Of a DNA stretch of 64,000 nucleotides, positions 1 through 64,000 are shown piece after piece. A program made the translations under genes and the position numbers. The number at the start of each line of letters is the position of its first letter. The stretch's first letter is position 1. The notes under the pieces were generated by a model. That model did not search any database. It saw nothing but the letters and a program-made list of their open reading frames with translations, and was not told the DNA's origin. Origin of the DNA: a virus (lineage: Duplodnaviria > Caudoviricetes); the IMG/VR virus record IMGVR_UViG_3300028832_000097, positions 106,978 through 170,977 of that record. The stretch is one strand, 5' to 3'.

Positions 1-756
1 CAATTCATAAGCAGTATCGTACATCTTCTGCTTAGCACGCTTATAGTTCACTTCTGCATTCTTATCAAAATCAGCTGCAGGATTTATCTTGATTATAGTT
101 TTGCAAATCTTCCATACCGAACGCCCGCTGTTATCTACATACAAGAATTTATAACTATGATAGTATGTGAATTTATCATATTTCGCTGTATACGAATCGG
201 ATATCTGTAAATTTATGTCGCTATATTTATCAATCAACTGAAGCTTATAGTCGTCCAATTTCTTGTCTACAAATGTAGCAAGCTCAGTTACATCAACATC
301 ATCATGTAAATCAGAACCTGCACCACCTCGAACATCTACACATAACGCAACAAATTGTTTAGAAGAATCCCAAGAATCATAGATAGTACCATTTATGATT
401 GGCAGTATATGATTTGTTCTTCCGCGTTTTGCACGATCTTCAGTAGGTGAAGTAATTACTAACCAAGTACCGTTGGGGTGTGCATTTGCAAACTCCTCTA
501 CCGTACTAATAACCCCACCTGGAGGTGTTGTAATCTTATCACCACGACGCTGTATGAATTTGAAATATACGTCATGCTCGTTGTAAGCATAGCCACCGAC
601 ATCTCGCTTAATTTTATTTAACTCAGAAGCTACTTCATCATAATCCATGCGGTATGCAAGACTTAGACCACGCTTAACACAATCGCCTACAGACTTTCCT
701 CGAGTGTTTGCATTATAATAAACTAAATCGGAACCTAAGATAACTACTTTAGCCAT
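1..756 (-). CDS. Partial (3' end outside window) phage protein with putative papain-like Cys/His/Asp peptidase domain
   Basis: Not in ORF track. Manual translation from ATG 756: MAKVVILGSDLVYYNANTRGKSVGDCVKRGLSLAY...NHILPIINGTIYDSWDS. The DCVxR / H / YDSWDS pattern suggests a Cys-His-Asp triad. Confidence 0.55.
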   Translation of the reverse strand, partial: MAKVVILGSDLVYYNANTRGKSVGDCVKRGLSLAYRMDYDEVASELNKIKRDVGGYAYNEHDVYFKFIQRRGDKITTPPGGVISTVEEFANAHPNGTWLVITSPTEDRAKRGRTNHILPIINGTIYDSWDSSKQFVALCVDVRGGAGSDLHDDVDVTELATFVDKKLDDYKLQLIDKYSDINLQISDSYTAKYDKFTYYHSYKFLYVDNSGRSVWKICKTIIKINPAADFDKNAEVNYKRAKQKMYDTAYEL

Positions 757-1141
757 TGCATGCACACTCCTTGTGATCCATATATACATATGGCTTTTCA
801 GGTTTGTTACACTGTAGTGTATAATCGAAATAAAGGGTTACCACAATTTCATCGTTTGTTAGTCTCACCCGATACTTGTGATATCCTGCAGATAGATTCA
901 AAGAGTCTTTAGGAATATCTGCCCAAATATTGTGCGGTTCACGCTTAGTAGTTTCTAATATGTTTTCCGGTTCATCAATGTTACTACCTACTTCAAAGAT
1001 ATCTACAATATCAAAAGGTCTAGCCCAAGTAGGAAGTTCAAGATACACTGTATCTGAAATTTCATAACATGAAATTACTTCACTGTTTCCATATAATTCT
1101 GAAGATTTACGGGCAATGAATTTGATTACCGGATATTCCAT
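749..1141 (-). CDS. Hypothetical protein
   Basis: ORF track; start moved to ATG 1141, which follows GGAGG. Confidence 0.6.
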   Translation of the reverse strand: MEYPVIKFIARKSSELYGNSEVISCYEISDTVYLELPTWARPFDIVDIFEVGSNIDEPENILETTKREPHNIWADIPKDSLNLSAGYHKYRVRLTNDEIVVTLYFDYTLQCNKPEKPYVYMDHKECACNG

Positions 1142-1143
1142 AA

Positions 1144-1410
1144 TCAGAAACCTCCAATTATCCAACGTTTGTTAGGATCTGCTGCACGATTATCTGAAAG
1201 AACTTGATAGCCGTTGGCTTCAAGTGCATCTTTTAAAGTATCAGGCATCTCTTTAGACCAGACTACAGTATGTGCACCAGTGTTTGCTGCTGTGTTGATC
1301 AAATAAGCAGCTTCCATCTCATATTGATCTTCAATTGCACCATCAGCAACAGTCTTGACAGCACTAGCAAGTTTGAGTTCATGTAATTCATCTTTTGGAA
1401 TAAGGCTCAT
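1144..1410 (-). CDS. Hypothetical protein
   Basis: ORF track; start moved to ATG 1410 after a GGAGG RBS; AACCTT motif at 1445-1450. Confidence 0.65.
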   Translation of the reverse strand: MSLIPKDELHELKLASAVKTVADGAIEDQYEMEAAYLINTAANTGAHTVVWSKEMPDTLKDALEANGYQVLSDNRAADPNKRWIIGGF

Positions 1411-1478
1411 AAATAACCTCCAATTAGAGTTGATATAATTAGTAAAGGTTAAAATTGGAGTTTTCAAATATAAGAAAA

Positions 1479-1630
1479 GCAAGTGTGCTGGAAGCAGCTT
1501 TCACCAATAAGGAGTGCTTCCAGCGGAATACTCAATCGCACTTGCAACGACCGGCTTTCATTTGCAGTTAGCTCGCACCTTACCACTCGACGTTAGTATT
1601 TCATTCCGCCTTTGCGCTACGTGGTATAGG
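1479..1630 (-). ncRNA. Putative structured RNA downstream of tRNA-Leu, ending in a U-tract
   Basis: Stems CCTATACCAC/GTGGTAAGG, GCAAGTG/CACTTGC and GCTGGAAGCA/TGCTTCCAGC, followed by TTTTCTT. Confidence 0.5.
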
Positions 1631-1633
1631 ACT

Positions 1634-1718
1634 TGGTGCGGATGACAGGACTTGAACCTGCACGCCTTGCGGCACGAGAACCTAAATCTCGCATGTCTGC
1701 GAATTCCATCACATCCGC
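1634..1718 (-). tRNA. tRNA-Leu (TAG)
   Basis: GCGGATG/CATCCGC acceptor, anticodon arm CGAGA-TTTAGGT-TCTCG, long variable arm, TTCAAGT T-loop, encoded ACCA. Confidence 0.95.
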
Positions 1719-1725
1719 GTTTAAA

Positions 1726-1925
1726 TCTGCCTACTCCCCACCGGGTTTGCGACAATGCGTAACCTCCGGTGGCTTTCGGCAAGGGCTCAACCCTTTTTGT
1801 CAGAGTTATCAGTCATGTCTCTGAGTTCCCGATAGCTCTAGACTGTATTTCGCAAGCACGGTGTTGACGATGAAGAGCCCAACCTCTTCTGGCAGGATAT
1901 CTCACCCTGGAGTTCCCTTTGTCTC
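1726..1925 (-). ncRNA. Putative multi-hairpin ncRNA with E-loop (AGUA/GAA) motif
   Basis: Stems CAGG/CCTG, GAAGAG/CTCTTC, TCAGAG/CTCTGA, AGGG/CCCT and TGCC-GAAAG-CCACCGG/CCGGTGG-GGAGTA-GGCA; CACCTT motif just upstream (1945-1950). Confidence 0.55.
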
Positions 1926-1980
1926 ATTTATATACCGCAAGTATAAGGTGGGTGGACTGTTGCAACAGTCCAGTGCGGAT

Positions 1981-2075
1981 TGGTACAGGACTACCCTCCC
2001 GTTGCAACGATTAACTCCACACGAACTTGTCTATCGGATTACTCCTGTATCGCTAAGAGTAGAGGTTTGTCCTGT
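1981..2075 (-). ncRNA. tRNA-like RNA with 7-bp acceptor stem plus ACCA but no canonical D/T arms
   Basis: ACAGGAC/GTCCTGT-ACCA closes a multibranch fold (CCTC/GAGG, TACTCT/GGAGTA, CGTT/AACG); begins directly after the CCA of the upstream element. Confidence 0.55.
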
Positions 2076-2172
2076 TGGTGAAGTAGGCAGGAGTTGAACC
2101 TGCAATTCTACAATATGTTTTGATCACATATAACGAGACACATCCGGCGTTTCCCTATTTCGCCACTACTTC
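2076..2172 (-). ncRNA. Pseudo-tRNA / tRNA mimic with intact acceptor, D and T arms and a replaced anticodon arm
   Basis: GAAGTAG/CTACTTC-ACCA, D-arm GCG-AAATAGGGAAA-CGC, T-arm GCAGG-TTCAACT-CCTGC; no canonical anticodon stem, displaced hairpin ATATGT-GATCAAA-ACATAT. Confidence 0.75.
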
Positions 2173-2207
2173 ATGTTGATAATAGTACTTAGGTACATAA
2201 CCAAGGT

Positions 2208-2705
2208 TTACTTCAACCCTAGAAATATAGGTTCAACCAATTTTCTATATTCGTCTACTCCATGATCTATTTTATCTAAGAGCAACGGCATTGTAGCGTC
2301 CTCAATCGCACAACAAATTCTCATGAGCAATTTTGCTGCTTCAGGTGTTACCTCAAATTCTGGATAATTACCTTTACCGTCATGATTGAATTTACCTGAA
2401 CGATTATCCGCTAAGAAGCCATACAACTCTTTCACATAATCGCTATTTGTATCACCCATGAAACAAAATAGGTTGTTGTGTAACATCTCCTTACTAGGTT
2501 TTTTAGTCTTTGGCTTGAGCGTGAAATCGTCTGCTGCTTGAATCCACTTTGCTACAGAAGTTATCCACCCATTGACATCATCTGGTCGAATATCTGAATA
2601 CATGAGAAGTTTGATAATATGTTCAATGATAACACTAGAGTAAGATCTCATAAGAGATCCTGCTCTGTCTTTGTCGGTAGACATAGCTAATATGTATCGT
2701 TTCAT
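2208..2705 (-). CDS. DUF29-like helical protein with MKRYI leader
   Basis: IIEHIIKLL...GWxxSV pattern resembles DUF29; AGGAGG RBS. Confidence 0.5.
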   Translation of the reverse strand: MKRYILAMSTDKDRAGSLMRSYSSVIIEHIIKLLMYSDIRPDDVNGWITSVAKWIQAADDFTLKPKTKKPSKEMLHNNLFCFMGDTNSDYVKELYGFLADNRSGKFNHDGKGNYPEFEVTPEAAKLLMRICCAIEDATMPLLLDKIDHGVDEYRKLVEPIFLGLK

Positions 2706-2724
2706 TTTTACATGCCCTCCTTAT

Positions 2725-2798
2725 TGGTACTAGATTTTTAAGAGAGAACCTAGCAAACTCCTGCAAGTTATGAAGCAACTACCACCTTGCTACGGCCC
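2725..2798 (-). ncRNA. Small RNA ending in an H-type pseudoknot plus ACCA
   Basis: GGAG-TTT-GCTAGGTT-CTCT-CTTAAA-AATCTAGT-ACCA; upstream hairpin GCAAG/CTTGC. Confidence 0.5.
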
Positions 2799-2811
2799 AT
2801 ATTATTTATAT

Positions 2812-2875
2812 AGCACTCCAAACCTCTTAATGAAGAGTAATCCCGTCAGATTGGTTGCATGGCCATCCGAGTGCT
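2812..2875 (-). ncRNA. Putative three-way-junction small RNA
   Basis: Closing stem AGCACTC/GAGTGCT encloses GGAT/ATCT and CTCTT/AAGAG hairpins, directly after the tRNA-Lys CCA. Confidence 0.4.
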
Positions 2876-2877
2876 TA

Positions 2878-2953
2878 TGGTGTTCCAGAGGCGACTCGAA
2901 CGCCCGACCCATTGATTAAAAGTCAATTGCTCTACCGACTGAGCTACTGGAGC
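2878..2953 (-). tRNA. tRNA-Lys (TTT)
   Basis: Canonical cloverleaf, anticodon arm ATTGA-CTTTTAA-TCAAT, TTCGAGT T-loop, ACCA; one C2-A71 mismatch. Confidence 0.95.
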
Positions 2954-3052
2954 ATAAATGCCATTTGTTTTCTTTTCAAAAACTACTGCCGATGGCTCGA
3001 CGGAGAGTAGGTTTTCATCTCTCGTGATCTCCGCAAAGATCACCCGCTATCC

Positions 3053-3129
3053 TGGTCTCCTGGACGGGAGTCGAACCCGTAAAACTCGGATTTTAAATCC
3101 GATACCTATGCCAATTCGGTTACCAGGAG
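3053..3129 (-). tRNA. tRNA-Leu (TAA) with short variable loop
   Basis: CTCCTGG/CCAGGAG-ACCA; anticodon arm TCGGA-TTTAAAA-TCCGA; variable loop only GTTTT. Confidence 0.9.
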
Positions 3130-3238
3130 ATGTAACTGGCTGTAACAGTAAGGGAGAAAGTAGTCCAGAGAACCCTTGCTACGAATTTCACGCAGATCTT
3201 AAGAAAGAAGACACCGTTCATCTACAGGAAGAACGATG

Positions 3239-3312
3239 TGGTCGGAGTGACAGGATTTAAACCTGCGCCCTCATGCTCCCAAAGCACGCGCTATCAGCTG
3301 CGCCACACCCCG
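3239..3312 (-). tRNA. tRNA-Pro (TGG), degenerate
   Basis: CGGGGTG/CACTCCG-ACCA, anticodon arm CGTGC-TTTGGGA-GCATG; T-loop TTTAAAT, D-loop lacks GG. Confidence 0.8.
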
Positions 3313-3316
3313 ATGA

Positions 3317-3470
3317 TTACTACCAAATGACTTTGGCCATTTGTAAACTAATTACTCAATCCTGGTTAGGCTCAGTTCAAGGCAGAGCTTCCAATAACGG
3401 CCTCACTTGTAATCCTTTAATTGAGTGATTACCTAACAGTTCACAAATAACCAGAGTCATCTGGTAGTAA
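3317..3470 (-). ncRNA. Putative ~155-nt RNA with a 32-bp closing stem and possible pseudoknot
   Basis: TTACTACCAGATGACTCTGGTTATTTGTGAAC pairs with GTTTACAAATGGCCAAAGTCATTTGGTAGTAA (4 G-U, 1 mismatch on minus strand); bulge GTTAGG is complementary to loop CCTAAC. Confidence 0.65.
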
Positions 3471-3575
3471 AAATGTCAGCAAACTTTAGAGAACTTTGTA
3501 CTAGTATTATCATACAAGAGAAATGTAAATCTGACATCCAAGTGCTGTTGCTTACTTGGTTTTCTTCTCTTTATG

Positions 3576-3650
3576 TGGTTGACGATGCAGGACTCGAACC
3601 TACAATAGTTGAGTCAAAGTCAACTGTGATAACCGTTTCACTAATCGTCA
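3576..3650 (-). tRNA. tRNA-Gln (TTG)
   Basis: TGACGAT/ATCGTCA-ACCA; anticodon arm GTTGA-CTTTGAC-TCAAC; TTCGAGT T-loop. Confidence 0.95.
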
Positions 3651-3671
3651 GTACATGATGCCTTTCTAAAC

Positions 3672-3862
3672 ATGTATTGAAGATGTACACAATGCAATGA
3701 GATGTGTGGTGTAGGTATCTCTTCTTAGGAGCGTGAATCGCGTTGTCATATCTTCGACTAATACATAAGCTTTCACCGGCAGTTTACGACAGATTAACGT
3801 ATGAACCTGTGTTGCTATATATTTACGGATGAATATTTGAATCGACAGTACGTAAACTTCGG
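3672..3862 (-). ncRNA. Two putative structured RNA domains at the 5' end of the RNA operon
   Basis: AGTTTACG/CGTAAACT closes 3776-3862; long interrupted stem ATGTATT..GAAGATATGACAACGCGAT / ATTGCATTGTGTACATCTTC..AATACAT spans 3672-3766. Confidence 0.45.
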
Positions 3863-3920
3863 AGGGCAAATAATTAACAATAGAATATTAAATTGTCAAG
3901 TTACTGTGTTATACACACTA

Positions 3921-3928
3921 TAACGATT
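3921..3928 (-). promoter_or_regulatory. Phage promoter motif class 1 (AATCGTTA) heading the RNA operon
   Basis: Close matches recur upstream of genes at 6386, 11657, 13589, 16975, 24189, 25059, 28560, 30486, 31067, 35144, 40065, 40852, 41406, 43379, 44294, 46443 and 48638. Confidence 0.75.
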
Positions 3929-3936
3929 CGTAAAAG

Positions 3937-4221
3937 TTAACTATCATTTGATCTACTAAGCATATCTTTTATAGTAGCATTTAAGGTTTCAAACGCCTTA
4001 TTAGTGCCATCATTCCAACCACGTGCATACGCATGGCTTAAAGTTTCTTCCGGATCCATTTCAATGTTGTGAGACATATCAGAATACGCAGTTAATTTTT
4101 GCAAACCGTGCTCGTCAAACACTAAGGAATTAAATCCCTTTACTTTATACAATTTATTCCCATTGTAGTCTAAATACATTTTATCAATTTCAATTATAAA
4201 CTTTTTACCAACGTAACTCAT
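3937..4221 (-). CDS. Hypothetical phage protein
   Basis: ORF track; AGGAGG upstream. Confidence 0.65.
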   Translation of the reverse strand: MSYVGKKFIIEIDKMYLDYNGNKLYKVKGFNSLVFDEHGLQKLTAYSDMSHNIEMDPEETLSHAYARGWNDGTNKAFETLNATIKDMLSRSNDS

Positions 4222-4237
4222 TCAATGTACCTCCTGC

Positions 4238-5353
4238 TTAAAATAGCTTCTTAACTCTTTTTATCTGTGTATCAGGGTTTAGCCCTTTAACACGATTTAC
4301 TCTATTATGAACACGCAACCTCAATGATTCTGAATCTACATGTAGTAGTTTTGCTGCTGACTCAATGCTTTCATACCTAACACCATCAATCTCGATAGGA
4401 ATTACTCTAGGATTATTTTCTGATCTATTACTATTGAGACCAGTTGCCCATGCATGATTTACATTTTCTTGATTAGTGACCCATTCAAGATTTTCTACTC
4501 GATTATCTGTTTTAACTCCATTTTTATGATTAACCTGAGGTTTATTTTCGGGATTAGGTAGGAATGCCATCGCAACTAACCGATGTAAGAATGCATCAAA
4601 TCTTGATTGGCTATCACCAGTTAGTGTTATTCTATGATAACCATCTTGGTCATAATCGGGTTCAAGTACCCTGCCATGAATAGTTATTAAATGATCTCCA
4701 CGTTGTTCCTTTCGAGGACATGTGTAAAATCGACCTAGCGAAGATATCATGTACCTACCTTCGTACCCTTCAACGTATTTCCACTCTTCAGTATCTAATG
4801 TAGGAGGATGTATACCAAGTTTCAGGTTATCTGCTTCATCGTTTGACATATCTCCATCAATATGTGTGATAGGCTCATCTATCCACCCTAAAAATGTGCT
4901 TGCTACTAGCTCCTCAACCCGGTATTCTTTATTATCAAGCATGATCTTGTTACTACAATTTATATTACCTTGCGCAATCTTAAGCAAGCTGTCTTCGGCA
5001 CAAGATTTGATTCTTCCTAAATTAGATACGCTATAATGTTTGAAAATCGGTAACCAAACTTCTCCAGGTAATGATTGTATTTGAGATTCACAGGTTAAAT
5101 TAGATACAGCACAATTGAACCTATCACCATCAACATGATGTAGTTTAATCAATTTTGGATCATATGTTGGATCTACAAATAATTGATATATCAGTACATC
5201 AAGTGTAAATTCTCTGTTACTACCATCTTTACGCAAACTAACTTTACCTGAAGAAGAGACTTTCAGCGGTGTATTCTTTCGCAGATTAATTATCTGCCCA
5301 CAATCTTGAGCAAGATACAATCCTTCATATCCTAGTACAGGTAACTCAATCAT
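4238..5353 (-). CDS. NUMOD4/HNH homing endonuclease with three tandem NUMOD4-HNH units
   Basis: EEWKYVEGYEGRYMISSLGR (NUMOD4); HRLVAMAF...VNHKNGVKTDNRVENLEW (HNH); two degenerate upstream units. Confidence 0.9.
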   Translation of the reverse strand: MIELPVLGYEGLYLAQDCGQIINLRKNTPLKVSSSGKVSLRKDGSNREFTLDVLIYQLFVDPTYDPKLIKLHHVDGDRFNCAVSNLTCESQIQSLPGEVWLPIFKHYSVSNLGRIKSCAEDSLLKIAQGNINCSNKIMLDNKEYRVEELVASTFLGWIDEPITHIDGDMSNDEADNLKLGIHPPTLDTEEWKYVEGYEGRYMISSLGRFYTCPRKEQRGDHLITIHGRVLEPDYDQDGYHRITLTGDSQSRFDAFLHRLVAMAFLPNPENKPQVNHKNGVKTDNRVENLEWVTNQENVNHAWATGLNSNRSENNPRVIPIEIDGVRYESIESAAKLLHVDSESLRLRVHNRVNRVKGLNPDTQIKRVKKLF

Positions 5354-5359
5354 ACTAGA

Positions 5360-6352
5360 TTAAAACAACCTCTTAGTACGCCTTATCTTATTAGGATCAT
5401 ATGCATATTTTGTGCCAATCAGCTTCTGAATACTGTGTATATTGAAAGCAACTCGTGCTGAAGAATCATTTCTAATCTGATCCATTGTTAAATTACACGC
5501 TGCAACTTCTTGCTCAAGAATCTTAACATTATGCTCATCTGCAAGTGAAAAGAAACTCATACTTGACTTATTCCTAGTTGTCCTATCACGATCTGTCACA
5601 GAAATTACACCAAATGTAGGTGAAAGAATTTTACAGTATGCAGCAATGTGTCTGTGACTTATTGAATCCGCGGAATAACAAGGAAGCTTGCTTAACCCTT
5701 CTAACGAAGTATATCCATACAAATGTGTTTTTACATTAGGATTAGACGAAGCATGGATCAAATCTGCACATTCTTTTAGGTAGATGTCCTTCATCGCTAC
5801 GCTGGCGTCATTCGCCGGCGACAACCCTATGTAATCTAAGGGTTCCCCATTTTCATCTGTCCATTCTAACATATCTTTCAACACCTGCATAGACTCTCCA
5901 TAATGGAATACAGGCATAACTTTATGTGGACTCTTAACTTTTGTACGCATATACAAAAAGTTTTCCCAAGATTTCTTTGCAGATTCTACATAATCTTCTG
6001 CAGATTTGGGCTGTCCAAACTTACCTGGAATAGTATCAAGTTGTGCGCACACATCAATATCATCGTCAATACTGTTTATATAATCAATGTATGCATCTTC
6101 CCAGTCTCTGAAGGTTGGCTGTTCAGTGCTCTTCCATCCGGGTAGTTTAGCGTTACCAGTATGTATACTAAACGCACCAGAATCAATAAACAACCATCTG
6201 CAAAATCCTTCATGTTTCCACTTAATAGTTTTAGTAATTGCACTGCGATCTAACTGAGTTATGAGTATATCTAGAGGTTCAAAATCTGGGATACCTACTA
6301 AATAATCATGCATTTGCTGTGTTAATGACCCTGACATTACATATTTTTCCAA
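5360..6352 (-). CDS. dpdA: TGT-fold guanine transglycosylase (DpdA-like, probable 7-deazaguanine DNA modification)
   Basis: FIDSGAFS, QLDxIP, PVFH, THLYG and SADS motifs of the TGT barrel; no CxCxxC zinc site; yhhQ and QueD-like genes in the same window. Confidence 0.7.
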   Translation of the reverse strand: MEKYVMSGSLTQQMHDYLVGIPDFEPLDILITQLDRSAITKTIKWKHEGFCRWLFIDSGAFSIHTGNAKLPGWKSTEQPTFRDWEDAYIDYINSIDDDIDVCAQLDTIPGKFGQPKSAEDYVESAKKSWENFLYMRTKVKSPHKVMPVFHYGESMQVLKDMLEWTDENGEPLDYIGLSPANDASVAMKDIYLKECADLIHASSNPNVKTHLYGYTSLEGLSKLPCYSADSISHRHIAAYCKILSPTFGVISVTDRDRTTRNKSSMSFFSLADEHNVKILEQEVAACNLTMDQIRNDSSARVAFNIHSIQKLIGTKYAYDPNKIRRTKRLF

Positions 6353-6401
6353 AATCCGCTACCTCCTAATTACTTATATGTAACATAACGATTTTGATGT
6401 A

Positions 6402-6695
6402 TCAAGAATTGTAGCCCCATTCACCCGTTACAGGGTCTAGTCCAATTGTGGAAGATCCGTCATTTCCGGATTCATTGGATGTATCATTAGTGTCAATTTG
6501 TATGGCATCAAATTTTATATTATCGCTTAGCATAGGGCAAGTTACTAAAGACCTATGGATCTGCTTAGCATTGTTTCCACCGGCAAGATTAATCACATTG
6601 TCTTCTCTACAAACAACAAGAAAAACTTCTTCAGTATCCGCATCTTCATATAGTATTACGTCCAATCTATCTTTGATTTTTCCACCAATCTTCAT
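6402..6695 (-). CDS. Hypothetical protein
   Basis: ORF track; in operon. Confidence 0.6.
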   Translation of the reverse strand: MKIGGKIKDRLDVILYEDADTEEVFLVVCREDNVINLAGGNNAKQIHRSLVTCPMLSDNIKFDAIQIDTNDTSNESGNDGSSTIGLDPVTGEWGYNS

Positions 6696-6698
6696 AGT

Positions 6699-7475
6699 TC
6701 ATACCCCATACTTGAAATCAAATGCAAACTTCGCAAGTACCGCATGCGAAGACATTCGTCTATATTCTAACTCATTCAATGTAGATATGCATAACTTTTT
6801 AATTTCTGGATTAGTTGTTGTATTAAGAATACAACGGAATACAAATCGCAGATTACTTTCTTCATTGTTATCATAATGCCCAAGTTTCCATGACAAATTA
6901 GAAACACTATCGTTACGTGACAAATTAGTTATACTTTGATAATATGATAGGTGTTCTGAGGAAAGTTTAACAATATCATCTATGTCCTTAAATGACATTA
7001 ATGCGCCATATATGGACATAGTTGTTAAATTTACCTTATCAGGATATTTTACAGTAAGATAATCTGTCAACTCCTGACGCGTAGGATGACCTACTGTAAC
7101 TACCACAGAACGACTTACAATTGTATTAGGTATTCTGTATCTGTTAGAACATGTGATAACAATATATATGTTACTTCTAGGTTCTTCTAAGAACTTAAGC
7201 ATAACATATGAAGAAGATAACTGACCAGAATCTAGCCCTTCAATACAGACAACTACAGGAGTATCTACATTGTAGCAATTTTCAAGCATTGTGCGGAGAT
7301 CAGCTACAGTAGAATTTATAGATACTATATCATTGATATCAAGTAACTTTCCATAATATGCAGCAAGATAGCTCTTACCACAGCCTGCAGGCCCTTCTAT
7401 CAATATACTGTGGCGCTTTGAATCTGCGCACTGCTTAAGTTCTAATATTGCAGCATCTTGACATCGTAGTATCAT
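6699..7475 (-). CDS. holB: Clamp loader delta-prime-like subunit
   Basis: HSILIEGPAGCGKS, LKFLEEP and IPNTIVSRS motifs. Confidence 0.75.
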   Translation of the reverse strand: MILRCQDAAILELKQCADSKRHSILIEGPAGCGKSYLAAYYGKLLDINDIVSINSTVADLRTMLENCYNVDTPVVVCIEGLDSGQLSSSYVMLKFLEEPRSNIYIVITCSNRYRIPNTIVSRSVVVTVGHPTRQELTDYLTVKYPDKVNLTTMSIYGALMSFKDIDDIVKLSSEHLSYYQSITNLSRNDSVSNLSWKLGHYDNNEESNLRFVFRCILNTTTNPEIKKLCISTLNELEYRRMSSHAVLAKFAFDFKYGV

Positions 7476-8386
7476 TGTAACACCTCTACTGATGGTACTT
7501 GCGAAAATTGCATCAAGCTCAATAAGTATATTGACAAATCATATGTGTTAGCGGATATTGTGCGAGTTTTCAATACACATTCATATGCTTGCATAAACAT
7601 GTTATATGTATCCTCACGACTCCAGCGTTTTGCATATTGTGTTAGTATAGATTGTGTATATGGCTGTACCTGTATTTTCTCCAATTCGATCATAGTAGAC
7701 ATTATGATATATAAAATATCATCATTAGATTTCAAGTACTCATCTAGCAAACTCAGAACATATTCTAAATTTCTAGAAGCAATTCCAATTTTCAAAGACC
7801 GCTCATCGGAACCATTTGCCCCGCCAAATAGATGTTTAAGTTGAGTATCATTAAAAGTATAGAGCACTTCCGGTGCAACTTGTGACATCGCACGACATAT
7901 ACTAGATGCTTGAAAATAGTCGCTACTTATATCTATAGCCAGATTTATGAACCTATCTGGAAAATTAGGAAAATCAGAATGCAGATATTTAAATATGAAA
8001 TTATCATTTACTTTATCAATAGATACTGTGTAATTTGGCAGATACTTAGCTAGTTTAGCTGAAGATTTTTCATCTTGATAAATACATACAATACAACCAC
8101 GTATCTTACATTTAGCAATTCTATTAACGGAATTAACATCTAATGATTTTATAAAATCTTGATCATATCGTACTATATACACTGCAGGGTCAGGTTCAAT
8201 GATATGTTTAGTTTCGAACAACTTCAATACCGCATCTACGGACGCATGCTCAATCTTGTTACCATAGACATTCACTAGCATATCTATATAACGCAACTTT
8301 ATCCCATACTCTTCTCCGCAAAATACATAGAATGATTTAGGAGTTTTATTCATTATCTCTAAACCTACTTCTTGTATTGTTCTCAT
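7472..8386 (-). CDS. holA: Clamp loader delta-like subunit
   Basis: N-terminal FYVFCGEEY matches the HolA YLxxGxE motif; adjacent to the holB-like gene. Confidence 0.6.
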   Translation of the reverse strand: MRTIQEVGLEIMNKTPKSFYVFCGEEYGIKLRYIDMLVNVYGNKIEHASVDAVLKLFETKHIIEPDPAVYIVRYDQDFIKSLDVNSVNRIAKCKIRGCIVCIYQDEKSSAKLAKYLPNYTVSIDKVNDNFIFKYLHSDFPNFPDRFINLAIDISSDYFQASSICRAMSQVAPEVLYTFNDTQLKHLFGGANGSDERSLKIGIASRNLEYVLSLLDEYLKSNDDILYIIMSTMIELEKIQVQPYTQSILTQYAKRWSREDTYNMFMQAYECVLKTRTISANTYDLSIYLLSLMQFSQVPSVEVLQ

Positions 8387-8865
8387 CGCTGAAACAACTC
8401 CTGAAACATGTTAAAATGCATTATGTACATGGTGCATTCATCTGCGACACCATAATATACTACTGACTCATTCAATAACGATTGTCGAAATGTTGCGGTA
8501 GATTTTATTAATTTTGGATATTTCTGAATGGTTATATTAGGGTAAAGCTCAGCAATGTCGATAGTTTCAGGTATCATACACCAAGTGTTAGATAACAACT
8601 GACTACCGTCATCTACAAACAAAACAGGATACCGCTGACGGGCTGCAGCTTCTTCAGAAATCTTATGCCATACTTTCAAATTAAACACAATTGCGCAATT
8701 AGGTGTAATATGTGTTTTACATTCACCTAACCAATCAATTCCGCACACATCTCCAGGATACAGATGCCTAGCACCGCTTCCAGGGACAACGTTCCAGCCT
8801 AATGCTTGTGCAATCTGATGTTCTTGTTTATCACTGAAATAGCGTTTGCCCTTACTGTTAGACAC
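8383..8865 (-). CDS. PD-(D/E)XK nuclease, Holliday junction resolvase-like
   Basis: QE...PGSGA...GDV...LGECKT motif; next to recA. Confidence 0.7.
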   Translation of the reverse strand: MSNSKGKRYFSDKQEHQIAQALGWNVVPGSGARHLYPGDVCGIDWLGECKTHITPNCAIVFNLKVWHKISEEAAARQRYPVLFVDDGSQLLSNTWCMIPETIDIAELYPNITIQKYPKLIKSTATFRQSLLNESVVYYGVADECTMYIMHFNMFQELFQR

Positions 8866-10018
8866 TTATACCCTCCGAAATTCCGTTTGCTTCAATATCT
8901 TCCATTATAACCTGCTTCAATGTCTCAAAATAATCCGGATGTTGCTGGACATATTCTAGAACTTTAGCGAATCCATTGAGCTTGACAGGCTTATTTTCAG
9001 CATCTATAAGAGGTTCGCGAGTTCTTGGGTCTAGCATAGTCATCCAAGCTCCGCCCTTCTTAATTATACCATATTTTTTCATAGCTAACTGACAAAAATC
9101 AATATCAACACGAATTCCAGACTGTGACATCAAGTAGTATTCGCCATTCCTTCTATCGTTAGGTGCTGATTTTTGTTTAACTAACTTAGCTGTTATCTTA
9201 TAGCCTGCAGGATTTTCTGCAGATGCAGGCAAATCATTACCAAGAAAATCTACAGGAGTACCAATCTTAAATAGTATTCGCAATGCAGAATAGAATTTAA
9301 TTGCTTGTCCTCCAGGAGTTGAAACAACATAAGGATTGTCCATGTTGTCCCTGACCTGGTTGATCAATAACATAGTGCATTCGTATCGAGCAAGTAAGGG
9401 CACTATTTTTCTGAGGAATATTGTCATCAGCCCAGCAAGTGCGGATACAGTTCGTTCACCATATTTCTTTTCAAGTTCAGATTTAGTTACAAGTGAAGGT
9501 ATTGAATCAAGCACTAGGAGCCCAACTTGCCCAGATTCAATAAGTTCTTGAACCTTCTGAAGAATATCCTCAGCTGCAATGTTAGGTGGTTGCATAACTT
9601 CAATTTCAGTATTATCAATACCTAATGTGTGGGCCCACTTAGAATCAAAAGAATGCTCTAGATCAATATATAATACTTTTTTGGGTCCAATCTCTTGTAA
9701 TTCCTCAATAGAAACAAGTGCAGATTTATCCCCTGCAGATGCCTTTTCCTGCAATGAAATTATCCTATCCTCAAATTCTTTCTGAAAAATTTCAATAGAA
9801 TTTTTACAGATATCAACAGCTGTAGTAGATTTACCACCCTGCGGATTACCGAAAAATTCTGTTATCATGTTTCTAGGAATGCCACCATAAGTTGAGTAAT
9901 TTAGTTGAGGACTAGAAAATGGTAATCTAGGTTTCTGTGCAGATGCAGCTGCATCCATCAATTCTGGGCAGTCCCAATCCTTCTTACATTTATTTATTAT
10001 GTCATCGAAACTCGACAT
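8858..10018 (-). CDS. recA: RecA/UvsX recombinase
   Basis: GGIPR, Walker A GNPQGGKST, YIDLEH, VLDSI, INQVR, TPGGQAIKFYS. Confidence 0.95.
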   Translation of the reverse strand: MSSFDDIINKCKKDWDCPELMDAAASAQKPRLPFSSPQLNYSTYGGIPRNMITEFFGNPQGGKSTTAVDICKNSIEIFQKEFEDRIISLQEKASAGDKSALVSIEELQEIGPKKVLYIDLEHSFDSKWAHTLGIDNTEIEVMQPPNIAAEDILQKVQELIESGQVGLLVLDSIPSLVTKSELEKKYGERTVSALAGLMTIFLRKIVPLLARYECTMLLINQVRDNMDNPYVVSTPGGQAIKFYSALRILFKIGTPVDFLGNDLPASAENPAGYKITAKLVKQKSAPNDRRNGEYYLMSQSGIRVDIDFCQLAMKKYGIIKKGGAWMTMLDPRTREPLIDAENKPVKLNGFAKVLEYVQQHPDYFETLKQVIMEDIEANGISEGISV

Positions 10019-10033
10019 ATAGTATATCCTCCT

Positions 10034-10585
10034 TTACAATTGATATGGGGGTAGATCCTGTGTGCTCATAGGATTTATAGGATTAGATGATTCCGCAGCA
10101 CGTCTTGAATCCCATATCTTCTTAGCACCCATGATTAATTCTCTAGAATATGTTAATTGATTTTCTACTCGAGTAATGATAGACGTGTAGCAAACTTCCA
10201 TTATTCGATATTCAGCCATCGACTGAACCAACTCATCTTTAATGATTTGCGAAAGTATGCTAGATTTCTCTCCAGTTTTAAGTAATTCAGCATTAAATGT
10301 TTTCTTCTGCTCAATCTCACGTTTGTTGTTTTCTAACTTTGTAACTTCTAGCTTTAAACGCAATTTATTTAAAGATTCGGAAACACTAAATAAATCCAGT
10401 GGGAGCTCGGTGAGAATGTATGTTAATTCTGCGTCAGTTATAGGAACTTGTTCAGACTTCATCCTAGCATGCAGCTTCTGTACTTCTGCAAATGTCGGAG
10501 CAAACACAGATTCGTAGATACTATCACAGAACTGCTCCGCAGGTGCACATTGATTATCAAGTTCCTGTTGTATTTTTTCAAACAT
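10034..10585 (-). CDS. Coiled-coil protein, possible recombination mediator
   Basis: Helical sequence directly upstream of recA; function inferred from position only. Confidence 0.5.
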   Translation of the reverse strand: MFEKIQQELDNQCAPAEQFCDSIYESVFAPTFAEVQKLHARMKSEQVPITDAELTYILTELPLDLFSVSESLNKLRLKLEVTKLENNKREIEQKKTFNAELLKTGEKSSILSQIIKDELVQSMAEYRIMEVCYTSIITRVENQLTYSRELIMGAKKIWDSRRAAESSNPINPMSTQDLPPYQL

Positions 10586-10587
10586 AT

Positions 10588-11619
10588 TTATTGATGCTCC
10601 TTCTTAGGTAATTGACATAAATAAGTTAAAGCGACCTCTTGTAAATACTGTGTCGATTTCAATTCGTTGTTCATACTCAAGAGCTTATTTGCAAGTTTAA
10701 GGCACACGATAGAATGTGCTGTCCCATACTTAGAGATCTTATCATTGTACTGTGAGGGTATCAAAGTTTTTTCAATGTCCTGCAAAAAGATGTATTTAAC
10801 TACATTGATTATAAAACTATGAAACCCTTCAAACCACTTAACAAAGTTAACACCGGAATTATAGACTTCTGAAACAATACGTGTTACTTCAGAATTATCT
10901 TTGCTTGCATACGCTTGCAACAATGCGAAATAATCATCATAGTTAGGTAGATTCAATGCAATTTCTAAGTTCGACAAAGTTACATCATCACTATAAGTAA
11001 GAGCCTTGTCTAATAAAGTTAACGCATCTCTCATACCACCATTGGCCAATTTTGCAATAAAATTGATAGCCGACTCTTCATAAGTAATGTTGCGACCTTC
11101 TGCAATCTCGCAATCTAAAACATACTTTAACCTGGCAGTTATGCCCGCTAGACTAATTTTAGATAACTGAAACGTTTGTACTCTGGAAAGTATTGTCGCA
11201 GGTATTTTCTCAGGATTAGTAGTGCAAAACAGAAAAATACTTTTTGCTACACCAGATTCAATAGGTATGAGCAAACTTTGGAAAGCACTTTGGCTCAATG
11301 CATGGACCTCATCTATAATGAATACTTTATATCGGCCTACAATTGGATACTGCTGTGCTTCTTTCATGAGATTTCGCATATGCTCAACACCGCTGTTAGA
11401 CGCCGCGTCAATCTCAATAGGCTCACCTTGACCCTCATTGAGTACGTTTGCAATACAACGTGCTATGGAAGTCTTTCCACAGCCCGCAGGTCCAATAAAC
11501 AAGAAATTGCGATTGATATGATCTTTGTCCTCACACATCTTTCGAACAATATCTACAACAAGGGACTGCTCTGTGAAATCATCGAAAGTTTTTGGCCTAT
11601 ATTTCGTAGCTAAACTCAT
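10588..11619 (-). CDS. dnaX: Clamp loader gamma/tau subunit
   Basis: LATKYRPKTF, GPAGCGKT, EIDAASNSGV, IIDEVHALS, TILSR, GGMRDALTLLD. Confidence 0.95.
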   Translation of the reverse strand: MSLATKYRPKTFDDFTEQSLVVDIVRKMCEDKDHINRNFLFIGPAGCGKTSIARCIANVLNEGQGEPIEIDAASNSGVEHMRNLMKEAQQYPIVGRYKVFIIDEVHALSQSAFQSLLIPIESGVAKSIFLFCTTNPEKIPATILSRVQTFQLSKISLAGITARLKYVLDCEIAEGRNITYEESAINFIAKLANGGMRDALTLLDKALTYSDDVTLSNLEIALNLPNYDDYFALLQAYASKDNSEVTRIVSEVYNSGVNFVKWFEGFHSFIINVVKYIFLQDIEKTLIPSQYNDKISKYGTAHSIVCLKLANKLLSMNNELKSTQYLQEVALTYLCQLPKKEHQ

Positions 11620-11664
11620 GTATAACCTCCAAAATTATATCACAATTCACCAATAATAACGATT

Positions 11665-12453
11665 TTATCGCCCATATTCCTTACACTTCTTATAGTAAGG
11701 GCAGAAATTAGGTGTACACCATTTATCACCGGCAGGAAGACCTTCAGGAGCTATGTTTTTATCAACCATGTCCATAACATAATTAAATTTATCCCAAGTT
11801 TGAGATAATACGTAATCTGGGACAGATAATTCGTAACATTTGATGTTCCCATATTGACGATCTACATACAGCATGATAACATGTTTTAATTTAAGCAGTG
11901 CACAATAAGCATACACTTGATCAATATGTTCTTGCTTAGGACCTGTAAGGTTGTTCCATACACTGAATTCACATGATTTTATTTCAAATAAGTGATATTC
12001 ACCATTCACACGAATAATTCCATCAACTGCGCATCTTACTGGAGGGTTCACAATATCTAAGAAACTTTCAAGCGAATCTTCAGAAGGTGTACAGGTATAG
12101 GTGTAGTCAGGTGATAGTTCGTTTAAGTAATCCTCTAAAGAAATCCAATCGCCTTTTAAAAGTTCTGCAAGATTTGATTGTATTACACGATGGATAGCTG
12201 TGCCGATATCTGCAGTAAATTGAAGACCTCGGTCCGGATTAGGCATTGTATCAGGATCTACTCCTCTAATCCGAAACCAAGACCTCCTATTGCATCTAAG
12301 TTGTGAAGGTGCAAAGGTCTTATGAGGTGCCCTTGCACGGTCTGCAACAATCTTAGAATCTACAAATTTCTCATAGTTATCCAGAAATTTTGCGCTAGTT
12401 ATAGAATTAAATCTAGAAACTGCAGCAGAATTGATAGATCTAAAGGACATCAT
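11665..12453 (-). CDS. Cas4-like PD-(D/E)XK exonuclease
   Basis: PSQLRC, GTAIH, VDG...FEIKS, QVYAY and C-terminal CxxxxCPYxxxC cysteines. Confidence 0.85.
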   Translation of the reverse strand: MMSFRSINSAAVSRFNSITSAKFLDNYEKFVDSKIVADRARAPHKTFAPSQLRCNRRSWFRIRGVDPDTMPNPDRGLQFTADIGTAIHRVIQSNLAELLKGDWISLEDYLNELSPDYTYTCTPSEDSLESFLDIVNPPVRCAVDGIIRVNGEYHLFEIKSCEFSVWNNLTGPKQEHIDQVYAYCALLKLKHVIMLYVDRQYGNIKCYELSVPDYVLSQTWDKFNYVMDMVDKNIAPEGLPAGDKWCTPNFCPYYKKCKEYGR

Positions 12454-13556
12454 TCTACTCCAGCAAGTATAGTAGTAAGTGTGCCATCGTTGACGATGAT
12501 CCCCTGTATCTCACCTTCTGATTTGAATGGACTTATTGATACATCGGATTCTCCGTAGTTACTGATGATTTTCTTCAGTGCTGCAAGCTTGAATTCTGAA
12601 GTATAAGCTTCAGAAGTTCCTGCAACATCAATAGCGCAGTTTACATTTTTATCATGTAATGAAACCTTACCAGATTCTACTGTAAAATTAATAGTATCTT
12701 CGGAAGTCGTTGAAAGCAACTCAGCCTGTGACAGAAACTTGCTGAGTTGAGAAGCTTTGCATTGAATTCCAGAATCATCTGTTTTCAGTATGTTGAGTAT
12801 CATTTCGGAATTGTAACTTCCTACACCTTCGTCAGACTCGTAGTATGGAGTGAATTCAGAAAGATATGTATAACTATCTGTAGTAGCAGAAATCAGATAG
12901 TTTCGTCCGTCAGCTGCCTTAGAAATCTTGCTATCATCCGGCAAAGAAGTAAACAAGTTAATTACAGTATCAGATAATAGACAAGTGTTGCCAAGCTTAC
13001 CAAGTTTAGAATGTGTAAAAAGTGAATTATCAATATCACCTACTAATACATCACCATCACTGCCGACCCATACACGTGTATACACAGGATGTATGAAGGA
13101 AATTGCTAGTGCAAACAGCTGATTATCTTTGATATACTTCCAACTAGACTTATCAATAGCAATGCGTGTACCATCGGAAGTTAACGGAGCCGGTGTATCT
13201 AGTTCGAGTTCATCTCCATCAATCATCTTTGGCAATGTAAATTTAGACTTTCCAGAAGTGATGACTAACCCTGAGTCATTGATATCTAGCGTAACTGTAT
13301 TAGACTCAATAGAAGACACAAGCTGCTTGAGAAGTAAACTTCCTACAAATATCCTAGAATCTCCTGAACCTTCTGAACTACCTTTAACCGATATTTCTGT
13401 TTTGATCGACGCAGTTTCAACGTTGATTTTAAGGATATTTTCTCCGATTGTCAGCTGAACTATGTTGCTCTTCTTATGATAGTTAGAAACATTAGAATTA
13501 ATGATTCCAATATCAAGTGCGTTTGAAAGTGGTGTTGTGTTACAAGTAAATTTCAT
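12450..13556 (-). CDS. dnaN: Beta sliding clamp
   Basis: 368 aa, MKFTCN start, ITSGKSKFTLP motif, three-domain length; lies between the polymerase and the loader genes. Confidence 0.8.
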   Translation of the reverse strand: MKFTCNTTPLSNALDIGIINSNVSNYHKKSNIVQLTIGENILKINVETASIKTEISVKGSSEGSGDSRIFVGSLLLKQLVSSIESNTVTLDINDSGLVITSGKSKFTLPKMIDGDELELDTPAPLTSDGTRIAIDKSSWKYIKDNQLFALAISFIHPVYTRVWVGSDGDVLVGDIDNSLFTHSKLGKLGNTCLLSDTVINLFTSLPDDSKISKAADGRNYLISATTDSYTYLSEFTPYYESDEGVGSYNSEMILNILKTDDSGIQCKASQLSKFLSQAELLSTTSEDTINFTVESGKVSLHDKNVNCAIDVAGTSEAYTSEFKLAALKKIISNYGESDVSISPFKSEGEIQGIIVNDGTLTTILAGVE

Positions 13557-13599
13557 GTATTGACCTCCTTATGATTATACATATACTATAACGATTTTA

Positions 13600-16164
13600 C
13601 TATTTCCCGTAAGTCACTCTTCGCTCAATATCGTCAAGAAATTCTTCCTGTGTTACGTGAAATCTACCTAAATAATGTGTAATACCTTCATTGTATTCAT
13701 CACTTATGATTCCATTAACACCTAAAGCAGCATCACCTCTAGGTTTACTGCCGTCTTCATTTTTAAAAACTGGTAATTTATATTCCATTTCAAATAAATG
13801 ATACTGTATCCATTTCACTTCTTCCGGATCTTTAGTTAGAATACTAGTAGGTTTAGGGTACTTGCAAGGATATTCCATGCCGTACCACCGAAGTGTAGTT
13901 GTTACGTCGCATTTACTTGGAAATGGCAAGTATTCTGCAGCTTTACACATCATTTCACTGAGAAGTTCACCGCCACGTTTATAATTTTCAATCTTAACTT
14001 CTGCAAGCAACTCATCATGTATAGGGGTTAATAACCTACCTCCTATGTCTTTCCACTCCTGATTATTTTCTAGCATCAAGATAGCAAGTTTGGTTTGGTC
14101 TGCAGCACTGCCTTGTATTACACTATTAACAGTCTGTCTTGTAGCATCATTGATCTTACTAGAATTATTAGTTACTTTAATACCTTCCTCGTATAGCTCA
14201 CGAGTTCTTCTCGCAATCTGACCAAAATATTTGTAACTATTGAATTCATCAGTAAGTAGTTTAACAATTCTTTCTGGAATGTCAGATTTATGCTGAAGCG
14301 TTGTAGGATCTAACGGATCTATATCAGGGTTCACATAATTCTTCATTGCGGAGAATTGAAATCTAGGTAACTGCATGTCTGGAAGATGCCTACGCCTTCC
14401 AAGAATTGTTTCAGTGTATCCTAATTTTCGAGCAGATGCTTGAGTATTAACCATAAGCCGCTGAAGTCCCGGAAATGCTTTCATAACAGAGTCATATACT
14501 CGTTGTGCAGCTTTTACTTTAGCTTCATCTGACATATCATCTCTATGACCATAAAGCTGCTCCGCAATAGACGGAATAGCACGGCCATAACAAATACCTA
14601 ACAATACTGTTTTGGCCTCACCTCTTCGAGCTTTACCATCAGGCTGATATTCATGAGTTTCAGGATGGAATTCCAAACAGTTTTCATAAGGTACACCAAA
14701 TGCTAAACTAGCGATACTTGCATAAATATCTCTATCTTGAATAAATGAATCAATCATTCCTTTATCTTGAGATACAAATGCTGTTATTCTAGGTTCCTGG
14801 GCCGAGTAATCGCTGGACAACATAACATATCCAGGAGTAGCTCTAAACATATGGCGAATATCTGTTGCATGCGAAGGAATGTTCATCATGTTTGGCTCCG
14901 AAGAACTCAGACGTCCTGTGGATGCGCCGATCTGATTGAACCTAGCATGAATTCTACTATCAGAAGTAGTTGCTTTAGGCATCTTCTCTACAAACGTACT
15001 TATGAGTACCCCAAAACTTCTGACCTTCAGTATCTGATTTGTGATAGGAAGATTCATTTCTTTGAGTACTTCTTTATCAGTAGACTGTCCTTTGCCTGCA
15101 GGCAATTCCATTATGTTATACAATAGATGTTTTACATGCAAAGTAGATTTAGGGTTGAAATTAGCCCCGCTAGTAAACGGTTGAGTTGTACCAAATGATT
15201 TTGTATATGGATGATCCGCTAACTGTTGATCTACCATTTCTGCAAGTTTTGCTTTCTCTTTAGCCTCCTCTTCCTTGTATCGAGGTACAAGCATACTTGC
15301 AGTTTCTTTATCAAGATAGATACCTAATCTATGCATGTTTTGACAGATAGGTGCAAGTGGAAATTCTACATTCCAAACCAAATCAGCAATACTTTCTAAA
15401 TGTGCCTTTTTACACTTCTCATGAGTTTTTGTTACATAAGGTAACTGCCATTTGAAAAGTTCATAAGTAATCTTAGCGTCGTTGGCTGCATATAACTTAG
15501 CAACATCTGGCTTACAATATGGAAATAGTTTTGGAGAGAAGAAATCGTTGAACTTCATTGGATCTCCGTGGCCTTTAAGCACATACTTATTATAAAGTAC
15601 TTTCAAGGCATTGTCAGGCTCATTCTCCTTCAAACATCTCCATGCTAAAATTACATCATAGTAGAATGCAGGATTTAAATCTACTTTTAGATCCTTATAC
15701 ACCATTGCAGAGTCGAAATCAAAGTTAGCAAAAATCAGCTTAGTATCTGCATCTACTAATCTTTGAAATTCTAACCCTACATCCTCATATGAAAGTTGAT
15801 TTTTGTACGGTGTATCAAATATAGGGACTAGATGCTTCATAGGGATGTAACATTCATCACCCCCGGGATAATACAAAGAAGCCCCTACAATAGTATCTCG
15901 TATTCTATCAAGACCTGTAGTCTCTGTATCTAGGCCAGCATATCCTGCATCAATACATTCATCTATGTAATCATGTAACTGGAACTTGTCTGTAATAAGT
16001 ATGGCAGGCGAATCCTTAAAGTACTCAATTACTTTTTGAGATGTCGCCTGCAGCTCATCATTTATTCCTTTAGATGCAACGGATTTAGGAGGCTCTAGTA
16101 ATTCTTTGCTTTTGGCAGCAACTTGATTTATTTGTTCAAGTTGCGATGCACTAAACAGCCCCAT
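13600..16164 (-). CDS. polA: Family A DNA polymerase with 3'-5' exonuclease
   Basis: Exo DTETTG and YAANDA; TGRLSSSEPN; motif A DYSAQEPR; motif B RGEAKTVLLGICYG; motif C IHDE. Confidence 0.95.
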   Translation of the reverse strand: MGLFSASQLEQINQVAAKSKELLEPPKSVASKGINDELQATSQKVIEYFKDSPAILITDKFQLHDYIDECIDAGYAGLDTETTGLDRIRDTIVGASLYYPGGDECYIPMKHLVPIFDTPYKNQLSYEDVGLEFQRLVDADTKLIFANFDFDSAMVYKDLKVDLNPAFYYDVILAWRCLKENEPDNALKVLYNKYVLKGHGDPMKFNDFFSPKLFPYCKPDVAKLYAANDAKITYELFKWQLPYVTKTHEKCKKAHLESIADLVWNVEFPLAPICQNMHRLGIYLDKETASMLVPRYKEEEAKEKAKLAEMVDQQLADHPYTKSFGTTQPFTSGANFNPKSTLHVKHLLYNIMELPAGKGQSTDKEVLKEMNLPITNQILKVRSFGVLISTFVEKMPKATTSDSRIHARFNQIGASTGRLSSSEPNMMNIPSHATDIRHMFRATPGYVMLSSDYSAQEPRITAFVSQDKGMIDSFIQDRDIYASIASLAFGVPYENCLEFHPETHEYQPDGKARRGEAKTVLLGICYGRAIPSIAEQLYGHRDDMSDEAKVKAAQRVYDSVMKAFPGLQRLMVNTQASARKLGYTETILGRRRHLPDMQLPRFQFSAMKNYVNPDIDPLDPTTLQHKSDIPERIVKLLTDEFNSYKYFGQIARRTRELYEEGIKVTNNSSKINDATRQTVNSVIQGSAADQTKLAILMLENNQEWKDIGGRLLTPIHDELLAEVKIENYKRGGELLSEMMCKAAEYLPFPSKCDVTTTLRWYGMEYPCKYPKPTSILTKDPEEVKWIQYHLFEMEYKLPVFKNEDGSKPRGDAALGVNGIISDEYNEGITHYLGRFHVTQEEFLDDIERRVTYGK

Positions 16165-16179
16165 CTAGCACCTCCGAAC

Positions 16180-16932
16180 TTAGAAACTTACATCATCGTC
16201 ATCCAGTGTCTCAACACCCTCAGCAGTAACATCAACATCTGCAGATGCAGTGTTGTCAATTACAGTAGTTACTGGGGGCATAACAGAATCTACGCGATTG
16301 ATAGCAGCCGGAACAGATACCCTAGGAGTTGCTACGTACTCACCAAGATTTGCTGTAGAAGCTGTATTATCACCTGTATTCATGAGTAATTCCGACAACT
16401 TGAATGTAGGATATTCGACAACTACCTGTTCATAATCTTTAGGCATAGAAGTATTGAACTTGACAAGAATATCATCATAAGTTGCAATGGTATTGAGGCC
16501 AATGGCTCGAATTTCATACCTAGTATCTCGGCTCTGTGCCTCTCCATGACGTGTAATCCTAAATACACACTCGCTTGGATTGGGATACTTGTTAAAAACA
16601 TCTGCCATCAACTGCGGTTCAAAATAAGTTGTACGATCAAAATATCTGATCTCTGGATTCTCCAGCGTCTCTCCGTTCTTTGCAATGACATACAATGGTA
16701 TGAATATCTTGTTTTGAATTCGGATACCCTTTTCGCATGCAGGACAGCCTGCGCCACAACAATGCACATACCCAGAATAATCCGAAGATTTAATGTAATG
16801 AACGTCGGCAATCATAACATCTCCGACGCTCTTATACATAAAGATTACGTCTGCGTATTCTCCGTCGTTCTGGAGTGTAAAAAATCCTTTGTTCTTTTCA
16901 GCATTGTACTGATTGAGTGATTTGAAAGCCAT
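16180..16932 (-). CDS. Single-stranded DNA-binding protein (gp32-like)
   Basis: H...HCCGAGCPAC zinc motif, acidic DDDDVSF tail, upstream of the polymerase. Confidence 0.75.
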   Translation of the reverse strand: MAFKSLNQYNAEKNKGFFTLQNDGEYADVIFMYKSVGDVMIADVHYIKSSDYSGYVHCCGAGCPACEKGIRIQNKIFIPLYVIAKNGETLENPEIRYFDRTTYFEPQLMADVFNKYPNPSECVFRITRHGEAQSRDTRYEIRAIGLNTIATYDDILVKFNTSMPKDYEQVVVEYPTFKLSELLMNTGDNTASTANLGEYVATPRVSVPAAINRVDSVMPPVTTVIDNTASADVDVTAEGVETLDDDDVSF

Positions 16933-16968
16933 AAATGGTTCCTCCTGTTTTGATCTTTATTGATATAG

Positions 16969-17391
16969 TTACAATAACGATTCTTTATTCCAACTTACAT
17001 AAGAATCGTTTGTTTCACGAAGTTTGAGCTCTTTGAGTATTACTCCGGGTTCTTTGAGATTAAGTAATCCTTGTAATAAAACTGCAATGTTGTTGCATAT
17101 TGCTTCCGCGCAGAGTGGGTACTCTACTTCCTTGCTCTGAACGCCACTGCGAGTCATCGCTCGAGCAATGTCCGCTCCGAAAGAATCACCAGCGGAATAC
17201 AAGAAAGTGTTATCAAAAGAAGCCTGTTTCATGTATTTTTGCAATCTAGAAAACTCAATTATCATCTTATCATCTTCAGCACGCTGAGGGCATTCCACAG
17301 TAGCTTCTAACTTATACTGATATGCATTGAGCATTCCATCTCTAACATATGCAGCACTGAATGTAGTTCGTGTAGTTACGTCTAAATTCAT
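16969..17391 (-). CDS. QueD/PTPS-like T-fold protein lacking the Zn-binding histidines
   Basis: FSAAY (vs FxAAH), NAYQY (vs HGHxY), IIEFxxL, CAEAI (vs TAExI), LRETxxS. Confidence 0.7.
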   Translation of the reverse strand: MNLDVTTRTTFSAAYVRDGMLNAYQYKLEATVECPQRAEDDKMIIEFSRLQKYMKQASFDNTFLYSAGDSFGADIARAMTRSGVQSKEVEYPLCAEAICNNIAVLLQGLLNLKEPGVILKELKLRETNDSYVSWNKESLL

Positions 17392-17603
17392 AAACTAACC
17401 TCCATAACTCCAGAAATATAATCTCTACAATGTGTATCATTAACTTCGTAAGATATGCATACGCTATGTTCAAACACACCCGGTACGGTACTACTAGGTA
17501 CAATACTGTACTGGATATCAAGAACACGCTTATCTGCAATGAATGCATTTACTGAATCTTCTACAACTAATGCAGACTCATTGTGAAATATTTTGATTTT
17601 CAT
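17388..17603 (-). CDS. Small protein, Cse60/DUF2758-like
   Basis: KIKIF...EDSVNAFI...VLDIQYS pattern. Confidence 0.5.
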   Translation of the reverse strand: MKIKIFHNESALVVEDSVNAFIADKRVLDIQYSIVPSSTVPGVFEHSVCISYEVNDTHCRDYISGVMEVSL

Positions 17604-17919
17604 TAGTATTTAACCCCTTTCTGATATCCCAAGCTGCTAAGAAATAGAATATCCAAGATTTATCAGATGTTTTGTATCCGTATGCAATTGCATTGACCAT
17701 GAAGTATGTCAATTGAGAATAACATTCTTCTAAATCGCAAGACATTGTTACCTCATAGTAGATGTCCTGCACCGCAAGATATTCCTCCATATCTCTGATA
17801 GCAAAGAGATTATTGCGAGCAGCTAGTGTAGTGTAATAGCTTTTCAGATCCAGATATCCAATTTTCTTAGAAGAAAGATAAGAAGTATAGTCAGTCTTAA
17901 CAAATTCATAAGGTGTCAT
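17578..17919 (-). CDS. Hypothetical protein
   Basis: ATG 17919 after AAGGAGG. Confidence 0.6.
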   Translation of the reverse strand: MTPYEFVKTDYTSYLSSKKIGYLDLKSYYTTLAARNNLFAIRDMEEYLAVQDIYYEVTMSCDLEECYSQLTYFMVNAIAYGYKTSDKSWIFYFLAAWDIRKGLNTNENQNISQ

Positions 17920-17942
17920 GGTCACAACCTCCTTACAAACAA

Positions 17943-18572
17943 TCACTGAAATGCGGGTGCAAACTTAGCAAGCTTGATTCGAAGATCAGAAATGATGCTC
18001 GCACGCTTCTCGTCAGAAATACGTTTAGCAGCAGGCTTCTCACCGATGAGTTCATCTACTATCGCAAGAGTGTTCTTATCGTCACCAACAACGTTCCAGA
18101 AATCAATACGCTCAAGATCGGACAAACAAGAATCTTCGCATACAGCTTCTAAAAAATCGAAGAGATTCATAGGACCATCAGGGCCTTCTACGATATTACT
18201 AGTTTCCTTCTCACCGCGTTCCTTTGCACTCTTTATATCATGGCAGATACAATACAGGCAGTTATAACTAACTCGGTAGATGTAAGCAGCTGTATATTTC
18301 TTCGGATCCTTTTCAAGAACTGCAACATTCTTCTGGAGATACTGCAATACAGTAGAAACACCATCCTCATCAGTAGAATATCTCAAGAAAGTATCCTGCT
18401 TGTACCATGCGTAGATAATCTGATCAAAAAACTGCACAAATAAAGCCGCCGCCTTATCTTCAGCAGGGAGTGCATTCCATGCGTTGTAAGACAGCGGATC
18501 TGTATATCCAAGATAGTTTATAAACAATGAACGAGTTTCATAAAAAGGTGTTTTTACAGTTGAATTAGACAT
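17943..18572 (-). CDS. Phage sigma-factor-like protein 1
   Basis: Region-2-like EDGVSTVLQYLQKN...DPKKYTAAYIYRVSYN; C-terminal helix resembling the end of region 4. Confidence 0.6.
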   Translation of the reverse strand: MSNSTVKTPFYETRSLFINYLGYTDPLSYNAWNALPAEDKAAALFVQFFDQIIYAWYKQDTFLRYSTDEDGVSTVLQYLQKNVAVLEKDPKKYTAAYIYRVSYNCLYCICHDIKSAKERGEKETSNIVEGPDGPMNLFDFLEAVCEDSCLSDLERIDFWNVVGDDKNTLAIVDELIGEKPAAKRISDEKRASIISDLRIKLAKFAPAFQ

Positions 18573-18691
18573 TGATTTAATCTCCTAACTTAAATGATGT
18601 TTGATGTGCTGATAAGTATTGATGTTAGCCTCATCCTACAATTATATTATAGACGTTTATTGCAAAATTAAAAGACAAAATTTTGGTTTAT

Positions 18692-18925
18692 TTAAAATTC
18701 TTTGTGTGGAATCCGAACAACTAACTCATCCACACCTAATGCATCTAAGTACGCTACTAACGTATTCATTCGAGGATACTGTTTACCTTGTTCCACCATA
18801 CTGATAGTAGAAATACTTACACCGGAAAGGTTTTCAACTTCAAGTATTTTTAACCCCTTAGATGTTCGCAACTTACGCAACTCTGAACCTAACTCTGATG
18901 CACTAGAAATTGTAACTCGGTTCAT
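18692..18925 (-). CDS. XRE-family HTH regulator
   Basis: LRKLRTSKGL...SGVSISTISMVEQGKQYP. Confidence 0.9.
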   Translation of the reverse strand: MNRVTISSASELGSELRKLRTSKGLKILEVENLSGVSISTISMVEQGKQYPRMNTLVAYLDALGVDELVVRIPHKEF

Positions 18926-19152
18926 TTCTTCTTACCCTCCTTCAGTATCTGATATATTTTCCAAATGTTTAACAATAAACAAGCCCCATTCAGCAACCAT
19001 ACACTGAATGCACCAATGATTAGTCCATATATTACAAACAATATTGATCCTATAGAATTATAAATGCGGATCTTCAACTCACCTTTGTTTAGAAATCCTA
19101 TGAATATTACACATGTTGCAGAAATACCTATTACTTCAATCCAACTCATCAT
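18922..19152 (-). CDS. Small three-TM membrane protein (YgjV-like)
   Basis: IRIYNSIGSILFVIYGLIIGAFSVWLLN pattern. Confidence 0.65.
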   Translation of the reverse strand: MMSWIEVIGISATCVIFIGFLNKGELKIRIYNSIGSILFVIYGLIIGAFSVWLLNGACLLLNIWKIYQILKEGKKK

Positions 19153-20142
19153 TCAGTCCCTCTCTGCGTATAGCGTATCAAATTCTTGCTTAGTTATATC
19201 ATTCACGTCCTTACCATCAAACATATGCATAGCCCATACTATTGCAGCAGAGCTGAGGGCTTTTTTAAGTTTAGCCGTTGCACGTCTGCCAGCTTCATCT
19301 CCATCCATACAGAGCACAAACTCTTGAACACCTAGTTCTTTAAGTTGTTGCATCTGATAAGATGTACCTGTACCTAACAATGCAACTGCGTAATATCCAA
19401 ATGTTCTGCAGGTAAGTGCATTTATGATACTTTCACATATAACAACTGATCTACACCCTGAAGGTATTCTATCTACACCATACACAGGTTTCTGCGCACC
19501 TGACGGTACATGATAGAGCTTAGTTGCAATTGCTCTACGAATAATACATAACGTCCTACCATATTTATCATGTACAGGAAATGTGATGCAAGGGACAGGC
19601 TTCTTTCGACCTTCTGGAATCCAATTTGCATCATACCCTACATCATACTCCGCAATCACTTCATCTGTTAAATGACGTTCATACATGTAAGGTACAGTAA
19701 ATCTATACTTAGCGAGTTCTTCTTCTGAAACATATTGTGTTGTTTGGTTGAGTTGCTCTAATATATTATTTACCGCAAGTTTGCTGGCTATGGCATCAGA
19801 TAGTCCCTGTGGAATCAGTCTCTCTATTTCATCTGGTTGATATCCTGGAACATTCTCCGCAAGCCATTCGCTAGCAGATGTTGTGATGCTATGAGTTTTA
19901 AGCATCTCAGCAACAGCCTGTTCCATTGTATATGCACAACTGCACGAAAAACAATGCCACAACCCGGCAGGATACTGTTGGCCATTTCTATATTCAGAAT
20001 TAAGTAACACGCCGCAAGAAGGTTTTCGCTCTTGACCCCCATTATGAAATGGGCAATATACACTTAAGTAATTCCCAATTCTTCGATTCTTTCGGACTAA
20101 TCCGAATTCAGATAGTTTATCTACAATAAGTTCAACATCCAT
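19153..20142 (-). CDS. dnaG: DNA primase (CHC2 zinc finger plus TOPRIM)
   Basis: CPFH...HCFSC; ICES...; MDGDEAG; GKDVND. Confidence 0.9.
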   Translation of the reverse strand: MDVELIVDKLSEFGLVRKNRRIGNYLSVYCPFHNGGQERKPSCGVLLNSEYRNGQQYPAGLWHCFSCSCAYTMEQAVAEMLKTHSITTSASEWLAENVPGYQPDEIERLIPQGLSDAIASKLAVNNILEQLNQTTQYVSEEELAKYRFTVPYMYERHLTDEVIAEYDVGYDANWIPEGRKKPVPCITFPVHDKYGRTLCIIRRAIATKLYHVPSGAQKPVYGVDRIPSGCRSVVICESIINALTCRTFGYYAVALLGTGTSYQMQQLKELGVQEFVLCMDGDEAGRRATAKLKKALSSAAIVWAMHMFDGKDVNDITKQEFDTLYAERD

Positions 20143-20995
20143 GTGAATCTTCCTCGGTTACGTATTCAAACATGAGCCCTTTGCGACATCTGTTCAGCTG
20201 TATAGATTCTTTCACAGATTCAAAGTCCATGTTGTAAGTTCGTGCAGCTTCTGAAATGCTTCTGTAAGTTTTCCCGTCAGTAATACACCTAACAGGTTTG
20301 CCATGTTTTATCATCTCAATATTACCGCACTTTTGTGGATCCCATAGCCCCATAGCTTTTGCGTGATTCATATTCTCCTCACGAGTGACCCACTCTAAGT
20401 TAGCTACACTGTTATTTAATTTATCTCCATCAATGTGATTAACTTGCGGTTTATTTTCAGGATTCGGTATGTGCGCAGATGCTACCAGACGATGTACTGA
20501 ATGTAATTTTGAAACACCGTGAGCCGAAAGCATACAATGCACATAACCATCGTCACCCACATGTAACTTAAGCTCATTACCATAACGAGCTGCCTTGCTT
20601 TTCTCATTGTATCGAGTGCAGCTTCTAATCTTACCATCTGTAGATGCTTGATAAAATCCTTCATACCCTGGTATATCTTTCCAATCACTGTTAGTATCTT
20701 CTACAGGTAAAGTTAACGACAAGTTAGATAATGCATCAGAATCTCCTGAAATATGATAGACCTTTTGACCTGCAGAATACTCAGGAATGAAAGCATTTGC
20801 AACAATGTTACACACTCTTATAGTAGCAACCTTACCACCCTTCGATAAGTAAACCTGACCTTGATAAGGTTTTAACACATTACCTCCAATTCGTGCAACT
20901 TGCCCCTGATCATTTACTTGATACAGCCCCTCATATCCTACTACATCGTGCCAAATTGTATCATCAATAAAATTCAATAAAGACTTGGATTTCAT
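20132..20995 (-). CDS. NUMOD4/HNH homing endonuclease
   Basis: WKDIPGYEGFYQAS; HRLVA...VNHIDGDKLNNSVANLEW. Confidence 0.9.
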   Translation of the reverse strand: MKSKSLLNFIDDTIWHDVVGYEGLYQVNDQGQVARIGGNVLKPYQGQVYLSKGGKVATIRVCNIVANAFIPEYSAGQKVYHISGDSDALSNLSLTLPVEDTNSDWKDIPGYEGFYQASTDGKIRSCTRYNEKSKAARYGNELKLHVGDDGYVHCMLSAHGVSKLHSVHRLVASAHIPNPENKPQVNHIDGDKLNNSVANLEWVTREENMNHAKAMGLWDPQKCGNIEMIKHGKPVRCITDGKTYRSISEAARTYNMDFESVKESIQLNRCRKGLMFEYVTEEDSHGC

Positions 20996-21007
20996 GACAC
21001 ACCTCCA

Positions 21008-22357
21008 TCAGAATTCCACATTCTCATCATCTTCAAAGTCATCTTCTAATACTGCAGTATCATCTGAAACATGTTTAGTGATGCTTGAAGGCACTGCAAC
21101 AGTAGGGGTAACAGAGCCACCAGGGCCAGTATCACCTCCTGTAGGCAGGTACTGCATGTTACCTGTATTGATATCCCAGGCATAACTTAAGACAGGTTTC
21201 TGGTTGTTTGCATTTCTAGATTTCTCCAATCGGATATCAAGTACATGTTTATCAAAGATCTGCCGTATTGTGAATACTTGCGTAGCTATACGTGCTGGAT
21301 GGTCGCTTCCTTCGACGTTGTAGATAGTCGGGAAGGGGTCACCTTTGTCATCCTTGCATTCTTTAGTCTCTCTATTCGCCTGCATAGCCACAACAACGGC
21401 ACACCCAAACTGTTTACTCAACCTAAACAGATCTGTACATAGGTTCTTGTATTTCATGTAATCAGTATCTGACCGATGTGTATCAGTCATGTAAGAAAGA
21501 CCATCGATGATTAATAATCGTATATGGTGTCGCCTAACAAGCGATTCAAGTCCTCTGACGTTTACTACACCCTCTGAAGTATTCTTATCTTCAAGTACTA
21601 ATGCGCTAGTTTCTTCCTGGCTCAATTTATCCAAATACTTCATGTATTCTGTAGTGTATTTACCTTGGAAGAGCTGATTGTTTTGAAAATGTTGCCTCCA
21701 AGTGTCAAATCTTGTGCCTAAGAAAGAAGCTTGCATCTCAGGAGAATAATACAAGACCGGGAATCCATTCTTCTGTGCAGATTCCATCATCTTTGTTAGC
21801 AACCAACTCTTACCATTGTTGGTGCGGGCTACTACTAATGCAAGTTCTTCTACGGTAGATAATCCACCATACATCAGTTTATCTATTTCTGCAAATCCTG
21901 TAGGTATTCGTTCTTGTTTACTAAAATCTACAACCTGCTGTGCTCTTTCATGCGCTTCTTTTACAATATCTAGTGGATGTGTTTCATCTAGTTGTGAAGC
22001 TAAATCACATTGATTTTGCAAGTATTCCCAAGCAATACTAACATCTCCCGAACCTAAATCTTTCAATTTATTGAATGTTTCAAGCAAAAGTATATGTTGC
22101 TTATTTTTTGCAATTTCTGTTTTAAGATATGCAAGCGGCTCTGAAACTTTAATGAGTGTTACATTAGGAAACTCGGCCTGGAAAGTGAATACATCTGGAA
22201 CATTTCCATATTTCTGTCGATGTTCCAATATGAAATGTATTTGATCTTTAAATACAGAATAATATGATTCATCATAACTACAAAGTGAGTTGATTTCATC
22301 ATCATTATCTGAAGTTAATATTCTACATATCATCTGAAGTTCAATAGAGGTGATCAC
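21008..22357 (-). CDS. dnaB: DnaB-like replicative helicase
   Basis: IPTGFAEID, ARTNNGKS, YSPEM, IIDG, MQANR, LEKSRN. Confidence 0.9.
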   Translation of the reverse strand: MITSIELQMICRILTSDNDDEINSLCSYDESYYSVFKDQIHFILEHRQKYGNVPDVFTFQAEFPNVTLIKVSEPLAYLKTEIAKNKQHILLLETFNKLKDLGSGDVSIAWEYLQNQCDLASQLDETHPLDIVKEAHERAQQVVDFSKQERIPTGFAEIDKLMYGGLSTVEELALVVARTNNGKSWLLTKMMESAQKNGFPVLYYSPEMQASFLGTRFDTWRQHFQNNQLFQGKYTTEYMKYLDKLSQEETSALVLEDKNTSEGVVNVRGLESLVRRHHIRLLIIDGLSYMTDTHRSDTDYMKYKNLCTDLFRLSKQFGCAVVVAMQANRETKECKDDKGDPFPTIYNVEGSDHPARIATQVFTIRQIFDKHVLDIRLEKSRNANNQKPVLSYAWDINTGNMQYLPTGGDTGPGGSVTPTVAVPSSITKHVSDDTAVLEDDFEDDENVEF

Positions 22358-23013
22358 TTGTTACCTCCTAACTGTGCGTCAGATAGATGTATAACTTTTG
22401 CACCTTCAGATTTAAGTAACCAATTAGATTTCAAAGTTGCAAAAAATGGATTGTTAAATTTAGTGGACATTAACTTCCGAGGTTCTGGAGATACTAGTAT
22501 AGTAGTTAATCCGGAACTTGAGCGTGCTTGTATAAGATTAAGCAATGTCTGAGATTCAAATTCTTTGAAATCTACATAGTCGAAATTAGATACTATTAGA
22601 ACCTTACAGCTCTGTGACCATATTCGCATATATTCCAACTGTTCAGGCTCCGATTTTAACGACCAACTCTTTCGAAGCTCATCTAAGTATGTAGAATACT
22701 TCAGATTATAGACTGTACAGTGCAAATTACTTCCTTTCCAATTTTCGCAGACAGCAACATACGCAAGTAAATCAGAAGCACGTATAGTATCAACAGTAGC
22801 TGTATCAACAACTAACCCATATGTTTGACCATCTGCAATGCTAAGCACATTGTGCATTTTCTGTATATCTGAAGATGAACTATTCAGAACAGGATTTTTC
22901 ATTGTAATGCCATTGCGTTCAAGTAAATAAGAAACCTGTGCAAGTATTGGGCACGAACCGTCACAGAAGTTTTCAAGGCAATGTGATGTAAATATACAAT
23001 TATACATTATCAA
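22354..23013 (-). CDS. DnaC/IstB-like helicase loader with degenerate ATPase motifs
   Basis: KVLIVSNFD...LLNLIQARxxxGLTTILVS resembles the DnaC C-terminal half; directly upstream of the helicase. Confidence 0.6.
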   Translation of the reverse strand: MIMYNCIFTSHCLENFCDGSCPILAQVSYLLERNGITMKNPVLNSSSSDIQKMHNVLSIADGQTYGLVVDTATVDTIRASDLLAYVAVCENWKGSNLHCTVYNLKYSTYLDELRKSWSLKSEPEQLEYMRIWSQSCKVLIVSNFDYVDFKEFESQTLLNLIQARSSSGLTTILVSPEPRKLMSTKFNNPFFATLKSNWLLKSEGAKVIHLSDAQLGGNK

Positions 23014-24157
23014 GCCTCCTTAACACAGGATTTCTACTCCGCTTAAATGCTACTCTAGAATTAACACAGTTTATGGCAAGTTTCAGCGGATCCTTGTATC
23101 CTAATTCAGCATACATTTCAGGAGTAGTAAATAATGTCAAGAAAGGTTGTAGCTCACCAAACAATGGATAATTATGCTCAACACCACGCAGATCTCGCTC
23201 TAACAAGTAACGTCTAACAACATACTCTTTTACAAAGTCACGTGTATAAGGCAGGTTCTTAGATTCAGGAAGTGTATTCCAATACTGGGAGATCTTATGT
23301 AGCTCGCCATCTATCTCAATATTTGTATAGAAGCTAACTAATTCATTATCAACAAGTCTAGTCAATTTGTATATGTGTGGATACTTAATGATGTTATCCA
23401 TGACTTGTTTTCGTGTAAATCCTTTTATAGGAATTATCAATCCTAACACAGGATGGTTTTCTAATCCAGGATAATCTAGATACATAGTATCACCACGAGT
23501 ATGTATAGTGCGTGTTGGGAACAGGCGCATAAGGTCACTATTTGTCATCTTATTTACATCTGTTGTAACTGATATTTCATTCTGTTTTGTTGGAATTACA
23601 GGTAATGATTCATAAACAACATATGAAGTATCTCCAATCATGTTACATGCATACGCAGAATTAACATTTAACTGAGGAACAACCGGCGGTTGTAAATATA
23701 GATCTTCTTTTGGCGTATCTGCAGAATAACTAGAAACAATATTTACTGCGGACATAACAGACGGAGTAGGTGTTACTTCAGTAGCAGAAGCTGGAGAATG
23801 CAATATAGGTGATGCATTTGCTACTTGCTTCTCAATATTATCTAATGACCAATTTATTGCAGTAGAATCAACGTACATTGATTGAGCTAATAAGAATGGA
23901 CGTATCTCCATATCATCTAATGCATCAGCTATGTTAGGTTCTGTGTTTTCTATATAGGCGAAATCTTCATCATTCATCAGCTTATATGATGCAGTATTCA
24001 TGAAACGAATTATATCTTTAAGATACTTAGATGTGCCACAACCCCTGCGAATAACATATGTTATAACATTCGAATGTATTGTAGATAGTTTACCCTTTAA
24101 GTTTGAAGGATAATTTAAATATTCAGGTATCTGAGAAAATCTAGTTATTCTACCCAT
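23000..24157 (-). CDS. Hypothetical protein in replication operon
   Basis: 385-aa ORF; no motif recognised. Confidence 0.7.
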   Translation of the reverse strand: MGRITRFSQIPEYLNYPSNLKGKLSTIHSNVITYVIRRGCGTSKYLKDIIRFMNTASYKLMNDEDFAYIENTEPNIADALDDMEIRPFLLAQSMYVDSTAINWSLDNIEKQVANASPILHSPASATEVTPTPSVMSAVNIVSSYSADTPKEDLYLQPPVVPQLNVNSAYACNMIGDTSYVVYESLPVIPTKQNEISVTTDVNKMTNSDLMRLFPTRTIHTRGDTMYLDYPGLENHPVLGLIIPIKGFTRKQVMDNIIKYPHIYKLTRLVDNELVSFYTNIEIDGELHKISQYWNTLPESKNLPYTRDFVKEYVVRRYLLERDLRGVEHNYPLFGELQPFLTLFTTPEMYAELGYKDPLKLAINCVNSRVAFKRSRNPVLRRLDNV

Positions 24158-24158
24158 A

Positions 24159-25025
24159 TTATCCTCCTATCAGCTTATATCTACGTAATAACGATTCATC
24201 GTCACCGCAGTAAGTATAATCTTCTACAATATCAGGACAATAGGCTAAGAATTTGTCTTTAACTAAGTAGGGGGACAATACCACACCATTCAATTCCGAA
24301 CAATCTAGCGCAGAATACCCGCTATCTAGTAACAAATCATACAACCCTAACCCACTGAAAGTTACATAATCTTTAGTCATGTTCCGAGAAATTCTGTGTA
24401 TACTATAAGGTACTGCATACGTAGTAGTTATAACACCGGAACCTACGTTATCACACCATCTATTAAATTGTTCAATCTCAGAAAAATCTGAAACACTCAA
24501 ACAATATCCATAAAGTATTATAATATCAACTATCCATTGTGGGATCATTTCAATTCGATACTTAAAATTCTTATCAAAATTAAGAGAAAGATAGAACCTA
24601 CAATTGAACCACTTATCAATTAATTTTGCACACTGTGTAACATGCGAATATTCTATAGGTCTATTTGCAACTTCACGCAACACTGTCTTATATTTCAGAA
24701 TAATATTGCGTTTTGCACTCATACTAGCAGAACGATCTATGAATGTATTCAATTGAGTAACATGGCTCATTGTAGAAGATATATCATTATTTATAGAAAT
24801 AGCTTCGTCGTTCAGCTCGCCTAAGTTTTCGCCAAATTCGGTATCCTGCTTGAGTAAGTTATCTGCAAGTATTTGAGATATCAGTTCTACAGAATGACAC
24901 AACTGTGTGTTTAAATCACCTAGTCGAGTTCGAGTTTTAGCATACAGTTTTTTATCACTTTTAGAAAGTTCTTCCAGATACTGCACTACTTTTTCCATGT
25001 GAGATTCAATGCTATTTAATTCCAC
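24159..25025 (-). CDS. Hypothetical protein with N-terminal coiled coil
   Basis: ORF with GGAGG upstream and AATCGTTA at 25059. Confidence 0.7.
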   Translation of the reverse strand: MELNSIESHMEKVVQYLEELSKSDKKLYAKTRTRLGDLNTQLCHSVELISQILADNLLKQDTEFGENLGELNDEAISINNDISSTMSHVTQLNTFIDRSASMSAKRNIILKYKTVLREVANRPIEYSHVTQCAKLIDKWFNCRFYLSLNFDKNFKYRIEMIPQWIVDIIILYGYCLSVSDFSEIEQFNRWCDNVGSGVITTTYAVPYSIHRISRNMTKDYVTFSGLGLYDLLLDSGYSALDCSELNGVVLSPYLVKDKFLAYCPDIVEDYTYCGDDESLLRRYKLIGG

Positions 25026-25080
25026 CTAACTCTCACCTCCACTTTATACACAACACATTAACGATTTTCCAAAAATTAAA

Positions 25081-25180
25081 TTAGCGAGTGTGGCACTGAC
25101 ACCTGTTGCGGATAATAATCACTCTACTTCGTGGCGCGGTACACGAAGCAGGCAACAGGCATCAGTGCCGCACTCGCTAA
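25081..25180 (-). ncRNA. Putative 100-nt structured RNA or long hairpin
   Basis: 29-bp closing stem (2 G-U, 1 mismatch on minus strand) plus inner CTGCTTCGTG/CACGAAGTAG hairpin; AACCTT at 25225-25230 upstream, U-rich tail downstream. Confidence 0.55.
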
Positions 25181-25372
25181 CGCCGTCTGTGTATCTGATT
25201 GTATTATAAGTTGTATTCAAAATCAAGGTTGAGTTTATGCAAAATATCAAAGTTGTCAATGCGGCGCGCTGCAGTAGAATCAATACGCATTAAAAATATT
25301 TTATAAAGAATAAAGACAAATTATGATAAATTTAATTAATTTTACTCTATTTTACTTATATATAATGTTCGC

Positions 25373-25428
25373 AAAACCCGTGAAATCGCCACTTTTTGCG
25401 ACCAAAAACCCGTGAAATCGCCACTTTT
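25373..25428. repeat. Two exact 24-bp direct repeats (AAAACCCGTGAAATCGCCACTTTT), iteron-like, in the candidate origin
   Basis: Copies at 25373-25396 and 25405-25428 (32-bp period), next to a very AT-rich tract at ~25290-25367. Confidence 0.8.
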
Positions 25429-25624
25429 GTATCAGATATTAAATTTATTTTAGATTCATGCAATTTCTATGAATTTTTATCAAATTCACACCTGTCTGCA
25501 GCTCAAAATTGGAGAATTCTGATCAATATTCAAAAATCTACAAATTCTTACTAAATTGATACTTGATTTTATTTGACACTTTATTATAATAAAATTGTAG
25601 TTTTCATTTTTTAAGGTAACATAC

Positions 25625-26161
25625 ATGAACGAAATCTGGAAACCTATACCTGAATTTCAGGGATATGAAGCATCAAACTTAGGGCGTATTCGTCGTTCAG
25701 AATACGTTGCATATTTTCCTGATGGTTCATCTAAAACAGTATCTCCAGAAATTTTATCTAACCACATCAATTCAGGTACAGTAGTAACTAACTTTTTAGG
25801 AAACACATACCATACCCACAGATTAGTGGCTAGTGCGTTTTATGGCAATATTTCACGAAAGCACATTCGATTCATAGACGGTGATAGATTAAATGTTAAG
25901 TTATCTAACTTAAGGTGTTGCACACCGTCTGAATCAGTTAAAGAAGATATTGCAGAAGGTGTACGTAAAAATCCACCCGTTTATCGTGGCGTTAAGGTAG
26001 TGTGTAACGAAACTGGAAAGATATATAGATCAATCAAGAACCTTTCAGAATCATTAAGTATGCCACGATCTTCGGTAAGAAGATACATATATAACAAAAA
26101 ACCTATACAAGGATTTACATATTCTATATATTCAGGCGGAGGTGACAGTGATGCCGAGTAA
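25625..26161 (+). CDS. NUMOD4/HNH endonuclease-like protein
   Basis: EIWKPIPEFQGYEASNLGRIR; HRLVASAF; first HNH His appears replaced (RFIDGD). Confidence 0.8.
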   Translation: MNEIWKPIPEFQGYEASNLGRIRRSEYVAYFPDGSSKTVSPEILSNHINSGTVVTNFLGNTYHTHRLVASAFYGNISRKHIRFIDGDRLNVKLSNLRCCTPSESVKEDIAEGVRKNPPVYRGVKVVCNETGKIYRSIKNLSESLSMPRSSVRRYIYNKKPIQGFTYSIYSGGGDSDAE

Positions 26162-26903
26162 TGAATACATTAAGAGACGTACTCAAGAAATATATGATTC
26201 TATGCCGCAGGATAAAGAGCTTAGAAAGAAGTGTTTCAAAGAGCGCGATGAACTTGTAGAACTTAATTATTCATTTTTTGGTTATATTGCTGCACATAAG
26301 TTTGTTAATAATTCTTATATAACATATGAAGATAAATTGCAAGCTGCTTTACTTCATTTTTGCGAGATATTTTGGTGGTACAAGTGGAAAGGTGATGAAA
26401 CTCATAAAGCATATCGAGACGATTTAGCATTTACAGTGTTTTTCAAACCTCGTATCACAGAAATGATGGAACGAGATTTTGATGAGGTTAAGTATTCATT
26501 ACGTCGTCAGTTATGTATGGAAGCTGCAAACCAATTAGGCATACACTGGGCACAGCTTAAGTATGAAGATCTTGCAAAAGTTAAGTTACCTGAAGATAAG
26601 ATGATTGCTCTTAGGGCAATATTTGGTACACTTTACACTGCGGATTTTGAAGAACATGAGATGTTTATTGCAGCACCAGAAGAAACTGTTAGCCCATTTG
26701 ACGATCCATCAGAAGAATACAATTCCATAGAAGAGTTACTTATCCATGATATGATTGTATATGAAGAGCCATTGACAGATTCTAAGTTACGCAAAATGTC
26801 TGAAATATATGGGATAGATTTTCATATTTTAAAAGAAAAATTACCTGCGGCAGAAAGAATACTGAAACAACGACTGGAAGACGCAATCGCAGATCAATAT
26901 TAA
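26151..26903 (+). CDS. Phage sigma-factor-like protein 2
   Basis: RDELVELNYSFFGYIA...YEDKLQAALL...FTVFFKPRI resembles sigma70 region 2; C-terminal HTH-like segment. Confidence 0.65.
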   Translation: MPSNEYIKRRTQEIYDSMPQDKELRKKCFKERDELVELNYSFFGYIAAHKFVNNSYITYEDKLQAALLHFCEIFWWYKWKGDETHKAYRDDLAFTVFFKPRITEMMERDFDEVKYSLRRQLCMEAANQLGIHWAQLKYEDLAKVKLPEDKMIALRAIFGTLYTADFEEHEMFIAAPEETVSPFDDPSEEYNSIEELLIHDMIVYEEPLTDSKLRKMSEIYGIDFHILKEKLPAAERILKQRLEDAIADQY

Positions 26904-26939
26904 AGGCGCACATTTCTGCACGCCTTATTTTTTTTGTTT
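26903..26939 (+). terminator. Intrinsic terminator between convergent genes
   Basis: AAGGCG..CGCCTT hairpin followed by a T-run. Confidence 0.6.
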
Positions 26940-26953
26940 GGATATCGAAATTA

Positions 26954-27928
26954 CTAGAATTTATCTGCAACTTTCAGGAACTGTAAAGCTTTACTGGTGT
27001 TACTGCTATCTCCGGCAAATCCGGGAATTGTCCTCATTCGTTTATTTAAGTCATATGCATTTGTAAGATTATTGAAATAATGGGAATCAAAATCTGCAAG
27101 TGCATTGAATACTTGCCATTTAGTACCTTTGTAGTTCTGTAAGTTATCAGCTTCCATGCACTGATTCATAAATGTTTCTCGTAAAATAGAAACTTTATCA
27201 TTACTCTTTGTAGGCAGTATCTGACCATCCACTACTTCAAAAGGAAATATGAAATCAAGAAGGTTGATTACAAATCCGTCATCTGTCTTATCTTTAACAA
27301 GCGTTTCTGCTTTCTTATTTAGGTCAATTATACAATCACCTACATTACCTAATACTTTGTTTGCAACCTGTTCATTTATTCCTTGATCTTCTGAAACAGG
27401 AATTCGGAACTTAATGAGCGATGAACTCAATGCTGCATTAAGCGTATTCTGGCAGACCACACGAATTGGGGTATTCAGTACTGTTACCTTTCCATCAGGT
27501 TTGAGATGTTCATTCATTATAACAAAATAGTGATCTATATCGTCATCAAGGATTTTGTATTTTTCTGAAATTTTAAAACACCCAAAAACAGTTTCACCTC
27601 TACCAAGGCTTGCAACACATTCTACCGACATATCATCTTTAAGTAAATTCTCCACAGATTCGAATGTTTGCGTATTCTGAATTATGTTAGGCTGCTTAGT
27701 TTTTACTACTCCTAGAATCTTTTGGTTGTCTTCTCGATAAAGTGTCCAATAATCTGGAACTACTCCATGAAGCTCTGTGCTCATAGTTAATGCAGACACG
27801 TCCCATCCAAGTTCTGCTTCAGAAATTATTTCCCCAGAAGTTTGTGGCGGGTTAGTAGTTAAATCTTTACCAAGGGAATGCCACGGGGTTTCGTTTACAT
27901 AAATCAAACTGTCAATGTTTGCAGACAT
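26954..27928 (-). CDS. DUF932 family protein (paralog 1)
   Basis: ETPWHSLG, ELGWDV, IQN, TPIRVVCQNTL, GTKWQVFNA. Confidence 0.85.
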   Translation of the reverse strand: MSANIDSLIYVNETPWHSLGKDLTTNPPQTSGEIISEAELGWDVSALTMSTELHGVVPDYWTLYREDNQKILGVVKTKQPNIIQNTQTFESVENLLKDDMSVECVASLGRGETVFGCFKISEKYKILDDDIDHYFVIMNEHLKPDGKVTVLNTPIRVVCQNTLNAALSSSLIKFRIPVSEDQGINEQVANKVLGNVGDCIIDLNKKAETLVKDKTDDGFVINLLDFIFPFEVVDGQILPTKSNDKVSILRETFMNQCMEADNLQNYKGTKWQVFNALADFDSHYFNNLTNAYDLNKRMRTIPGFAGDSSNTSKALQFLKVADKF

Positions 27929-27952
27929 TACATAGTCCTCCTGAAATTTAAT

Positions 27953-28522
27953 TCACCACTGTAACAGAAGTTCAGACAACTTAGCGTAATCGCTTCTTGA
28001 TACTTTACCATATACAAGATCCAGTATAGTATCCGCAATTTCAGATTTATCTGAAGTGACTGTTGTGTTAATTGTGATTACAGATTCAGCGGGTTTAACA
28101 TCTGGAATTGCATTGTGCATATCCATCTTTTCATGTATGTGTTCGCCGCTAATGGGGTTAGTATACTGTATGTCGGAAATCTCACTAGATGTACACCCTA
28201 CTACAGGTTCTACTACAGATTCTACTACAGGTTCTTCATTCTTAGTAGTTTCAACGTTATTTCGAGTGCGGAGATCCCCATTGTAATACAAGGTGTTCAT
28301 CCTATTGCAAATATCGCTGATCTGCCCATATCCTAAATCGAAGATATTCATCAGCTTCTCTTTATGCAAAGGAGTTATTTTCATCTTACCATTAAACATC
28401 TTAGATACTTGTGCTGCACTCATGTCCATAAGTTCTGCGACATCTGTGACTGTGAGACCGTTGCGAATTCTAAGTTCATGCAGGGGGCTAGATGTTTTTG
28501 CAAATAAAGTACCCTTCTTCAT
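27953..28522 (-). CDS. XRE-HTH protein
   Basis: LRIRNGLTVTDVAELMDMSAAQVSKMFNG. Confidence 0.75.
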   Translation of the reverse strand: MKKGTLFAKTSSPLHELRIRNGLTVTDVAELMDMSAAQVSKMFNGKMKITPLHKEKLMNIFDLGYGQISDICNRMNTLYYNGDLRTRNNVETTKNEEPVVESVVEPVVGCTSSEISDIQYTNPISGEHIHEKMDMHNAIPDVKPAESVITINTTVTSDKSEIADTILDLVYGKVSRSDYAKLSELLLQW

Positions 28523-28588
28523 AGTGATATGCCTCCGTAAATACATGATATACTAACATTAACGATTTATATTTTGGAAATTACAAAA

Positions 28589-28774
28589 TCAATCATTAGG
28601 AACGTATATTCTGATGAATTTTTCAGTCTTGAGCCGACCAGATGCATATCCATAGTAACTATTTTCTACAGTCTTATGACTAACGTTACATAGTTTAGCA
28701 AGTTCTCGTGAACTGTCAGCAACTGCTTCTGGCAACATATATTCATCATCACTCAGCTTCATCCAGATTGTCAT
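28589..28774 (-). CDS. Small phage protein with HTH-like segment
   Basis: LPEAVADSSRELAKLCNVS. Confidence 0.55.
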   Translation of the reverse strand: MTIWMKLSDDEYMLPEAVADSSRELAKLCNVSHKTVENSYYGYASGRLKTEKFIRIYVPND

Positions 28775-29342
28775 GTAGCACCTGATTGAATAATGATTTA
28801 GTATCTACACCTACAGCATGGAATTTTTCAGAAAGCGAATTCCATTTGATTATTTCGTAAGTGTAAGAATCTTGAAAATTACCTCTTCGATCTTTAAACA
28901 CATGTATGTTTACAAGTTTTCTACAAGAAGTTAATGCATCTCTACTTATTCGATTCAATATACTATCGTAGAATCTCACAGCTGGATTGTTACTTATTGC
29001 GCGAAATTCAATTCTATGTATATTTTGATCTTGTAAGTCTTTCATTACTTGTAATATTGCACTAGTTATTGCAGATGAGGGTGTATCTGCTAGTGAAATA
29101 AGTCCGAAATTATATGCACCATTAGAATAGTAATCAATTGTATATCCGATGTACCCAACTAACTTATCTGCATTATCAACAATTGCATATTGAAATCTAC
29201 CTAGTGTATCGTCGTTTTCACCTATACAATAGAATCTACCATCACAGATACATCCATTGTAATATAACATCTTATCAGAATATCTAAGTCGATCAAATGC
29301 TTTTGTTAGTTCCTCTTTATAACATATCGCAGGTATAATCAT
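28749..29342 (-). CDS. GNAT acetyltransferase (RimJ/RimL-like)
   Basis: KLVGYI...IHRIEFRAISNNPAVRFY. Confidence 0.7.
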   Translation of the reverse strand: MIIPAICYKEELTKAFDRLRYSDKMLYYNGCICDGRFYCIGENDDTLGRFQYAIVDNADKLVGYIGYTIDYYSNGAYNFGLISLADTPSSAITSAILQVMKDLQDQNIHRIEFRAISNNPAVRFYDSILNRISRDALTSCRKLVNIHVFKDRRGNFQDSYTYEIIKWNSLSEKFHAVGVDTKSLFNQVLHDNLDEAE

Positions 29343-29551
29343 ACACTACCTCTTTGCTGTTTGATAGAATACAATGTTAGCACTTCTGAATTTGCAATAC
29401 CTTTTGCAATCTCGCGAGCTACACCCTTAGATGTGTACACAAGTGCATTATTGATATTTGAGGTATATTCATACTTATTCATTGGATCATTGGAGTTTAT
29501 CTTAGATAGATATTGTTCCTTATTGATTTTCTTTATTACTGCGTCCATCAC
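29339..29551 (-). CDS. Hypothetical protein
   Basis: ORF with GGAGG RBS. Confidence 0.6.
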   Translation of the reverse strand: MMDAVIKKINKEQYLSKINSNDPMNKYEYTSNINNALVYTSKGVAREIAKGIANSEVLTLYSIKQQRGSV

Positions 29552-29566
29552 TACCTCCAGATCTAC

Positions 29567-30448
29567 TCAATTGTTGAGAAACTTAGACAGATCCATGAAC
29601 GTATCAAAATCAAGGTTGAGATACAATTCACGCAACTTACTTTCCGAAATCTTGCCCTTATTCATTATCATAAGATATGTATCTGCATCAATCTTTCCAT
29701 ATAAAGATTTCATGAGTGTGGTCAAAGCTCGATTACTTGTGCTCGACTTCTTCGGTGCAGGATTGACCTTTATTTCTGGGAGTTCAATAGCTGCAGTATC
29801 ATCTATACTAACCAGCTTCTTAGGTTTCTTGTGCTCAATGTGATGATACTGTTCATAGCCTATCTGAAACTCTTCTGCAGCTTGAGAATATGGTATATGA
29901 AAATAATCTGCAAACATCTGTGTAATTTCTTTAGGAGGTCTATTCTTTCCGGAAATGTACTTTATTACTGTAGATTTCTCCTTGCCAATGTACTTTGCAA
30001 AATCTGTAGCAGTCACATTGTTATCATTGAATCTTTGACGCCACGCAGTAATGTGTTTAATTTTATGAGATGTTTTATCTTCTAATGCAACTGCCTTTTT
30101 ATTATGCTTCTTTATTACTTTGTGATCCAATAAAACTGGATCATAAGATGTGTAATCAGGATTAGATGTAGAATTTTTCTTAATCATTTCCTGCTTATGC
30201 GTTGCTTGATAGGACATGTATCCATTATAGAATTCTGATTTACCTTCTAAGAAAGATACATCGAAAAGCTCACATATCTTTTCAATTACATGATCTTTAG
30301 GCATAAGTTTACCCGTAAAATAGTTGCCCAGCGATCCTCTAGGAATTCCGGTCTTCTCTGCAATCTCAACTATTCTGAGGTTTCGCTCTACTCGCAAATT
30401 ACTCCAATAGTTATTATGATATGAAGCGGTGTGGATTGTTTTCTGCAT
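29567..30448 (-). CDS. Protein with two XRE-HTH domains
   Basis: EIAEKTGIPRGSLGNYFTG and DFAKYIGKEKSTVIKYISG. Confidence 0.8.
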   Translation of the reverse strand: MQKTIHTASYHNNYWSNLRVERNLRIVEIAEKTGIPRGSLGNYFTGKLMPKDHVIEKICELFDVSFLEGKSEFYNGYMSYQATHKQEMIKKNSTSNPDYTSYDPVLLDHKVIKKHNKKAVALEDKTSHKIKHITAWRQRFNDNNVTATDFAKYIGKEKSTVIKYISGKNRPPKEITQMFADYFHIPYSQAAEEFQIGYEQYHHIEHKKPKKLVSIDDTAAIELPEIKVNPAPKKSSTSNRALTTLMKSLYGKIDADTYLMIMNKGKISESKLRELYLNLDFDTFMDLSKFLNN

Positions 30449-30499
30449 GTTTTGATATCCTCCTTGAAAAATTAGATACATACATTAACGATCTTGATG

Positions 30500-31039
30500 C
30501 TAAATGATCCATTTATCTGTAGGTGTCATTCCTCCAAATCCCCAATCCTCATCAGAATTTTCTACTACCAATGAAAACCCGTTTCGAGTTAACACCTTTT
30601 CTGAACCCTTGTTTCCGGGAAGTGTGCTTGCAGATATTATTTCAATATCTGTATTTTGATACAGATAATCTACGAGTAACTTAACCGTCTTTGAAGCTAA
30701 TCCTCTCCCCCAAAATTCTTCTAGCAATCTGTACCCTAGATGTACAATATGTAATTTTTCATCGTATCCATACAGTTCAGCAAGACCTACAAACGTGTGC
30801 CCACCATCAATGTATATCCCTAGAAACAAAGAATCATGTAATCTGTATGCTTCATTATACATGTATTTTATCACAACTTTAGGGTCTTCATACTGTTTTT
30901 CAAGTAAGAATGTAGGCAGATACTTGTATATTTTTGCATTGTCCATCATTTTCTTTAGTGCTTCATGATCTTGCAAAGATACTTGCTGTAATGTCACATC
31001 ATCACTGCGTATTATAGGTATAATATTAAATAGCTTCAT
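30500..31039 (-). CDS. GNAT N-acetyltransferase (RimJ/RimL family)
   Basis: LGYRLLEEFWGRGLAS, NKGSEKVLTRNGF. Confidence 0.9.
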   Translation of the reverse strand: MKLFNIIPIIRSDDVTLQQVSLQDHEALKKMMDNAKIYKYLPTFLLEKQYEDPKVVIKYMYNEAYRLHDSLFLGIYIDGGHTFVGLAELYGYDEKLHIVHLGYRLLEEFWGRGLASKTVKLLVDYLYQNTDIEIISASTLPGNKGSEKVLTRNGFSLVVENSDEDWGFGGMTPTDKWII

Positions 31040-31068
31040 ATTTAATCACCTCCCGTATACACAATATA

Positions 31069-31096
31069 ACGACCCAACTAAATTAAGTTGAGTCGT
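31069..31096 (-). terminator. Hairpin, probable terminator overlapping a class-1 promoter motif
   Basis: ACGACTCAACT/AGTTGGGTCGT stem on the minus strand. Confidence 0.5.
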
Positions 31097-31134
31097 CATG
31101 GCCTATGCAATAAAGAAAGTAAGTTTGATATCAA

Positions 31135-32085
31135 CTATTGTTCAATGTACTGCTGAATATCTTGAATTACATTTTTGATAGAAGTGCGTTCGGAAGTTCT
31201 ATTGCCAGTATAAGTTGTAGTACCTCCGCCTTCATCTGTATGTACAACTAATTCATAATCAATAGGCTCTTCGCTATCAGGGAAGAGTGTTAGGTGTTCA
31301 ACTTCACTCCACTGTCTTCCGTTACGGTCCCAATGTGCCCCGCTAGTACGCTTTCCAAAATGTACCGGAATATCATTATTGATAAAATACATGAGAAGCT
31401 GTTTAGGTGCCCAGCAAGATTTTTCCTCAAAAGTGAACAATCCCCTAGAATCTGGTAAATCGTAATTCTTTTCAAACTCCGTACGTGTGTCAGCATACTG
31501 TGGATCTGCAGCTACTCGTCTACTTATTGCATTAAATGTATCTTCTTTATCGTTTGTCCAGCTCCACCCAAAACTATTATTCTTCTTACATGCAGTTGAT
31601 AATTCTCCCCAATCAAGTAACTTGGAAGCGTAGTAGTAAGTAAGCAACTTATTTTCATCTTTGATAGCTTTTACATTTACTTTGCTACCTCTATCACGAT
31701 AATCTTTGAGTTTATCCAACACAGCTTTTGAAGGCTTGTAGAGGTCAATATCGATTTCACCTAATTCAGCATTGTAGTCATCTTCAGCTTGCTTAGATTC
31801 TGCTTCGTAAGCTTCTTTAAACTTATTCATGTCGATATAGAAATATAAATCACCATGTTTAGGCTCTATGTACTTACCGCCAGCACTGCGAATTCTAGAT
31901 TTAAGATCTGCAATTTCTTCAGGATCTAACGTATAGTACGTTCTTGTAATATAAAAATTATGTTTGCCAGATGAAGTGTTCACCAGTTTATACTTATCGG
32001 ACCATCTAGATATGCCGAGCTTACTATATAGTCGATCCATAGGTTGTTCAACATATCGCTTGCTTGCTACAATGTATCTTTTCAT
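31135..32085 (-). CDS. Hypothetical protein with MKRYIVAS leader
   Basis: 316-aa ORF, AGGAGG RBS. Confidence 0.75.
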   Translation of the reverse strand: MKRYIVASKRYVEQPMDRLYSKLGISRWSDKYKLVNTSSGKHNFYITRTYYTLDPEEIADLKSRIRSAGGKYIEPKHGDLYFYIDMNKFKEAYEAESKQAEDDYNAELGEIDIDLYKPSKAVLDKLKDYRDRGSKVNVKAIKDENKLLTYYYASKLLDWGELSTACKKNNSFGWSWTNDKEDTFNAISRRVAADPQYADTRTEFEKNYDLPDSRGLFTFEEKSCWAPKQLLMYFINNDIPVHFGKRTSGAHWDRNGRQWSEVEHLTLFPDSEEPIDYELVVHTDEGGGTTTYTGNRTSERTSIKNVIQDIQQYIEQ

Positions 32086-32098
32086 GAAATAATCCTCC

Positions 32099-32635
32099 TT
32101 ACATATTTACAGGAATGATACGTACCCAAAGTTTATTATCATTATTGTTTGCGCGAACCCAATCACAATAAGCTCGTTGTATCTTCTTAGGTGCATCCCA
32201 GATAGAATCATATTTATCCACGAGACCTAAATCGCGGATCCACATTTTGTAACTAGTTTCAAAATCATCTCCTGCATCGTTCCAGCGTGCATCATCCCAT
32301 TGAAGGATTTCATCGTCATATAATTCATCTTCAAATACAGCGATTTCAATGCTAGGAGCCCACATATCATTGTCCTTACCTTGGATAGATAAGTCAGCTT
32401 CGTCGCTTCTTTGCCATTTATCTACAATGTAATCCTTAGATTCTAATGAATATTTGATCTGATTGATAACATTATCAATAAGTTGATCTGTGATATCTTC
32501 TTTGATGGTTAACAGATATTCTTCTTCATGTGTATATTTTTCAATTCCAAGAATATGGAGATACTTTCTAAGATTGGGAAGTATCACAGTTTTCCACAAT
32601 TTTGTATATCGCTGCCATGTAGGATATATTGCCAT
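32099..32635 (-). CDS. Hypothetical protein
   Basis: ATG 32635 after GGAGG. Confidence 0.65.
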   Translation of the reverse strand: MAIYPTWQRYTKLWKTVILPNLRKYLHILGIEKYTHEEEYLLTIKEDITDQLIDNVINQIKYSLESKDYIVDKWQRSDEADLSIQGKDNDMWAPSIEIAVFEDELYDDEILQWDDARWNDAGDDFETSYKMWIRDLGLVDKYDSIWDAPKKIQRAYCDWVRANNNDNKLWVRIIPVNM

Positions 32636-32651
32636 AGTACTTGCCCCTCCC

Positions 32652-32885
32652 TTAGTTATCAATTTCTGGTGCTAAATATATAGGTAACCGCAGTTTCTTA
32701 ACTGCAGCGATTTCACTAGTTGATAACGCTGTGTATGCACCGACGTATCCAAATTCATACTCCATGTATGCTCGGAATTCATTTTCTGTTCCTTGGATGA
32801 ATATAGGTTTTTTGAACCCGTTTTCTATATAAGTGACCATCCAAACTTCTTCAATCTGATCATTTCTAATTACGTAATTATCCAT
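32652..32885 (-). CDS. Hypothetical protein
   Basis: Start trimmed to ATG 32885 to avoid overlap with the upstream gene. Confidence 0.55.
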   Translation of the reverse strand: MDNYVIRNDQIEEVWMVTYIENGFKKPIFIQGTENEFRAYMEYEFGYVGAYTALSTSEIAAVKKLRLPIYLAPEIDN

Positions 32886-32889
32886 ATTA

Positions 32890-33246
32890 TCACCAAAGAT
32901 CAAATGCATTGGAAACCGCGGTTTCTGCAGTTTCAGGTTCTGCAGCTTCTCTGCCCTCTCCAAGTACATAAACAGTACCTACGTCTATGAATTCATATCC
33001 AAATTCTTCCAATGCATCTTCGAAAGATTCTACACATACATATTGCACAATCTCTTCATAATCGAGTGTTCCCGTATGTGGAATTTCTTGCAGCCAGCCC
33101 TGTTTGTCGGAATAATCTCTATTCACATAATCGTAGATAGCAACAGGTACTAATGTCCAAACTAGATAACTGTCCATATCTTTATGTACGAATCTAGGTT
33201 CCATGCTGAATGAATATAAAACACTTCCATCGCTTATTAGCTTCAT
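32890..33246 (-). CDS. Hypothetical protein
   Basis: ATG 33246 after GGAGG. Confidence 0.6.
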   Translation of the reverse strand: MKLISDGSVLYSFSMEPRFVHKDMDSYLVWTLVPVAIYDYVNRDYSDKQGWLQEIPHTGTLDYEEIVQYVCVESFEDALEEFGYEFIDVGTVYVLGEGREAAEPETAETAVSNAFDLW

Positions 33247-33269
33247 ATTGCCCTCCTTCAATATAGATT

Positions 33270-33686
33270 TTATTTATTTATGATAGGTCTATCCTCATGA
33301 AACTTAACACCGTTGAATGTTTCATTGATATTATGCATTACTTTTGCTAAAGATAATAAAGTATCTTCGTCTAGTTCATCATAAATATGAAGTTTCCATC
33401 CGTCGCGAGTCCATGAAATATCATAATGATTGCCTGATTTAGTTGTATACAGGCTGTAAAATCCTAAAAGTTGTCCGTTATCAGCTACGCCCACTGAGTC
33501 TATATCAGAAAGTTTTAAGTTGCTTCCAGCAAGACACCTGTTAACCATTTTTACTATGTTTTCTAGCGTATTATATGGACGGTTGTATCGACTATAATTA
33601 TCTATGTAACAAGCGCCCTGAGACCTTACCGCATCGTCATTTGCTTTGATGCATTTACTAGGATATTTTGTAAGTTTCTTTATCAT
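33270..33686 (-). CDS. Hypothetical protein with basic leader (MIKKLTKYPSKCIKAN)
   Basis: ORF with AGGAGG RBS. Confidence 0.65.
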   Translation of the reverse strand: MIKKLTKYPSKCIKANDDAVRSQGACYIDNYSRYNRPYNTLENIVKMVNRCLAGSNLKLSDIDSVGVADNGQLLGFYSLYTTKSGNHYDISWTRDGWKLHIYDELDEDTLLSLAKVMHNINETFNGVKFHEDRPIINK

Positions 33687-33803
33687 GTTGCCCTCCTTAT
33701 ATTAGCTGTAACTAAATGTAGAAATTTACATTCGATTATCAGTTTATCGCTTTCTAGATCCACACCCCACATATTGCATCGAGTTGTATAAAACACCTTA
33801 GGT

Positions 33804-33995
33804 TCACACTCTTTCAAAATATATTCTAAATTTGTCCCTGCCTTCTGCATATATTGCAGTTATTGAGGACGATGCAATTTCAGGATCTAATACGGCATCA
33901 TCGCTGTATCGTTCTCCGGTATCTGCATCTATGAATTCAAACATACCTGCAGCTAATTGGTTGAACTCATCTACTGTTAAAATGATTGTGTTCAT
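33804..33995 (-). CDS. Hypothetical protein
   Basis: ORF with AGGAG RBS. Confidence 0.6.
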   Translation of the reverse strand: MNTIILTVDEFNQLAAGMFEFIDADTGERYSDDAVLDPEIASSSITAIYAEGRDKFRIYFERV

Positions 33996-34004
33996 GAATT
34001 TCTC

Positions 34005-34370
34005 CTATATCCCGTTTTTCAATTTTGTTTTCTTATCGCCAGTTAATTTTGCATATATGAAGTTGTTTCTAATATATTGATGAAAAAAGTGGCCCTTCGA
34101 GGGAGCTGCAACTAATCTGCGATACAATGCAGTAGGTACATCATAGTAGACATATATATCATCTGGACCACCTAAAGCACCTTTGAATTGTATATATAAA
34201 TCCCCATACTGCATCTTAGGGTCTTTTACATTCATAGCATAACTCCACATGTTTGAAGAGCGGACCCTAACCATGTTTTTAGTTATGTCTTTAGAAGAAA
34301 TGGCTGCAGTAATTTTACTGCGATAACTAACTGGTGCAAATGTAACTGATGCGATTTCAGGATATTTCAT
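34005..34370 (-). CDS. KTSC-domain protein
   Basis: SSN...LYIQF...YVYYDVP...YxxLVAAPSKGHFF...IRNNF. Confidence 0.85.
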   Translation of the reverse strand: MKYPEIASVTFAPVSYRSKITAAISSKDITKNMVRVRSSNMWSYAMNVKDPKMQYGDLYIQFKGALGGPDDIYVYYDVPTALYRRLVAAPSKGHFFHQYIRNNFIYAKLTGDKKTKLKNGI

Positions 34371-34371
34371 A

Positions 34372-34668
34372 TTATTGATTTCTTAATGTTGTTTTAGCAT
34401 CGCTGATTGCTTGCATTGTTTCTTCAGAAGTAGAGGAAAGTAAATAATCATAAATGTACTCCAGACCTTCCCAATCACGTCCAAGCTGTTCTGCACATTC
34501 AAGAACACCAAAAAGCCATGCAGACTTCTTATCATCTATTATTTTAGTTAGTTTACCTAACATCACGAATTCTGATCTATCACCTTTACAATGCTGGATT
34601 GCTTCTACCATGTTAGATATATCGCCATTATTCGGAAATACAGAGGCGGATGTGATTACTCGTTTCAT
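34372..34668 (-). CDS. Hypothetical protein with MKRVITSAS leader
   Basis: ORF; CACCTT motif at 34706-34711. Confidence 0.65.
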   Translation of the reverse strand: MKRVITSASVFPNNGDISNMVEAIQHCKGDRSEFVMLGKLTKIIDDKKSAWLFGVLECAEQLGRDWEGLEYIYDYLLSSTSEETMQAISDAKTTLRNQ

Positions 34669-34713
34669 AGTGTGCTCCTTGTATCATGATTATACAGATA
34701 TATATAAGGTGAA

Positions 34714-35088
34714 TCAATCTTTACACTCCCACGGAAACACAATCCACTTATCAGATTTTTCAGAAACGTAGAAATCAGGTTTTACTAATGCGCCTTCTTT
34801 GTAATACATTGTAGCAATTATGTAGTCAGGTTTGGAGTGTCCTGAGGCATTATTTGCATAATGAAGCAATGTTTCTCCAGAATCACAGATATCATCTATT
34901 ATGATACAGCCGCTGCAAGGCGCTGCAAGTAAGGGCACATTCATTCTATGGGAAAGTATTACAGCAAATATGAGCCCGCCACGAGCAGGCCCGTATACAC
35001 CGGTAATATCAGCATCTTTATATTTTCTTGCAACTTGATCACAAAATGATTCTACTTCACTCCACTGAACATATTCTTTGTTGGCCAT
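34714..35088 (-). CDS. Type I phosphoribosyltransferase (xanthine-guanine PRT-like)
   Basis: ARGGLIFA, PRPP-binding IIIDDICDSGETL, C-terminal WIVFPWE. Confidence 0.85.
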   Translation of the reverse strand: MANKEYVQWSEVESFCDQVARKYKDADITGVYGPARGGLIFAVILSHRMNVPLLAAPCSGCIIIDDICDSGETLLHYANNASGHSKPDYIIATMYYKEGALVKPDFYVSEKSDKWIVFPWECKD

Positions 35089-35232
35089 GTTTAATCCTCC
35101 GAATCTATTGATTTTGCAATAACAATGTTGCCGTTACAATCAGTAACGATTTTATAATAATCTTGACAGAAAACCAATGAACTTTAGTTCATTGGATGAA
35201 TGTCGATATAATGCCACCGTCTAAACGGTGGC

Positions 35233-35646
35233 TTATTTCTTGCCTTGATTTTCAATGTAGTATTGTAGAGTTTGTGAACTTACTTCTCCTATAGATGCTA
35301 TAAAGTACCCATCTGACCAAAAGGTGCGTTCGTGCCAGAAGCATTTAGATAGATATGGTTCATACTTCTCCCAAATATGATACGTTGTGTACTGCTTCAA
35401 ACCTCTAACAAAATCCGACAAATTGATATTCGGAGTTGTTTCTATCATATAGTGAATATGGTCTTTATCAGTTTCCATATACTTAATTTTGACATCGTGC
35501 TTGTTAGCAATTTCTTCTGACAGTTTCTTAATGTCTGAAGATACATTGTTACCCCCAAGCAATTTTCTTCTGTACTTGCATACAAAAATTAAGTGATATC
35601 TTAATAGAAATTTACATCTGTTTTTAGAAACATACTCATTACTCAT
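35233..35646 (-). CDS. tnpA: IS200/IS605 Y1 (HUH) transposase
   Basis: YHLIFVCKYRR, DHIH (HUH), FWSDGYF, YIENQ. Confidence 0.95.
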   Translation of the reverse strand: MSNEYVSKNRCKFLLRYHLIFVCKYRRKLLGGNNVSSDIKKLSEEIANKHDVKIKYMETDKDHIHYMIETTPNINLSDFVRGLKQYTTYHIWEKYEPYLSKCFWHERTFWSDGYFIASIGEVSSQTLQYYIENQGKK

Positions 35647-35749
35647 ATTTCTATATAAGGTTGTAATTAGTTTAGATTTAATATATAATTAGGATATATT
35701 AAATAACCTTATATGTATGTGAGGTTAAATCTATAGAAAGGAGAATGAT

Positions 35750-37015
35750 ATGTCAACTTATGCAGTACAAAGTAATGTCATTCGGGGATTATCCAAGAAG
35801 CAGTATGCCTTGCTTAAAGAAATGTGTCGATATTCCAATAGTCTGTATAATGTTGCTCTTTACAATATAAGACAACATTATTTTGATACTAAGATGTTTT
35901 TGACCTATGAAAGTAATTACCACGAATGTAAGACCAATGAAAGTTACAAGTTACTGCAAGCAGGGGTGGCTCAACAAACTATGAAAGTTGTTGACCGCAG
36001 TTTTAAGTCATTTTTCAACTTGTTGAAAAAGTGTAAGGTTGGAGATTATCGCTACCATGATGTAAAGATACCTCATTATAGAAAATCAGGTGGATTATTT
36101 AATTTAGTGCTTTCTACTAATGCGATTATTATTCGTGGTGATTATCTGATGCTCCCTATGAGTAGAGAGTTTAGGGCATTACATCCTGAGGTTAAAGAGA
36201 TTGCAATACCGTTTCCTAAAAGGCTTTCAGATAAAACTATTAAAGAAGTTCGTATCTTGCCTTGCAGTAATGGTAGAGTATTCAAAATTCAGTATGCGTA
36301 TGAAGTAGCAGAAGAACCGATAAATCTGAATAAGGACAATGTAATTTCAATTGACATCGGAATAGATAATTTGGCAACTTGCGTTCCCACCATTGGGACA
36401 CCATTCATTATGGATGGTCGTAAACTTAAATCAATCAATCACCAGTGGAATAAAGAAATAGCAAGACTTCGCTCAATATCTATGAAACAGGGTTTGAAAA
36501 CTACTAATCGTATTCAGAAAATCACCGCTAAACGCAACAATCAAGTGAATGACTGCATCAAGAAGACTGCACGATATATTATTGACTATTGTATAACAAA
36601 TGATATAGGTTCGCTTGTTGTCGGGTATAATGCTGATTTCAAGAGAAATTCCAATATTGGTAAAGTCAATAACCAGAATTTCGTTCAGATACCTCTTGGA
36701 GATTTGAGAAATCAGTTAAGTTTTCTTTGTTGGAAGTATGGTATTGACTACATCGAACAAGAAGAAGCCTATACATCTAAAAGCAGTTTCCTTGACAAAG
36801 ATGTATTGCCTAAATACAAGCCTGAACAACCATATAAAGGCAAGTTTAGCGGTAAAAGAATATGCCGTGGATTGTATTGTTCTGCAAATGGTACAATCGT
36901 TAATGCGGATGTAAACGGTGCGGCAAACATAATGAGAAAATGTAAGCAGAATGTCGATTTCGACAAACTGTGTCTAGGGCTTTTGGCGAGTCCTGCAAGA
37001 ATAAGGCTCTCGTAG
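35750..37015 (+). CDS. tnpB: TnpB RNA-guided endonuclease
   Basis: RuvC-I SIDIG; VVG with shifted Glu in EEAYTSK; RuvC-III NADVNGA. Confidence 0.95.
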   Translation: MSTYAVQSNVIRGLSKKQYALLKEMCRYSNSLYNVALYNIRQHYFDTKMFLTYESNYHECKTNESYKLLQAGVAQQTMKVVDRSFKSFFNLLKKCKVGDYRYHDVKIPHYRKSGGLFNLVLSTNAIIIRGDYLMLPMSREFRALHPEVKEIAIPFPKRLSDKTIKEVRILPCSNGRVFKIQYAYEVAEEPINLNKDNVISIDIGIDNLATCVPTIGTPFIMDGRKLKSINHQWNKEIARLRSISMKQGLKTTNRIQKITAKRNNQVNDCIKKTARYIIDYCITNDIGSLVVGYNADFKRNSNIGKVNNQNFVQIPLGDLRNQLSFLCWKYGIDYIEQEEAYTSKSSFLDKDVLPKYKPEQPYKGKFSGKRICRGLYCSANGTIVNADVNGAANIMRKCKQNVDFDKLCLGLLASPARIRLS

Positions 37016-37041
37016 CAAACTTCTTGCGAATCCCATTGGCT

Positions 37042-37986
37042 TTAGCCGATGGGTACGTCAATATCTCGGATTGCTAATCTTAAGTATTCCGAATCTCGTC
37101 CAATGTAGTTTGCAGCTTTTGAAATTGAAGCAAATGTTTGTACAGCACCGTCTGCACATGTTATCCTACATCTATGCGCATAACAGCGCTTTTTCTTACA
37201 TTTTGCAATATATTCTACATATGTTCTATTGTCTCTATCATATCTATAGAATTTGTGTGCAACATCTAATATAGGCCAATTATTCATTATGCAATTTGAC
37301 ACATACCCTTGTGGCATATTTAAGAATCTATCACATTGCCAAAAACTTGCAAACTCGTGTTCTACATCATCTACAACAAGCTTGCATCGATTTTTATTTG
37401 CAGGATCTGGTCTGATATATTTGATCCAGTTCTTATCAACCTCTGTGTATACTTCAACAACTTCACCACTTGTAGATGTAATTCTATATCCACGACTGAT
37501 ACATTCTGAAACATAATCTTCATATCGCCCTAAGTAATGACTTGCGACCTTTTGACTATTGAATATATGTTCACCAGAGGTGTCAAGTATTTTAACTCGG
37601 ACACCGTGACCTTCCTGATTGTTATCAAAAGCAGACATCCAGCAAAGATTCTCAATTCTGTTATCTAGTTTGTTGTGATTCTTATGATGCACAGTAGGAT
37701 TGCACATATGTGCAGGAGGATCTCCAGCAAATTTAAGCAATACAATGATATGTACCCTTATATTCAATGTTTTACCATCTTTTCGAGGTAACCCAACTTC
37801 GTAGTATCCATCATCGGTAATGTGCGGTTTAAGTATATGATTATTTAGGTTTCTGATAGTACCACAATTAGATATTTCATATGTTGAATTTAGCTGTACA
37901 TTTCGAATTTCTTGAAATGAAACCCAAAGTTCTTTGGGTTGATCTATAGGACATGAAATAGATATTAGAGGTCTGGTGCGTTTCAT
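37042..37986 (-). CDS. HNH endonuclease, C-terminally truncated by the IS605 insertion
   Basis: YEISNCG, RVH, VHHKNHNKLDNRIENLCW; last residues come from the IS end; native tail lies at 35091-35167. Confidence 0.85.
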   Translation of the reverse strand: MKRTRPLISISCPIDQPKELWVSFQEIRNVQLNSTYEISNCGTIRNLNNHILKPHITDDGYYEVGLPRKDGKTLNIRVHIIVLLKFAGDPPAHMCNPTVHHKNHNKLDNRIENLCWMSAFDNNQEGHGVRVKILDTSGEHIFNSQKVASHYLGRYEDYVSECISRGYRITSTSGEVVEVYTEVDKNWIKYIRPDPANKNRCKLVVDDVEHEFASFWQCDRFLNMPQGYVSNCIMNNWPILDVAHKFYRYDRDNRTYVEYIAKCKKKRCYAHRCRITCADGAVQTFASISKAANYIGRDSEYLRLAIRDIDVPIG

Positions 37987-39449
37987 ACAACAATCTTATT
38001 ATAATAATTTGACCAAGGCATCATCTGTTCTATTTTGTACGCAACTCTATATACATCTTCGTCAAAGTATCGTCTACCTACTACCTGAACGCCAATAGGA
38101 AGATTATTAGAACCAAGTCCTGCCGGAACTGATGCTGCAGGGTTGCCGGTCATATTCTGTAACCAGGTCTGGCAGAAGCCAATAAGTTGTTCTACACTTG
38201 CTCCCTCAATGTTTTCAGGTCCCTTAGTATCTTCCTCAGAATTAAGTACAGGCATACAGGATGTGACAGGTGAAATAATAATATCGTGATCTTTGAGCAC
38301 TGCAAGATTTGCATCAAGAATATCTGTCCTGATTTCATGGAACTTACGATAGTCGAGCATCGTAGATGCAAATGCTTTATTTGTCCATTCAATAAACTGA
38401 TCGGGTAAATCTTCTGCATGGTCTCCCATTAAATCAAACCCGGTAGTTTCTTTCATGATGTGCAAGTCTAATGCTCCATCAACACTAATGCTTCTGAGCC
38501 AAGCTTCAACCATTTCTTCAAGAGAATGCTTGAAAGTAAAATGTACAGGTTCAACAATAGCTCCAGCAGTTTCGAGCACTGTTGCAACTTTGTCTACAGC
38601 TGCTTTAATCTCAGGATCAACAAAAATAAACAAGTCATAGTCATATGTTAGCCCAATTCGCATTCCTTTTATACTTTCTACCTGGGTGTTGAAGAAATTC
38701 TTATGTGGAAGCGGTACAGAAATCGGATCCATTGGGTCGTATGCCATCATGTTTTCCATAATTATTGCTGAATCTGTAACAGTTCTTGCCGTTGGGCCGT
38801 CACAGCAATAAGGATGTGTAGCTGTCCAAGCATCAGGTCTGCATACGCTAGGTACTATTCCTGCGGAAGGTTTGAAACCAAATGTACTGCACCATGCGGA
38901 TGGCACGCGTGTACTTCCTCCAGCGTCGCCGCAGCTAGCCAGTGGGACCATTCGGCTTCCGACAGCCGAGCAACTTCCGCCAGAACTTCCACCAGAATTA
39001 TATGCAAGATTAAACGGATTATGTGTATTACCATACATCTTATTGTAGGTTGTTCCTCTAAAACCAAATGAAGGTGCATTTGTTTTGCCTATTGCAATGC
39101 AATCAAGTTTCCTTGCAGCTTGCCAAAAGGTGCAATCAGCATCATCTACAGTTATAAATGATTTTACTCCACCATGTGTAGCTGTCCATCCCTTCTTTGC
39201 AGGTAAGAAATCTTTAAGTGCAACAGGAACTCCGGCAAATAATCCTACAGATTCACCTTTCATAATCCTATCTTCTAATGCTTTTGCTTCTTCTAGTGCT
39301 TCGTCAATCTTTGTGTATGTAAACGCATTGAGTGATTTGTTTTTAGTTTCAATCAACTTCGCAAAGTAGTTTATCACCTCCACCGGAGAGATTTCTTTAC
39401 TCCTAACTAATTTACCTAATTCTAACGCTGAAAGTGTTTCTAGTTGCAT
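37983..39449 (-). CDS. Amidase-signature (GatA-like) enzyme
   Basis: GVPVALKD, GGSSGGS, DAGGSTRVPSA (Lys/Ser/Ser triad), GLxxxxLPIGVQ; start moved to ATG 39449 after GGAG. Confidence 0.9.
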   Translation of the reverse strand: MQLETLSALELGKLVRSKEISPVEVINYFAKLIETKNKSLNAFTYTKIDEALEEAKALEDRIMKGESVGLFAGVPVALKDFLPAKKGWTATHGGVKSFITVDDADCTFWQAARKLDCIAIGKTNAPSFGFRGTTYNKMYGNTHNPFNLAYNSGGSSGGSCSAVGSRMVPLASCGDAGGSTRVPSAWCSTFGFKPSAGIVPSVCRPDAWTATHPYCCDGPTARTVTDSAIIMENMMAYDPMDPISVPLPHKNFFNTQVESIKGMRIGLTYDYDLFIFVDPEIKAAVDKVATVLETAGAIVEPVHFTFKHSLEEMVEAWLRSISVDGALDLHIMKETTGFDLMGDHAEDLPDQFIEWTNKAFASTMLDYRKFHEIRTDILDANLAVLKDHDIIISPVTSCMPVLNSEEDTKGPENIEGASVEQLIGFCQTWLQNMTGNPAASVPAGLGSNNLPIGVQVVGRRYFDEDVYRVAYKIEQMMPWSNYYNKIVV

Positions 39450-39480
39450 TTGTGAGTTCTCCTTGCTACATATGAAAATT

Positions 39481-39858
39481 TTATTTGAATTCTCCACGTG
39501 ACTTAAGCGCATTAAACAAATCAAAATCGTCAAATGATCCGTCTGTATCCATGTAATGCTTAAGCAATAAATCATAATTTCTAGCTACATACTCAATACC
39601 TTCTTCAAATGAATCAATCTCGCTCTGCTTAAATTTAGATAACCAATTTTTAGGTGCGAGCACTACAGGATGATCAGAAATGCTTACAGAAATTGATGCA
39701 TCACCAATATCAAGTTTAACTCGAGGAAGTTTATCAGGCTTGTTTCGTAAGCAACCTTGGCCGTCGGACCAGATATTAACTCTAAGTCCTGTTCGTTTCT
39801 TATTTATGTTAGCCATCGCCATTATAGTATCATTGGTTGTTCTGATATATTTTTTCAT
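39481..39858 (-). CDS. Hypothetical protein with MKKYIR leader
   Basis: ORF, AGGAG RBS; core domain begins MANINKKRTGL. Confidence 0.7.
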   Translation of the reverse strand: MKKYIRTTNDTIMAMANINKKRTGLRVNIWSDGQGCLRNKPDKLPRVKLDIGDASISVSISDHPVVLAPKNWLSKFKQSEIDSFEEGIEYVARNYDLLLKHYMDTDGSFDDFDLFNALKSRGEFK

Positions 39859-39884
39859 TGTTACGTCTCCTTATGCAAAATATA

Positions 39885-40009
39885 AGCACCGCTGAATGTA
39901 TCCTCTGTCACAAGTAATACAATTGCAAGCGGTGCTATACTATTAGAAATTCCATGTTATGGAACACTAACCAACATTTATATCATTTGCAATCGTATTA
40001 CTTGTGACA
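39885..40009 (-). ncRNA. Putative sigma-A-driven pseudoknotted small RNA or leader
   Basis: 23-bp stem 40009-39987/39928-39906 (one G-U); loop AGCACCGC pairs with downstream GCGGTGCT; 5' end coincides with the predicted TSS. Confidence 0.6.
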
Positions 40010-40015
40010 CTTCTA

Positions 40016-40044
40016 ATTATAGACGTATGTTATAAGAATGTCAA
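40016..40044 (-). promoter_or_regulatory. Consensus sigma-A/sigma70 promoter
   Basis: TTGACA-17 bp-TATAAT exact match. Confidence 0.85.
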
Positions 40045-40063
40045 TGTAGTAGAAGTACAAGTA

Positions 40064-40798
40064 TTAACGATTCGCCTGACGATACTGTAGATAATGTTCA
40101 CCAACTCTATCCTTCTCCCAAGCTTTATTTGCATTGTAGCCGAATGGGCTGAATACTATTTCGCAGAGTAATTCAAATATCCCTGCGGTAATTGAGCAAG
40201 TTATAACCTGTGTCATACTCCACCCGAAGAATACATAACTTACTATTAGTGCGAATATCATGTTGTCTATGAATTGCCCAATGAACGTTGAGATGTATGA
40301 TCTTATTGCAAACGCTATGAAGTTATTGTTTTTGAGTTTCTTCCCGATTTTCTCGTTAAGTATTGAATTCACTATAGCGGAAACTAAGAATGCAGTTGCA
40401 CTGCCTAATACTACATACCAAGTTCCTCCGAAAGTTTCATGTAAAGCATCATTTGCTACTGTGTTTTGTGTTGTGTAGTATGCTCCCCAGTTTCCTGGAA
40501 GTTTCATTATTAGGAATAGTATTCCGGATATGAATAGATTGATTGCAAGTGCAAATATAGAGATTTCAATACTTGCTTTGGCTCCAAATCGCTTGGTAAT
40601 CATATCTTGTGCGAGAAAGCCCATCCATGATACTGAGAATCCGCAATCTAGTGCGAGCCATGAAACACCTAGATCTAATTCTTTATTTGCAAGAAGATTC
40701 ATAAGTATTACAGATACCACAAAGAATGTTAGTGCGGTTGCCGGGATATTTCTTAAGAGCACACGAAATTCTCTAAATTCACAGTCTAATTTTTCCAT
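40064..40798 (-). CDS. yhhQ: VUT/YhhQ-family queuosine-precursor transporter (paralog 1)
   Basis: NLLANK, DMITKRFG, LGSATAFLVS, RSYISTFIGQFIDN; multiple TM helices. Confidence 0.85.
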   Translation of the reverse strand: MEKLDCEFREFRVLLRNIPATALTFFVVSVILMNLLANKELDLGVSWLALDCGFSVSWMGFLAQDMITKRFGAKASIEISIFALAINLFISGILFLIMKLPGNWGAYYTTQNTVANDALHETFGGTWYVVLGSATAFLVSAIVNSILNEKIGKKLKNNNFIAFAIRSYISTFIGQFIDNMIFALIVSYVFFGWSMTQVITCSITAGIFELLCEIVFSPFGYNANKAWEKDRVGEHYLQYRQANR

Positions 40799-40871
40799 AT
40801 ATGTTATCTCGCCACACAATAATAGTGCAACTGTTGTAGCTGCACTATGTATAACGATTTTGTATCTTTAA

Positions 40872-41369
40872 TTAGAATTCGTCGCTCCAACCATGACCTA
40901 TATCCCAATGGATATCTTTCTCAAATTCTGTGCCTTTGGGAAGGTTGAATTCATCTAGAATGTACTGCCTAACATGAGGATAATCGTCTATCCAGTCACC
41001 TGTGAATACAATAAATCCCTTATTTTTGAATTCAAATACTCTTCCGCGAGGTACAAGTGTATGATCTCCTTGAAATCTTATATCTTTTCCTCTAAAGTAT
41101 TCTTTCTGCCATATGTTCTTATGAAGGTGCTTATCTGTTCTAATATCGGTATTCCATTGATTTGAATGATACCAATTGAGATCTGTAGCTACTGTACTTT
41201 TGATCCCAAATAATTCGTCTGCTTCGGGATCATACCAAAACATTGCAACTTCTGGATCATCTTTATATTTATCGTTTTCAAACATCACATCCATAGCCGA
41301 AGATGCTTCGGATGTTCGAGCAGATCTTTCTTGTGCTGCTTCTTCAGGAGATTTGATGTATCGTTTCAT
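40872..41369 (-). CDS. Hypothetical protein with MKRYIKS leader
   Basis: ORF track. Confidence 0.7.
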   Translation of the reverse strand: MKRYIKSPEEAAQERSARTSEASSAMDVMFENDKYKDDPEVAMFWYDPEADELFGIKSTVATDLNWYHSNQWNTDIRTDKHLHKNIWQKEYFRGKDIRFQGDHTLVPRGRVFEFKNKGFIVFTGDWIDDYPHVRQYILDEFNLPKGTEFEKDIHWDIGHGWSDEF

Positions 41370-41436
41370 GATAATAGATCCTACTTAGCTCAATTACATA
41401 TGCTATAACGATCATATCAAGATAAACACTACTCAA

Positions 41437-41709
41437 TCAATACCACATTTCTCGGAGTTTATCATACACATATTCTTTGAACTCTTGAGTATCAACTTTA
41501 TCCTGGTATTCCGGCCACTCTTCTGGTTGTATTTCGTTGATTACATCATAGACGTGTTCCCACGCGATGTCATATATATCTTCTTCAGAACAATCGTACC
41601 TATAATTCTCTATGGTGCAACGTAGTTCATCTGCGATAAGCAAATCAAGGCGCGGTGATTCAATTCGTGATGCAGTCATAACTGGTACTTTTCTAAATTG
41701 TCTTTTCAT
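41437..41709 (-). CDS. Hypothetical acidic protein with basic leader MKRQFRKVPVMTAS
   Basis: ORF track. Confidence 0.65.
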   Translation of the reverse strand: MKRQFRKVPVMTASRIESPRLDLLIADELRCTIENYRYDCSEEDIYDIAWEHVYDVINEIQPEEWPEYQDKVDTQEFKEYVYDKLREMWY

Positions 41710-41724
41710 AATACAAAAATCCTT

Positions 41725-42045
41725 TCACATCAAATTATTCTCTTTCAGTATATTTATAATATCTGGAGTAACATCAATCAATTGATTATCTGTGTAGACT
41801 CCTAAGAAATCTGCAGGAAATTTACTCCCAGTACCAATGATATGATATATTACATCATATCCATTATCATCTAGCACTTCTGCAAATTCAGGTTTTACTT
41901 TATGGATACCATATACTGTATATTCTTTTTCATATCCAGGAATTAATTCTTTTTCTACTGTGCTATCTTCATAATCAAAGAATCCTGGAAAGATTTCATC
42001 TTCCGCGTCATCATAGTATTTTTCAATTATTTCCCATGCGTCCAT
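41725..42045 (-). CDS. Hypothetical acidic protein
   Basis: ORF track, AGGAG RBS. Confidence 0.65.
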   Translation of the reverse strand: MDAWEIIEKYYDDAEDEIFPGFFDYEDSTVEKELIPGYEKEYTVYGIHKVKPEFAEVLDDNGYDVIYHIIGTGSKFPADFLGVYTDNQLIDVTPDIINILKENNLM

Positions 42046-42046
42046 A

Positions 42047-42352
42047 TTATATGCTCCTTGAATCTATTTCAGACATTAGATTATCAATGAATTCTTCAGT
42101 GTCAATTGTCATCGCATCTTCTTCAGTAGCTACTTCTACAATGTAGATGCTATCAAGAAATTTGAATTTGCGCTCGTTAGTTTCAAATGGGCTTTCAAAT
42201 ATCTCTTGTGCTTGTTCGCAGGCGATTTTATTAGCAGCCCTTTGGCTATTGGCACCACCTAATAGACAATCTTTACCATCAGGGCTTATCCAATGTACTT
42301 GATACGTAGTTTTCCAAGGAGTAACTCCAGAAGATCTAATGTAGCGTTTCAT
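42047..42352 (-). CDS. Hypothetical protein with MKRYIRSS leader
   Basis: ORF; AACCTT at 42390-42395. Confidence 0.7.
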   Translation of the reverse strand: MKRYIRSSGVTPWKTTYQVHWISPDGKDCLLGGANSQRAANKIACEQAQEIFESPFETNERKFKFLDSIYIVEVATEEDAMTIDTEEFIDNLMSEIDSRSI

Positions 42353-42389
42353 ATTATCACCTTTTCGAAATAATCTTATGTAAGTATTA

Positions 42390-42395
42390 AAGGTT
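42390..42395 (-). promoter_or_regulatory. Phage promoter motif class 2 ([A/C]ACCTT), probably late
   Basis: Recurs intergenically at 1445, 1945, 2203, 25225, 34706, 35657, 45432, 52834 and 55573 (minus) and 35705 (plus), including upstream of structural genes. Confidence 0.65.
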
Positions 42396-42405
42396 CAATA
42401 TCACA

Positions 42406-42678
42406 TTATTCTTCCGATTCATACGTAAACACAATGGATTCTACAGCTGCACGTTTCTGCGTCAATTCTGCAATCTCTTCATCAATTTCTTTGAGCATTT
42501 GAGCTTTCGCTTTTTCTACATACTTAGATACTCTACTCTTAGGGCAATAATACACTATTGCATTTTCACCCTCTTTGCAACCATACAGCATTTGAATAGC
42601 ATAATCAGGGCTGATATCCTTAACTGTATACTTTCCGGTTTCAAAAACCCAAAGCTCAACCATATCTTGTTTACTCAT
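42406..42678 (-). CDS. Hypothetical protein
   Basis: ORF track. Confidence 0.6.
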   Translation of the reverse strand: MSKQDMVELWVFETGKYTVKDISPDYAIQMLYGCKEGENAIVYYCPKSRVSKYVEKAKAQMLKEIDEEIAELTQKRAAVESIVFTYESEE

Positions 42679-42692
42679 ATAATCACCCCCAT

Positions 42693-43346
42693 TTATTCAG
42701 GAAAAGCAAGTTTGACCATATCTTCTGCATAAACATAAATATCAGTCTGCCCGTCAGCACCTTTAGTAACTCTTTGATGAAGATGATACTTAACACCTCG
42801 TCTTGTACGACCATACGGTTTAAGCTCTCTTGGTTCGTACTTACAATCATGCAAGTCGCTAGAACGAGATAGTCCATGAACACGCTGTATTTTAATGTTT
42901 CGGGACACACTGCGAATCTTACCAGATTTGCTTACTTGATATAGGTGTTCATAGCCCTTAATAGGCAACGGTCGCCATTCTTCTATATCAGGATTATCAT
43001 CAATGTATGTATAAGGTGCCCATTCTAAATTATCTGCTTTGTTATCGAACGGACATTTGTTTTTATGTACAACACATTCAAAATTATTAGGATTAGGTAT
43101 CCAACTTTCTGCAACTAATTGAGCAACTTTATATGTAGCTGTTTTACCATCTCGAGACAATGGTATGTATGCTACATTAGCTTGTACAAATGATTTACGA
43201 ATTCTCTCGGAAAGTTTTCGAGTGTGCAATTCACCTCGCTGAGTGTATTCAATAAGCTGCTCAGAACGCTTGATTCTGCCTAAGTTACTTACTTCGTAAC
43301 TACCTTCATAACCTTTTACCGGGCGCCATTCTTCTTTCTGTTTCAT
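42693..43346 (-). CDS. NUMOD4/HNH endonuclease-like protein
   Basis: EEWRPVKGYEGSYEVSNLGRIK; HKNxxPFDNKADNLEW; second NUMOD4. Confidence 0.85.
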   Translation of the reverse strand: MKQKEEWRPVKGYEGSYEVSNLGRIKRSEQLIEYTQRGELHTRKLSERIRKSFVQANVAYIPLSRDGKTATYKVAQLVAESWIPNPNNFECVVHKNKCPFDNKADNLEWAPYTYIDDNPDIEEWRPLPIKGYEHLYQVSKSGKIRSVSRNIKIQRVHGLSRSSDLHDCKYEPRELKPYGRTRRGVKYHLHQRVTKGADGQTDIYVYAEDMVKLAFPE

Positions 43347-43394
43347 AATACAACCTCCGTGTGATTGATATACTTAAATAACGATCATAAAAAT

Positions 43395-43421
43395 AAGTAG
43401 CACCATAATCAGGTGCTACTT
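43395..43421 (-). terminator. Intrinsic terminator after yhhQ paralog 2
   Basis: AAGTAGCACC/GGTGCTACTT stem followed by ATTTTT on the minus strand. Confidence 0.75.
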
Positions 43422-43448
43422 AACTAGTTGTTTGATACTCAACGTAAA

Positions 43449-44210
43449 TTAAGTGTTGATGCTATACTTTGTAAGATAGTCACAACCTACATTGTCTCTC
43501 TTCCAATTCTTGGACATTTTGTAGCCAATAGGGCTAAATACAGCTTCAATACCAAGTTCAAGAAGCATCATCATAAATGAGCAAACTAATACCTGCTTGA
43601 TGGACCAACCGAAGAAGATGTAAGATACAAATAGTGCAAATACAATATTGTCTACAAACTGCCCAGCTGCTGTAGACAAGAAGCTTCTAATTGCAAATCC
43701 ACCAAAGTTGTCCTTCTTATCAACAGCCTTGCCAATGAACTTGTTTACGATAGAGTTTACAAGTCCTCCAAGATACATTGCGGCTGCAGAGCCAAGTACT
43801 ATGAACCAAGAAGACGAGAATGTTGCGTCTACGCTTGCATTGATTGCATCTGCTACTGCAGGATCTGTTGCGGAATAACTAGCTGCCCATACGCCGGGAA
43901 TCTTGCAGATAAGCATATATGCAAGTCCTGCAAGTAAATTAGCTACCATTGCTACAGTATTTAAGATAGTAGCAGCCCTGGCACCAAATCTTTTACAAAC
44001 TGCATCCATACATAGGAAACTAACCCAACTTACAAAAATACCTGCAGTACTTGCAAGCCATGGAAGGTTAAAGATGGATTTGTTTGCGAGAAGATTCATT
44101 GACACAACAGACAAAATAAAGAATGCAGTTACTAGACCTGGAATTGCGCGCATTGTGTCTTTTACTTCTGTGACCAAAGAAGGCTTGGTCATGGTTTGTT
44201 CTGAACTCAT
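43449..44210 (-). CDS. yhhQ: VUT/YhhQ-family queuosine-precursor transporter (paralog 2)
   Basis: NLLANK, DAVCKRFG, LGSAAA, RSFLSTAAGQFVDN. Confidence 0.85.
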   Translation of the reverse strand: MSSEQTMTKPSLVTEVKDTMRAIPGLVTAFFILSVVSMNLLANKSIFNLPWLASTAGIFVSWVSFLCMDAVCKRFGARAATILNTVAMVANLLAGLAYMLICKIPGVWAASYSATDPAVADAINASVDATFSSSWFIVLGSAAAMYLGGLVNSIVNKFIGKAVDKKDNFGGFAIRSFLSTAAGQFVDNIVFALFVSYIFFGWSIKQVLVCSFMMMLLELGIEAVFSPIGYKMSKNWKRDNVGCDYLTKYSINT

Positions 44211-44218
44211 AATAAAGT

Positions 44219-44280
44219 TCCTCCTGTTATTTTTATTTTATAACGCCGAGGCTGTCAAGGAAATACAAAACTCGGCGGTT
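44219..44280 (-). promoter_or_regulatory. preQ1-I-like riboswitch candidate
   Basis: P1 CGCCGAG/CTCGGCG; loop starts with U, ends with C and contains anti-SD TTTCCT; A-rich tail then AGGAGG; lies between the promoter motif and yhhQ. Confidence 0.45.
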
Positions 44281-44306
44281 ATATTTTATATTATAACGAT
44301 TTTAAG

Positions 44307-45221
44307 TCATTTGGACTCAAAATAATGTGAGAAAATATAAGTTCTTCCCCACCTACCTAACCCATTGATATAACTATCAAAGGTTATACCGAATATATTA
44401 TCTAATGAATAAAATTCTGATTCCAATAGTTTAATATCTCTGAAATTATCACTAAATATGTCAACATACATGGATTCGTAAGTATCTCCATATTCATCTA
44501 CTTCTGTTTCTATGTATGCATCATTTATTGACAGACCGTAATTTTGAATGAGACGAAGTATGTACTGCTCCTCCCTATCAGTTATTGCAGCGGTATGTTG
44601 AGGAGAATTGAAATCTAAAGAGCCAAATATAGATTTATGGTTTTCAGATTCTAAATATGAAATTATCTGCATGAATTCATCAAACGACAGTGCAGATTCA
44701 CAACTAGAATTGTTATAGTAATCACTAATGTAGGATTCAGAATATTGCTTGCGTTTATCACCTTTAAGCTGGTGAAATTTAGGATCTGAAATTAAATTAA
44801 GATAACATTCTTCTACATATTCAATTTGTTCAGCGCTAAATTTATTTACAACTACATTAAAATCATTGAATTTTTGCTTAGTTGTATATTTAGGTGCAGA
44901 AACTCTATTCAAATTTTTATGATCTGTGATATTAAATAATTTTAAATCAAGGTCAATATCTTGACCATCGACTGTGTAAAGAAGTATTATATCACCTGTT
45001 TTTCTACCATCAAGGTGAATATGTTCAATTTTCTTTGTGTTCTTAAGCGGACGTGCATATTCTTTCTCATACATGTCAACCCCTAGAATAATCTCGTCAA
45101 TGATTCTAAATAGTTTAGCTACTTCTGAAGATAGATTATCATGTTTGAGTTGTGCTAAACCATCGCAAAATTGAGAGGTGCATGTTATATTGTATCTAGT
45201 ATAATCAATAGAATTACTCAA
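44307..45221 (-). CDS. Protein with N-terminal RelE/YafQ-like domain and long C-terminal extension
   Basis: TSQF..L..L...PLK...EHIHL...GDIILLY...LFNITDH matches the RelE/YafQ fold pattern. Confidence 0.55.
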   Translation of the reverse strand: MSNSIDYTRYNITCTSQFCDGLAQLKHDNLSSEVAKLFRIIDEIILGVDMYEKEYARPLKNTKKIEHIHLDGRKTGDIILLYTVDGQDIDLDLKLFNITDHKNLNRVSAPKYTTKQKFNDFNVVVNKFSAEQIEYVEECYLNLISDPKFHQLKGDKRKQYSESYISDYYNNSSCESALSFDEFMQIISYLESENHKSIFGSLDFNSPQHTAAITDREEQYILRLIQNYGLSINDAYIETEVDEYGDTYESMYVDIFSDNFRDIKLLESEFYSLDNIFGITFDSYINGLGRWGRTYIFSHYFESK

Positions 45222-45384
45222 AATCGCGCATCTCCTTAAGTATATTCATGAATTCATCTGCAGGGATAGTTTTATTAGGCACATCTCCAAACCTATCGTG
45301 CCATCTCTGGAAAAAATCAGATTTAGCTCGAGGTTCTTGTGAAATGTATCTATCTTTATTATTGATCTCAATCCGTCTTTTCAT
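45214..45384 (-). CDS. 56-aa putative antitoxin-like peptide
   Basis: Not in track. MKRRIEINNK...PADEFMNILKEMRDFE; its stop overlaps the TTG start of the RelE-like gene; AACCTT upstream. Confidence 0.55.
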   Translation of the reverse strand: MKRRIEINNKDRYISQEPRAKSDFFQRWHDRFGDVPNKTIPADEFMNILKEMRDFE

Positions 45385-45435
45385 ATTATCTGCTTCCTAA
45401 CATATTGTTGTATTCAGCTATGGATTCATACAAGG

Positions 45436-46386
45436 TTATACCTGTACCGACCTCATAGCCTGGATCTGCTTAAACATTGCATCTACAAGCGGATGACCTA
45501 CAATGATCTGGCTCCATCGTGTTTCCTTGTAATTTTCTGTTGTACGAACAGGAATTGAATGATCTGCGTAATCCGTTATTGCCATCATTGCACCAAAAGC
45601 AGTACCGCGATACTTAAGAATATCAGGTGCTATCATACAAGCGAATACGTCGGATTTCAACTGTGCTGCTCGAGACTTCTTGAGGTCTGAATCATCTTCC
45701 TTTACAGGATAGAGAATATCAAGAATAGACTCTACAGCTTCATCTGAAAGCTTCATATCTGCAAGAATTTCAGCTTCCTGCTTGAGCGCTTCTGTATATT
45801 CTGAAATCATCCCAAGAGTATATCTTGCTTCATTGAGCTTTGACTGCATGTCGCCTACATGACGAGTTGACCAAGAACGTTTAGCTGTATTAAGTGCAAG
45901 ATTAAGTGTATTGTTGCAAACAACCCTTACAGGAGTCATGCAAACTCTGATTGAACCTTGGCCATCATGTCTGTTGTTGAAGCAGACATACGGTTCAAGG
46001 TCGTCATCGAGAATCTTGTCTTTAGGCATCTTACCGAGAAGCCATATATTCTTACCGCCTTCGAGCGATCCTGCAGATTCGTATGTAAGTCCCTCATCAA
46101 GCAAACTGTCTACAAACTGGAATGCATCTCTATTCTGAACGATGGTGTATCTGTTAGTTACTACTCCAAGTACCTTGTTATCTGTGCTACGAGTGTTAGC
46201 GAAGTAATTAGGTACTGGAATTGTCTGATTATTCTGCTGAATGAATACAGGTTTTGCTTCTACATCCCAATTAAGTCCGGCTTCCTGAATTGCAACTTCG
46301 GCTGTAGGTGCATTCTCAAGCACCTTTCCAATACCGTGCCAAGCGGGCTCTCTTACTACAAAACAATTTTCAACTAATGCGGGCAT
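45436..46386 (-). CDS. DUF932 family protein (paralog 2)
   Basis: REPAWHGIG, AGLNWDV, YTIVQNRDAF, TPVRVVCNNTL. Confidence 0.9.
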   Translation of the reverse strand: MPALVENCFVVREPAWHGIGKVLENAPTAEVAIQEAGLNWDVEAKPVFIQQNNQTIPVPNYFANTRSTDNKVLGVVTNRYTIVQNRDAFQFVDSLLDEGLTYESAGSLEGGKNIWLLGKMPKDKILDDDLEPYVCFNNRHDGQGSIRVCMTPVRVVCNNTLNLALNTAKRSWSTRHVGDMQSKLNEARYTLGMISEYTEALKQEAEILADMKLSDEAVESILDILYPVKEDDSDLKKSRAAQLKSDVFACMIAPDILKYRGTAFGAMMAITDYADHSIPVRTTENYKETRWSQIIVGHPLVDAMFKQIQAMRSVQV

Positions 46387-46483
46387 TTTTTAAATCCTCC
46401 TTGATTGTGTATTGATAGGTTGAATTATATCTACAGTTACTATAACGATTCATAAAAATTTAATCAAGGAAGAATAATATCAA

Positions 46484-47040
46484 TTAAATTAAGAAAATTT
46501 GATTAGTATGGAAGCATACAAATTCAGACGCATTAGCTGCTCCAGATACATTACTGCGATACTTGCCTTGCTTGTAGGAAAATTTAACCCCATCATATCC
46601 TGCGTCTTTTACCGCACTGTGAATTCTTCTATAGGTGTTTCATCTTCTAGATATGCAAATGGGGCTAATCTCCCATTATATACGCGAGGGCTGATACCTA
46701 ATGTGAGTAATGTATATATTGAATCTGGGTTAGAATATATAAATGGATTGGTGATATTTAAGTATGCACGTTTCACGTTACTTCCATAACTTTGAGATAG
46801 CTTGAGAGAGTTGGAGAAATATATTCCTTTGCCAAACCATCCAATGTTGCCAGAATTCTGTGAAATAAACTCATCCTTGAATTCATTGAATTCGTTTGGT
46901 GTTCCGTGATAACATACAATAAGACGTCCATCTCGTGTGCGTATTTTAGAAGATTTTAGTGCAATCGCAATGTCAGAAGGTACAACGTTACCTTCATTAT
47001 CATATTCAATATGTGCAGATGAGTTAATGTATCTTTTCAT
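46484..47040 (-). pseudogene. ADP-ribosyltransferase-like (polyvalent-protein ART, H-Y-E type) with a 1-nt frameshift at ~46616
   Basis: YHGT...GWFGKGIYFS...YG...YLNITNP in one frame; AGYDGV...SEFVCFHTNQI continues in a shifted frame to TAA 46484. Confidence 0.75.
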
Positions 47041-47044
47041 ACGC

Positions 47045-47188
47045 TTACTTTTTCTTTGGTTCCTTCCACCCGCTAAGACGAATAGCTACCCCTTGCTTTT
47101 CAGCCTTCTGCTTAGCACCTTTACCGTAGTATACTTTACCAGTTTTACCCCATTGATATCCGCCACCAGGTGTTTTATGTACAGGCAT
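47045..47188 (-). CDS. 47-aa basic phage protein
   Basis: Not in track. MPVHKTPGGGYQWGKTGKVYYGKGAKQKAEKQGVAIRLSGWKEPKKK, GGAGG RBS. Confidence 0.7.
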   Translation of the reverse strand: MPVHKTPGGGYQWGKTGKVYYGKGAKQKAEKQGVAIRLSGWKEPKKK

Positions 47189-47192
47189 TGTG

Positions 47193-47762
47193 TTAATCCT
47201 CCAAATTAATATCTTCTAGTTTAGAATATGTTTCGGCAATTTTATCAAGTTTGCTCATCACAGCAAATTCTGCATGTGCATAGTCCTTAAAGTACTTTTG
47301 ATTAACTACAATACCTCTAGGAATAACTTTAACATATCCTGGATAGGTTTCACGGATTTCTTGTAACACCGATTGCTCGTGTTTCCATCGAGCTGATTCA
47401 GAATGTTTGGTCATGTTGTGCGTAGAAATTCGAAAATCTACTATTATTTTTCCTGCCAATTCTCCGTAGGCATTTCTAACCCCTATATAAAAATATAATG
47501 ACTGCGGTATATCTGTACCAGGAAAAACAGTTCCAGGTTTTTCTGCTAGTAGAATCAACGATTTATTAGAAGCAATAGTAGATTTCACCATACCAATGAA
47601 ATCTAACCAATCATTTAATGCTTGCTGATCGTCCTCAAAATCAGTTTGAATCAATTTAGAAGACTGTATAGTACCTGCAGATTCTACTAAGAAATCTATA
47701 GCTAACGTTTCTATAGTAGGCAGGTCTGCAATGAATCTAGGCATTCTAGTATATTGTCTCAT
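47193..47762 (-). CDS. Hypothetical protein
   Basis: ATG 47762 after GGAGG. Confidence 0.65.
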   Translation of the reverse strand: MRQYTRMPRFIADLPTIETLAIDFLVESAGTIQSSKLIQTDFEDDQQALNDWLDFIGMVKSTIASNKSLILLAEKPGTVFPGTDIPQSLYFYIGVRNAYGELAGKIIVDFRISTHNMTKHSESARWKHEQSVLQEIRETYPGYVKVIPRGIVVNQKYFKDYAHAEFAVMSKLDKIAETYSKLEDINLED

Positions 47763-47822
47763 TAATGTTACCTCCGTCATACACATATAAACGAATCAAA
47801 TATGTGAGATGACGTACATAAG

Positions 47823-48068
47823 TTAAATAGCACCATCAGATTCATAGAAATCTAACTCATCCAAAACAACTTCAGGTTCATTTTCAAACCTGTATTGAGC
47901 TTCTTCTAACAATTGTTCCTTGACACCCTCATCGTCGATGTGACCATAATGGTCTAGTATCCCATATGGATCAAATTCCCACATGAAATTTACAAGCTGT
48001 TCAAGAATGTCATCTGTAAGTACTTGAGTTCTGATTGCATCTCTCAGTTCTTCAATGTCGAATCCCAT
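47823..48068 (-). CDS. Hypothetical acidic protein
   Basis: ORF track. Confidence 0.6.
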   Translation of the reverse strand: MGFDIEELRDAIRTQVLTDDILEQLVNFMWEFDPYGILDHYGHIDDEGVKEQLLEEAQYRFENEPEVVLDELDFYESDGAI

Positions 48069-48072
48069 TATA

Positions 48073-48318
48073 TCACTCTCCTACATAATCACGCAGATAG
48101 TCTAATGCGCTGAGAATATCGTCCATCTCAGATTCAAGCTCTTCAATCTGCTCCTGTATCTTTTCAATTCTAGCTTCTTCAGCCTCAGTTAAATCTCTAT
48201 CATGGTCGCCGGCATTATCTTCAATCTGTGCTTCTTTTTCTTCCAAGATCTCAATCTTGTCATTTATAGTTTCGCAAATATCATCAAGTCTATCTACAAT
48301 TGCGTTAAGTTTTATCAT
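48073..48318 (-). CDS. Highly acidic coiled-coil protein
   Basis: D/E-rich heptad pattern. Confidence 0.65.
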   Translation of the reverse strand: MIKLNAIVDRLDDICETINDKIEILEEKEAQIEDNAGDHDRDLTEAEEARIEKIQEQIEELESEMDDILSALDYLRDYVGE

Positions 48319-48339
48319 GATTTAACCTCCCTTACACAT

Positions 48340-48615
48340 TTAAAGTACTAGGTAAGTGCTATCGTCTATTTCACGAGCCATTCTATTATGACACATACCC
48401 TCTAAGCATCCTAATAAATCATAGAAGTCATCAATACCAAGTTGTTTAGCTTCATAAATCAACCCTCCGGGTTTATCCTCAGGCCAATCAGCTCGTTTAC
48501 TTATTGTGTGTCCAGATAGATTATCAGAAACTAGCTGGCCGTATTTCTCAAATTCATCTTTTCCGAAGTACCATCCGTTTCTGAAAGTTAACCCTGCAGT
48601 AATTACTCGTTTCAT
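48340..48615 (-). CDS. Hypothetical protein with MKRVITAG leader
   Basis: ORF, GGAGG RBS. Confidence 0.7.
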   Translation of the reverse strand: MKRVITAGLTFRNGWYFGKDEFEKYGQLVSDNLSGHTISKRADWPEDKPGGLIYEAKQLGIDDFYDLLGCLEGMCHNRMAREIDDSTYLVL

Positions 48616-48644
48616 ATTGATTATCCTCCAAAATTAATAACGAT

Positions 48645-49049
48645 TCAGAATATAAAAATATATCCCTCAAATAGTTTATTCAATGTTTTTATTAGATTCT
48701 TCATAACCCAAGCTTGTGCGTATTCTAAGTCCTCTATCTTTTCAGGAGCAATTACAAAAAAGCCTAAAGTACGTTCATCTGGAGCTAATTCAACTAAGTT
48801 CATCCTAAGTTTATTCTGATACGTAGTTAAGTTAATGTCAATATCCATTTCTTGTATTTCAGATAACTTATCAGGATCACCAGGTCTAATTGATTTATAA
48901 GGTACCTGATATAATACAGTCATGTAGATATCACACATATTAGGACTTATTCTAAACTTATAAGCCCCATCAATATTTTTGTTTAAATACATACCGACTT
49001 TATTTACTAATAAACTTGCAGGAATATCTTTATAGTATGGTGTGCTCAT
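48645..49049 (-). CDS. Hypothetical protein
   Basis: ATG 49049 after AGGAG. Confidence 0.6.
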   Translation of the reverse strand: MSTPYYKDIPASLLVNKVGMYLNKNIDGAYKFRISPNMCDIYMTVLYQVPYKSIRPGDPDKLSEIQEMDIDINLTTYQNKLRMNLVELAPDERTLGFFVIAPEKIEDLEYAQAWVMKNLIKTLNKLFEGYIFIF

Positions 49050-49059
49050 ATTATGCTCC

Positions 49060-49770
49060 TTATGTAGGTGAATAAGGTGTTCCATCCATGTTGTAGACAG
49101 GGTTCTCAGCATCTTCAATACTGAACCAATATTTTTGTCCACCCTTTTGTCTAACTACATAGAATGGTCTAACTAAATGCCAACCTGTGTTCTGCATCTG
49201 CCAAACATACGGTGTTACAGAAGGAATATATGGATCAAGATTTTCTACAAATACTGGACGATCATTGTATGCCTGATTACATGTACAATATGATTGATTG
49301 AATAATAAGAAATGCACTTTTTCATTATTAGGGTTAGGTGCGTATATTGTTATGTTCTGCACTCGACAGTAGTATTCAGACCATGTTTTAGGTCCACCAG
49401 AAGATGTGCCCTTCTTCCAAAATAAATGAGTAGATCCCCATATTTTGCTGCTGTCCCATTGTGAGGGATCTGAAGGTAGTTCCCCAATGTAAAATGCCGC
49501 ATACATTTCAAAACCATAACTGAAATAGTGTGTACCTTGTGCAGGAAACTTATTGAGATATGCATCTTTTATGGTACATTGTACAGATAAATCTGGATTT
49601 CTTTTAAAATCTTCTAGACGTAAATACATACAGAATGCAGGATTACCATTGTAGTGACCAGAGCCTGCTACTTCATAAGGATAAGGTACTTGATAACCTT
49701 GTTCATATGCTCTAGAAGCGTTACCATGTATAACTATATGATTGCGTTCATATGTATCAAATTCTGCCAT
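49060..49770 (-). CDS. Putative virion/tail protein
   Basis: In the structural operon; aromatic, beta-rich. Confidence 0.5.
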   Translation of the reverse strand: MAEFDTYERNHIVIHGNASRAYEQGYQVPYPYEVAGSGHYNGNPAFCMYLRLEDFKRNPDLSVQCTIKDAYLNKFPAQGTHYFSYGFEMYAAFYIGELPSDPSQWDSSKIWGSTHLFWKKGTSSGGPKTWSEYYCRVQNITIYAPNPNNEKVHFLLFNQSYCTCNQAYNDRPVFVENLDPYIPSVTPYVWQMQNTGWHLVRPFYVVRQKGGQKYWFSIEDAENPVYNMDGTPYSPT

Positions 49771-49777
49771 ACTATCC

Positions 49778-51547
49778 TCAACTTTCTACAGGCTTATAAG
49801 AAACCCATTTTGCTACTCCGCCTTCCATAACACGTATCCAAATAGGTGCGAAATCCCACATTGCGGATGAATTTATATCTGATGTTATGTTAGTAAGTGT
49901 ACCTAAAGTATAATCATAAGGACCTGACCATCCTAGTAATGAATAGTTGCCTGGATTTCTAAATACACGACCTTGATATGTTTGTCCTACTACAGGAATT
50001 TCTGCAACAGGAACATCGCTGCCATTTACTACATTAACTTGTTTTAGAAAATCTTGACCTGCAGGTGAGTACCCATCGTAGAATTTAACTGTCCAAACTT
50101 TTGCTTGCCATACAGAATATACATGTAGCGGAGCATCTGTAGAGTATGTAAAGTTTACAGTTAAATCTGCAGTAGATGATCCAGAAGTTGTTGAAAACCC
50201 TAGTAAGTTGTAGCCTTCTCGGTTTAAATTGGTTGTTGTATATGGAGAAGAAAATGTTACTCCATGTGTTTTCCATTTAGTAACCGGACCAGAATCTGCT
50301 ATTATGTCTTTGGAAGCTAAATATGTTGTATCTGTAGATGGATAATTTAAGGAACAATCATTCCTATATGAACCACCATAAGACGTTCCTAGATTGAACG
50401 CTACATAAGCAGCATTATTTGGAGTAGTAACAACTGTGTTAGTGTTCTGTATAACATAGGATATAAAAGTATCAGAACTATTGTAATAACAGTATCTCAT
50501 ACTTAGTGTACCAAATCCGCAATGGAAGTAATAAGACGTATTAGGTTTCACAGGAAAATGATACTTACTGCGGATCTCATTGTTATCGTCAACTTTTCCG
50601 CCCGTATTGGTGTAAGCGCCTACTTCCCATTCTTCGTTCCAAATATTAACATGATCGGTGTAATATTCTAAATTTCCTATTACACCTACACTGGAAGTTA
50701 CTGTTAAAGTAGTAACACCTGTATCAAGTGTATATATTGGAACAGGGGTTAATGTGTAAGTGTCCCAAGGATCTTTAGGGGTTCCGTCAGATTCGTACGC
50801 GTCTACAAGCTGACCTGTATAGAAATTAATGCTACCACCATATATAGTTCTGCCAAAGGAAATAGTGTAAGTTTGAGAATTTGCACCATCACTTATAGTA
50901 ATAGTTGCTCCTGTATAGCCTGATACAGAATAATCCATATCGACAGTAGTATTCATAATGATATGATCTTCTACTGCGTCTGTTATAGTAAGCGAACTAG
51001 TACCAGTTACTGTGGCAGAAACATAATACGGAGGACCTTCTAAACTGTATCCACCGGCTAAATCAAATAGTATTCTGTACTGCCACCTTGCATATAATGC
51101 TATGTCCTGTGTAAGCACATAAGGTATAGAAATGGTGTCAGTGCTGTTCTGTGTGAAAGTCCAGAGATATTCAGGATCAATCCTGTAATCGTCTCGCGGT
51201 ACAATGTTACCAGAAGTATTAGATTCAATGGGTAAACTAGTTAACTTTGGTTGATTACCAAACCAGGAAGCATACAATATTATATCGTCATTAACTGTTA
51301 TCGGTGCAGAAATGTTATCACCGTCATCTGCATCTTGTGCAGTGTATGCCCACTCATCTGTGGTTACAGAAAATGTTTCAACGTGCGTAGAGGCTTCTTG
51401 ATAAAACGTGCCACCGTTAGCATTAAATGTAACATCTACTGCCCATGTAGCACTTACAGTAGATACATCAAAAGTTGAACCTGCTGCAACTGTTTGAGGA
51501 GCAGGTCCAGATGTTCCACCATTTACATTAAATGTTATTGTAGGCAT
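49778..51547 (-). CDS. Virion protein with InlB B-repeat (Listeria-Bacteroides repeat) domains
   Basis: TITFNVNGG, VTFNANGG, LYASW, LYARW, REGYNLLGFST repeats. Confidence 0.75.
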   Translation of the reverse strand: MPTITFNVNGGTSGPAPQTVAAGSTFDVSTVSATWAVDVTFNANGGTFYQEASTHVETFSVTTDEWAYTAQDADDGDNISAPITVNDDIILYASWFGNQPKLTSLPIESNTSGNIVPRDDYRIDPEYLWTFTQNSTDTISIPYVLTQDIALYARWQYRILFDLAGGYSLEGPPYYVSATVTGTSSLTITDAVEDHIIMNTTVDMDYSVSGYTGATITISDGANSQTYTISFGRTIYGGSINFYTGQLVDAYESDGTPKDPWDTYTLTPVPIYTLDTGVTTLTVTSSVGVIGNLEYYTDHVNIWNEEWEVGAYTNTGGKVDDNNEIRSKYHFPVKPNTSYYFHCGFGTLSMRYCYYNSSDTFISYVIQNTNTVVTTPNNAAYVAFNLGTSYGGSYRNDCSLNYPSTDTTYLASKDIIADSGPVTKWKTHGVTFSSPYTTTNLNREGYNLLGFSTTSGSSTADLTVNFTYSTDAPLHVYSVWQAKVWTVKFYDGYSPAGQDFLKQVNVVNGSDVPVAEIPVVGQTYQGRVFRNPGNYSLLGWSGPYDYTLGTLTNITSDINSSAMWDFAPIWIRVMEGGVAKWVSYKPVES

Positions 51548-51559
51548 TTAGTTACCTCA

Positions 51560-52795
51560 TTAAGATGATGCTAATCCCCAACCAATACCAATAGATCCAA
51601 TAGGAATATCAGTTCCCGTAGGTACTGTGGATGATATGTATAGACGTTTTTTGCTATTTTCAGGTCCAAATTCAATGTAAGGACAACCGTTCGGTGAAGA
51701 TGATTCCGCCTGCACAAGTGTAGCTTTTGTAGATTTGAGCCTTTCACCTAATAAATCAATAGATTGATCGTTTGCAAGTGCGGCAAGTAATGCTGACCAA
51801 GTTAAATTATCTCCTGCATTATCTGCAGTTAATGTAATAGATGAATTAGGATTCTGAGATATGGTCACCTGTGTGGGATTCGCTACAGTGGAATCCGGAT
51901 CAGCAATAGATAATGTCATAGTTGCTTGAGAAGAGTTAGATGTACTAATTGAATGTACCGCTACTTGCGCAACTTCATCACCTGCCCCAGAATCTGCAGG
52001 TGCTGTATATGTTATATCACTTACAGCAAGTGATGGTCTGCCCATCATAAAATCTACATAGCTTGTAGGTACGTTGAATAATACTTTACTTGCCCAAGGG
52101 AATGCTCCAGGACCTAAGAAGTCTCCATCTTCTGGATTAGGTGTATTTGTAGATCCTGCAATCAATGAAGATCCAATTATTGTGCTACGTACAGTAAGAC
52201 CTGTGAGCAGTATTTTTGGACCATTAGATATTGGACCCTTAACATGTAATCTCAATCTAGGTACTTCGTGTAAATTAGGTTCTAGGTCTTTTGCCGGAGG
52301 AGATAATTGCGGTTGCCACGTACCTGGTTGTATTATAATTCCATCTACAATTTTCATGTAGTCAGACAATTCTAACAATGTCTGTGACGAAGGCTCGCCT
52401 ATGGTCTGTGTAGGTACAGTTCCTTCTTTAGGTACAGTACCTGAAGGGCTTGATGTAGAATTGTTAGATATGAGTGTACCATAATCCGTAATTCGAGTTG
52501 CCCATGATCCGTCAAATTCTGCATCTCCATCAAAAAATGATGCCATGATATTATTTGCAGCAACTAGTTTACTATCTGCAGGAAAATAAATATCTACGTA
52601 TGTATGTGCAGTAGCTGCTTGAGATACATTAGGTACTTTAACTATCATAGAACTTCCCATAGCTATCGTAGACGATAACCACTGACGTTCTGAAGGTGGG
52701 ACTTCTGCAGGATACTCGCTTAAGAGCTGCTTTATATACAGTTCGTATGCACTATATCCTACAACACGTCCTTCATTCCATATTTCACCTGGCAT
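51560..52795 (-). CDS. Putative tail/baseplate protein
   Basis: GRVVGYSAYE N-terminus and LYISSTVP...GSIGIGW C-terminus; class-2 motif upstream. Confidence 0.55.
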   Translation of the reverse strand: MPGEIWNEGRVVGYSAYELYIKQLLSEYPAEVPPSERQWLSSTIAMGSSMIVKVPNVSQAATAHTYVDIYFPADSKLVAANNIMASFFDGDAEFDGSWATRITDYGTLISNNSTSSPSGTVPKEGTVPTQTIGEPSSQTLLELSDYMKIVDGIIIQPGTWQPQLSPPAKDLEPNLHEVPRLRLHVKGPISNGPKILLTGLTVRSTIIGSSLIAGSTNTPNPEDGDFLGPGAFPWASKVLFNVPTSYVDFMMGRPSLAVSDITYTAPADSGAGDEVAQVAVHSISTSNSSQATMTLSIADPDSTVANPTQVTISQNPNSSITLTADNAGDNLTWSALLAALANDQSIDLLGERLKSTKATLVQAESSSPNGCPYIEFGPENSKKRLYISSTVPTGTDIPIGSIGIGWGLASS

Positions 52796-52847
52796 ACTTG
52801 TTACTTCCTCCTGTGGTAATTACATCTTTAAAGAAGGTTGTAAATCA

Positions 52848-53642
52848 TTACTCGGCAGTACCTTTAAGTAAGAAATTCCATGTTTTCTGTCCACATACTC
52901 CATCAACAGAAAGTCCAGCAGCCTTCTGGAAGTTCTTAACTGCGTATTCAAGATTGTTTCCAAAATCTCCATCAACTTCAAGAACTCGTCCGTCTGCACC
53001 TGCATAACCAAGTTCTCTCAACAATCTCTGGATTGTTCTTACTAATATACCGCTATCGCCTTTTCTTACTACTTCTAATTCAATCATAAATGGCTCCTTT
53101 GGATGTGGTGTTGGCGTAACTCCGCCTAATCGTTTATTTACTTCTGCTGCAATCTGTCCTTCTCTCTCATAAATATAAGTACCAGGACAAGATTTATTAG
53201 CGTAATCTCTATGACAGGTCATATTACAACCATTCTTATGATTGACTCTGTCAGACTTTGAATTAGACCAAACGAGCTTCTTAATGCCGTTTCGCTTACA
53301 AATATCAGTCACAAGATCTATGAGTTTATTGTAAACTACACCTTTAATAGCATAAGGCTCCTTCATATCGGAAGCACACTCGATAGTAATGGCTCTGTTG
53401 TCATTTGCCGCATTTGATGAACACCATGACCTATCGCATTCTTCAACATACATTCCAACTTTGCCGTCATACCCGATGCCATAGTTAGAACTTGCTTTCT
53501 TTGTTTGGAAAATCTGCCCCAAAGACTGAACAGAAACCTGACCAACAACGCAATGGATTGTAATTGTGTCGATAGAATGATTCCTACCTTTTGTCTTATT
53601 TGGAGAAATTTTCGTGTAATTAACTAATGAACTGTTACTCAT
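52848..53642 (-). CDS. Endolysin: N-acetylmuramoyl-L-alanine amidase (Amidase_2) plus PG-binding domain
   Basis: ITIHC, ASSNYGI, AITIEC, HR...KSCPG; C-terminal GDSG..V..IQ..L...VDGDFG...AVKNFQ...VDG. Confidence 0.9.
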   Translation of the reverse strand: MSNSSLVNYTKISPNKTKGRNHSIDTITIHCVVGQVSVQSLGQIFQTKKASSNYGIGYDGKVGMYVEECDRSWCSSNAANDNRAITIECASDMKEPYAIKGVVYNKLIDLVTDICKRNGIKKLVWSNSKSDRVNHKNGCNMTCHRDYANKSCPGTYIYEREGQIAAEVNKRLGGVTPTPHPKEPFMIELEVVRKGDSGILVRTIQRLLRELGYAGADGRVLEVDGDFGNNLEYAVKNFQKAAGLSVDGVCGQKTWNFLLKGTAE

Positions 53643-53757
53643 CTTTCTTCTCCTCTTCTTCGTATGCATCATCAAACTCATCAAGTGATTCAATATCTTC
53701 ATCTTGATTGAGCTTCAATGCAATACCGTCAATGATTACGGTGCGATGCTCCTCCAT
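53635..53757 (-). CDS. 40-aa acidic peptide
   Basis: Not in track. MEEHRTVIIDGIALKLNQDEDIESLDEFDDAYEEEEKKDE; overlaps the endolysin start. Confidence 0.5.
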   Translation of the reverse strand: MEEHRTVIIDGIALKLNQDEDIESLDEFDDAYEEEEKKDE

Positions 53758-53763
53758 AAATGA

Positions 53764-55518
53764 TCACCTCCAATATACTTTAATTTGAAATTTATATCCT
53801 GTCGTAGTTGCTGAACCATTTTTTACTACTGACCAGTTCTTATCATAAGTTACTGCACTTGAAGATACCGTGTATGCAAGAGTAGCAAAATAGTTTGTCG
53901 AATACATATAGGAATCCAAATATCTTCTTGCAGTACTACCTAACCCAAGGGGAGATGTAGCAGTAATCTCATCATATGGAATAACACGAGTAAATGTCTG
54001 GTCTACTGTATTACTAAGCTGTAAATCTGTGATTACTAATATCTCTCGACACGCATTTAATGTTGCTGACGGTATTGCTACGGATTTATCTGTAGTATCA
54101 GAAAGTACTCCACTTACAGAATCTATAAGTGTCCATTTGTTTAAATCTTTTATTGCTTGCTCAAAAGCGGATTGTATTACTATGCTTCCATCAGCGGGGT
54201 TAGCGTTTACTAACGGTATTGTGTGTGATACATCTAAAGAATCAGTATATGCTAATCCAAGTAAAAGAGAAAATACTGCGCTAGAAAACGTACCTGAAGA
54301 ACCATTAACTGCACCACACGTAATTGCCCCAGAACCTAATGATAAAGAAGTGCCAGACAGTGATCCACTACTTGTTATTCCTTCAGCAGTTACACCACCT
54401 GTTACAATACTTCTTGCGTCAATATTTGTAACTGTTAATTTTTGTCCGGATGGATTATATTTAAAATTAGCAGATTTTTTACTGCCCTCTGTTCTAGTAG
54501 TATCATCAGCAGTGTTACTAAAAAGTACTCTAAAATCTGAAGAGGTACTATTATCAATTGTTTGTGCTACTTTCGTGTCAGTAAATACAGCCCCAGAAGG
54601 CACTGCGGTCTGAACTGTTAAGCCATTAACTGTATCAGCATCTGGAATAAAATCTCTTATGGCCCCATTAACATATCGCACCATAGGGTGAACAGGCTCA
54701 AAGAAGAAATAGTTAGCACCTGTAGTTTGGTTGCCCAATTTACCGAGTCTGATATATACTTTACCATCTGCTGTAGAAGGCAATGTGTCTGTTATCAAAT
54801 TGGCATCCACTGTTGCAGTATTGCCACTTATTGTGACTATCAGATATACTCCTTTATTGGCAGTCCCAGAAAAGCTAGATTTTACGTTTGTCAAATTTCG
54901 GTCATATGTCTGAATATACATATTAGCGTAATTTGAAGCACCTTGAGAAACTGCGGCTGTAGTCCACAATATTGGATAACTCAAATCAAAAGTTACTCCC
55001 GAAGCAATAACAGAGTAGCCATCGGCATCACCTACTATAATTTTTTCGGCAGTTAAAGCAGTTTTTGCTTTTACATTATTATAATAACGAACATACATAG
55101 CATTTTGGTCAGTGTTTGCTTGATAATAGTCTCCTATAGCAAGCCATCTATCCTCAGTAGTAGCCGTTCCGTCTACTGATATAGAACCAGCAGGGTGATA
55201 AATCATCACGATATTAGTTCCTTTAGCATAGTGCGTAGTTAATCTTGCCCCATAAGTAAAATAACAAGGCCTTGCGCCAGTAGTAGTTCCGTTACTTAAC
55301 GTAAGATTAAGGGTAGCATTTCCACTTCCTGCATAGGGCAGATAATATATTATAGTTAGCCCATCATATAAAGCAGGAATAGGGATACTGCCAGTCCAAC
55401 TTCCAGTAGTCGCAGTTTGAGTACCACGTACATAATAAACACCATTTCTAGCATTGCCGTTTATAGGGTTTAAAAATCTGCTATTACCTGTAACTAAAAG
55501 ACTATTTAACTGTGCCAT
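53764..55518 (-). CDS. Tail fibre-like protein
   Basis: MAQL N-cap, S/T/G-rich beta repeats, modules shared with 58933 and 62555. Confidence 0.7.
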   Translation of the reverse strand: MAQLNSLLVTGNSRFLNPINGNARNGVYYVRGTQTATTGSWTGSIPIPALYDGLTIIYYLPYAGSGNATLNLTLSNGTTTGARPCYFTYGARLTTHYAKGTNIVMIYHPAGSISVDGTATTEDRWLAIGDYYQANTDQNAMYVRYYNNVKAKTALTAEKIIVGDADGYSVIASGVTFDLSYPILWTTAAVSQGASNYANMYIQTYDRNLTNVKSSFSGTANKGVYLIVTISGNTATVDANLITDTLPSTADGKVYIRLGKLGNQTTGANYFFFEPVHPMVRYVNGAIRDFIPDADTVNGLTVQTAVPSGAVFTDTKVAQTIDNSTSSDFRVLFSNTADDTTRTEGSKKSANFKYNPSGQKLTVTNIDARSIVTGGVTAEGITSSGSLSGTSLSLGSGAITCGAVNGSSGTFSSAVFSLLLGLAYTDSLDVSHTIPLVNANPADGSIVIQSAFEQAIKDLNKWTLIDSVSGVLSDTTDKSVAIPSATLNACREILVITDLQLSNTVDQTFTRVIPYDEITATSPLGLGSTARRYLDSYMYSTNYFATLAYTVSSSAVTYDKNWSVVKNGSATTTGYKFQIKVYWR

Positions 55519-55582
55519 ACATTAACCTCATATATTACTGTGTATACTATTATATACATTACTATAATATATAAGGTGTGAA

Positions 55583-57169
55583 TTATGTTTCGATGAAATC
55601 TGTTGCGTTGATTGAATTCTGTGTAAGGGATAAATTTGGAGTGCTGGTTTCAAATAATCCGTCAAGACTGTAGCCATATATTTCGTAATATTTCAAAGAT
55701 GTCTGTCCTGCATCGCTCCACACGTTGTTCACGCCATTCCTCGCCTGCAACTGTGCAGGTGTGGCTTGGTATGTGGTTGGTGTGGCGAGTGGATAAATCA
55801 GTTTAATGTCGCCAAGTGCAGTAAGCCAAGTGTCGTAATCCTCGCTTGTCTGATGTGCATTATCTGCCGTGACATAAATCTGTGTTCCTTGTGTAGTTAA
55901 TCCAATAGAGTTAGCCCCAGAATAATTATAAATGCTTGAAGAATTGTTGCCTTTTAACTTGTCACAAATAAAATCAGAAGCAACTGCATTTTCCTTACCA
56001 GCAGGCAACGAGAGATTGGAAAGTACAAAAATTCCAACACCATTGTTATTACTGTTCTTCTTAAATGTATGCGTAGTATTCACATTGAGTGTCACACAGT
56101 AAACAGGCTCACTCCCAACACCCGACAGCACATCGTGTTCTGCTCCGTAGACAGTGTGAGGAAGTGCTATCGTGGCGGTCTGTCCGTTGTAGGCGTGATA
56201 TGCCGTGTCTGTTGAGGGGTAGTTTATGGATATGTCATTGTTGTAAGTCGTGCCGTAATTCGCATTAGTGTTAAAATTCATATATCGTGCATTTGACGGA
56301 CTTGTAATCACTTTTGGCGAACCGCACGTTTCAATACTTATGAAATCCATATTTTCATCGTACCAATAAACATATACGGTATTTGTTGTCCCGAACTTCA
56401 AATAATATGACGTGTTAGGGGAAACGTAAATAGGCGATAAATTTCTAATCGCATTTGCCCAAACTACCTTTTGACCTTGATTATTGTAAGCGGCGTTTTT
56501 TTCCCACTCTTCGTTCCACAGATTAACACCCGTAGCCGACACCTTCACGCTGTCCCAACCCGATATGGGGCGTATGTTGGAGTAGGGGGCGAAAGTTCCA
56601 TCTGTTACAGTAGATAGCCTTATCATCGGCTTGAATAACATTCCACTTGCGTTAAATCCCGAACGGATAACGATAACTACTGTAAGTGTCTCGTCTGCCG
56701 TTGCTGTGTAATTATTTCCACTTGCAGAATATTTATTATCGAGAGCCGTGTTTCCTCTTCTTATCTGAAAGCCAAAGGTGGTATTACTTCCATCAGCAGG
56801 AAGTCCATTCAAAGTATAAGTCGTTCCGTTAGTAACATTAAACGAACCGACTGTAAAAACGGTAGTCGTAGTTGCCGTGTTGCTTGTTGCTATAGTTCCA
56901 TCGGCATTAACTGTAAACGTAACTCCGTCCTGTGTGACTGTAGTAGCAGTACAATTCAACTTATTCTTTCCACCGCCAGCAGGGTAAGGGTCGCCCGAAC
57001 CTGACTGAACTGGGGAGATGGAAGCCTTACATTCAGATAAAGGAAGACCAATAACGTTGCTTTCAAAGGTACAAACATCAGATTTTGCAACACTTGTTTG
57101 TATGGCTTCAAATGTACCTAAATCTGCGGAATAACTAACAACTCCATTTTTATATATTTGTGTGTTCAT
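55583..57169 (-). CDS. Tail/receptor-binding protein with carbohydrate-binding-like modules
   Basis: GSGDPYPAGGGKNKL, NLWNEEWE and TVYG modules; more C/G-ending codons than neighbours. Confidence 0.65.
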   Translation of the reverse strand: MNTQIYKNGVVSYSADLGTFEAIQTSVAKSDVCTFESNVIGLPLSECKASISPVQSGSGDPYPAGGGKNKLNCTATTVTQDGVTFTVNADGTIATSNTATTTTVFTVGSFNVTNGTTYTLNGLPADGSNTTFGFQIRRGNTALDNKYSASGNNYTATADETLTVVIVIRSGFNASGMLFKPMIRLSTVTDGTFAPYSNIRPISGWDSVKVSATGVNLWNEEWEKNAAYNNQGQKVVWANAIRNLSPIYVSPNTSYYLKFGTTNTVYVYWYDENMDFISIETCGSPKVITSPSNARYMNFNTNANYGTTYNNDISINYPSTDTAYHAYNGQTATIALPHTVYGAEHDVLSGVGSEPVYCVTLNVNTTHTFKKNSNNNGVGIFVLSNLSLPAGKENAVASDFICDKLKGNNSSSIYNYSGANSIGLTTQGTQIYVTADNAHQTSEDYDTWLTALGDIKLIYPLATPTTYQATPAQLQARNGVNNVWSDAGQTSLKYYEIYGYSLDGLFETSTPNLSLTQNSINATDFIET

Positions 57170-58922
57170 TGAATTCTCCTTGTGTTGTCATTGCCCCCTT
57201 GTTTGTTATGCTTACAGGAGCGTTGTATAATGTCTTTACATCATCTGCTGATAGTGCTGTTGTATATATTCTGAAATCAGATAACTTTCCTTTAAACATA
57301 GTGGAACCTGTACGTGAATCTCTGCCCATTCTATACTTCACGCCATCACTCTTGCAGTTTGCATTAGTATAAGAATCTATTTGTACTCCGTTCCGATATA
57401 CTGTTATCAGATTTGCAGTTGTTTTTGTTACAGCAATGTGTGTCCACGCATTTACTGTAAGTGTGGAATCAGGTACAGTTCTATCAAATGAACCGCTATA
57501 CCCAATACGCAATAATTCATCTGTTGTTTTTTCAAAACAAAATGCGCTTCCGGTAATATCTATTGCGTAATCACTAAACAATATGGAACGACCCCCGCTA
57601 TCTTGATTATACACCCAAAAAGAAAACGTCCACTCATTAGGTAACATATTAGGCATGAAAGATAAGTTAGGAAATTCAATATATTTTGTTGAACCGTCAA
57701 ACTCTGTACTTGTTAAACATCTCGGAGAATCTGTTGATGAAGCTGCACTGTAATTTACTCCGGTATAGCCATACCCACTTGTATCATAGACAGTTGTATC
57801 ATCATATCCTAAATCGCTATAATGACTATCACTAGGGGCAGGTGACCAAATTGTTGCAATTTCCCCATTTTCAACTTTAATCTTTTTAACTTGTACCCCC
57901 ATTTTAGAAGGAGCATAAATTTCAATACGTCTACATTTAGCGTCCGTAGTATCTCCACTACCCGCATCGGAGTTAGTTACGGTATGCGTAAAATATTGCC
58001 ACTCTGTATTAAGGTCAGTAGTCAATGTAACAGAAGTAAATTTAAAATACCTAGGACTTCCATTTTGATTATAGATACGCAAGTCTGTTTTACCATTAGG
58101 ACTTCGTGCCCAAAAACTTATAGTATATTTTTGACCTACTGTTGTTGAAGGGTCAAAAGTTAAAGAATTACTAAACTGAGTAAACGAACCAACACTAGAA
58201 TAATTACCTAGCGTTATAACACTATCGCCTTTATTTTGCCAAGTAAATAGATTTTCTTGACCATTAAGGCTATTCAACTGATAATGAGCAACTAACCCTT
58301 GACTGATTAATTTTACTTCTTTAGGAGATAATGCGTGGTCATAGATACGAATATCATTGAGTTTACAATTAGTTTGATAACTACTTATGTTATTACAAGT
58401 ACCTATGGTAATCTTGGAGATATCGCTGAATTTAGGAACTATTGTTGTTGTATAATCTTTATACAACACCCCGTTTATATATATCAAACAATGCCCTGTT
58501 TTATATACGAAGGTCAAATGATACCAAGTGCTTGTAGATAAGTCAGAAGTAAGATAAGAAGCTGAGGAACTTGTATTATCTTTATTTGTAATAGTAAAAC
58601 ATAATTTTGAAGTTTGACTGTTCCTTAATACGCCAAAAACATAATTATTCCAAGGATTACTTCCTGTACCTGCTTGAAAAAATGTTGCGTAGGCAGTATT
58701 CCACGAAATTATGTACAGCCAGAAACTCAATGTACATTCATCGGTAAGCGAAGTCATAGTTGTAGAAGGCATAGTTAAATAAGAAGATGCAGTACCAAAA
58801 CTATAACAACTACCAATCTTCCCCGCAGTATCAACAGCCGCATTATTATTAGTGACAGTAACATCACTTAATCCATTATTTGTTAAATCTCCATTGAGTG
58901 GTAGCCATACCCTTAAAGACAT
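57150..58922 (-). CDS. LamG/concanavalin-like tail protein
   Basis: WYHLTF, LNDIRIYDHALSPKEV, WTHIAV, LSDFRIYTTALSADDV. Confidence 0.85.
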   Translation of the reverse strand: MSLRVWLPLNGDLTNNGLSDVTVTNNNAAVDTAGKIGSCYSFGTASSYLTMPSTTMTSLTDECTLSFWLYIISWNTAYATFFQAGTGSNPWNNYVFGVLRNSQTSKLCFTITNKDNTSSSASYLTSDLSTSTWYHLTFVYKTGHCLIYINGVLYKDYTTTIVPKFSDISKITIGTCNNISSYQTNCKLNDIRIYDHALSPKEVKLISQGLVAHYQLNSLNGQENLFTWQNKGDSVITLGNYSSVGSFTQFSNSLTFDPSTTVGQKYTISFWARSPNGKTDLRIYNQNGSPRYFKFTSVTLTTDLNTEWQYFTHTVTNSDAGSGDTTDAKCRRIEIYAPSKMGVQVKKIKVENGEIATIWSPAPSDSHYSDLGYDDTTVYDTSGYGYTGVNYSAASSTDSPRCLTSTEFDGSTKYIEFPNLSFMPNMLPNEWTFSFWVYNQDSGGRSILFSDYAIDITGSAFCFEKTTDELLRIGYSGSFDRTVPDSTLTVNAWTHIAVTKTTANLITVYRNGVQIDSYTNANCKSDGVKYRMGRDSRTGSTMFKGKLSDFRIYTTALSADDVKTLYNAPVSITNKGAMTTQGEFNEHTNI

Positions 58923-58932
58923 AAGTTTTACC

Positions 58933-60228
58933 TCACGTGAAGATGAAGTCTATTGATTGAGTTGTAGTGTTGTACTGCATAGTAGCCGCTCCCACGCCAA
59001 CTTGAACACTTTTAGTAGTTAATACACCACTTGTTGTATATACTTCATCGTCTGAATAGGTTTGTGGATTAGCAGCTTGAGAAGTTGCACCGATCAAATA
59101 GATTTTAGATGAAGTATCTGTTGAGCCTGCTGTGTTTTTGGTATCAGTAAATACTGCTCCGCTAGGAACTGCTGTTTGTACAGTTAAATTATTTACAGTA
59201 CTTGCATTTGTTGCAGATGACGCATTACCTGTTAAATCTCCAACAAATCCACCTGTTGCAGTAACGGAGCCAGCAAGAACTTCATTACCATTCCAGTCAA
59301 GTGTTCTAGCATTAGAACGTGCGTTATCTGCTGTACCATTACCTACTATCTCAACGTAATCACCCCTAACCGCAGCGTCTGATACATTAGTATCTGCGAC
59401 ATTGTATTCACCAAATACGTGTTGTGATGCGTGATTTGCAATTGTGTATATTCCTTCTGCATGAGCATTATAACCACTAGCAGTTGTAAAAAAGCCTTCT
59501 GAGTGAGAAGCATATCCGCTAGCCGTCGTTTCCCTTCCTTCTGCGTGGGCACTTGTGTTACTTGCTGTTGTAAGATAGCCTTCTGCGTGTGCGCCAATAT
59601 TACTTGCTGTTGTAGCATCCCCTTCTGCGTGAGAACTAGATCCACTTGCAGTTGTAGTACGTCCTTCTGCATGAGAATAATTTCCACTTGCTGTTGTGTC
59701 ATCACCTTCTGCAAAAGATTTAGTACCAACTGTAGTACTAGCTTTTCTATTTAAACTAAAACTACCAGTGCCTGTCGGATTCGTTTTATCCATCTTATCA
59801 GATAAAGCAGTATATGCTCCACCAGAAGTAATTACATTTGTACTGCCACTTGTAGGAGATGCATCTATTCCAGGTCCATCAGTAATGGAGTTAGCCCCAT
59901 TAAATTTAGCAAGATTTCCGCTTGTACCTGTACCTGTGACATTGTTTGTAATACTTGGAGTTACTGTTACAGGTATGGCAGAACCACCTGATGGTGTTAC
60001 AGTAAAACCATTTGTGCCATTAGCAAAAGTATATGTAGTGTTATTATCTGTGCCCCAATATGTAGAAGTTCCATTGCTCTTTAATACTTGTCCGTCAGAT
60101 CCTACCCCACAAGTAGTTCCGCCAGAAGTTGTCGGAACTTTTATTTTAGTAGCTTGAACAGAAGTCGCTATGACTTCATTAGAAACTCTTATATTTCCCG
60201 ATACTGTCGTGTCTTTTAATTGTGCCAA
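58933..60228 (-). CDS. Tail fibre protein with Hep_Hag/YadA-head repeats
   Basis: About seven 14-aa TTASGxxSHAEG repeats. Confidence 0.8.
   Translation of the reverse strand: MAQLKDTTVSGNIRVSNEVIATSVQATKIKVPTTSGGTTCGVGSDGQVLKSNGTSTYWGTDNNTTYTFANGTNGFTVTPSGGSAIPVTVTPSITNNVTGTGTSGNLAKFNGANSITDGPGIDASPTSGSTNVITSGGAYTALSDKMDKTNPTGTGSFSLNRKASTTVGTKSFAEGDDTTASGNYSHAEGRTTTASGSSSHAEGDATTASNIGAHAEGYLTTASNTSAHAEGRETTASGYASHSEGFFTTASGYNAHAEGIYTIANHASQHVFGEYNVADTNVSDAAVRGDYVEIVGNGTADNARSNARTLDWNGNEVLAGSVTATGGFVGDLTGNASSATNASTVNNLTVQTAVPSGAVFTDTKNTAGSTDTSSKIYLIGATSQAANPQTYSDDEVYTTSGVLTTKSVQVGVGAATMQYNTTTQSIDFIFT
59440..59735 (-). repeat. 42-bp-period coding repeat (SHAEGxxTTASG)
   Basis: Tandem 14-codon units visible in the translation. 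Confidence 0.8.
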
Positions 60229-60246
60229 ACTGTATCACCTCACCAT

Positions 60247-62544
60247 TTATATTTCTTCTGCTATGTTAGGGCTGAACAACCCTTCTTTTTCTATCGCAAC
60301 TCCGTCATACTGTTCTCTTATTGTATCAGCTTTTATCTGTGCTTTAGAAGTAATTTCAGTCTTGTCAAATCCACTAGCTGTAACTACTTCTCTCAGACTT
60401 AACTGATGTATTGTGGCTTTTTTGGTGGATTCGGATGTCGTACCACTCCACGCATTAAGAATTCTGAGCTTTATATATGCACAAGGGTTCACACCGTCTG
60501 TAGACAGATTTACTGTGCCTTTGTATCGCGTTTTTACAAGGTCAGAACTAGGTTTAATAGCTGATATATAAACACAAGCTTCGTTACTTCTAGGTGTCTT
60601 ATCTTTATCAAACCTTGTGATTCCAATATAGAATTGATTGCCAGCAGCTACAGATATTGTATAATCATAGTAATAAGTTTTGCCAGTAGGGTCTATAGGT
60701 ATATATGCTGATCCTGCGGAAGAATAACCGTCAAAATACAATTCTCCATCACTATTAGATAAGGTATAAGTTGTGGTAGTGCTGTTGTGAACTGTTGTGT
60801 AATTGATCGCCAACAGCTCTCTACTGCTTTCAGTATCCATGTATTCTGCGCAATAGCTGTTGTTTTTACTGTCTATGCCAGCAGATACTTCGTAGAGTTC
60901 TTTTATGTCGTCTGCTGATAAGGCTGTGGCGTATGTTCTAAAATCAGATAATTGTCCGTCAAAATATCCAGAATATGATCCACTTAAATGTCTGTTACCA
61001 ATATTTAATTTATCTAGATCCCCACCCCAATAGTTTGCACTAGCAGGAGTTGCAAGTACACCATTAACATATACATCTCTCGTAGTTGCTCCTGTTTTAA
61101 CTACAACAATATGATTCCATTGATTTGCTTTATAATTTGTAGTGGTTATATCAATTCTTGATCCAGATCCGCCATTGCTGCTTCCAACATAAGTTATCAA
61201 TTGTGATGATGACCATCCTATCGCTAATCCAGTGTGCTTATCGTGAACAGCAAGTCGATATCCAGAAGAAGACACCCAAGATGTTTTAGTCCAAATACTA
61301 ATAGTTTTAGTTTCAGATGGTAATGGTTCAGCTTCAATATAAGTATTTGTACCATTAAAAATAGTGCTTGTATCATACCTTGGACTGTCAGCACTAATAG
61401 TAATACTCCCTGATTTAGTGCCATTATACCCATATCCACTGCTATCAATTACTTCTGTAGAATCATAGCCTAAAAGAGTATATGCAGGATCTCCTACTCC
61501 AGGAGAATAGGGAGTTGCTTGATCGCCTAATTCCAATTTTATTTGCGTGATATAGACATTAACACCAGTAGTTGTTATTGTGAAACTCAAAGTGCCTCCG
61601 CCCGTTGTCACAGTAGAAGTTATCTGCCCAACATATCTGCGCCATTCTTTATCTAAAGTAAAATTGGGCGAATAGTCTGCAATACTTCTTGACATATTAC
61701 AAGTCGCAATATCATCTGCCCTCGCTAAAAAGGATACGGTGTATATCTGACCAGATTTCCAAACATTTGATAAATTTCTATATATTCTCTTTGACCCCGA
61801 GCTGGATACTATTTTCAGCACATTCCCATATTCAGAATCAGAATAGTTTGAACAAGTAGCACCATCAGTTACCCATTTACTTGCTAATGATTCAAAATCA
61901 AATAGATTAGTATTATTGCTGGACAGTTTATAGTGAATTACTAATCCTTTGCTGAGTTCTTTTACATCAGCAGGGGATAGAACGTGGTTGTAGTACCTTA
62001 CATCATTAAGAAAACCATTGAGATAAAAATTATTAGTTCCACCAACATATAAAGAAGCAGCAGCTGTCGTATAGGTGCCCTTAGTTGCAGTCTTCGACAT
62101 AACCTCTATCCCATCTATATACAACTTCACGATAGTGCCATCATTAGTTGTACATAAGTGATACCAAGTATTAGTAGTGAATGAATGCTCATATCGATTA
62201 GTTGCCGTAGAAGAACCATCAACAGAAACATTTATATACTTGTTGTACTCCATATAAAGTCCCAAACGGCATGTGGCATAACCACCTAAATTGCCTAATT
62301 GAAGTAGTGTGAACCAACCACTGCTTGAAGGTAATGCATTGAATTTTGCCCAACAACTCAAAGAACCTATAGAACTACTGACCGGTGTCGCAAAAGTATT
62401 TGTTAATTTAGCCGAACTAAAAGAATAACATCCTCCTAATTTACCATTGGAATTCAAAGATGCATTAGTATTAGTGATCGACACATCACTAACCCCAAGA
62501 TTACTTAAATCTCTAATTAACGGCAAATGTACCTGCAAACTCAT
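60247..62544 (-). CDS. LamG/concanavalin-like tail protein
   Basis: WYHL, LNDVRYYNHVLSPADV, WNHIVV, LSDFRTYATALSADDI; paralog of 57150; start trimmed to MSLQVHLPL. Confidence 0.85.
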   Translation of the reverse strand: MSLQVHLPLIRDLSNLGVSDVSITNTNASLNSNGKLGGCYSFSSAKLTNTFATPVSSSIGSLSCWAKFNALPSSSGWFTLLQLGNLGGYATCRLGLYMEYNKYINVSVDGSSTATNRYEHSFTTNTWYHLCTTNDGTIVKLYIDGIEVMSKTATKGTYTTAAASLYVGGTNNFYLNGFLNDVRYYNHVLSPADVKELSKGLVIHYKLSSNNTNLFDFESLASKWVTDGATCSNYSDSEYGNVLKIVSSSGSKRIYRNLSNVWKSGQIYTVSFLARADDIATCNMSRSIADYSPNFTLDKEWRRYVGQITSTVTTGGGTLSFTITTTGVNVYITQIKLELGDQATPYSPGVGDPAYTLLGYDSTEVIDSSGYGYNGTKSGSITISADSPRYDTSTIFNGTNTYIEAEPLPSETKTISIWTKTSWVSSSGYRLAVHDKHTGLAIGWSSSQLITYVGSSNGGSGSRIDITTTNYKANQWNHIVVVKTGATTRDVYVNGVLATPASANYWGGDLDKLNIGNRHLSGSYSGYFDGQLSDFRTYATALSADDIKELYEVSAGIDSKNNSYCAEYMDTESSRELLAINYTTVHNSTTTTYTLSNSDGELYFDGYSSAGSAYIPIDPTGKTYYYDYTISVAAGNQFYIGITRFDKDKTPRSNEACVYISAIKPSSDLVKTRYKGTVNLSTDGVNPCAYIKLRILNAWSGTTSESTKKATIHQLSLREVVTASGFDKTEITSKAQIKADTIREQYDGVAIEKEGLFSPNIAEEI

Positions 62545-62554
62545 ATAACCACCA

Positions 62555-63784
62555 TCATGTAACAATAAACTCAACAGAGTGCTTTGTACCATTATACTGC
62601 ATCGTGACTGTGCCTACACCTACCTGAACGCTCTTGGTAGTTAATACTCCAGAAGTAGCATAAACTTGATCATCAGAATAAGTTTGTGGGTTAGCAGATT
62701 GTGCTGTTGCTCCTATCAAGAATATCTTAGATGAAGTATCTGTAGCTCCCGCCGTATTCTTTGTGTCAGTAAATAATGCCCCACTAGGGACATCCGAATT
62801 AACAATATGCCCATTGACGGAAAAAGCATTTCCAGCAAGCTCATATAACTTTGTGCCATGATATTCATACCATCTATTCTGCTCATACAAAGTGATTCTA
62901 CAATTAGATGCAGTACTATCATATACCCCTCCAACTAATATGTAAATTTTAGTTGGGTCCGTAGGAGTCTGTGTCCACCAAGTCGAATCTAAATAGAATA
63001 ATCCGTCAACATTGCTTAATGTACCTACAAGATACAAAGGCTTATATGGAGTTAAAGAATTTACTACCAATTCAGTATTAAAGGCATATCGGCTGTCTAT
63101 AACAGATACAGAACTATAAACAGCTCCGCTTCCACCAATGTTTGTATTCGCATTATATGTAGTATTGCAATACCAGATCGGGCTGAAAGGTCTAAATCCA
63201 TGAGTATTCGCAATTTTTGTGGTGTCAGTTGTTCTATTATTTGCAGTTACCGTGCCGTCAGATGCAGTACAAATACTTTGGTATGTGCCATCGGGGTCCA
63301 TCATAAATAAACCAGTAGCCCAAATACCAACAGCACCTGTTTTGCCTGCAAAATAGCCTATTCTATTTTCAGTTGTAGTATTAGTATCGTAATTGGCATT
63401 TGCTATCCAACGATCATTTGTGGTCGCTGTACCATCTATTGATATAGACCCTGCACTCCAATAGGTCATCACAATATTACAACCTTTGCCATAGTGTGTA
63501 GTTAATCGACTTGTACTATAGTAACAAGCAATCGCTCCTGTAGTAGTACCATCATCTAAAGTAAGATTAAGTGTAGCATTACCACTACCAGCTCGAGGCA
63601 AATAATACATTATAGTAAGGCCATCATAAAGGGCGGGAACCCCGTGAAGTGCTCCCGTCCATGTACCTGTGTCCGTAGTTTGTGTACCTATTACAGTATA
63701 TACACCAGATTTGTAGTAATCCCGCAATTTATTAGATACTGAATCGGGGGTTACAATATCAGATATTATGCTTGCTAATGCCAT
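62555..63784 (-). CDS. Tail fibre-like protein
   Basis: N-terminal domain shared with 53764 and C-terminal ~75 aa shared with 58933. Confidence 0.7.
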   Translation of the reverse strand: MALASIISDIVTPDSVSNKLRDYYKSGVYTVIGTQTTDTGTWTGALHGVPALYDGLTIMYYLPRAGSGNATLNLTLDDGTTTGAIACYYSTSRLTTHYGKGCNIVMTYWSAGSISIDGTATTNDRWIANANYDTNTTTENRIGYFAGKTGAVGIWATGLFMMDPDGTYQSICTASDGTVTANNRTTDTTKIANTHGFRPFSPIWYCNTTYNANTNIGGSGAVYSSVSVIDSRYAFNTELVVNSLTPYKPLYLVGTLSNVDGLFYLDSTWWTQTPTDPTKIYILVGGVYDSTASNCRITLYEQNRWYEYHGTKLYELAGNAFSVNGHIVNSDVPSGALFTDTKNTAGATDTSSKIFLIGATAQSANPQTYSDDQVYATSGVLTTKSVQVGVGTVTMQYNGTKHSVEFIVT

Positions 63785-63828
63785 CTAAATTTTGCCTCCT
63801 GTTGCCTTGTTGTCAACAATCAATACAA

Positions 63829-63999
63829 TCAGGGTGTTACTGTTGAAATAGACGTAACTACATTTACATTTCCATGTTGCAAGTTAGGTAATGTTCCTCC
63901 GGTAATTGTTAATGTTTCACCTGAAACTGTGAATGTTGAAAGTGATCCTGTACTCCAAGATGTAACAGCATCTACAGTACCGTCTACAGTTGTAATATG
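63829..63999 (-). CDS. Partial (5' end outside window) tail protein C-terminus
   Basis: Open frame ...VTSWSTGSLSTFTVSGETLTITGGTLPNL... ending TGA at 63829. Confidence 0.55.
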   Translation of the reverse strand, partial: HITTVDGTVDAVTSWSTGSLSTFTVSGETLTITGGTLPNLQHGNVNVVTSISTVTP

Positions 64000-64000
64000 T

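Follow-up and report, generated by a model that had tools for sequence, protein, structure and literature searches.

A rumen phage tRNA operon that appears to carry conserved folded RNAs between its tRNA genes

The DNA analyzed here (the window) is a stretch of 64,000 nt from the Caudoviricetes record IMGVR_UViG_3300028832_000097, and all positions below are those of the window. Its minus strand from about 1465 to 3936 is a single tRNA operon of a rumen phage. The operon contains five tRNAs, one tRNA-like RNA of 97 nt, and one embedded gene of 165 aa; the remainder is non-coding. All five canonical tRNAs and the aberrant tRNA-like gene lie on the minus strand and have an encoded CCA, which confirms the five tRNAs of an initial annotation of this DNA and adds the aberrant gene to them. 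An HNH endonuclease gene (4238-5353) lies just upstream of the operon. From high to low coordinates, the parts are as follows.

3870-3899, minus strand: sigma-70-like promoter (TTGACA, 18 nt, AATTAT), upstream of the operon
3651-3869, minus strand: leader with conserved sequence islands and long-range pairing
3576-3650, minus strand: tRNA-Gln(UUG), CCA encoded, 63.2 bits
3473-3559, minus strand: two hairpins, one at 3538-3559 and one at 3473-3537 with a 51-nt loop
3317-3472, minus strand: rod RNA of 156 nt, in which a duplex of ~33 bp joins the 5' and 3' ends and closes a domain of ~90 nt
3239-3312, minus strand: tRNA-Pro(UGG)
3130-3238, minus strand: spacer with a hairpin and U/C tract (3200-3238) directly after the CCA and a 22-nt block (3174-3195)
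3053-3129, minus strand: 77-nt tRNA with anticodon UAA and a short variable arm, 60 bits
2954-3052, minus strand: optional spacer; a terminator-like hairpin lies at 2988-3001 and a promoter-like site at 2951-2979
2878-2953, minus strand: tRNA-Lys(UUU), 66.3 bits
2706-2877, minus strand: 5' untranslated region (UTR) of ORF165, with a Shine-Dalgarno site
2208-2705, minus strand: ORF165, an embedded protein gene of no known family
2076-2172, minus strand: tRNA-like RNA of 97 nt, with acceptor GAAGUAG, Leu-type D arm, T arm, and ACCA intact
1981-2075, minus strand: CCA-ended unit with a 7-bp terminal stem plus ACCA and no T loop
1867-1980, minus strand: core RNA (~115 nt), composed of three hairpins and long invariant junctions and closed by a helix of 5 bp
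1793-1866, minus strand: optional hairpin insert
1725-1792, minus strand: loop-E-like hairpin with internal loop GAAAG / GGAGUA, directly upstream of tRNA-Leu(UAG)
1634-1718, minus strand: tRNA-Leu(UAG) with a long variable arm, 48 bits
1465-1633, minus strand: 3' trailer with a 38-nt hairpin (1487-1524) and a U-rich tract at its end

Much of this array looks like ordinary operon parts: a promoter with its leader, hairpins of the attenuator or terminator kind, the 5' UTR of ORF165, and inserts that are optional. The promoter-like site at 3870-3899 agrees with the consensus at 10 of 12 positions, a consensus match only and of a kind no commoner than in shuffled sequence; the region is kept in a related contig, L063, and in a sequencing-run variant. 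The first helix of the leader (CCGAAGU with ACUGNCGG) is also present in contigs L044 and L062, where it closes just a tetraloop, and with few compensatory changes the case for the leader's long-range pairing is weak to moderate. Spacer 3130-3238 may be an attenuator or a processing site; its 22-nt block is identical in L044 and differs by one base in L063, and its 3' half is poorly conserved. The UAA tRNA with its short variable arm has the same form in L044 and L063, whereas the adjoining spacer 2954-3052 is missing from L063, where 6 nt separate the two tRNAs, and is replaced by other sequence in L044 and the run variant. The ORF165 5' UTR retains ~87% of its bases in one run variant, and most homologs of ORF165 found elsewhere have no tRNA context. 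The insert at 1793-1866 is absent from L044, and the run variant skips it along with the loop-E-like hairpin (joint 1724 to 1870). The hairpin and U-rich tract of the trailer are likely the terminator of the operon. About ten small RNAs had been proposed for this region, whereas comparison supports about five modules. Spacer 2954-3052 is absent in relatives, and a leader, a 5' UTR, and a trailer plus terminator are the better readings of 3651-3869, 2706-2877 (which contains the proposed units 2725-2798 and 2812-2875), and 1483-1633, respectively.

The same annotation described the spacers as non-coding and stem-rich. No conserved open reading frame (ORF) besides ORF165 was found, in agreement with the first point; a richness in stems beyond chance, however, holds for 3313-3480 only. 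When the MFE of each spacer unit was compared with dinucleotide shuffles, that unit, the rod, was the sole one to beat them (z = -6.3). Ordinary values were obtained for 1484-1633 (-0.8), 1725-1866 (-2.1), and 1981-2075 (-1.8), for the two units in the ORF165 5' UTR (2725-2798, +0.3; 2812-2875, -1.5), for 2954-3052 (-1.6), 3130-3238 (-0.5), 3473-3575 (-0.7), and 3651-3936 (-0.1), which takes in the leader, and for the core RNA itself (-0.3). Comparison with related phage contigs is the stronger evidence, and it appears to support four elements. Covariation among homologs, which had been named as the check on the initial reading, was seen in the core, the rod, the hairpin pair, and the loop-E-like hairpin.

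The claim that the stems favor the minus strand was upheld in three ways. Spacer 3313-3575, which contains the rod, has an MFE of -79.2 kcal/mol on the minus strand as opposed to -69.0 on the plus, the minus strand reaches 174.6 bits with the rod model versus 44, and a natural variant contains A-U to G.U changes. G.U is tolerated on one strand only, a pattern that favors the minus strand as the RNA strand. Several units had also been said to start right after a CCA, and such starts are found at 2075 (after the tRNA-like gene), 1980 (after the CCA-ended unit), and 3238 (after tRNA-Pro). Other proposed boundaries were partly wrong; the unit 1726-1925, for instance, mixes the 3' half of the core with the insert 1793-1866 and the hairpin 1725-1792. 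The array is a mosaic with sharp joints, and the joints of natural variants coincide with module limits.

The core RNA was found in eight otherwise dissimilar metagenomic phage contigs, with scores of 81 to 132 bits against its covariance model (R1), and all eight copies lie on the tRNA strand. The window core and five copies whose surroundings were read are situated between, or a few hundred nucleotides from, tRNA or tRNA-like genes; the copy in L085 lies ~1 kb downstream of a tRNA-Trp. In L062, the gap between tRNA-Arg and tRNA-Asp is filled exactly by the core, a fit consistent with release by tRNA processing. Abutment of this kind, seen for several elements of the window, is also what one would expect if they served only in cis, as processing or insulating scaffolds that prevent misfolding of adjacent tRNAs, guide RNases P, E, and III, provide attenuation, and are degraded after cleavage, having no function of their own. 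We consider that account unlikely, because the core adjoins different tRNAs in different phages and in L055 is followed by no tRNA within the 300 nt preceding the next ORF. The core-bearing loci have no proteins in common with the first 12 kb of the window, so conservation of the core is not simple synteny, and no shared partner protein adjacent to it was found.

Alignment of the eight core copies revealed 49 invariant columns, mostly of unpaired nucleotides, which far exceed what an insulator or nuclease site needs. Helix cells were paired in 91% of cases versus ~43% when partners were slid, doubly changed pairs numbered 11 versus 2 to 6 when slid, and the observed score was matched by 0 of 500 shuffles; with eight sequences here, and three for the rod below, such statistics are indicative and not of R-scape grade. 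Substitutions fall mostly in stems, where pairing is retained, and in hairpin loops, and the junctions are fixed. The closing helix is invariant in all copies, and covariation is seen in the three hairpins only. Joints of natural variants at 1870 and 1978 agree with the ends of the core model. This pattern bears on a further possibility, that the conserved blocks are parts of a mobile DNA cassette (e.g., homing-endonuclease targets or recombination sites by which tRNA-array modules are shuffled) and owe their similarity to recent horizontal transfer, not to an RNA function. The mosaic structure with its sharp joints, the HNH endonuclease gene just upstream, and the presence of the core in phages with unrelated neighboring proteins all fit such a cassette; even so, we regard it as highly improbable, given that the substitutions are non-random, with stems that keep pairing and junctions that stay fixed, that G.U pairs are tolerated on a single strand, and that the orientation of the core is always that of the tRNAs.

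Coding explanations for the core fared poorly. The only ORF spanning it is absent from the homologs, and a small-peptide frame at 1838-1927 was rejected, as the homologs have no start codon for it. A search of bacterial genomes with one 20-mer gave no matches. A second 20-mer gave 19 bacterial stretches, all of which scored 20 bits or less with R1 and were set aside as chance promoter-plus-ribosome-binding-site look-alikes.

The rod RNA (3317-3472) scored 150 to 199 bits with its own covariance model (R2) in the window, L044, and L063, of which L063 served as an independent test sequence. Across these three sequences, 138 of 138 pair cells are retained, and 12 pairs are doubly changed versus 0 to 1 when partners were slid. 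All six of the six listed substitutions that the run variant carries at paired rod positions preserve pairing. The inner domain probably contains a pseudoknot, predicted between GUUAGGU and CCUAAC; an exact-pattern scan for the inner motif returned no matches. A 33-bp duplex of this kind is a classical signal for processing by RNase III, familiar from rRNA operons, and this, together with hairpins with U/C tracts that come after CCA ends and spacers that are dispensable in relatives, is what a purely cis-acting array would offer. The hairpin pair at 3473-3559 speaks against it, for 50 nt of its loop are 100% identical between the window and L063 despite a diverged stem. The two stems of the pair have 2 and 3 compensatory pairs between these sequences. 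Two other readings of this block were discarded: it is single copy in the genome, as is the whole hairpin pair, and thus no repeated phage promoter, and a small-peptide frame at 3457-3537 is contradicted by identity at all codon positions of the 50 nt while the flanks diverge. The loop-E-like hairpin (1725-1792; z = -0.8) is kept in L044 with two compensatory pairs.

The 97-nt RNA at 2076-2172 shares with a canonical tRNA-Leu a 7-bp acceptor stem, a discriminator A73 followed by CCA, a Leu-type D arm, and a T arm. At 38.3 bits, its score exceeds the Rfam tRNA threshold of 29 bits. It lacks the canonical 5-bp anticodon stem with a 7-nt loop; 39 nt replace the 18-nt anticodon arm, and ARAGORN called a 4-base anticodon. 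Reading the excess as an intron was rejected, since ARAGORN with introns allowed yields Glu(CUC) here but Met(CAU) for the homolog in L044, and makes no call for three further homologs. Relatives of 118 to 150 nt, with the same or a covarying acceptor, are found in L044, L053 (three copies), L055, and L056, and L063 has a related copy with a different acceptor. The T stem and acceptor covary among seven homologs. In relatives, 60 to 90 nt take the place of the anticodon arm, and the homologs have no anticodon in common. The same 3'-end pattern appears in L085 and L086, where the comparison covered the 3' ends. An exact-pattern scan with the T arm and acceptor of the gene gave no matches. The RNA at 2076-2172 is a member of a recurrent family of Leu-type mimics of tRNA whose anticodon is not constant.

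Two runs from another study retain the neighboring CCA-ended unit (1981-2075), which there differs at 4 of 99 nt and has joints at 1978/1980 and 2078. The unit thus moves as a discrete cassette, and it could represent a tRNA gene in decay; no diverged homolog of it was found. Both RNAs are relevant to the initial suggestion that the operon makes decoys or sponges against host defenses, in which the Leu-type mimics and the CCA-ended unit would soak up tRNA-targeting nucleases or sensors. That the mimics retain acceptor, D, and T arms with no constant anticodon, that they co-occur with the core in six of the eight contigs, and that tRNA-Lys(UUU), an established target of nucleases, is among the tRNAs of the operon are all in keeping with this idea. 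Anticodon nucleases, however, recognize the anticodon loop, the very part that the mimics lack or vary; nothing ties the core or the rod to any defense system, and no defense or anti-defense gene was identified nearby. We therefore hold a decoy function to be very unlikely.

Known RNA families did not account for these elements. A covariance search with Rfam 15, run at gathering thresholds and, over 1300-4100, at E values up to 10, covering families that include GOLLD, ROOL, 6S, tmRNA, RNase P, YrlA, and self-cleaving ribozymes, matched tRNA models only and gave nothing plausible for the spacers, so that neither GOLLD nor ROOL, which the initial annotation had brought into play, nor any other non-tRNA family was found. 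The homologous loci in L053, L061, and L062 likewise gave only tRNAs at E values up to 1, ARAGORN found no tmRNA in the window or related loci, and blastn matches among 50,697 GenBank phages were confined to tRNAs. A DpdA-like neighbor gene used as a guide led to 24 relatives with tRNA clusters elsewhere and no common spacers, and was abandoned.

The closest precedent for the arrangement is phage T4, whose tRNA operon encodes the small stable non-tRNA RNAs rnaC (species 1, 139 nt) and rnaD (species 2, 119 nt) on the tRNA strand, as here. They directly follow a tRNA, and the T4 operon also has an embedded protein gene (a homing endonuclease); the elements in the window share this placement within the tRNA operon of a phage, next to tRNAs and on their strand. 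With its canonical T arm in a large body, rnaC resembles the expanded tRNA mimics described here. In contrast, T4 has two RNAs at the end of the operon, whereas here at least four or five are interleaved with tRNAs. No homology to rnaC or rnaD was detected in the T4 tRNA region with filters off (R1 at most 7.2 bits, R2 at most 11.2 bits). To our knowledge, the function of rnaC and rnaD is still unexplained since their discovery. ROOL is ~580 nt long, whereas the elements here are 65 to 156 nt, modular, and without an Rfam match. GOLLD, often over 800 nt, and ROOL occur in phages and prophages, frequently close to tRNA islands, and have no known function; ROOL first came to light in samples from the rumen (PMC12286853). 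Like the rod, Y RNAs of the YrlA type have a module closed by a long terminal stem; YrlA RNAs also contain a domain that resembles tRNA, and for one of them both cleavage by RNase P and addition of CCA are known (PMC4201824). On inspection, the rod shows no T arm in its inner domain, which the tRNA model does not match either. A search of the complete 171-kb record for Ro60/TROVE (PF05731) found none, with controls detected, and the Y RNA reading of the rod was rejected for want of a TROVE gene.

Comparative analysis points to at least four conserved folded RNAs between the tRNA genes that match no described family. In this respect the initial annotation held up: the operon encodes conserved structured non-tRNA RNAs on the tRNA strand, whose limits fall at tRNA or CCA ends and at the recombination joints of natural variants. 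We think it probable, if far from certain, that these are selected structured RNAs placed in a tRNA operon, freed by tRNA processing, and acting in trans. Selection would have maintained, as independent RNAs, the core, the rod, the two hairpins of 3473-3559, the loop-E-like hairpin, and the two CCA-ended tRNA mimics. Transcription would yield one or two long precursors that contain them, and the tRNA-maturing nucleases of the host would release them: RNase P would cut the 5' end of each tRNA or tRNA-like RNA, 3' trimming would proceed back to the encoded CCA, and the 33-bp rod would be an obvious substrate for RNase III. Placement in the operon would provide high expression and exact ends, after which the RNAs would act in trans. 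Because its single-stranded junctions are invariant in phages without common neighboring proteins, the target of the core is most likely a conserved host macromolecule, with a component of translation or RNA processing as a candidate; the tRNA mimics would engage tRNA-recognizing enzymes. These functional assignments are guesses.

Codon usage and escape from tRNA-cleaving defenses are the usual explanations for tRNA clusters in phages. This locus supplies several RNAs that are compact, clearly bounded, strongly conserved, and of a size suited to direct biochemistry, as well as covariance models for them and a record of their module boundaries and natural variants. Should the core bind a conserved machine of the host, rumen and gut phages would have a new, RNA-based kind of host takeover; should the elements be no more than processing scaffolds, the locus remains a clear illustration of the way in which phages assemble polycistronic tRNA precursors. 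A bolder proposal, which we consider unlikely, is that the core is a new functional RNA class confined to phage tRNA arrays, either catalytic (e.g., self-cleaving) or a high-affinity binder of a host translation or RNA-processing component, that travels with the anticodon-less Leu-type mimics as a mobile multi-RNA island for host takeover. An apparent likeness to RNase P RNA in the extension downstream of the core (L053, L056, and L061) was dropped, as no RNase P model matched; in L061, the segment after the core reads as a further expanded tRNA mimic.

The window forms the final 64 kb of an IMG/VR phage record that is complete at 171 kb. Its GC content is ~36%, almost all of its genes are encoded on the minus strand, and the public runs that contain its DNA are bovine gut metagenomes. 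Upstream of the tRNA operon is a replication module with a family-A DNA polymerase, a clamp-loader-like ATPase, a queuine-tRNA-ribosyltransferase-like gene, and an HNH endonuclease. Immediately upstream of the operon, the HNH homing-endonuclease gene adjoins the queuine-tRNA-ribosyltransferase-like (DpdA-type) gene (4238 to 5353 and 5360 to 6352); the latter suggests that the phage DNA may carry a 7-deazaguanine modification. The operon holds six tRNA-type genes, each with an encoded CCA, and none occur elsewhere in the 171-kb genome.

Features of the operon (tRNA-type genes called concordantly by ARAGORN and Rfam)
3870-3899, promoter-like site (TTGACA/AATTAT)
3576-3650, minus strand, tRNA-Gln(UUG)
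3239-3312, minus strand, tRNA-Pro(UGG)
3053-3129, minus strand, 77-nt tRNA with anticodon UAA
2878-2953, minus strand, tRNA-Lys(UUU)
2208-2705, ORF165, 165 aa, of no known family, within the array
2076-2172, minus strand, aberrant 97-nt tRNA-like gene
1634-1718, minus strand, tRNA-Leu(UAG)
1465-1524, long hairpin with a U-rich tail at the end of the unit

The initial annotation described nearly every spacer between these tRNAs as stem rich. When folding z-scores were computed against dinucleotide shuffles, 3313-3480 was the sole exceptional stretch (z = -6.3); the remaining units it had named ranged from +0.3 to -2.1 (tRNA-like gene, -1.9). Because z is unremarkable outside 3313-3480, the claim fails statistically, and the case for structured RNAs rests on comparison, mostly not on folding energy. 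GenBank phages had nothing in common with the operon except tRNAs, and phages related via the DpdA-like gene have their tRNA clusters elsewhere. Related metagenomic phage contigs were reached through the embedded ORF165 (L044; 85% protein identity), through an upstream 94-aa ORF (L063, 85% identity, and the near-identical L064), by searching for exact patterns from blocks that the window and L044 both conserve (L053, L055, L056, L061, and L062), and by scanning for the tRNA-like gene's 3' end (L085). Contigs of three DNA runs aligned to the region yielded another natural variant, here the run variant, and its recombination joints.

One such element was a core RNA at 1867-1980. A covariance model built from seven sequences scored these members at 105 to 132 bits and an eighth, more distant one at 81 bits, with no other match in ~570 kb of related phage loci. 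All eight copies are on the tRNA strand, and seven lie within a tRNA cluster or on its border; the L085 copy is ~1 kb downstream of tRNA-Trp. The three core hairpins vary in sequence and retain pairing: 91% of pair cells are paired versus ~43% with partners slid, 11 pairs are doubly changed versus 2 to 6 when slid, and none of 500 shuffles reached the observed covariation score. Covariation among homologs, which the initial annotation proposed to look for, is indicated in these eight sequences; a check against Rfam, also proposed there, matched the core to no family. The G·U pairs of the core are compatible with the tRNA strand only, and a 5-bp closing helix, invariant in all members, is predicted. 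The sole ORF over the core is missing from homologs, and core-bearing loci have no proteins in common with the first 12 kb of the window. Two patterns were searched in bacterial and archaeal genomes (185,579 species, one representative genome per species) and gave no true match; the first returned nothing, and the 19 matches of the second were attributed to chance (≤20 bits).

The ends of the core are sharp. In L062, it occupies precisely the 117 nt that separate tRNA-Arg from tRNA-Asp, and in the run variant it is fused directly to the tRNA-Leu(UAG) leader, with joints (1870 and 1978) at the ends of the core model. Rival readings that we considered are that the elements are a mobile DNA cassette or cis-acting processing scaffolds. 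The alignment of eight sequences has 49 invariant columns, mainly in junctions. Because these unpaired junctions are invariant across phages with dissimilar neighbourhoods, we argue that the core probably has a conserved host component as its target and does not serve in processing alone. In three phages, a conserved extension with covarying helices follows the core (L053, 7440-7560; L056, 4640-4760, minus strand; L061, 2410-2580). It includes strings that we take to resemble RNase P RNA (GAGGAAAGUAGGCUCC, GUAACAGUC, and GCAAGCCGAUAUG), an identity that was rejected as no RNase P model matched; the L061 extension looks like a further expanded tRNA mimic that includes a T arm.

A second element, the rod RNA (3317-3472), has a ~33-bp duplex of its 5' and 3' ends enclosing a ~90-nt domain. 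The corresponding L044 element shares this architecture but not the stem sequence (z = -5.4), and a model built from these two sequences found the L063 rod at 150 bits. Every one of the 138 pair cells in this set of three is a standard pair, and 12 pairs are doubly changed versus 0 to 1 with partners slid; a probable loop-to-bulge pairing of GUUAGGU with CCUAAC has one compensatory change in L044. On the minus strand, pairing survives all six listed run-variant substitutions at paired rod positions; four of them convert A-U to G·U, a mismatch on the opposite strand. The model scores 175 bits versus 44 on the reverse strand. The earlier observation that stem irregularities are G-U on the minus strand therefore holds for both rod and core. 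A motif scan of IMG/VR found no additional members, so the rod family is narrow.

The tRNA-like gene (2076-2172) retains an acceptor, a Leu-type D arm, a T arm, and ACCA, with 39 nt in place of 18. Relatives whose acceptor is identical or covarying are present in L044, L053 (three copies), L055, and L056; a copy in L063, also related, differs in its acceptor. Their bodies are 118 to 150 nt, with covarying T stems and no common anticodon, and together they form a family of predicted Leu-type tRNA mimics, which co-occur with the core in six of eight contigs. A broken-gene reading was set aside, since related copies recur with covarying T stems. An extra Leu-type mimic (acceptor UCACUAG, no encoded CCA) is inserted just upstream of the rod in L063 (1304-1427); mimics are therefore mobile within arrays. 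The adjacent CCA-ended unit (1981-2075) has a predicted 7-bp terminal stem and ACCA, and no T loop. The run variant keeps it as a cassette (4 differences in 99 nt), with 524 nt inserted on one side and the tRNA-like gene and ORF165 replaced on the other. No diverged homolog was found. At its position after the tRNA-like gene, L044 (2185-2320) and L053 (7226-7355) have a conserved ~140-nt element with covarying hairpins.

Two smaller elements also showed compensatory change. Block 3473-3559, which occurs once in the genome, comprises two hairpins, for which comparison of the window with L063 gives 2 and 3 compensatory pairs, respectively; in the second, 50 nt of the 51-nt loop are 100% identical and the stem has diverged. 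The 1725-1792 hairpin (internal loop GAAAG/GGAGUA) is present in L044 with two compensatory pairs, and the run variant does without both this hairpin and the insert at 1793-1866. Conserved islands of the leader are predicted to pair over long range; the first leader helix recurs in L044 and L062, there closing just a tetraloop, each time downstream of a promoter-like AT-rich box. Spacer 3130-3238 has a hairpin and U/C tract directly 3' of the tRNA-Pro CCA, and a 22-nt block identical in L044 and one base different in L063. The initial estimate of about ten RNAs goes beyond the evidence: 2706-2877 is better read as the ORF165 5' UTR, 1483-1633 as the trailer and likely terminator, and spacer 2954-3052, which contains a terminator-like and a promoter-like site, is absent in L063 (6 nt between two tRNAs) and replaced in L044 and the run variant.

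Collectively, these comparisons show conserved RNA structure on the tRNA strand, in sharply delimited modules in or beside tRNA clusters. The spacer RNAs would be cotranscribed with the tRNAs, released by RNase P and CCA-directed 3' trimming (with RNase III for the rod), and could then act in trans as stable RNAs. That they are defence decoys, as initially proposed, was considered, and as a functional guess it exceeds the evidence. The locus holds a genuine and fairly rich collection of new RNA families, and their kind, small RNAs embedded among phage tRNA genes, is already known. The T4 tRNA operon, with rnaC and rnaD at its end and the segB gene inside, is the nearest known arrangement; the 139-nt body of rnaC includes a T arm, resembling the mimics, and the core and rod models detected no homology to rnaC or rnaD. 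GOLLD and ROOL, large phage and prophage RNAs frequently near tRNA islands (PMC12286853), do not match these elements. YrlA-type Y RNAs have a stem-closed, tRNA-like logic in common with them (PMC4201824); unlike in those systems, a Ro60 gene is absent from the phage genome.

The arrays also differ in other genes. Three related phages have members of a small ORF family (68 to 74 aa) within their tRNA arrays (L044, 223-429; L058, 10507-10728; L059, 9430-9654); the window has none. At 77 nt, the tRNA with anticodon UAA, which would read a Leu codon, has a short variable arm in the window (3053-3129), L044 (117-193), and L063 (1792-1868), and its acceptor stem differs entirely between the window and L044. 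A long variable arm is usual in bacterial tRNA-Leu, and L058 and L059 have the usual 85-nt form. In L063 (1874-1994), the tRNA-Lys match is limited to the 5' 35 nt, followed by unrelated sequence to the contig end; this gene may be interrupted or replaced.

Follow-up and report, generated by a model that had tools for sequence, protein, structure and literature searches.

The window, that is, the whole 64,000-nt stretch analysed here, comes from an uncultured 171-kb phage with 260 genes, and carries on its minus strand a series of genes whose products open with a common short peptide. An earlier note on this DNA had described eight strict starts of this kind, and all of them were recovered on the minus strand, each at the higher coordinate of its gene: MKRYILAM (2208–2705; 165 aa, without a family match), MKRYIVAS (31135–32085; 316 aa), MKRVITSA (34372–34668; 98 aa), MKKYIRTT (39481–39858; 125 aa), MKRYIKSP (40872–41369; 165 aa), MKRYIRSS (42047–42352; 101 aa), MKRYINSS (46499–47040) and MKRVITAG (48340–48615; 91 aa). 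The tag was absent from the replication and tail-fibre genes within the window, as had also been claimed.

Two looser starts, MKRQFRKVPVMTAS at 41709 and MIKKLTKYPSKCIKAN at 33686, proved to be genuine members of a second, longer leader class; the former opens a 90-aa protein with the variant MKRQFRKVP-VMTA-S (41437–41709), and the latter a 138-aa protein with MIKKLTKYPSKC-IKAN (33270–33686), both on the minus strand. A long-leader gene missing from the first list lies at 47193–47762 on the same strand (MRQYTRMPRFIAD; 189 aa, variant MRQYTRMPR-FIAD), and is paralogous to the long-leader gene at genome position 57295. The minus-strand gene at 34005–34370 is a plausible member: it indeed encodes a Pfam KTSC domain (E 3.6e-12, residues 57–104), preceded by an N-extension of roughly 50 aa that holds EIAS and the previously reported KITAA, while its start codon is uncertain and alternatives exist. 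The remaining two suggestions, MKRRIE at 45384 and MAKVVILGS at 756, fail the motif, and their membership was not supported.

The gene at 46499–47040, described earlier as ADP-ribosyltransferase (ART)-like, matched Pfam ART-PolyVal with an E-value of 1.8e-14. A frame break near 46618 puts its last ~45 residues, the conserved EFVCF segment among them, in another frame, and the stand-alone gene encodes about 186 aa when the break is read through. Its nearest homologs outside the clade are embedded in polyvalent proteins of 1–7 thousand residues, a class that Iyer et al. (2017, PMC5512222) predicted to be packaged in the capsid and to enter along with the DNA. For the 316-aa protein, an AlphaFold2 model gave a mean pLDDT of 90, with values below 50 only at residues 1–7, its one disordered segment, and close homologs retain MK[RKIL][YVMWL][IVL].[ASGC] at their N-termini.

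Both upstream motifs named in the earlier note were also found in place, [AC]ACCTT ahead of 34668, 42352 and the non-member at 45384, and ATCGTTA ahead of 41369 and 48615. A late-type promoter-like CACCTT (34706–34711, minus strand), followed by N11 and TATAAT, stands 43 nt upstream of the 34668 start, AACCTT stands at 42390–42395, and ATCGTTA at 41406–41412 and 48638–48644. Across the genome, the [AC]ACCTT-type motif preceded 44 of 44 structural genes and ATCGTTA 31 of 31 replication genes, and tagged genes were split 34:19 between the two motifs, as compared with 36:67 for other genes. Since about a third of the tagged genes (19/53) stand behind ATCGTTA, otherwise the mark of replication genes, in early/middle-type transcription units, not all of them are obviously late.

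The leader across the genome

We scanned the entire genome, beyond the window, for the tag. The short leader, M-K-[RK]-[YV]-I-x-[ASTC]-[small], was present on 29 of the 260 genes, and the long leader, MK.FT..P...[IV]x[AS][SA], on 24 others, so that 53 genes (20%), roughly one in five, are tagged. BLASTP grouping resolved their bodies, about 8,000 residues in total, into 49 unrelated components, and the earlier count of at least eight unrelated carriers was therefore an underestimate. They include the ART-PolyVal ADP-ribosyltransferase, LRV/HEAT and BspA-type LRR repeat proteins, and many orphans; most tagged genes have no family match.

The tag is strictly N-terminal. Strict matches numbered 27, against 0.13–1.2 expected from positional residue frequencies in the 260 genes, and none occurred inside the genome's own proteins (53,151 residues) or in 350 open stretches on the opposite strand, figures that rule out chance. 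In four of the five complete relatives, MKRYI starts occurred 17, 5, 4 and 20 times, every one on the coding strand, while reversed-pattern controls gave 0–1 matches. Conservation of the short leaders covers positions 1–8, and the sequence is random from position 9 on. P1' varies, as does P1 (T, C, G, and F once in homologs). The short, loose core has a background of ~0.009 per residue across the proteome, too high for any single internal site to be called. A Sec, Tat or lipoprotein signal peptide was considered and rejected, as the short leaders are charged and only 8 residues long (MKRYIKAS), without the hydrophobic core of ~10 or more residues, and the long leaders are polar.

The leader is under selection as a peptide, because its Arg is spelled by both CGA (13 times) and AGA (10 times), and the Tyr, Ile and Lys codons vary too. 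This bears on a bias that the earlier note had itself raised, a nucleotide-level optimum for translation initiation (A/T-rich early codons), and on the alternative that the shared start is simply what a single expanded set of paralogs has conserved. Low-GC genomes do often show MK- starts and A-rich second codons, and four of the long-leader genes are LRV-repeat paralogs. However, Arg draws on two unrelated codon families with synonymous variation at all other positions, conservation runs to codon 8, and in long leaders to codons 12–18, and the bodies fall into 49 unrelated families while replication genes lack the tag. Furthermore, the peptide motif recurs within the capsid protein and the scaffold, and the same bodies bear a different leader in other clades, as described below. 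Both ideas are thus contradicted, and we regard them as highly improbable.

The head protease and its expected substrates

The genome encodes a single Peptidase_S77 (T4 gp21-type) protein, the sole head protease found (31.3 bits against a Pfam cut-off of 27; 36.4 bits when the whole genome was scanned), whereas Prp and S78 proteases were absent from the phage genome. The program hhalign paired the S77 protein with T4 gp21 at a probability of 92.5%, bringing the His (LGHPED) and Ser (GISVRG) motifs into register; S77 was its sole Pfam match, to the exclusion of the herpesvirus family, and no sequence match was found in the PDB. A scaffold tail follows the protease domain, at the C-terminal end of the same polypeptide. 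The capsid protein belongs to Pfam Gp23 (E 2.7e-15), and its profile matched T4 gp23 with a probability of 95%. Since the gp23-homologous core begins at residue 80, residues 1–79 constitute an N-terminal extension.

The last four residues of the tag match a motif that the expected substrates of this protease carry in excess and at conserved positions. [IV]-x-[A/S]-[small] was enriched 3–4 fold over shuffles in the capsid N-extension and scaffold tail: the capsid N-extensions of 36 distinct relatives held 4.25 motifs against 1.09 in shuffles, and C-terminal parts of the protease held 10.1 against 3.1. It occurs in the capsid N-extension, at the protease N-terminus, at the protease/scaffold junction and in the scaffold tail, and the conserved columns in the protease include I161-A-A-A (36/39) and V451-T-G-S (32/39). 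By contrast, [LI]xE sites were absent from the capsid N-extension of this phage. At the boundary of the protease domain, F-T-E-I-A-A↓A of the clade aligns with K-E-I-T-E↓S of T4, A-L-T-E↓S of phage G013 and A-L-N-E↓A of G007 (arrow, cut or predicted cut). The head protease thus appears, from these motifs, to cut after Ala/Ser rather than Glu, and the T4 alignment, together with the herpesvirus A↓S site, would place the scissile bond after Ala/Ser. Candidate sites for maturation of the capsid protein lie at residue 70 (V-T-A↓A) and residue 79 (I-M-A↓R).

Leader type and head motif covary between phage clades: three cargo families have homologs elsewhere, in other phages, whose leaders end in L-x-E. 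ART homologs elsewhere begin MKF[KR]L.E, and one that is 64% identical to the ART of the window begins MKFRLQE; distant homologs of the 316-aa protein begin MKNQWKFNNLLRE and MNFKFNRKPLKE, both L-x-E leaders. Phage G013 carries M[KQ]F[KR]L[IV]E on its ART, on its homolog of the LRR_5 protein of this phage (31% identity, E 9e-44, with the alignment beginning past the leaders) and on a third gene. The capsid N-terminus of G013 contains L-L-E, L-S-E and F-I-N-E↓A and no I-x-A/S, and its scaffold has 0.041 [LI]xE per residue against 0.003 I-x-A/S, a ratio that is reversed in this phage. L-x-E leaders were found neither in this genome nor in 1,259 genes of its relatives. The leader thus changes its ending to L-x-E precisely in step with capsid propeptide and scaffold, linking the tag to the head protease. 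Outside the clade, then, homologs either lie within giant polyvalent proteins or carry a leader ending in L-x-E, suggesting that cargo families pass from one phage clade to another and receive a new tag there.

The same covariation bears on the possibility that the leader is a handle for a different partner (for example a chaperone, or else a host protease or modifying enzyme), and that its likeness to capsid and scaffold is secondary. Prp, which removes the leader of ribosomal protein L27 and is exploited by Staphylococcus phage 80alpha, would be one candidate; low-GC hosts encode it, and control genomes indeed matched in the Prp search. However, the phage lacks a Prp gene, and K, R, T or N precede the small pair in the tag, not the aromatic residues that stand before Ala-Ser in L27-type sites. 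Furthermore, the switch of the leader to L-x-E accompanies that of the capsid propeptide and scaffold, and a non-exhaustive search revealed no enzyme gene covarying with the tag. We consider such a partner quite unlikely.

Proposed pathway and comparison with known systems

We therefore favour, as the likely reading, a prohead-targeting propeptide of the type of the T4 capsid-targeting sequence (CTS), fitted to a head protease that recognises a different site. Because the ending of the tag matches the head-protease motif, some fifty unrelated proteins are probably loaded into the capsid of this phage. The suggestion that this is a portable tag for capsid targeting and processing, with I-x-[AS] as its cut site, was supported by every computational test that we ran. 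The minimal tag would be M-K-R-Y-I-x-[A/S]-[S/A], with basic P6/P5, hydrophobic P4, I/V at P3 and a small P1. In the proposed pathway, it would dock the newly made protein on the assembling prohead core, which would be built from the protease–scaffold fusion. Once activated, the protease would cut after Ala/Ser, taking 7 residues off short leaders and about 11–18 off long ones; the same enzyme would trim the ~70–80-residue N-extension of the gp23-type capsid protein, free itself from its scaffold tail and then fragment the tail. The 53 released proteins, with their roughly 8,000 residues, would remain in the head and exit with the DNA. Cleavage, packaging and injection, as well as docking, the exact scissile bond, head retention and ejection, are inferred.

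Alternatively, the head machinery may read the tag on proteins that are not injected effectors but core or scaffold accessories, or that are cut and then expelled or degraded, with the tag timing their removal instead of loading cargo. The scaffold tail, which in T4 is degraded and expelled (PMC9026906), has the motif as well, and some tagged proteins are rich in coiled coils, such as the 323-aa MKIYIKSA protein. Nevertheless, the 49 unrelated families, including a polyvalent-type ADP-ribosyltransferase and LRR/HEAT binders, look effector-like, not scaffold-like, and the same families change phage clade and are re-tagged. We thus judge this alternative unlikely, if slightly less so than a partner outside the head.

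For the lineage as a whole, we lean, on balance, towards a group of rumen/gut phages with T4-type heads in which the gp21-family protease switched from Glu to Ala/Ser, the rule of herpesvirus assemblin, and an 8-residue tag loads about 50 proteins per genome, while cargo genes (ART, LRR and orphans) move between lineages and are re-tagged to each protease. If so, the proteins that uncultured phages inject could be listed from sequence alone by means of the leader, which would label those co-delivered with the DNA, a class that is rich in anti-defence and host-takeover functions and almost unrecognisable by homology. Re-tagging of the same cargo families between lineages would be direct evidence, from comparison, that the address lies in the tag and not in the body, the property needed for packaging foreign proteins in phage capsids. 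Moreover, Glu at P1 would not be obligatory for gp21-family proteases, as one lineage would use (V/I)-x-A↓S like herpesvirus assemblin, a rule that would bear on the shared ancestry of capsid maturation in tailed phages and herpesviruses.

In T4, the CTS MKTYQEFIAE, 10 residues long, is carried by internal proteins IPII and IPIII, with related propeptides on IPI and Alt, and is removed by the prohead protease gp21, which has L/I-x-E specificity (PMC9026906); we found MKTYQEFIAE twice in T4. As in T4, a short N-terminal tag beginning M-K-x-Y stands on unrelated proteins, including an ADP-ribosyltransferase, and ends in the predicted cut motif of a gp21-family (S77) protease, which also occurs in the gp23-family capsid propeptide and scaffold. 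Unlike T4, however, the motif is I/V-x-A/S↓small instead of L/I-x-E↓, the short tag has 8 residues without the QEF spacer, a second, longer leader class is present, and the protease is fused to its scaffold. In addition, 53 tagged genes (20% of the genome) compare with a handful in T4, which counts against the packaging reading, as do the 19 tagged genes behind ATCGTTA and the variable P1 and P1'.

The inner-body and ejection proteins of the giant phages phiKZ and SPN3US also have propeptides cut by gp21 homologs (PMC9026906, PMC10052503). This phage resembles them in having one diverged gp21-type protease, a three-residue motif, many head-internal proteins and a large ejected protein mass, with cleavage and ejection inferred here, but their proteases still cut after Glu, and their propeptides are long, without a uniform N-terminal tag. 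With polyvalent proteins (PMC5512222), this phage shares the ART-PolyVal domain, although it uses separate genes, each with its own tag, instead of 2–15 conflict domains in one giant polypeptide.

Finally, homology has been reported between gp21-type proteases and the herpesvirus enzyme (PMC9026906), whose release and maturational sites in pseudorabies virus are YLQA-T and VQA-S (PMC4498786). Like herpesvirus assemblin, the protease domain here carries a C-terminal scaffold, with predicted self-release at a (V/I/L)-x-A↓S/A junction site and another conserved site some 40 residues ahead of the C-terminus. It nevertheless belongs by sequence to Pfam S77 and not to the herpesvirus family, and in herpesviruses the site does not serve to tag dozens of cargo proteins at their N-termini. 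The shared specificity could be convergent.

Extent of the leader in the genome

The virus record is 170,977 bp long and 100% complete (CheckV), with a GC content of 36.9% and nearly all of its genes on the minus strand; the window is its final 64 kb. The eight strict leader starts listed in the earlier note were all found where it had placed them, and two of its looser versions, MKRRIE (45384) and MAKVVILGS (756), do not fit the leader pattern. Over the whole genome, the short leader, M-K-[RK]-[YV]-I-x-[S/A/T/C]-[small], opens 29 genes, with conservation at positions 1-8 and random residues from position 9 on. A long leader, built of M-K-x-(x)-F-T-x-x-P, a stretch of 0-7 residues and a terminal [IV]-x-[A/S/C]-[S/A], opens 24 further genes. 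The two classes together tag 53 of the 260 called genes (about 8,000 residues), 11 of them in the window.

The motif was enriched at N-termini genome-wide: 27 genes matched strictly, where positional residue frequencies predict 0.13 if derived from untagged genes alone and 1.2 if tagged genes are counted in. The eight-residue pattern occurred neither inside proteins (0 in 53,151 residues scanned) nor in 350 open stretches of the opposite strand. Furthermore, the leader is written with varying codons at Arg (CGA 13, AGA 10, also AGG and CGC), Lys, Tyr and Ile, indicating that selection acts on the peptide, and a nucleotide-level bias was thus rejected as its cause. A single paralog family was likewise rejected, since the 53 bodies without their leaders fell into 49 BLASTP components, the only paralogs being four LRV-repeat proteins and one pair. 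The leader was also rejected as a signal peptide. The DNA pattern for MKRYI was found in four of five complete relatives (17, 5, 4 and 20 times), in every case on the coding strand, with 0-1 matches for reversed-pattern controls, and the fifth relative has MKKVI-type variants. The nearest cultured phages show only 26-27% capsid-protein identity, 12 kb of the window had no megablast match among GenBank phages, and the leader strings were not found in a literature search.

Two promoter-like motifs, both strand-specific across the genome, precede the genes. The nearest upstream motif was ATCGTTA-N7-9-TATAAT in 31/31 replication genes (in the window, for example, ATCGTTA at 41406-41412 and 48638-48644) and [AC]ACCTT-N-TATA in 44/44 structural genes ([AC]ACCTT at 34706-34711 and 42390-42395). 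Judged from the sequence, these are probably the early/middle and late promoters, respectively, of a phage-specific transcription programme. The ratio of structural-type to replication-type motifs was 34:19 for tagged genes versus 36:67 for the remaining genes, which suggests an enrichment of tagged genes for the structural type, not a rule. A 636-aa homing-endonuclease-like gene with its own upstream ATCGTTA motif (genome 74998-76908, L004:14998-16908, minus strand) is inserted between a tagged-gene array and the capsid gene, and an HNH-containing helicase lies at genome 63169-65571. Six tRNA predictions cluster at 1634-3650 of the window (minus strand), including Leu-tag, Lys-ttt, Leu-taa, Pro-tgg and Gln-ttg; the sixth (2076-2172, 97 nt) has a four-base anticodon, ctcg, and was left unassigned in type by ARAGORN.

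Head protease and capsid extension

The genome encodes one head protease, of 491 aa, whose N-terminal ~165 residues form a Peptidase_S77 domain (T4 gp21 family), followed by a ~325-residue coiled-coil tail. In hhalign, it matched gp21 with a probability of 92.5%, placing LGHPED on LNHPPR and GISVRGAG on GVSSRGLG. No Prp or S78 protease was found in the genome, and a phage-encoded Prp was rejected as the leader processor for want of such a gene. The motif with which both leaders end, [IV]-x-[A/S]-[small], the putative cut site of this protease, recurs in the protease tails at 10.1 copies versus 3.1 in composition-controlled shuffles. Within the protease alignment, motif positions are conserved at the N-terminus (S-V-K-A-A-D type), at the domain boundary (I161-A-A-A, 36/39), at I176-C-A-A and V396-T-A-A, and ~40 residues from the C-terminus (V451-T-G-S). 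At the domain boundary, F-T-E-I-A-A↓A of the clade aligns with K-E-I-T-E↓S of T4 gp21, and with A-L-T-E↓S and A-L-N-E↓A in two other phages (↓, predicted bond). Thus, P3 is I/L throughout, whereas P1 is Glu in the others and Ala in this clade.

The major capsid protein belongs to the gp23 family. The clade capsid profile aligns with T4 gp23 only from residue 80 onward (probability 95%), and residues 1-79 therefore constitute an N-terminal extension, in which that alignment did not place the maturation site. Among 52 IMG/VR relatives with 57-73% identical capsid proteins, the extension evolves fast, except for repeated units ([KR][KR]-P-[IV]-x-[AS]-[SG], S-I-T-[AS]-G and [IV]-M-A-[AS]) and one invariant segment, [IV]-[TM]-[AG]-A-T-N-T-x-N-I. 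The extensions hold 4.25 motifs versus 1.09 in composition-controlled shuffles, and the short leader K-R-Y-I-K-A-S and the capsid R-R-P-I-M-A-S read as one extended motif. Searches of PDB sequences with phmmer returned only noise for both the protease and the capsid protein.

Putative cargo and its leader in other phages

The majority of the tagged proteins match nothing in Pfam or PHROG; the exceptions are an ART-PolyVal protein, LRV/HEAT-repeat proteins and a BspA-type LRR protein, and the KTSC protein is only a candidate member. The tagged ADP-ribosyltransferase (ART-PolyVal) gene at 46499-47040 (minus strand) changes frame near 46618: residues 1-141 are read in one frame and the last ~45 in a second, where the conserved EFVCF segment lies and identity to intact homologs of 186 aa is 82%. 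The break may stem from an error in sequencing or assembly or from a programmed shift, or the gene may be a pseudogene. The 316-aa protein with the leader MKRYIVAS (31135-32085, minus strand) has about 45 metagenome homologs, and its AlphaFold2 model (mean pLDDT 90) is confident except for residues 1-7, which coincide exactly with the segment that cleavage would be expected to remove. Since a Foldseek search of the PDB gave no fold match (best TM about 0.19), the model points to a well-folded orphan family of putative cargo. A long-leader LRV-repeat protein (genome 35581-36534, L002:15581-16534, minus strand) has two modules; the start of the second, V-V-T-C-S-I-Q-P-L-E-D-L, mirrors the leader junction of the first, Y-I-R-C-A-V-Q-S-L-S-E-L, and could be an internal cut site of a two-part polyprotein.

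The strongest test run was the covariation of the leader with the head-maturation motif. A full-length ART homolog was searched by HMMER against 1.84 billion representative proteins. Outside the clade, the ART domain is internal to polyvalent proteins 1,000-7,000 residues long, and alignments to these begin at query residue 10-30, which places the leader outside the domain. Stand-alone ART homologs begin instead with MKFKLVE, MKFRLVE, MRFRLCE or MRFNIRE, and one 64% identical to the window protein begins with MKFRLQE; on one such contig, three adjacent genes next to a T4-type portal begin M[KR]FKL[QV]E. In the search for a long contig of this MKFKL.E lineage, exact-protein look-ups led only to short contigs or to ones lacking DNA, a portal query gave only distant matches, and a degenerate DNA pattern scan found G013, a complete phage of 123.5 kb. 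Its M[KQ]F[KR]L[IV]E leader stands on three genes, namely ART, a homolog of our phage's 427-aa LRR_5 protein (31% identity, E 9e-44, alignment from residues 17/19) and a third gene. The G013 capsid protein, 26% identical to that of our phage, has L-L-E, L-S-E and F-I-N-E↓A at its N-terminus and no I-x-A/S, and its protease tail holds 0.041 [LI]xE per residue versus 0.003 I-x-A/S. The capsid extension of our phage holds no [LI]xE and 0.05 I-x-A/S per residue; [LI]xE stands at about 0.06 in the T4 gp23 propeptide and in gp22. Furthermore, ~40 close homologs of the 316-aa protein retain MK[RKIL][YVMWL][IVL]x[ASGC], and the most distant begin MKNQWKFNNLLRE, MNKIWKYNNLLRE or MNFKFNRKPLKE. No L-x-E leader was found in this genome or in 1,259 genes of its relatives. 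Thus, three putative cargo families each bear the leader that matches the head-maturation motif of the phage encoding them.

Another sequence, L063 (IMGVR_UViG_3300028886_000052, 24457-31059), was rejected as a stand-alone ART locus, as it encodes a giant polyvalent protein in a single frame open for >2,000 codons with two tandem ART domains. Its domains are joined by N-P-T-S-S-D-N-I-N-E↓D-L-Q-E, and the NPT.S.NINE tail recurs at the end of stand-alone homologs; in Glu-type phages, polyvalent proteins may thus have I-N-E protease sites between their modules.

Proposed mechanism and known systems

The T4 CTS and the phiKZ/SPN3US propeptides are precedents for the tag concept itself. New relative to the literature searched are the predicted Ala/Ser specificity of an S77 protease, the scale of tagging (20% of genes), the division of leaders into two classes and the re-tagging of cargo across lineages. 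The mechanism is most likely that of T4, in which the propeptide binds the prohead core and is removed by the protease, and the mature protein is kept in the head and ejected (PMC9026906). We infer that the propeptide would likewise dock on the prohead core and be cut off by the head protease, and that the mature cargo would be retained in the head and later ejected; the predicted bond, (I/V)-x-(A/S)↓small, differs from that in T4. The herpesvirus assemblin follows this same rule, as in the release site Y-L-Q-A↓T and the maturational site V-Q-A↓S of pseudorabies virus (PMC4498786), and is fused to its own scaffold, as is the protease of our phage. The common cut rule may reflect retained ancestry or convergence.
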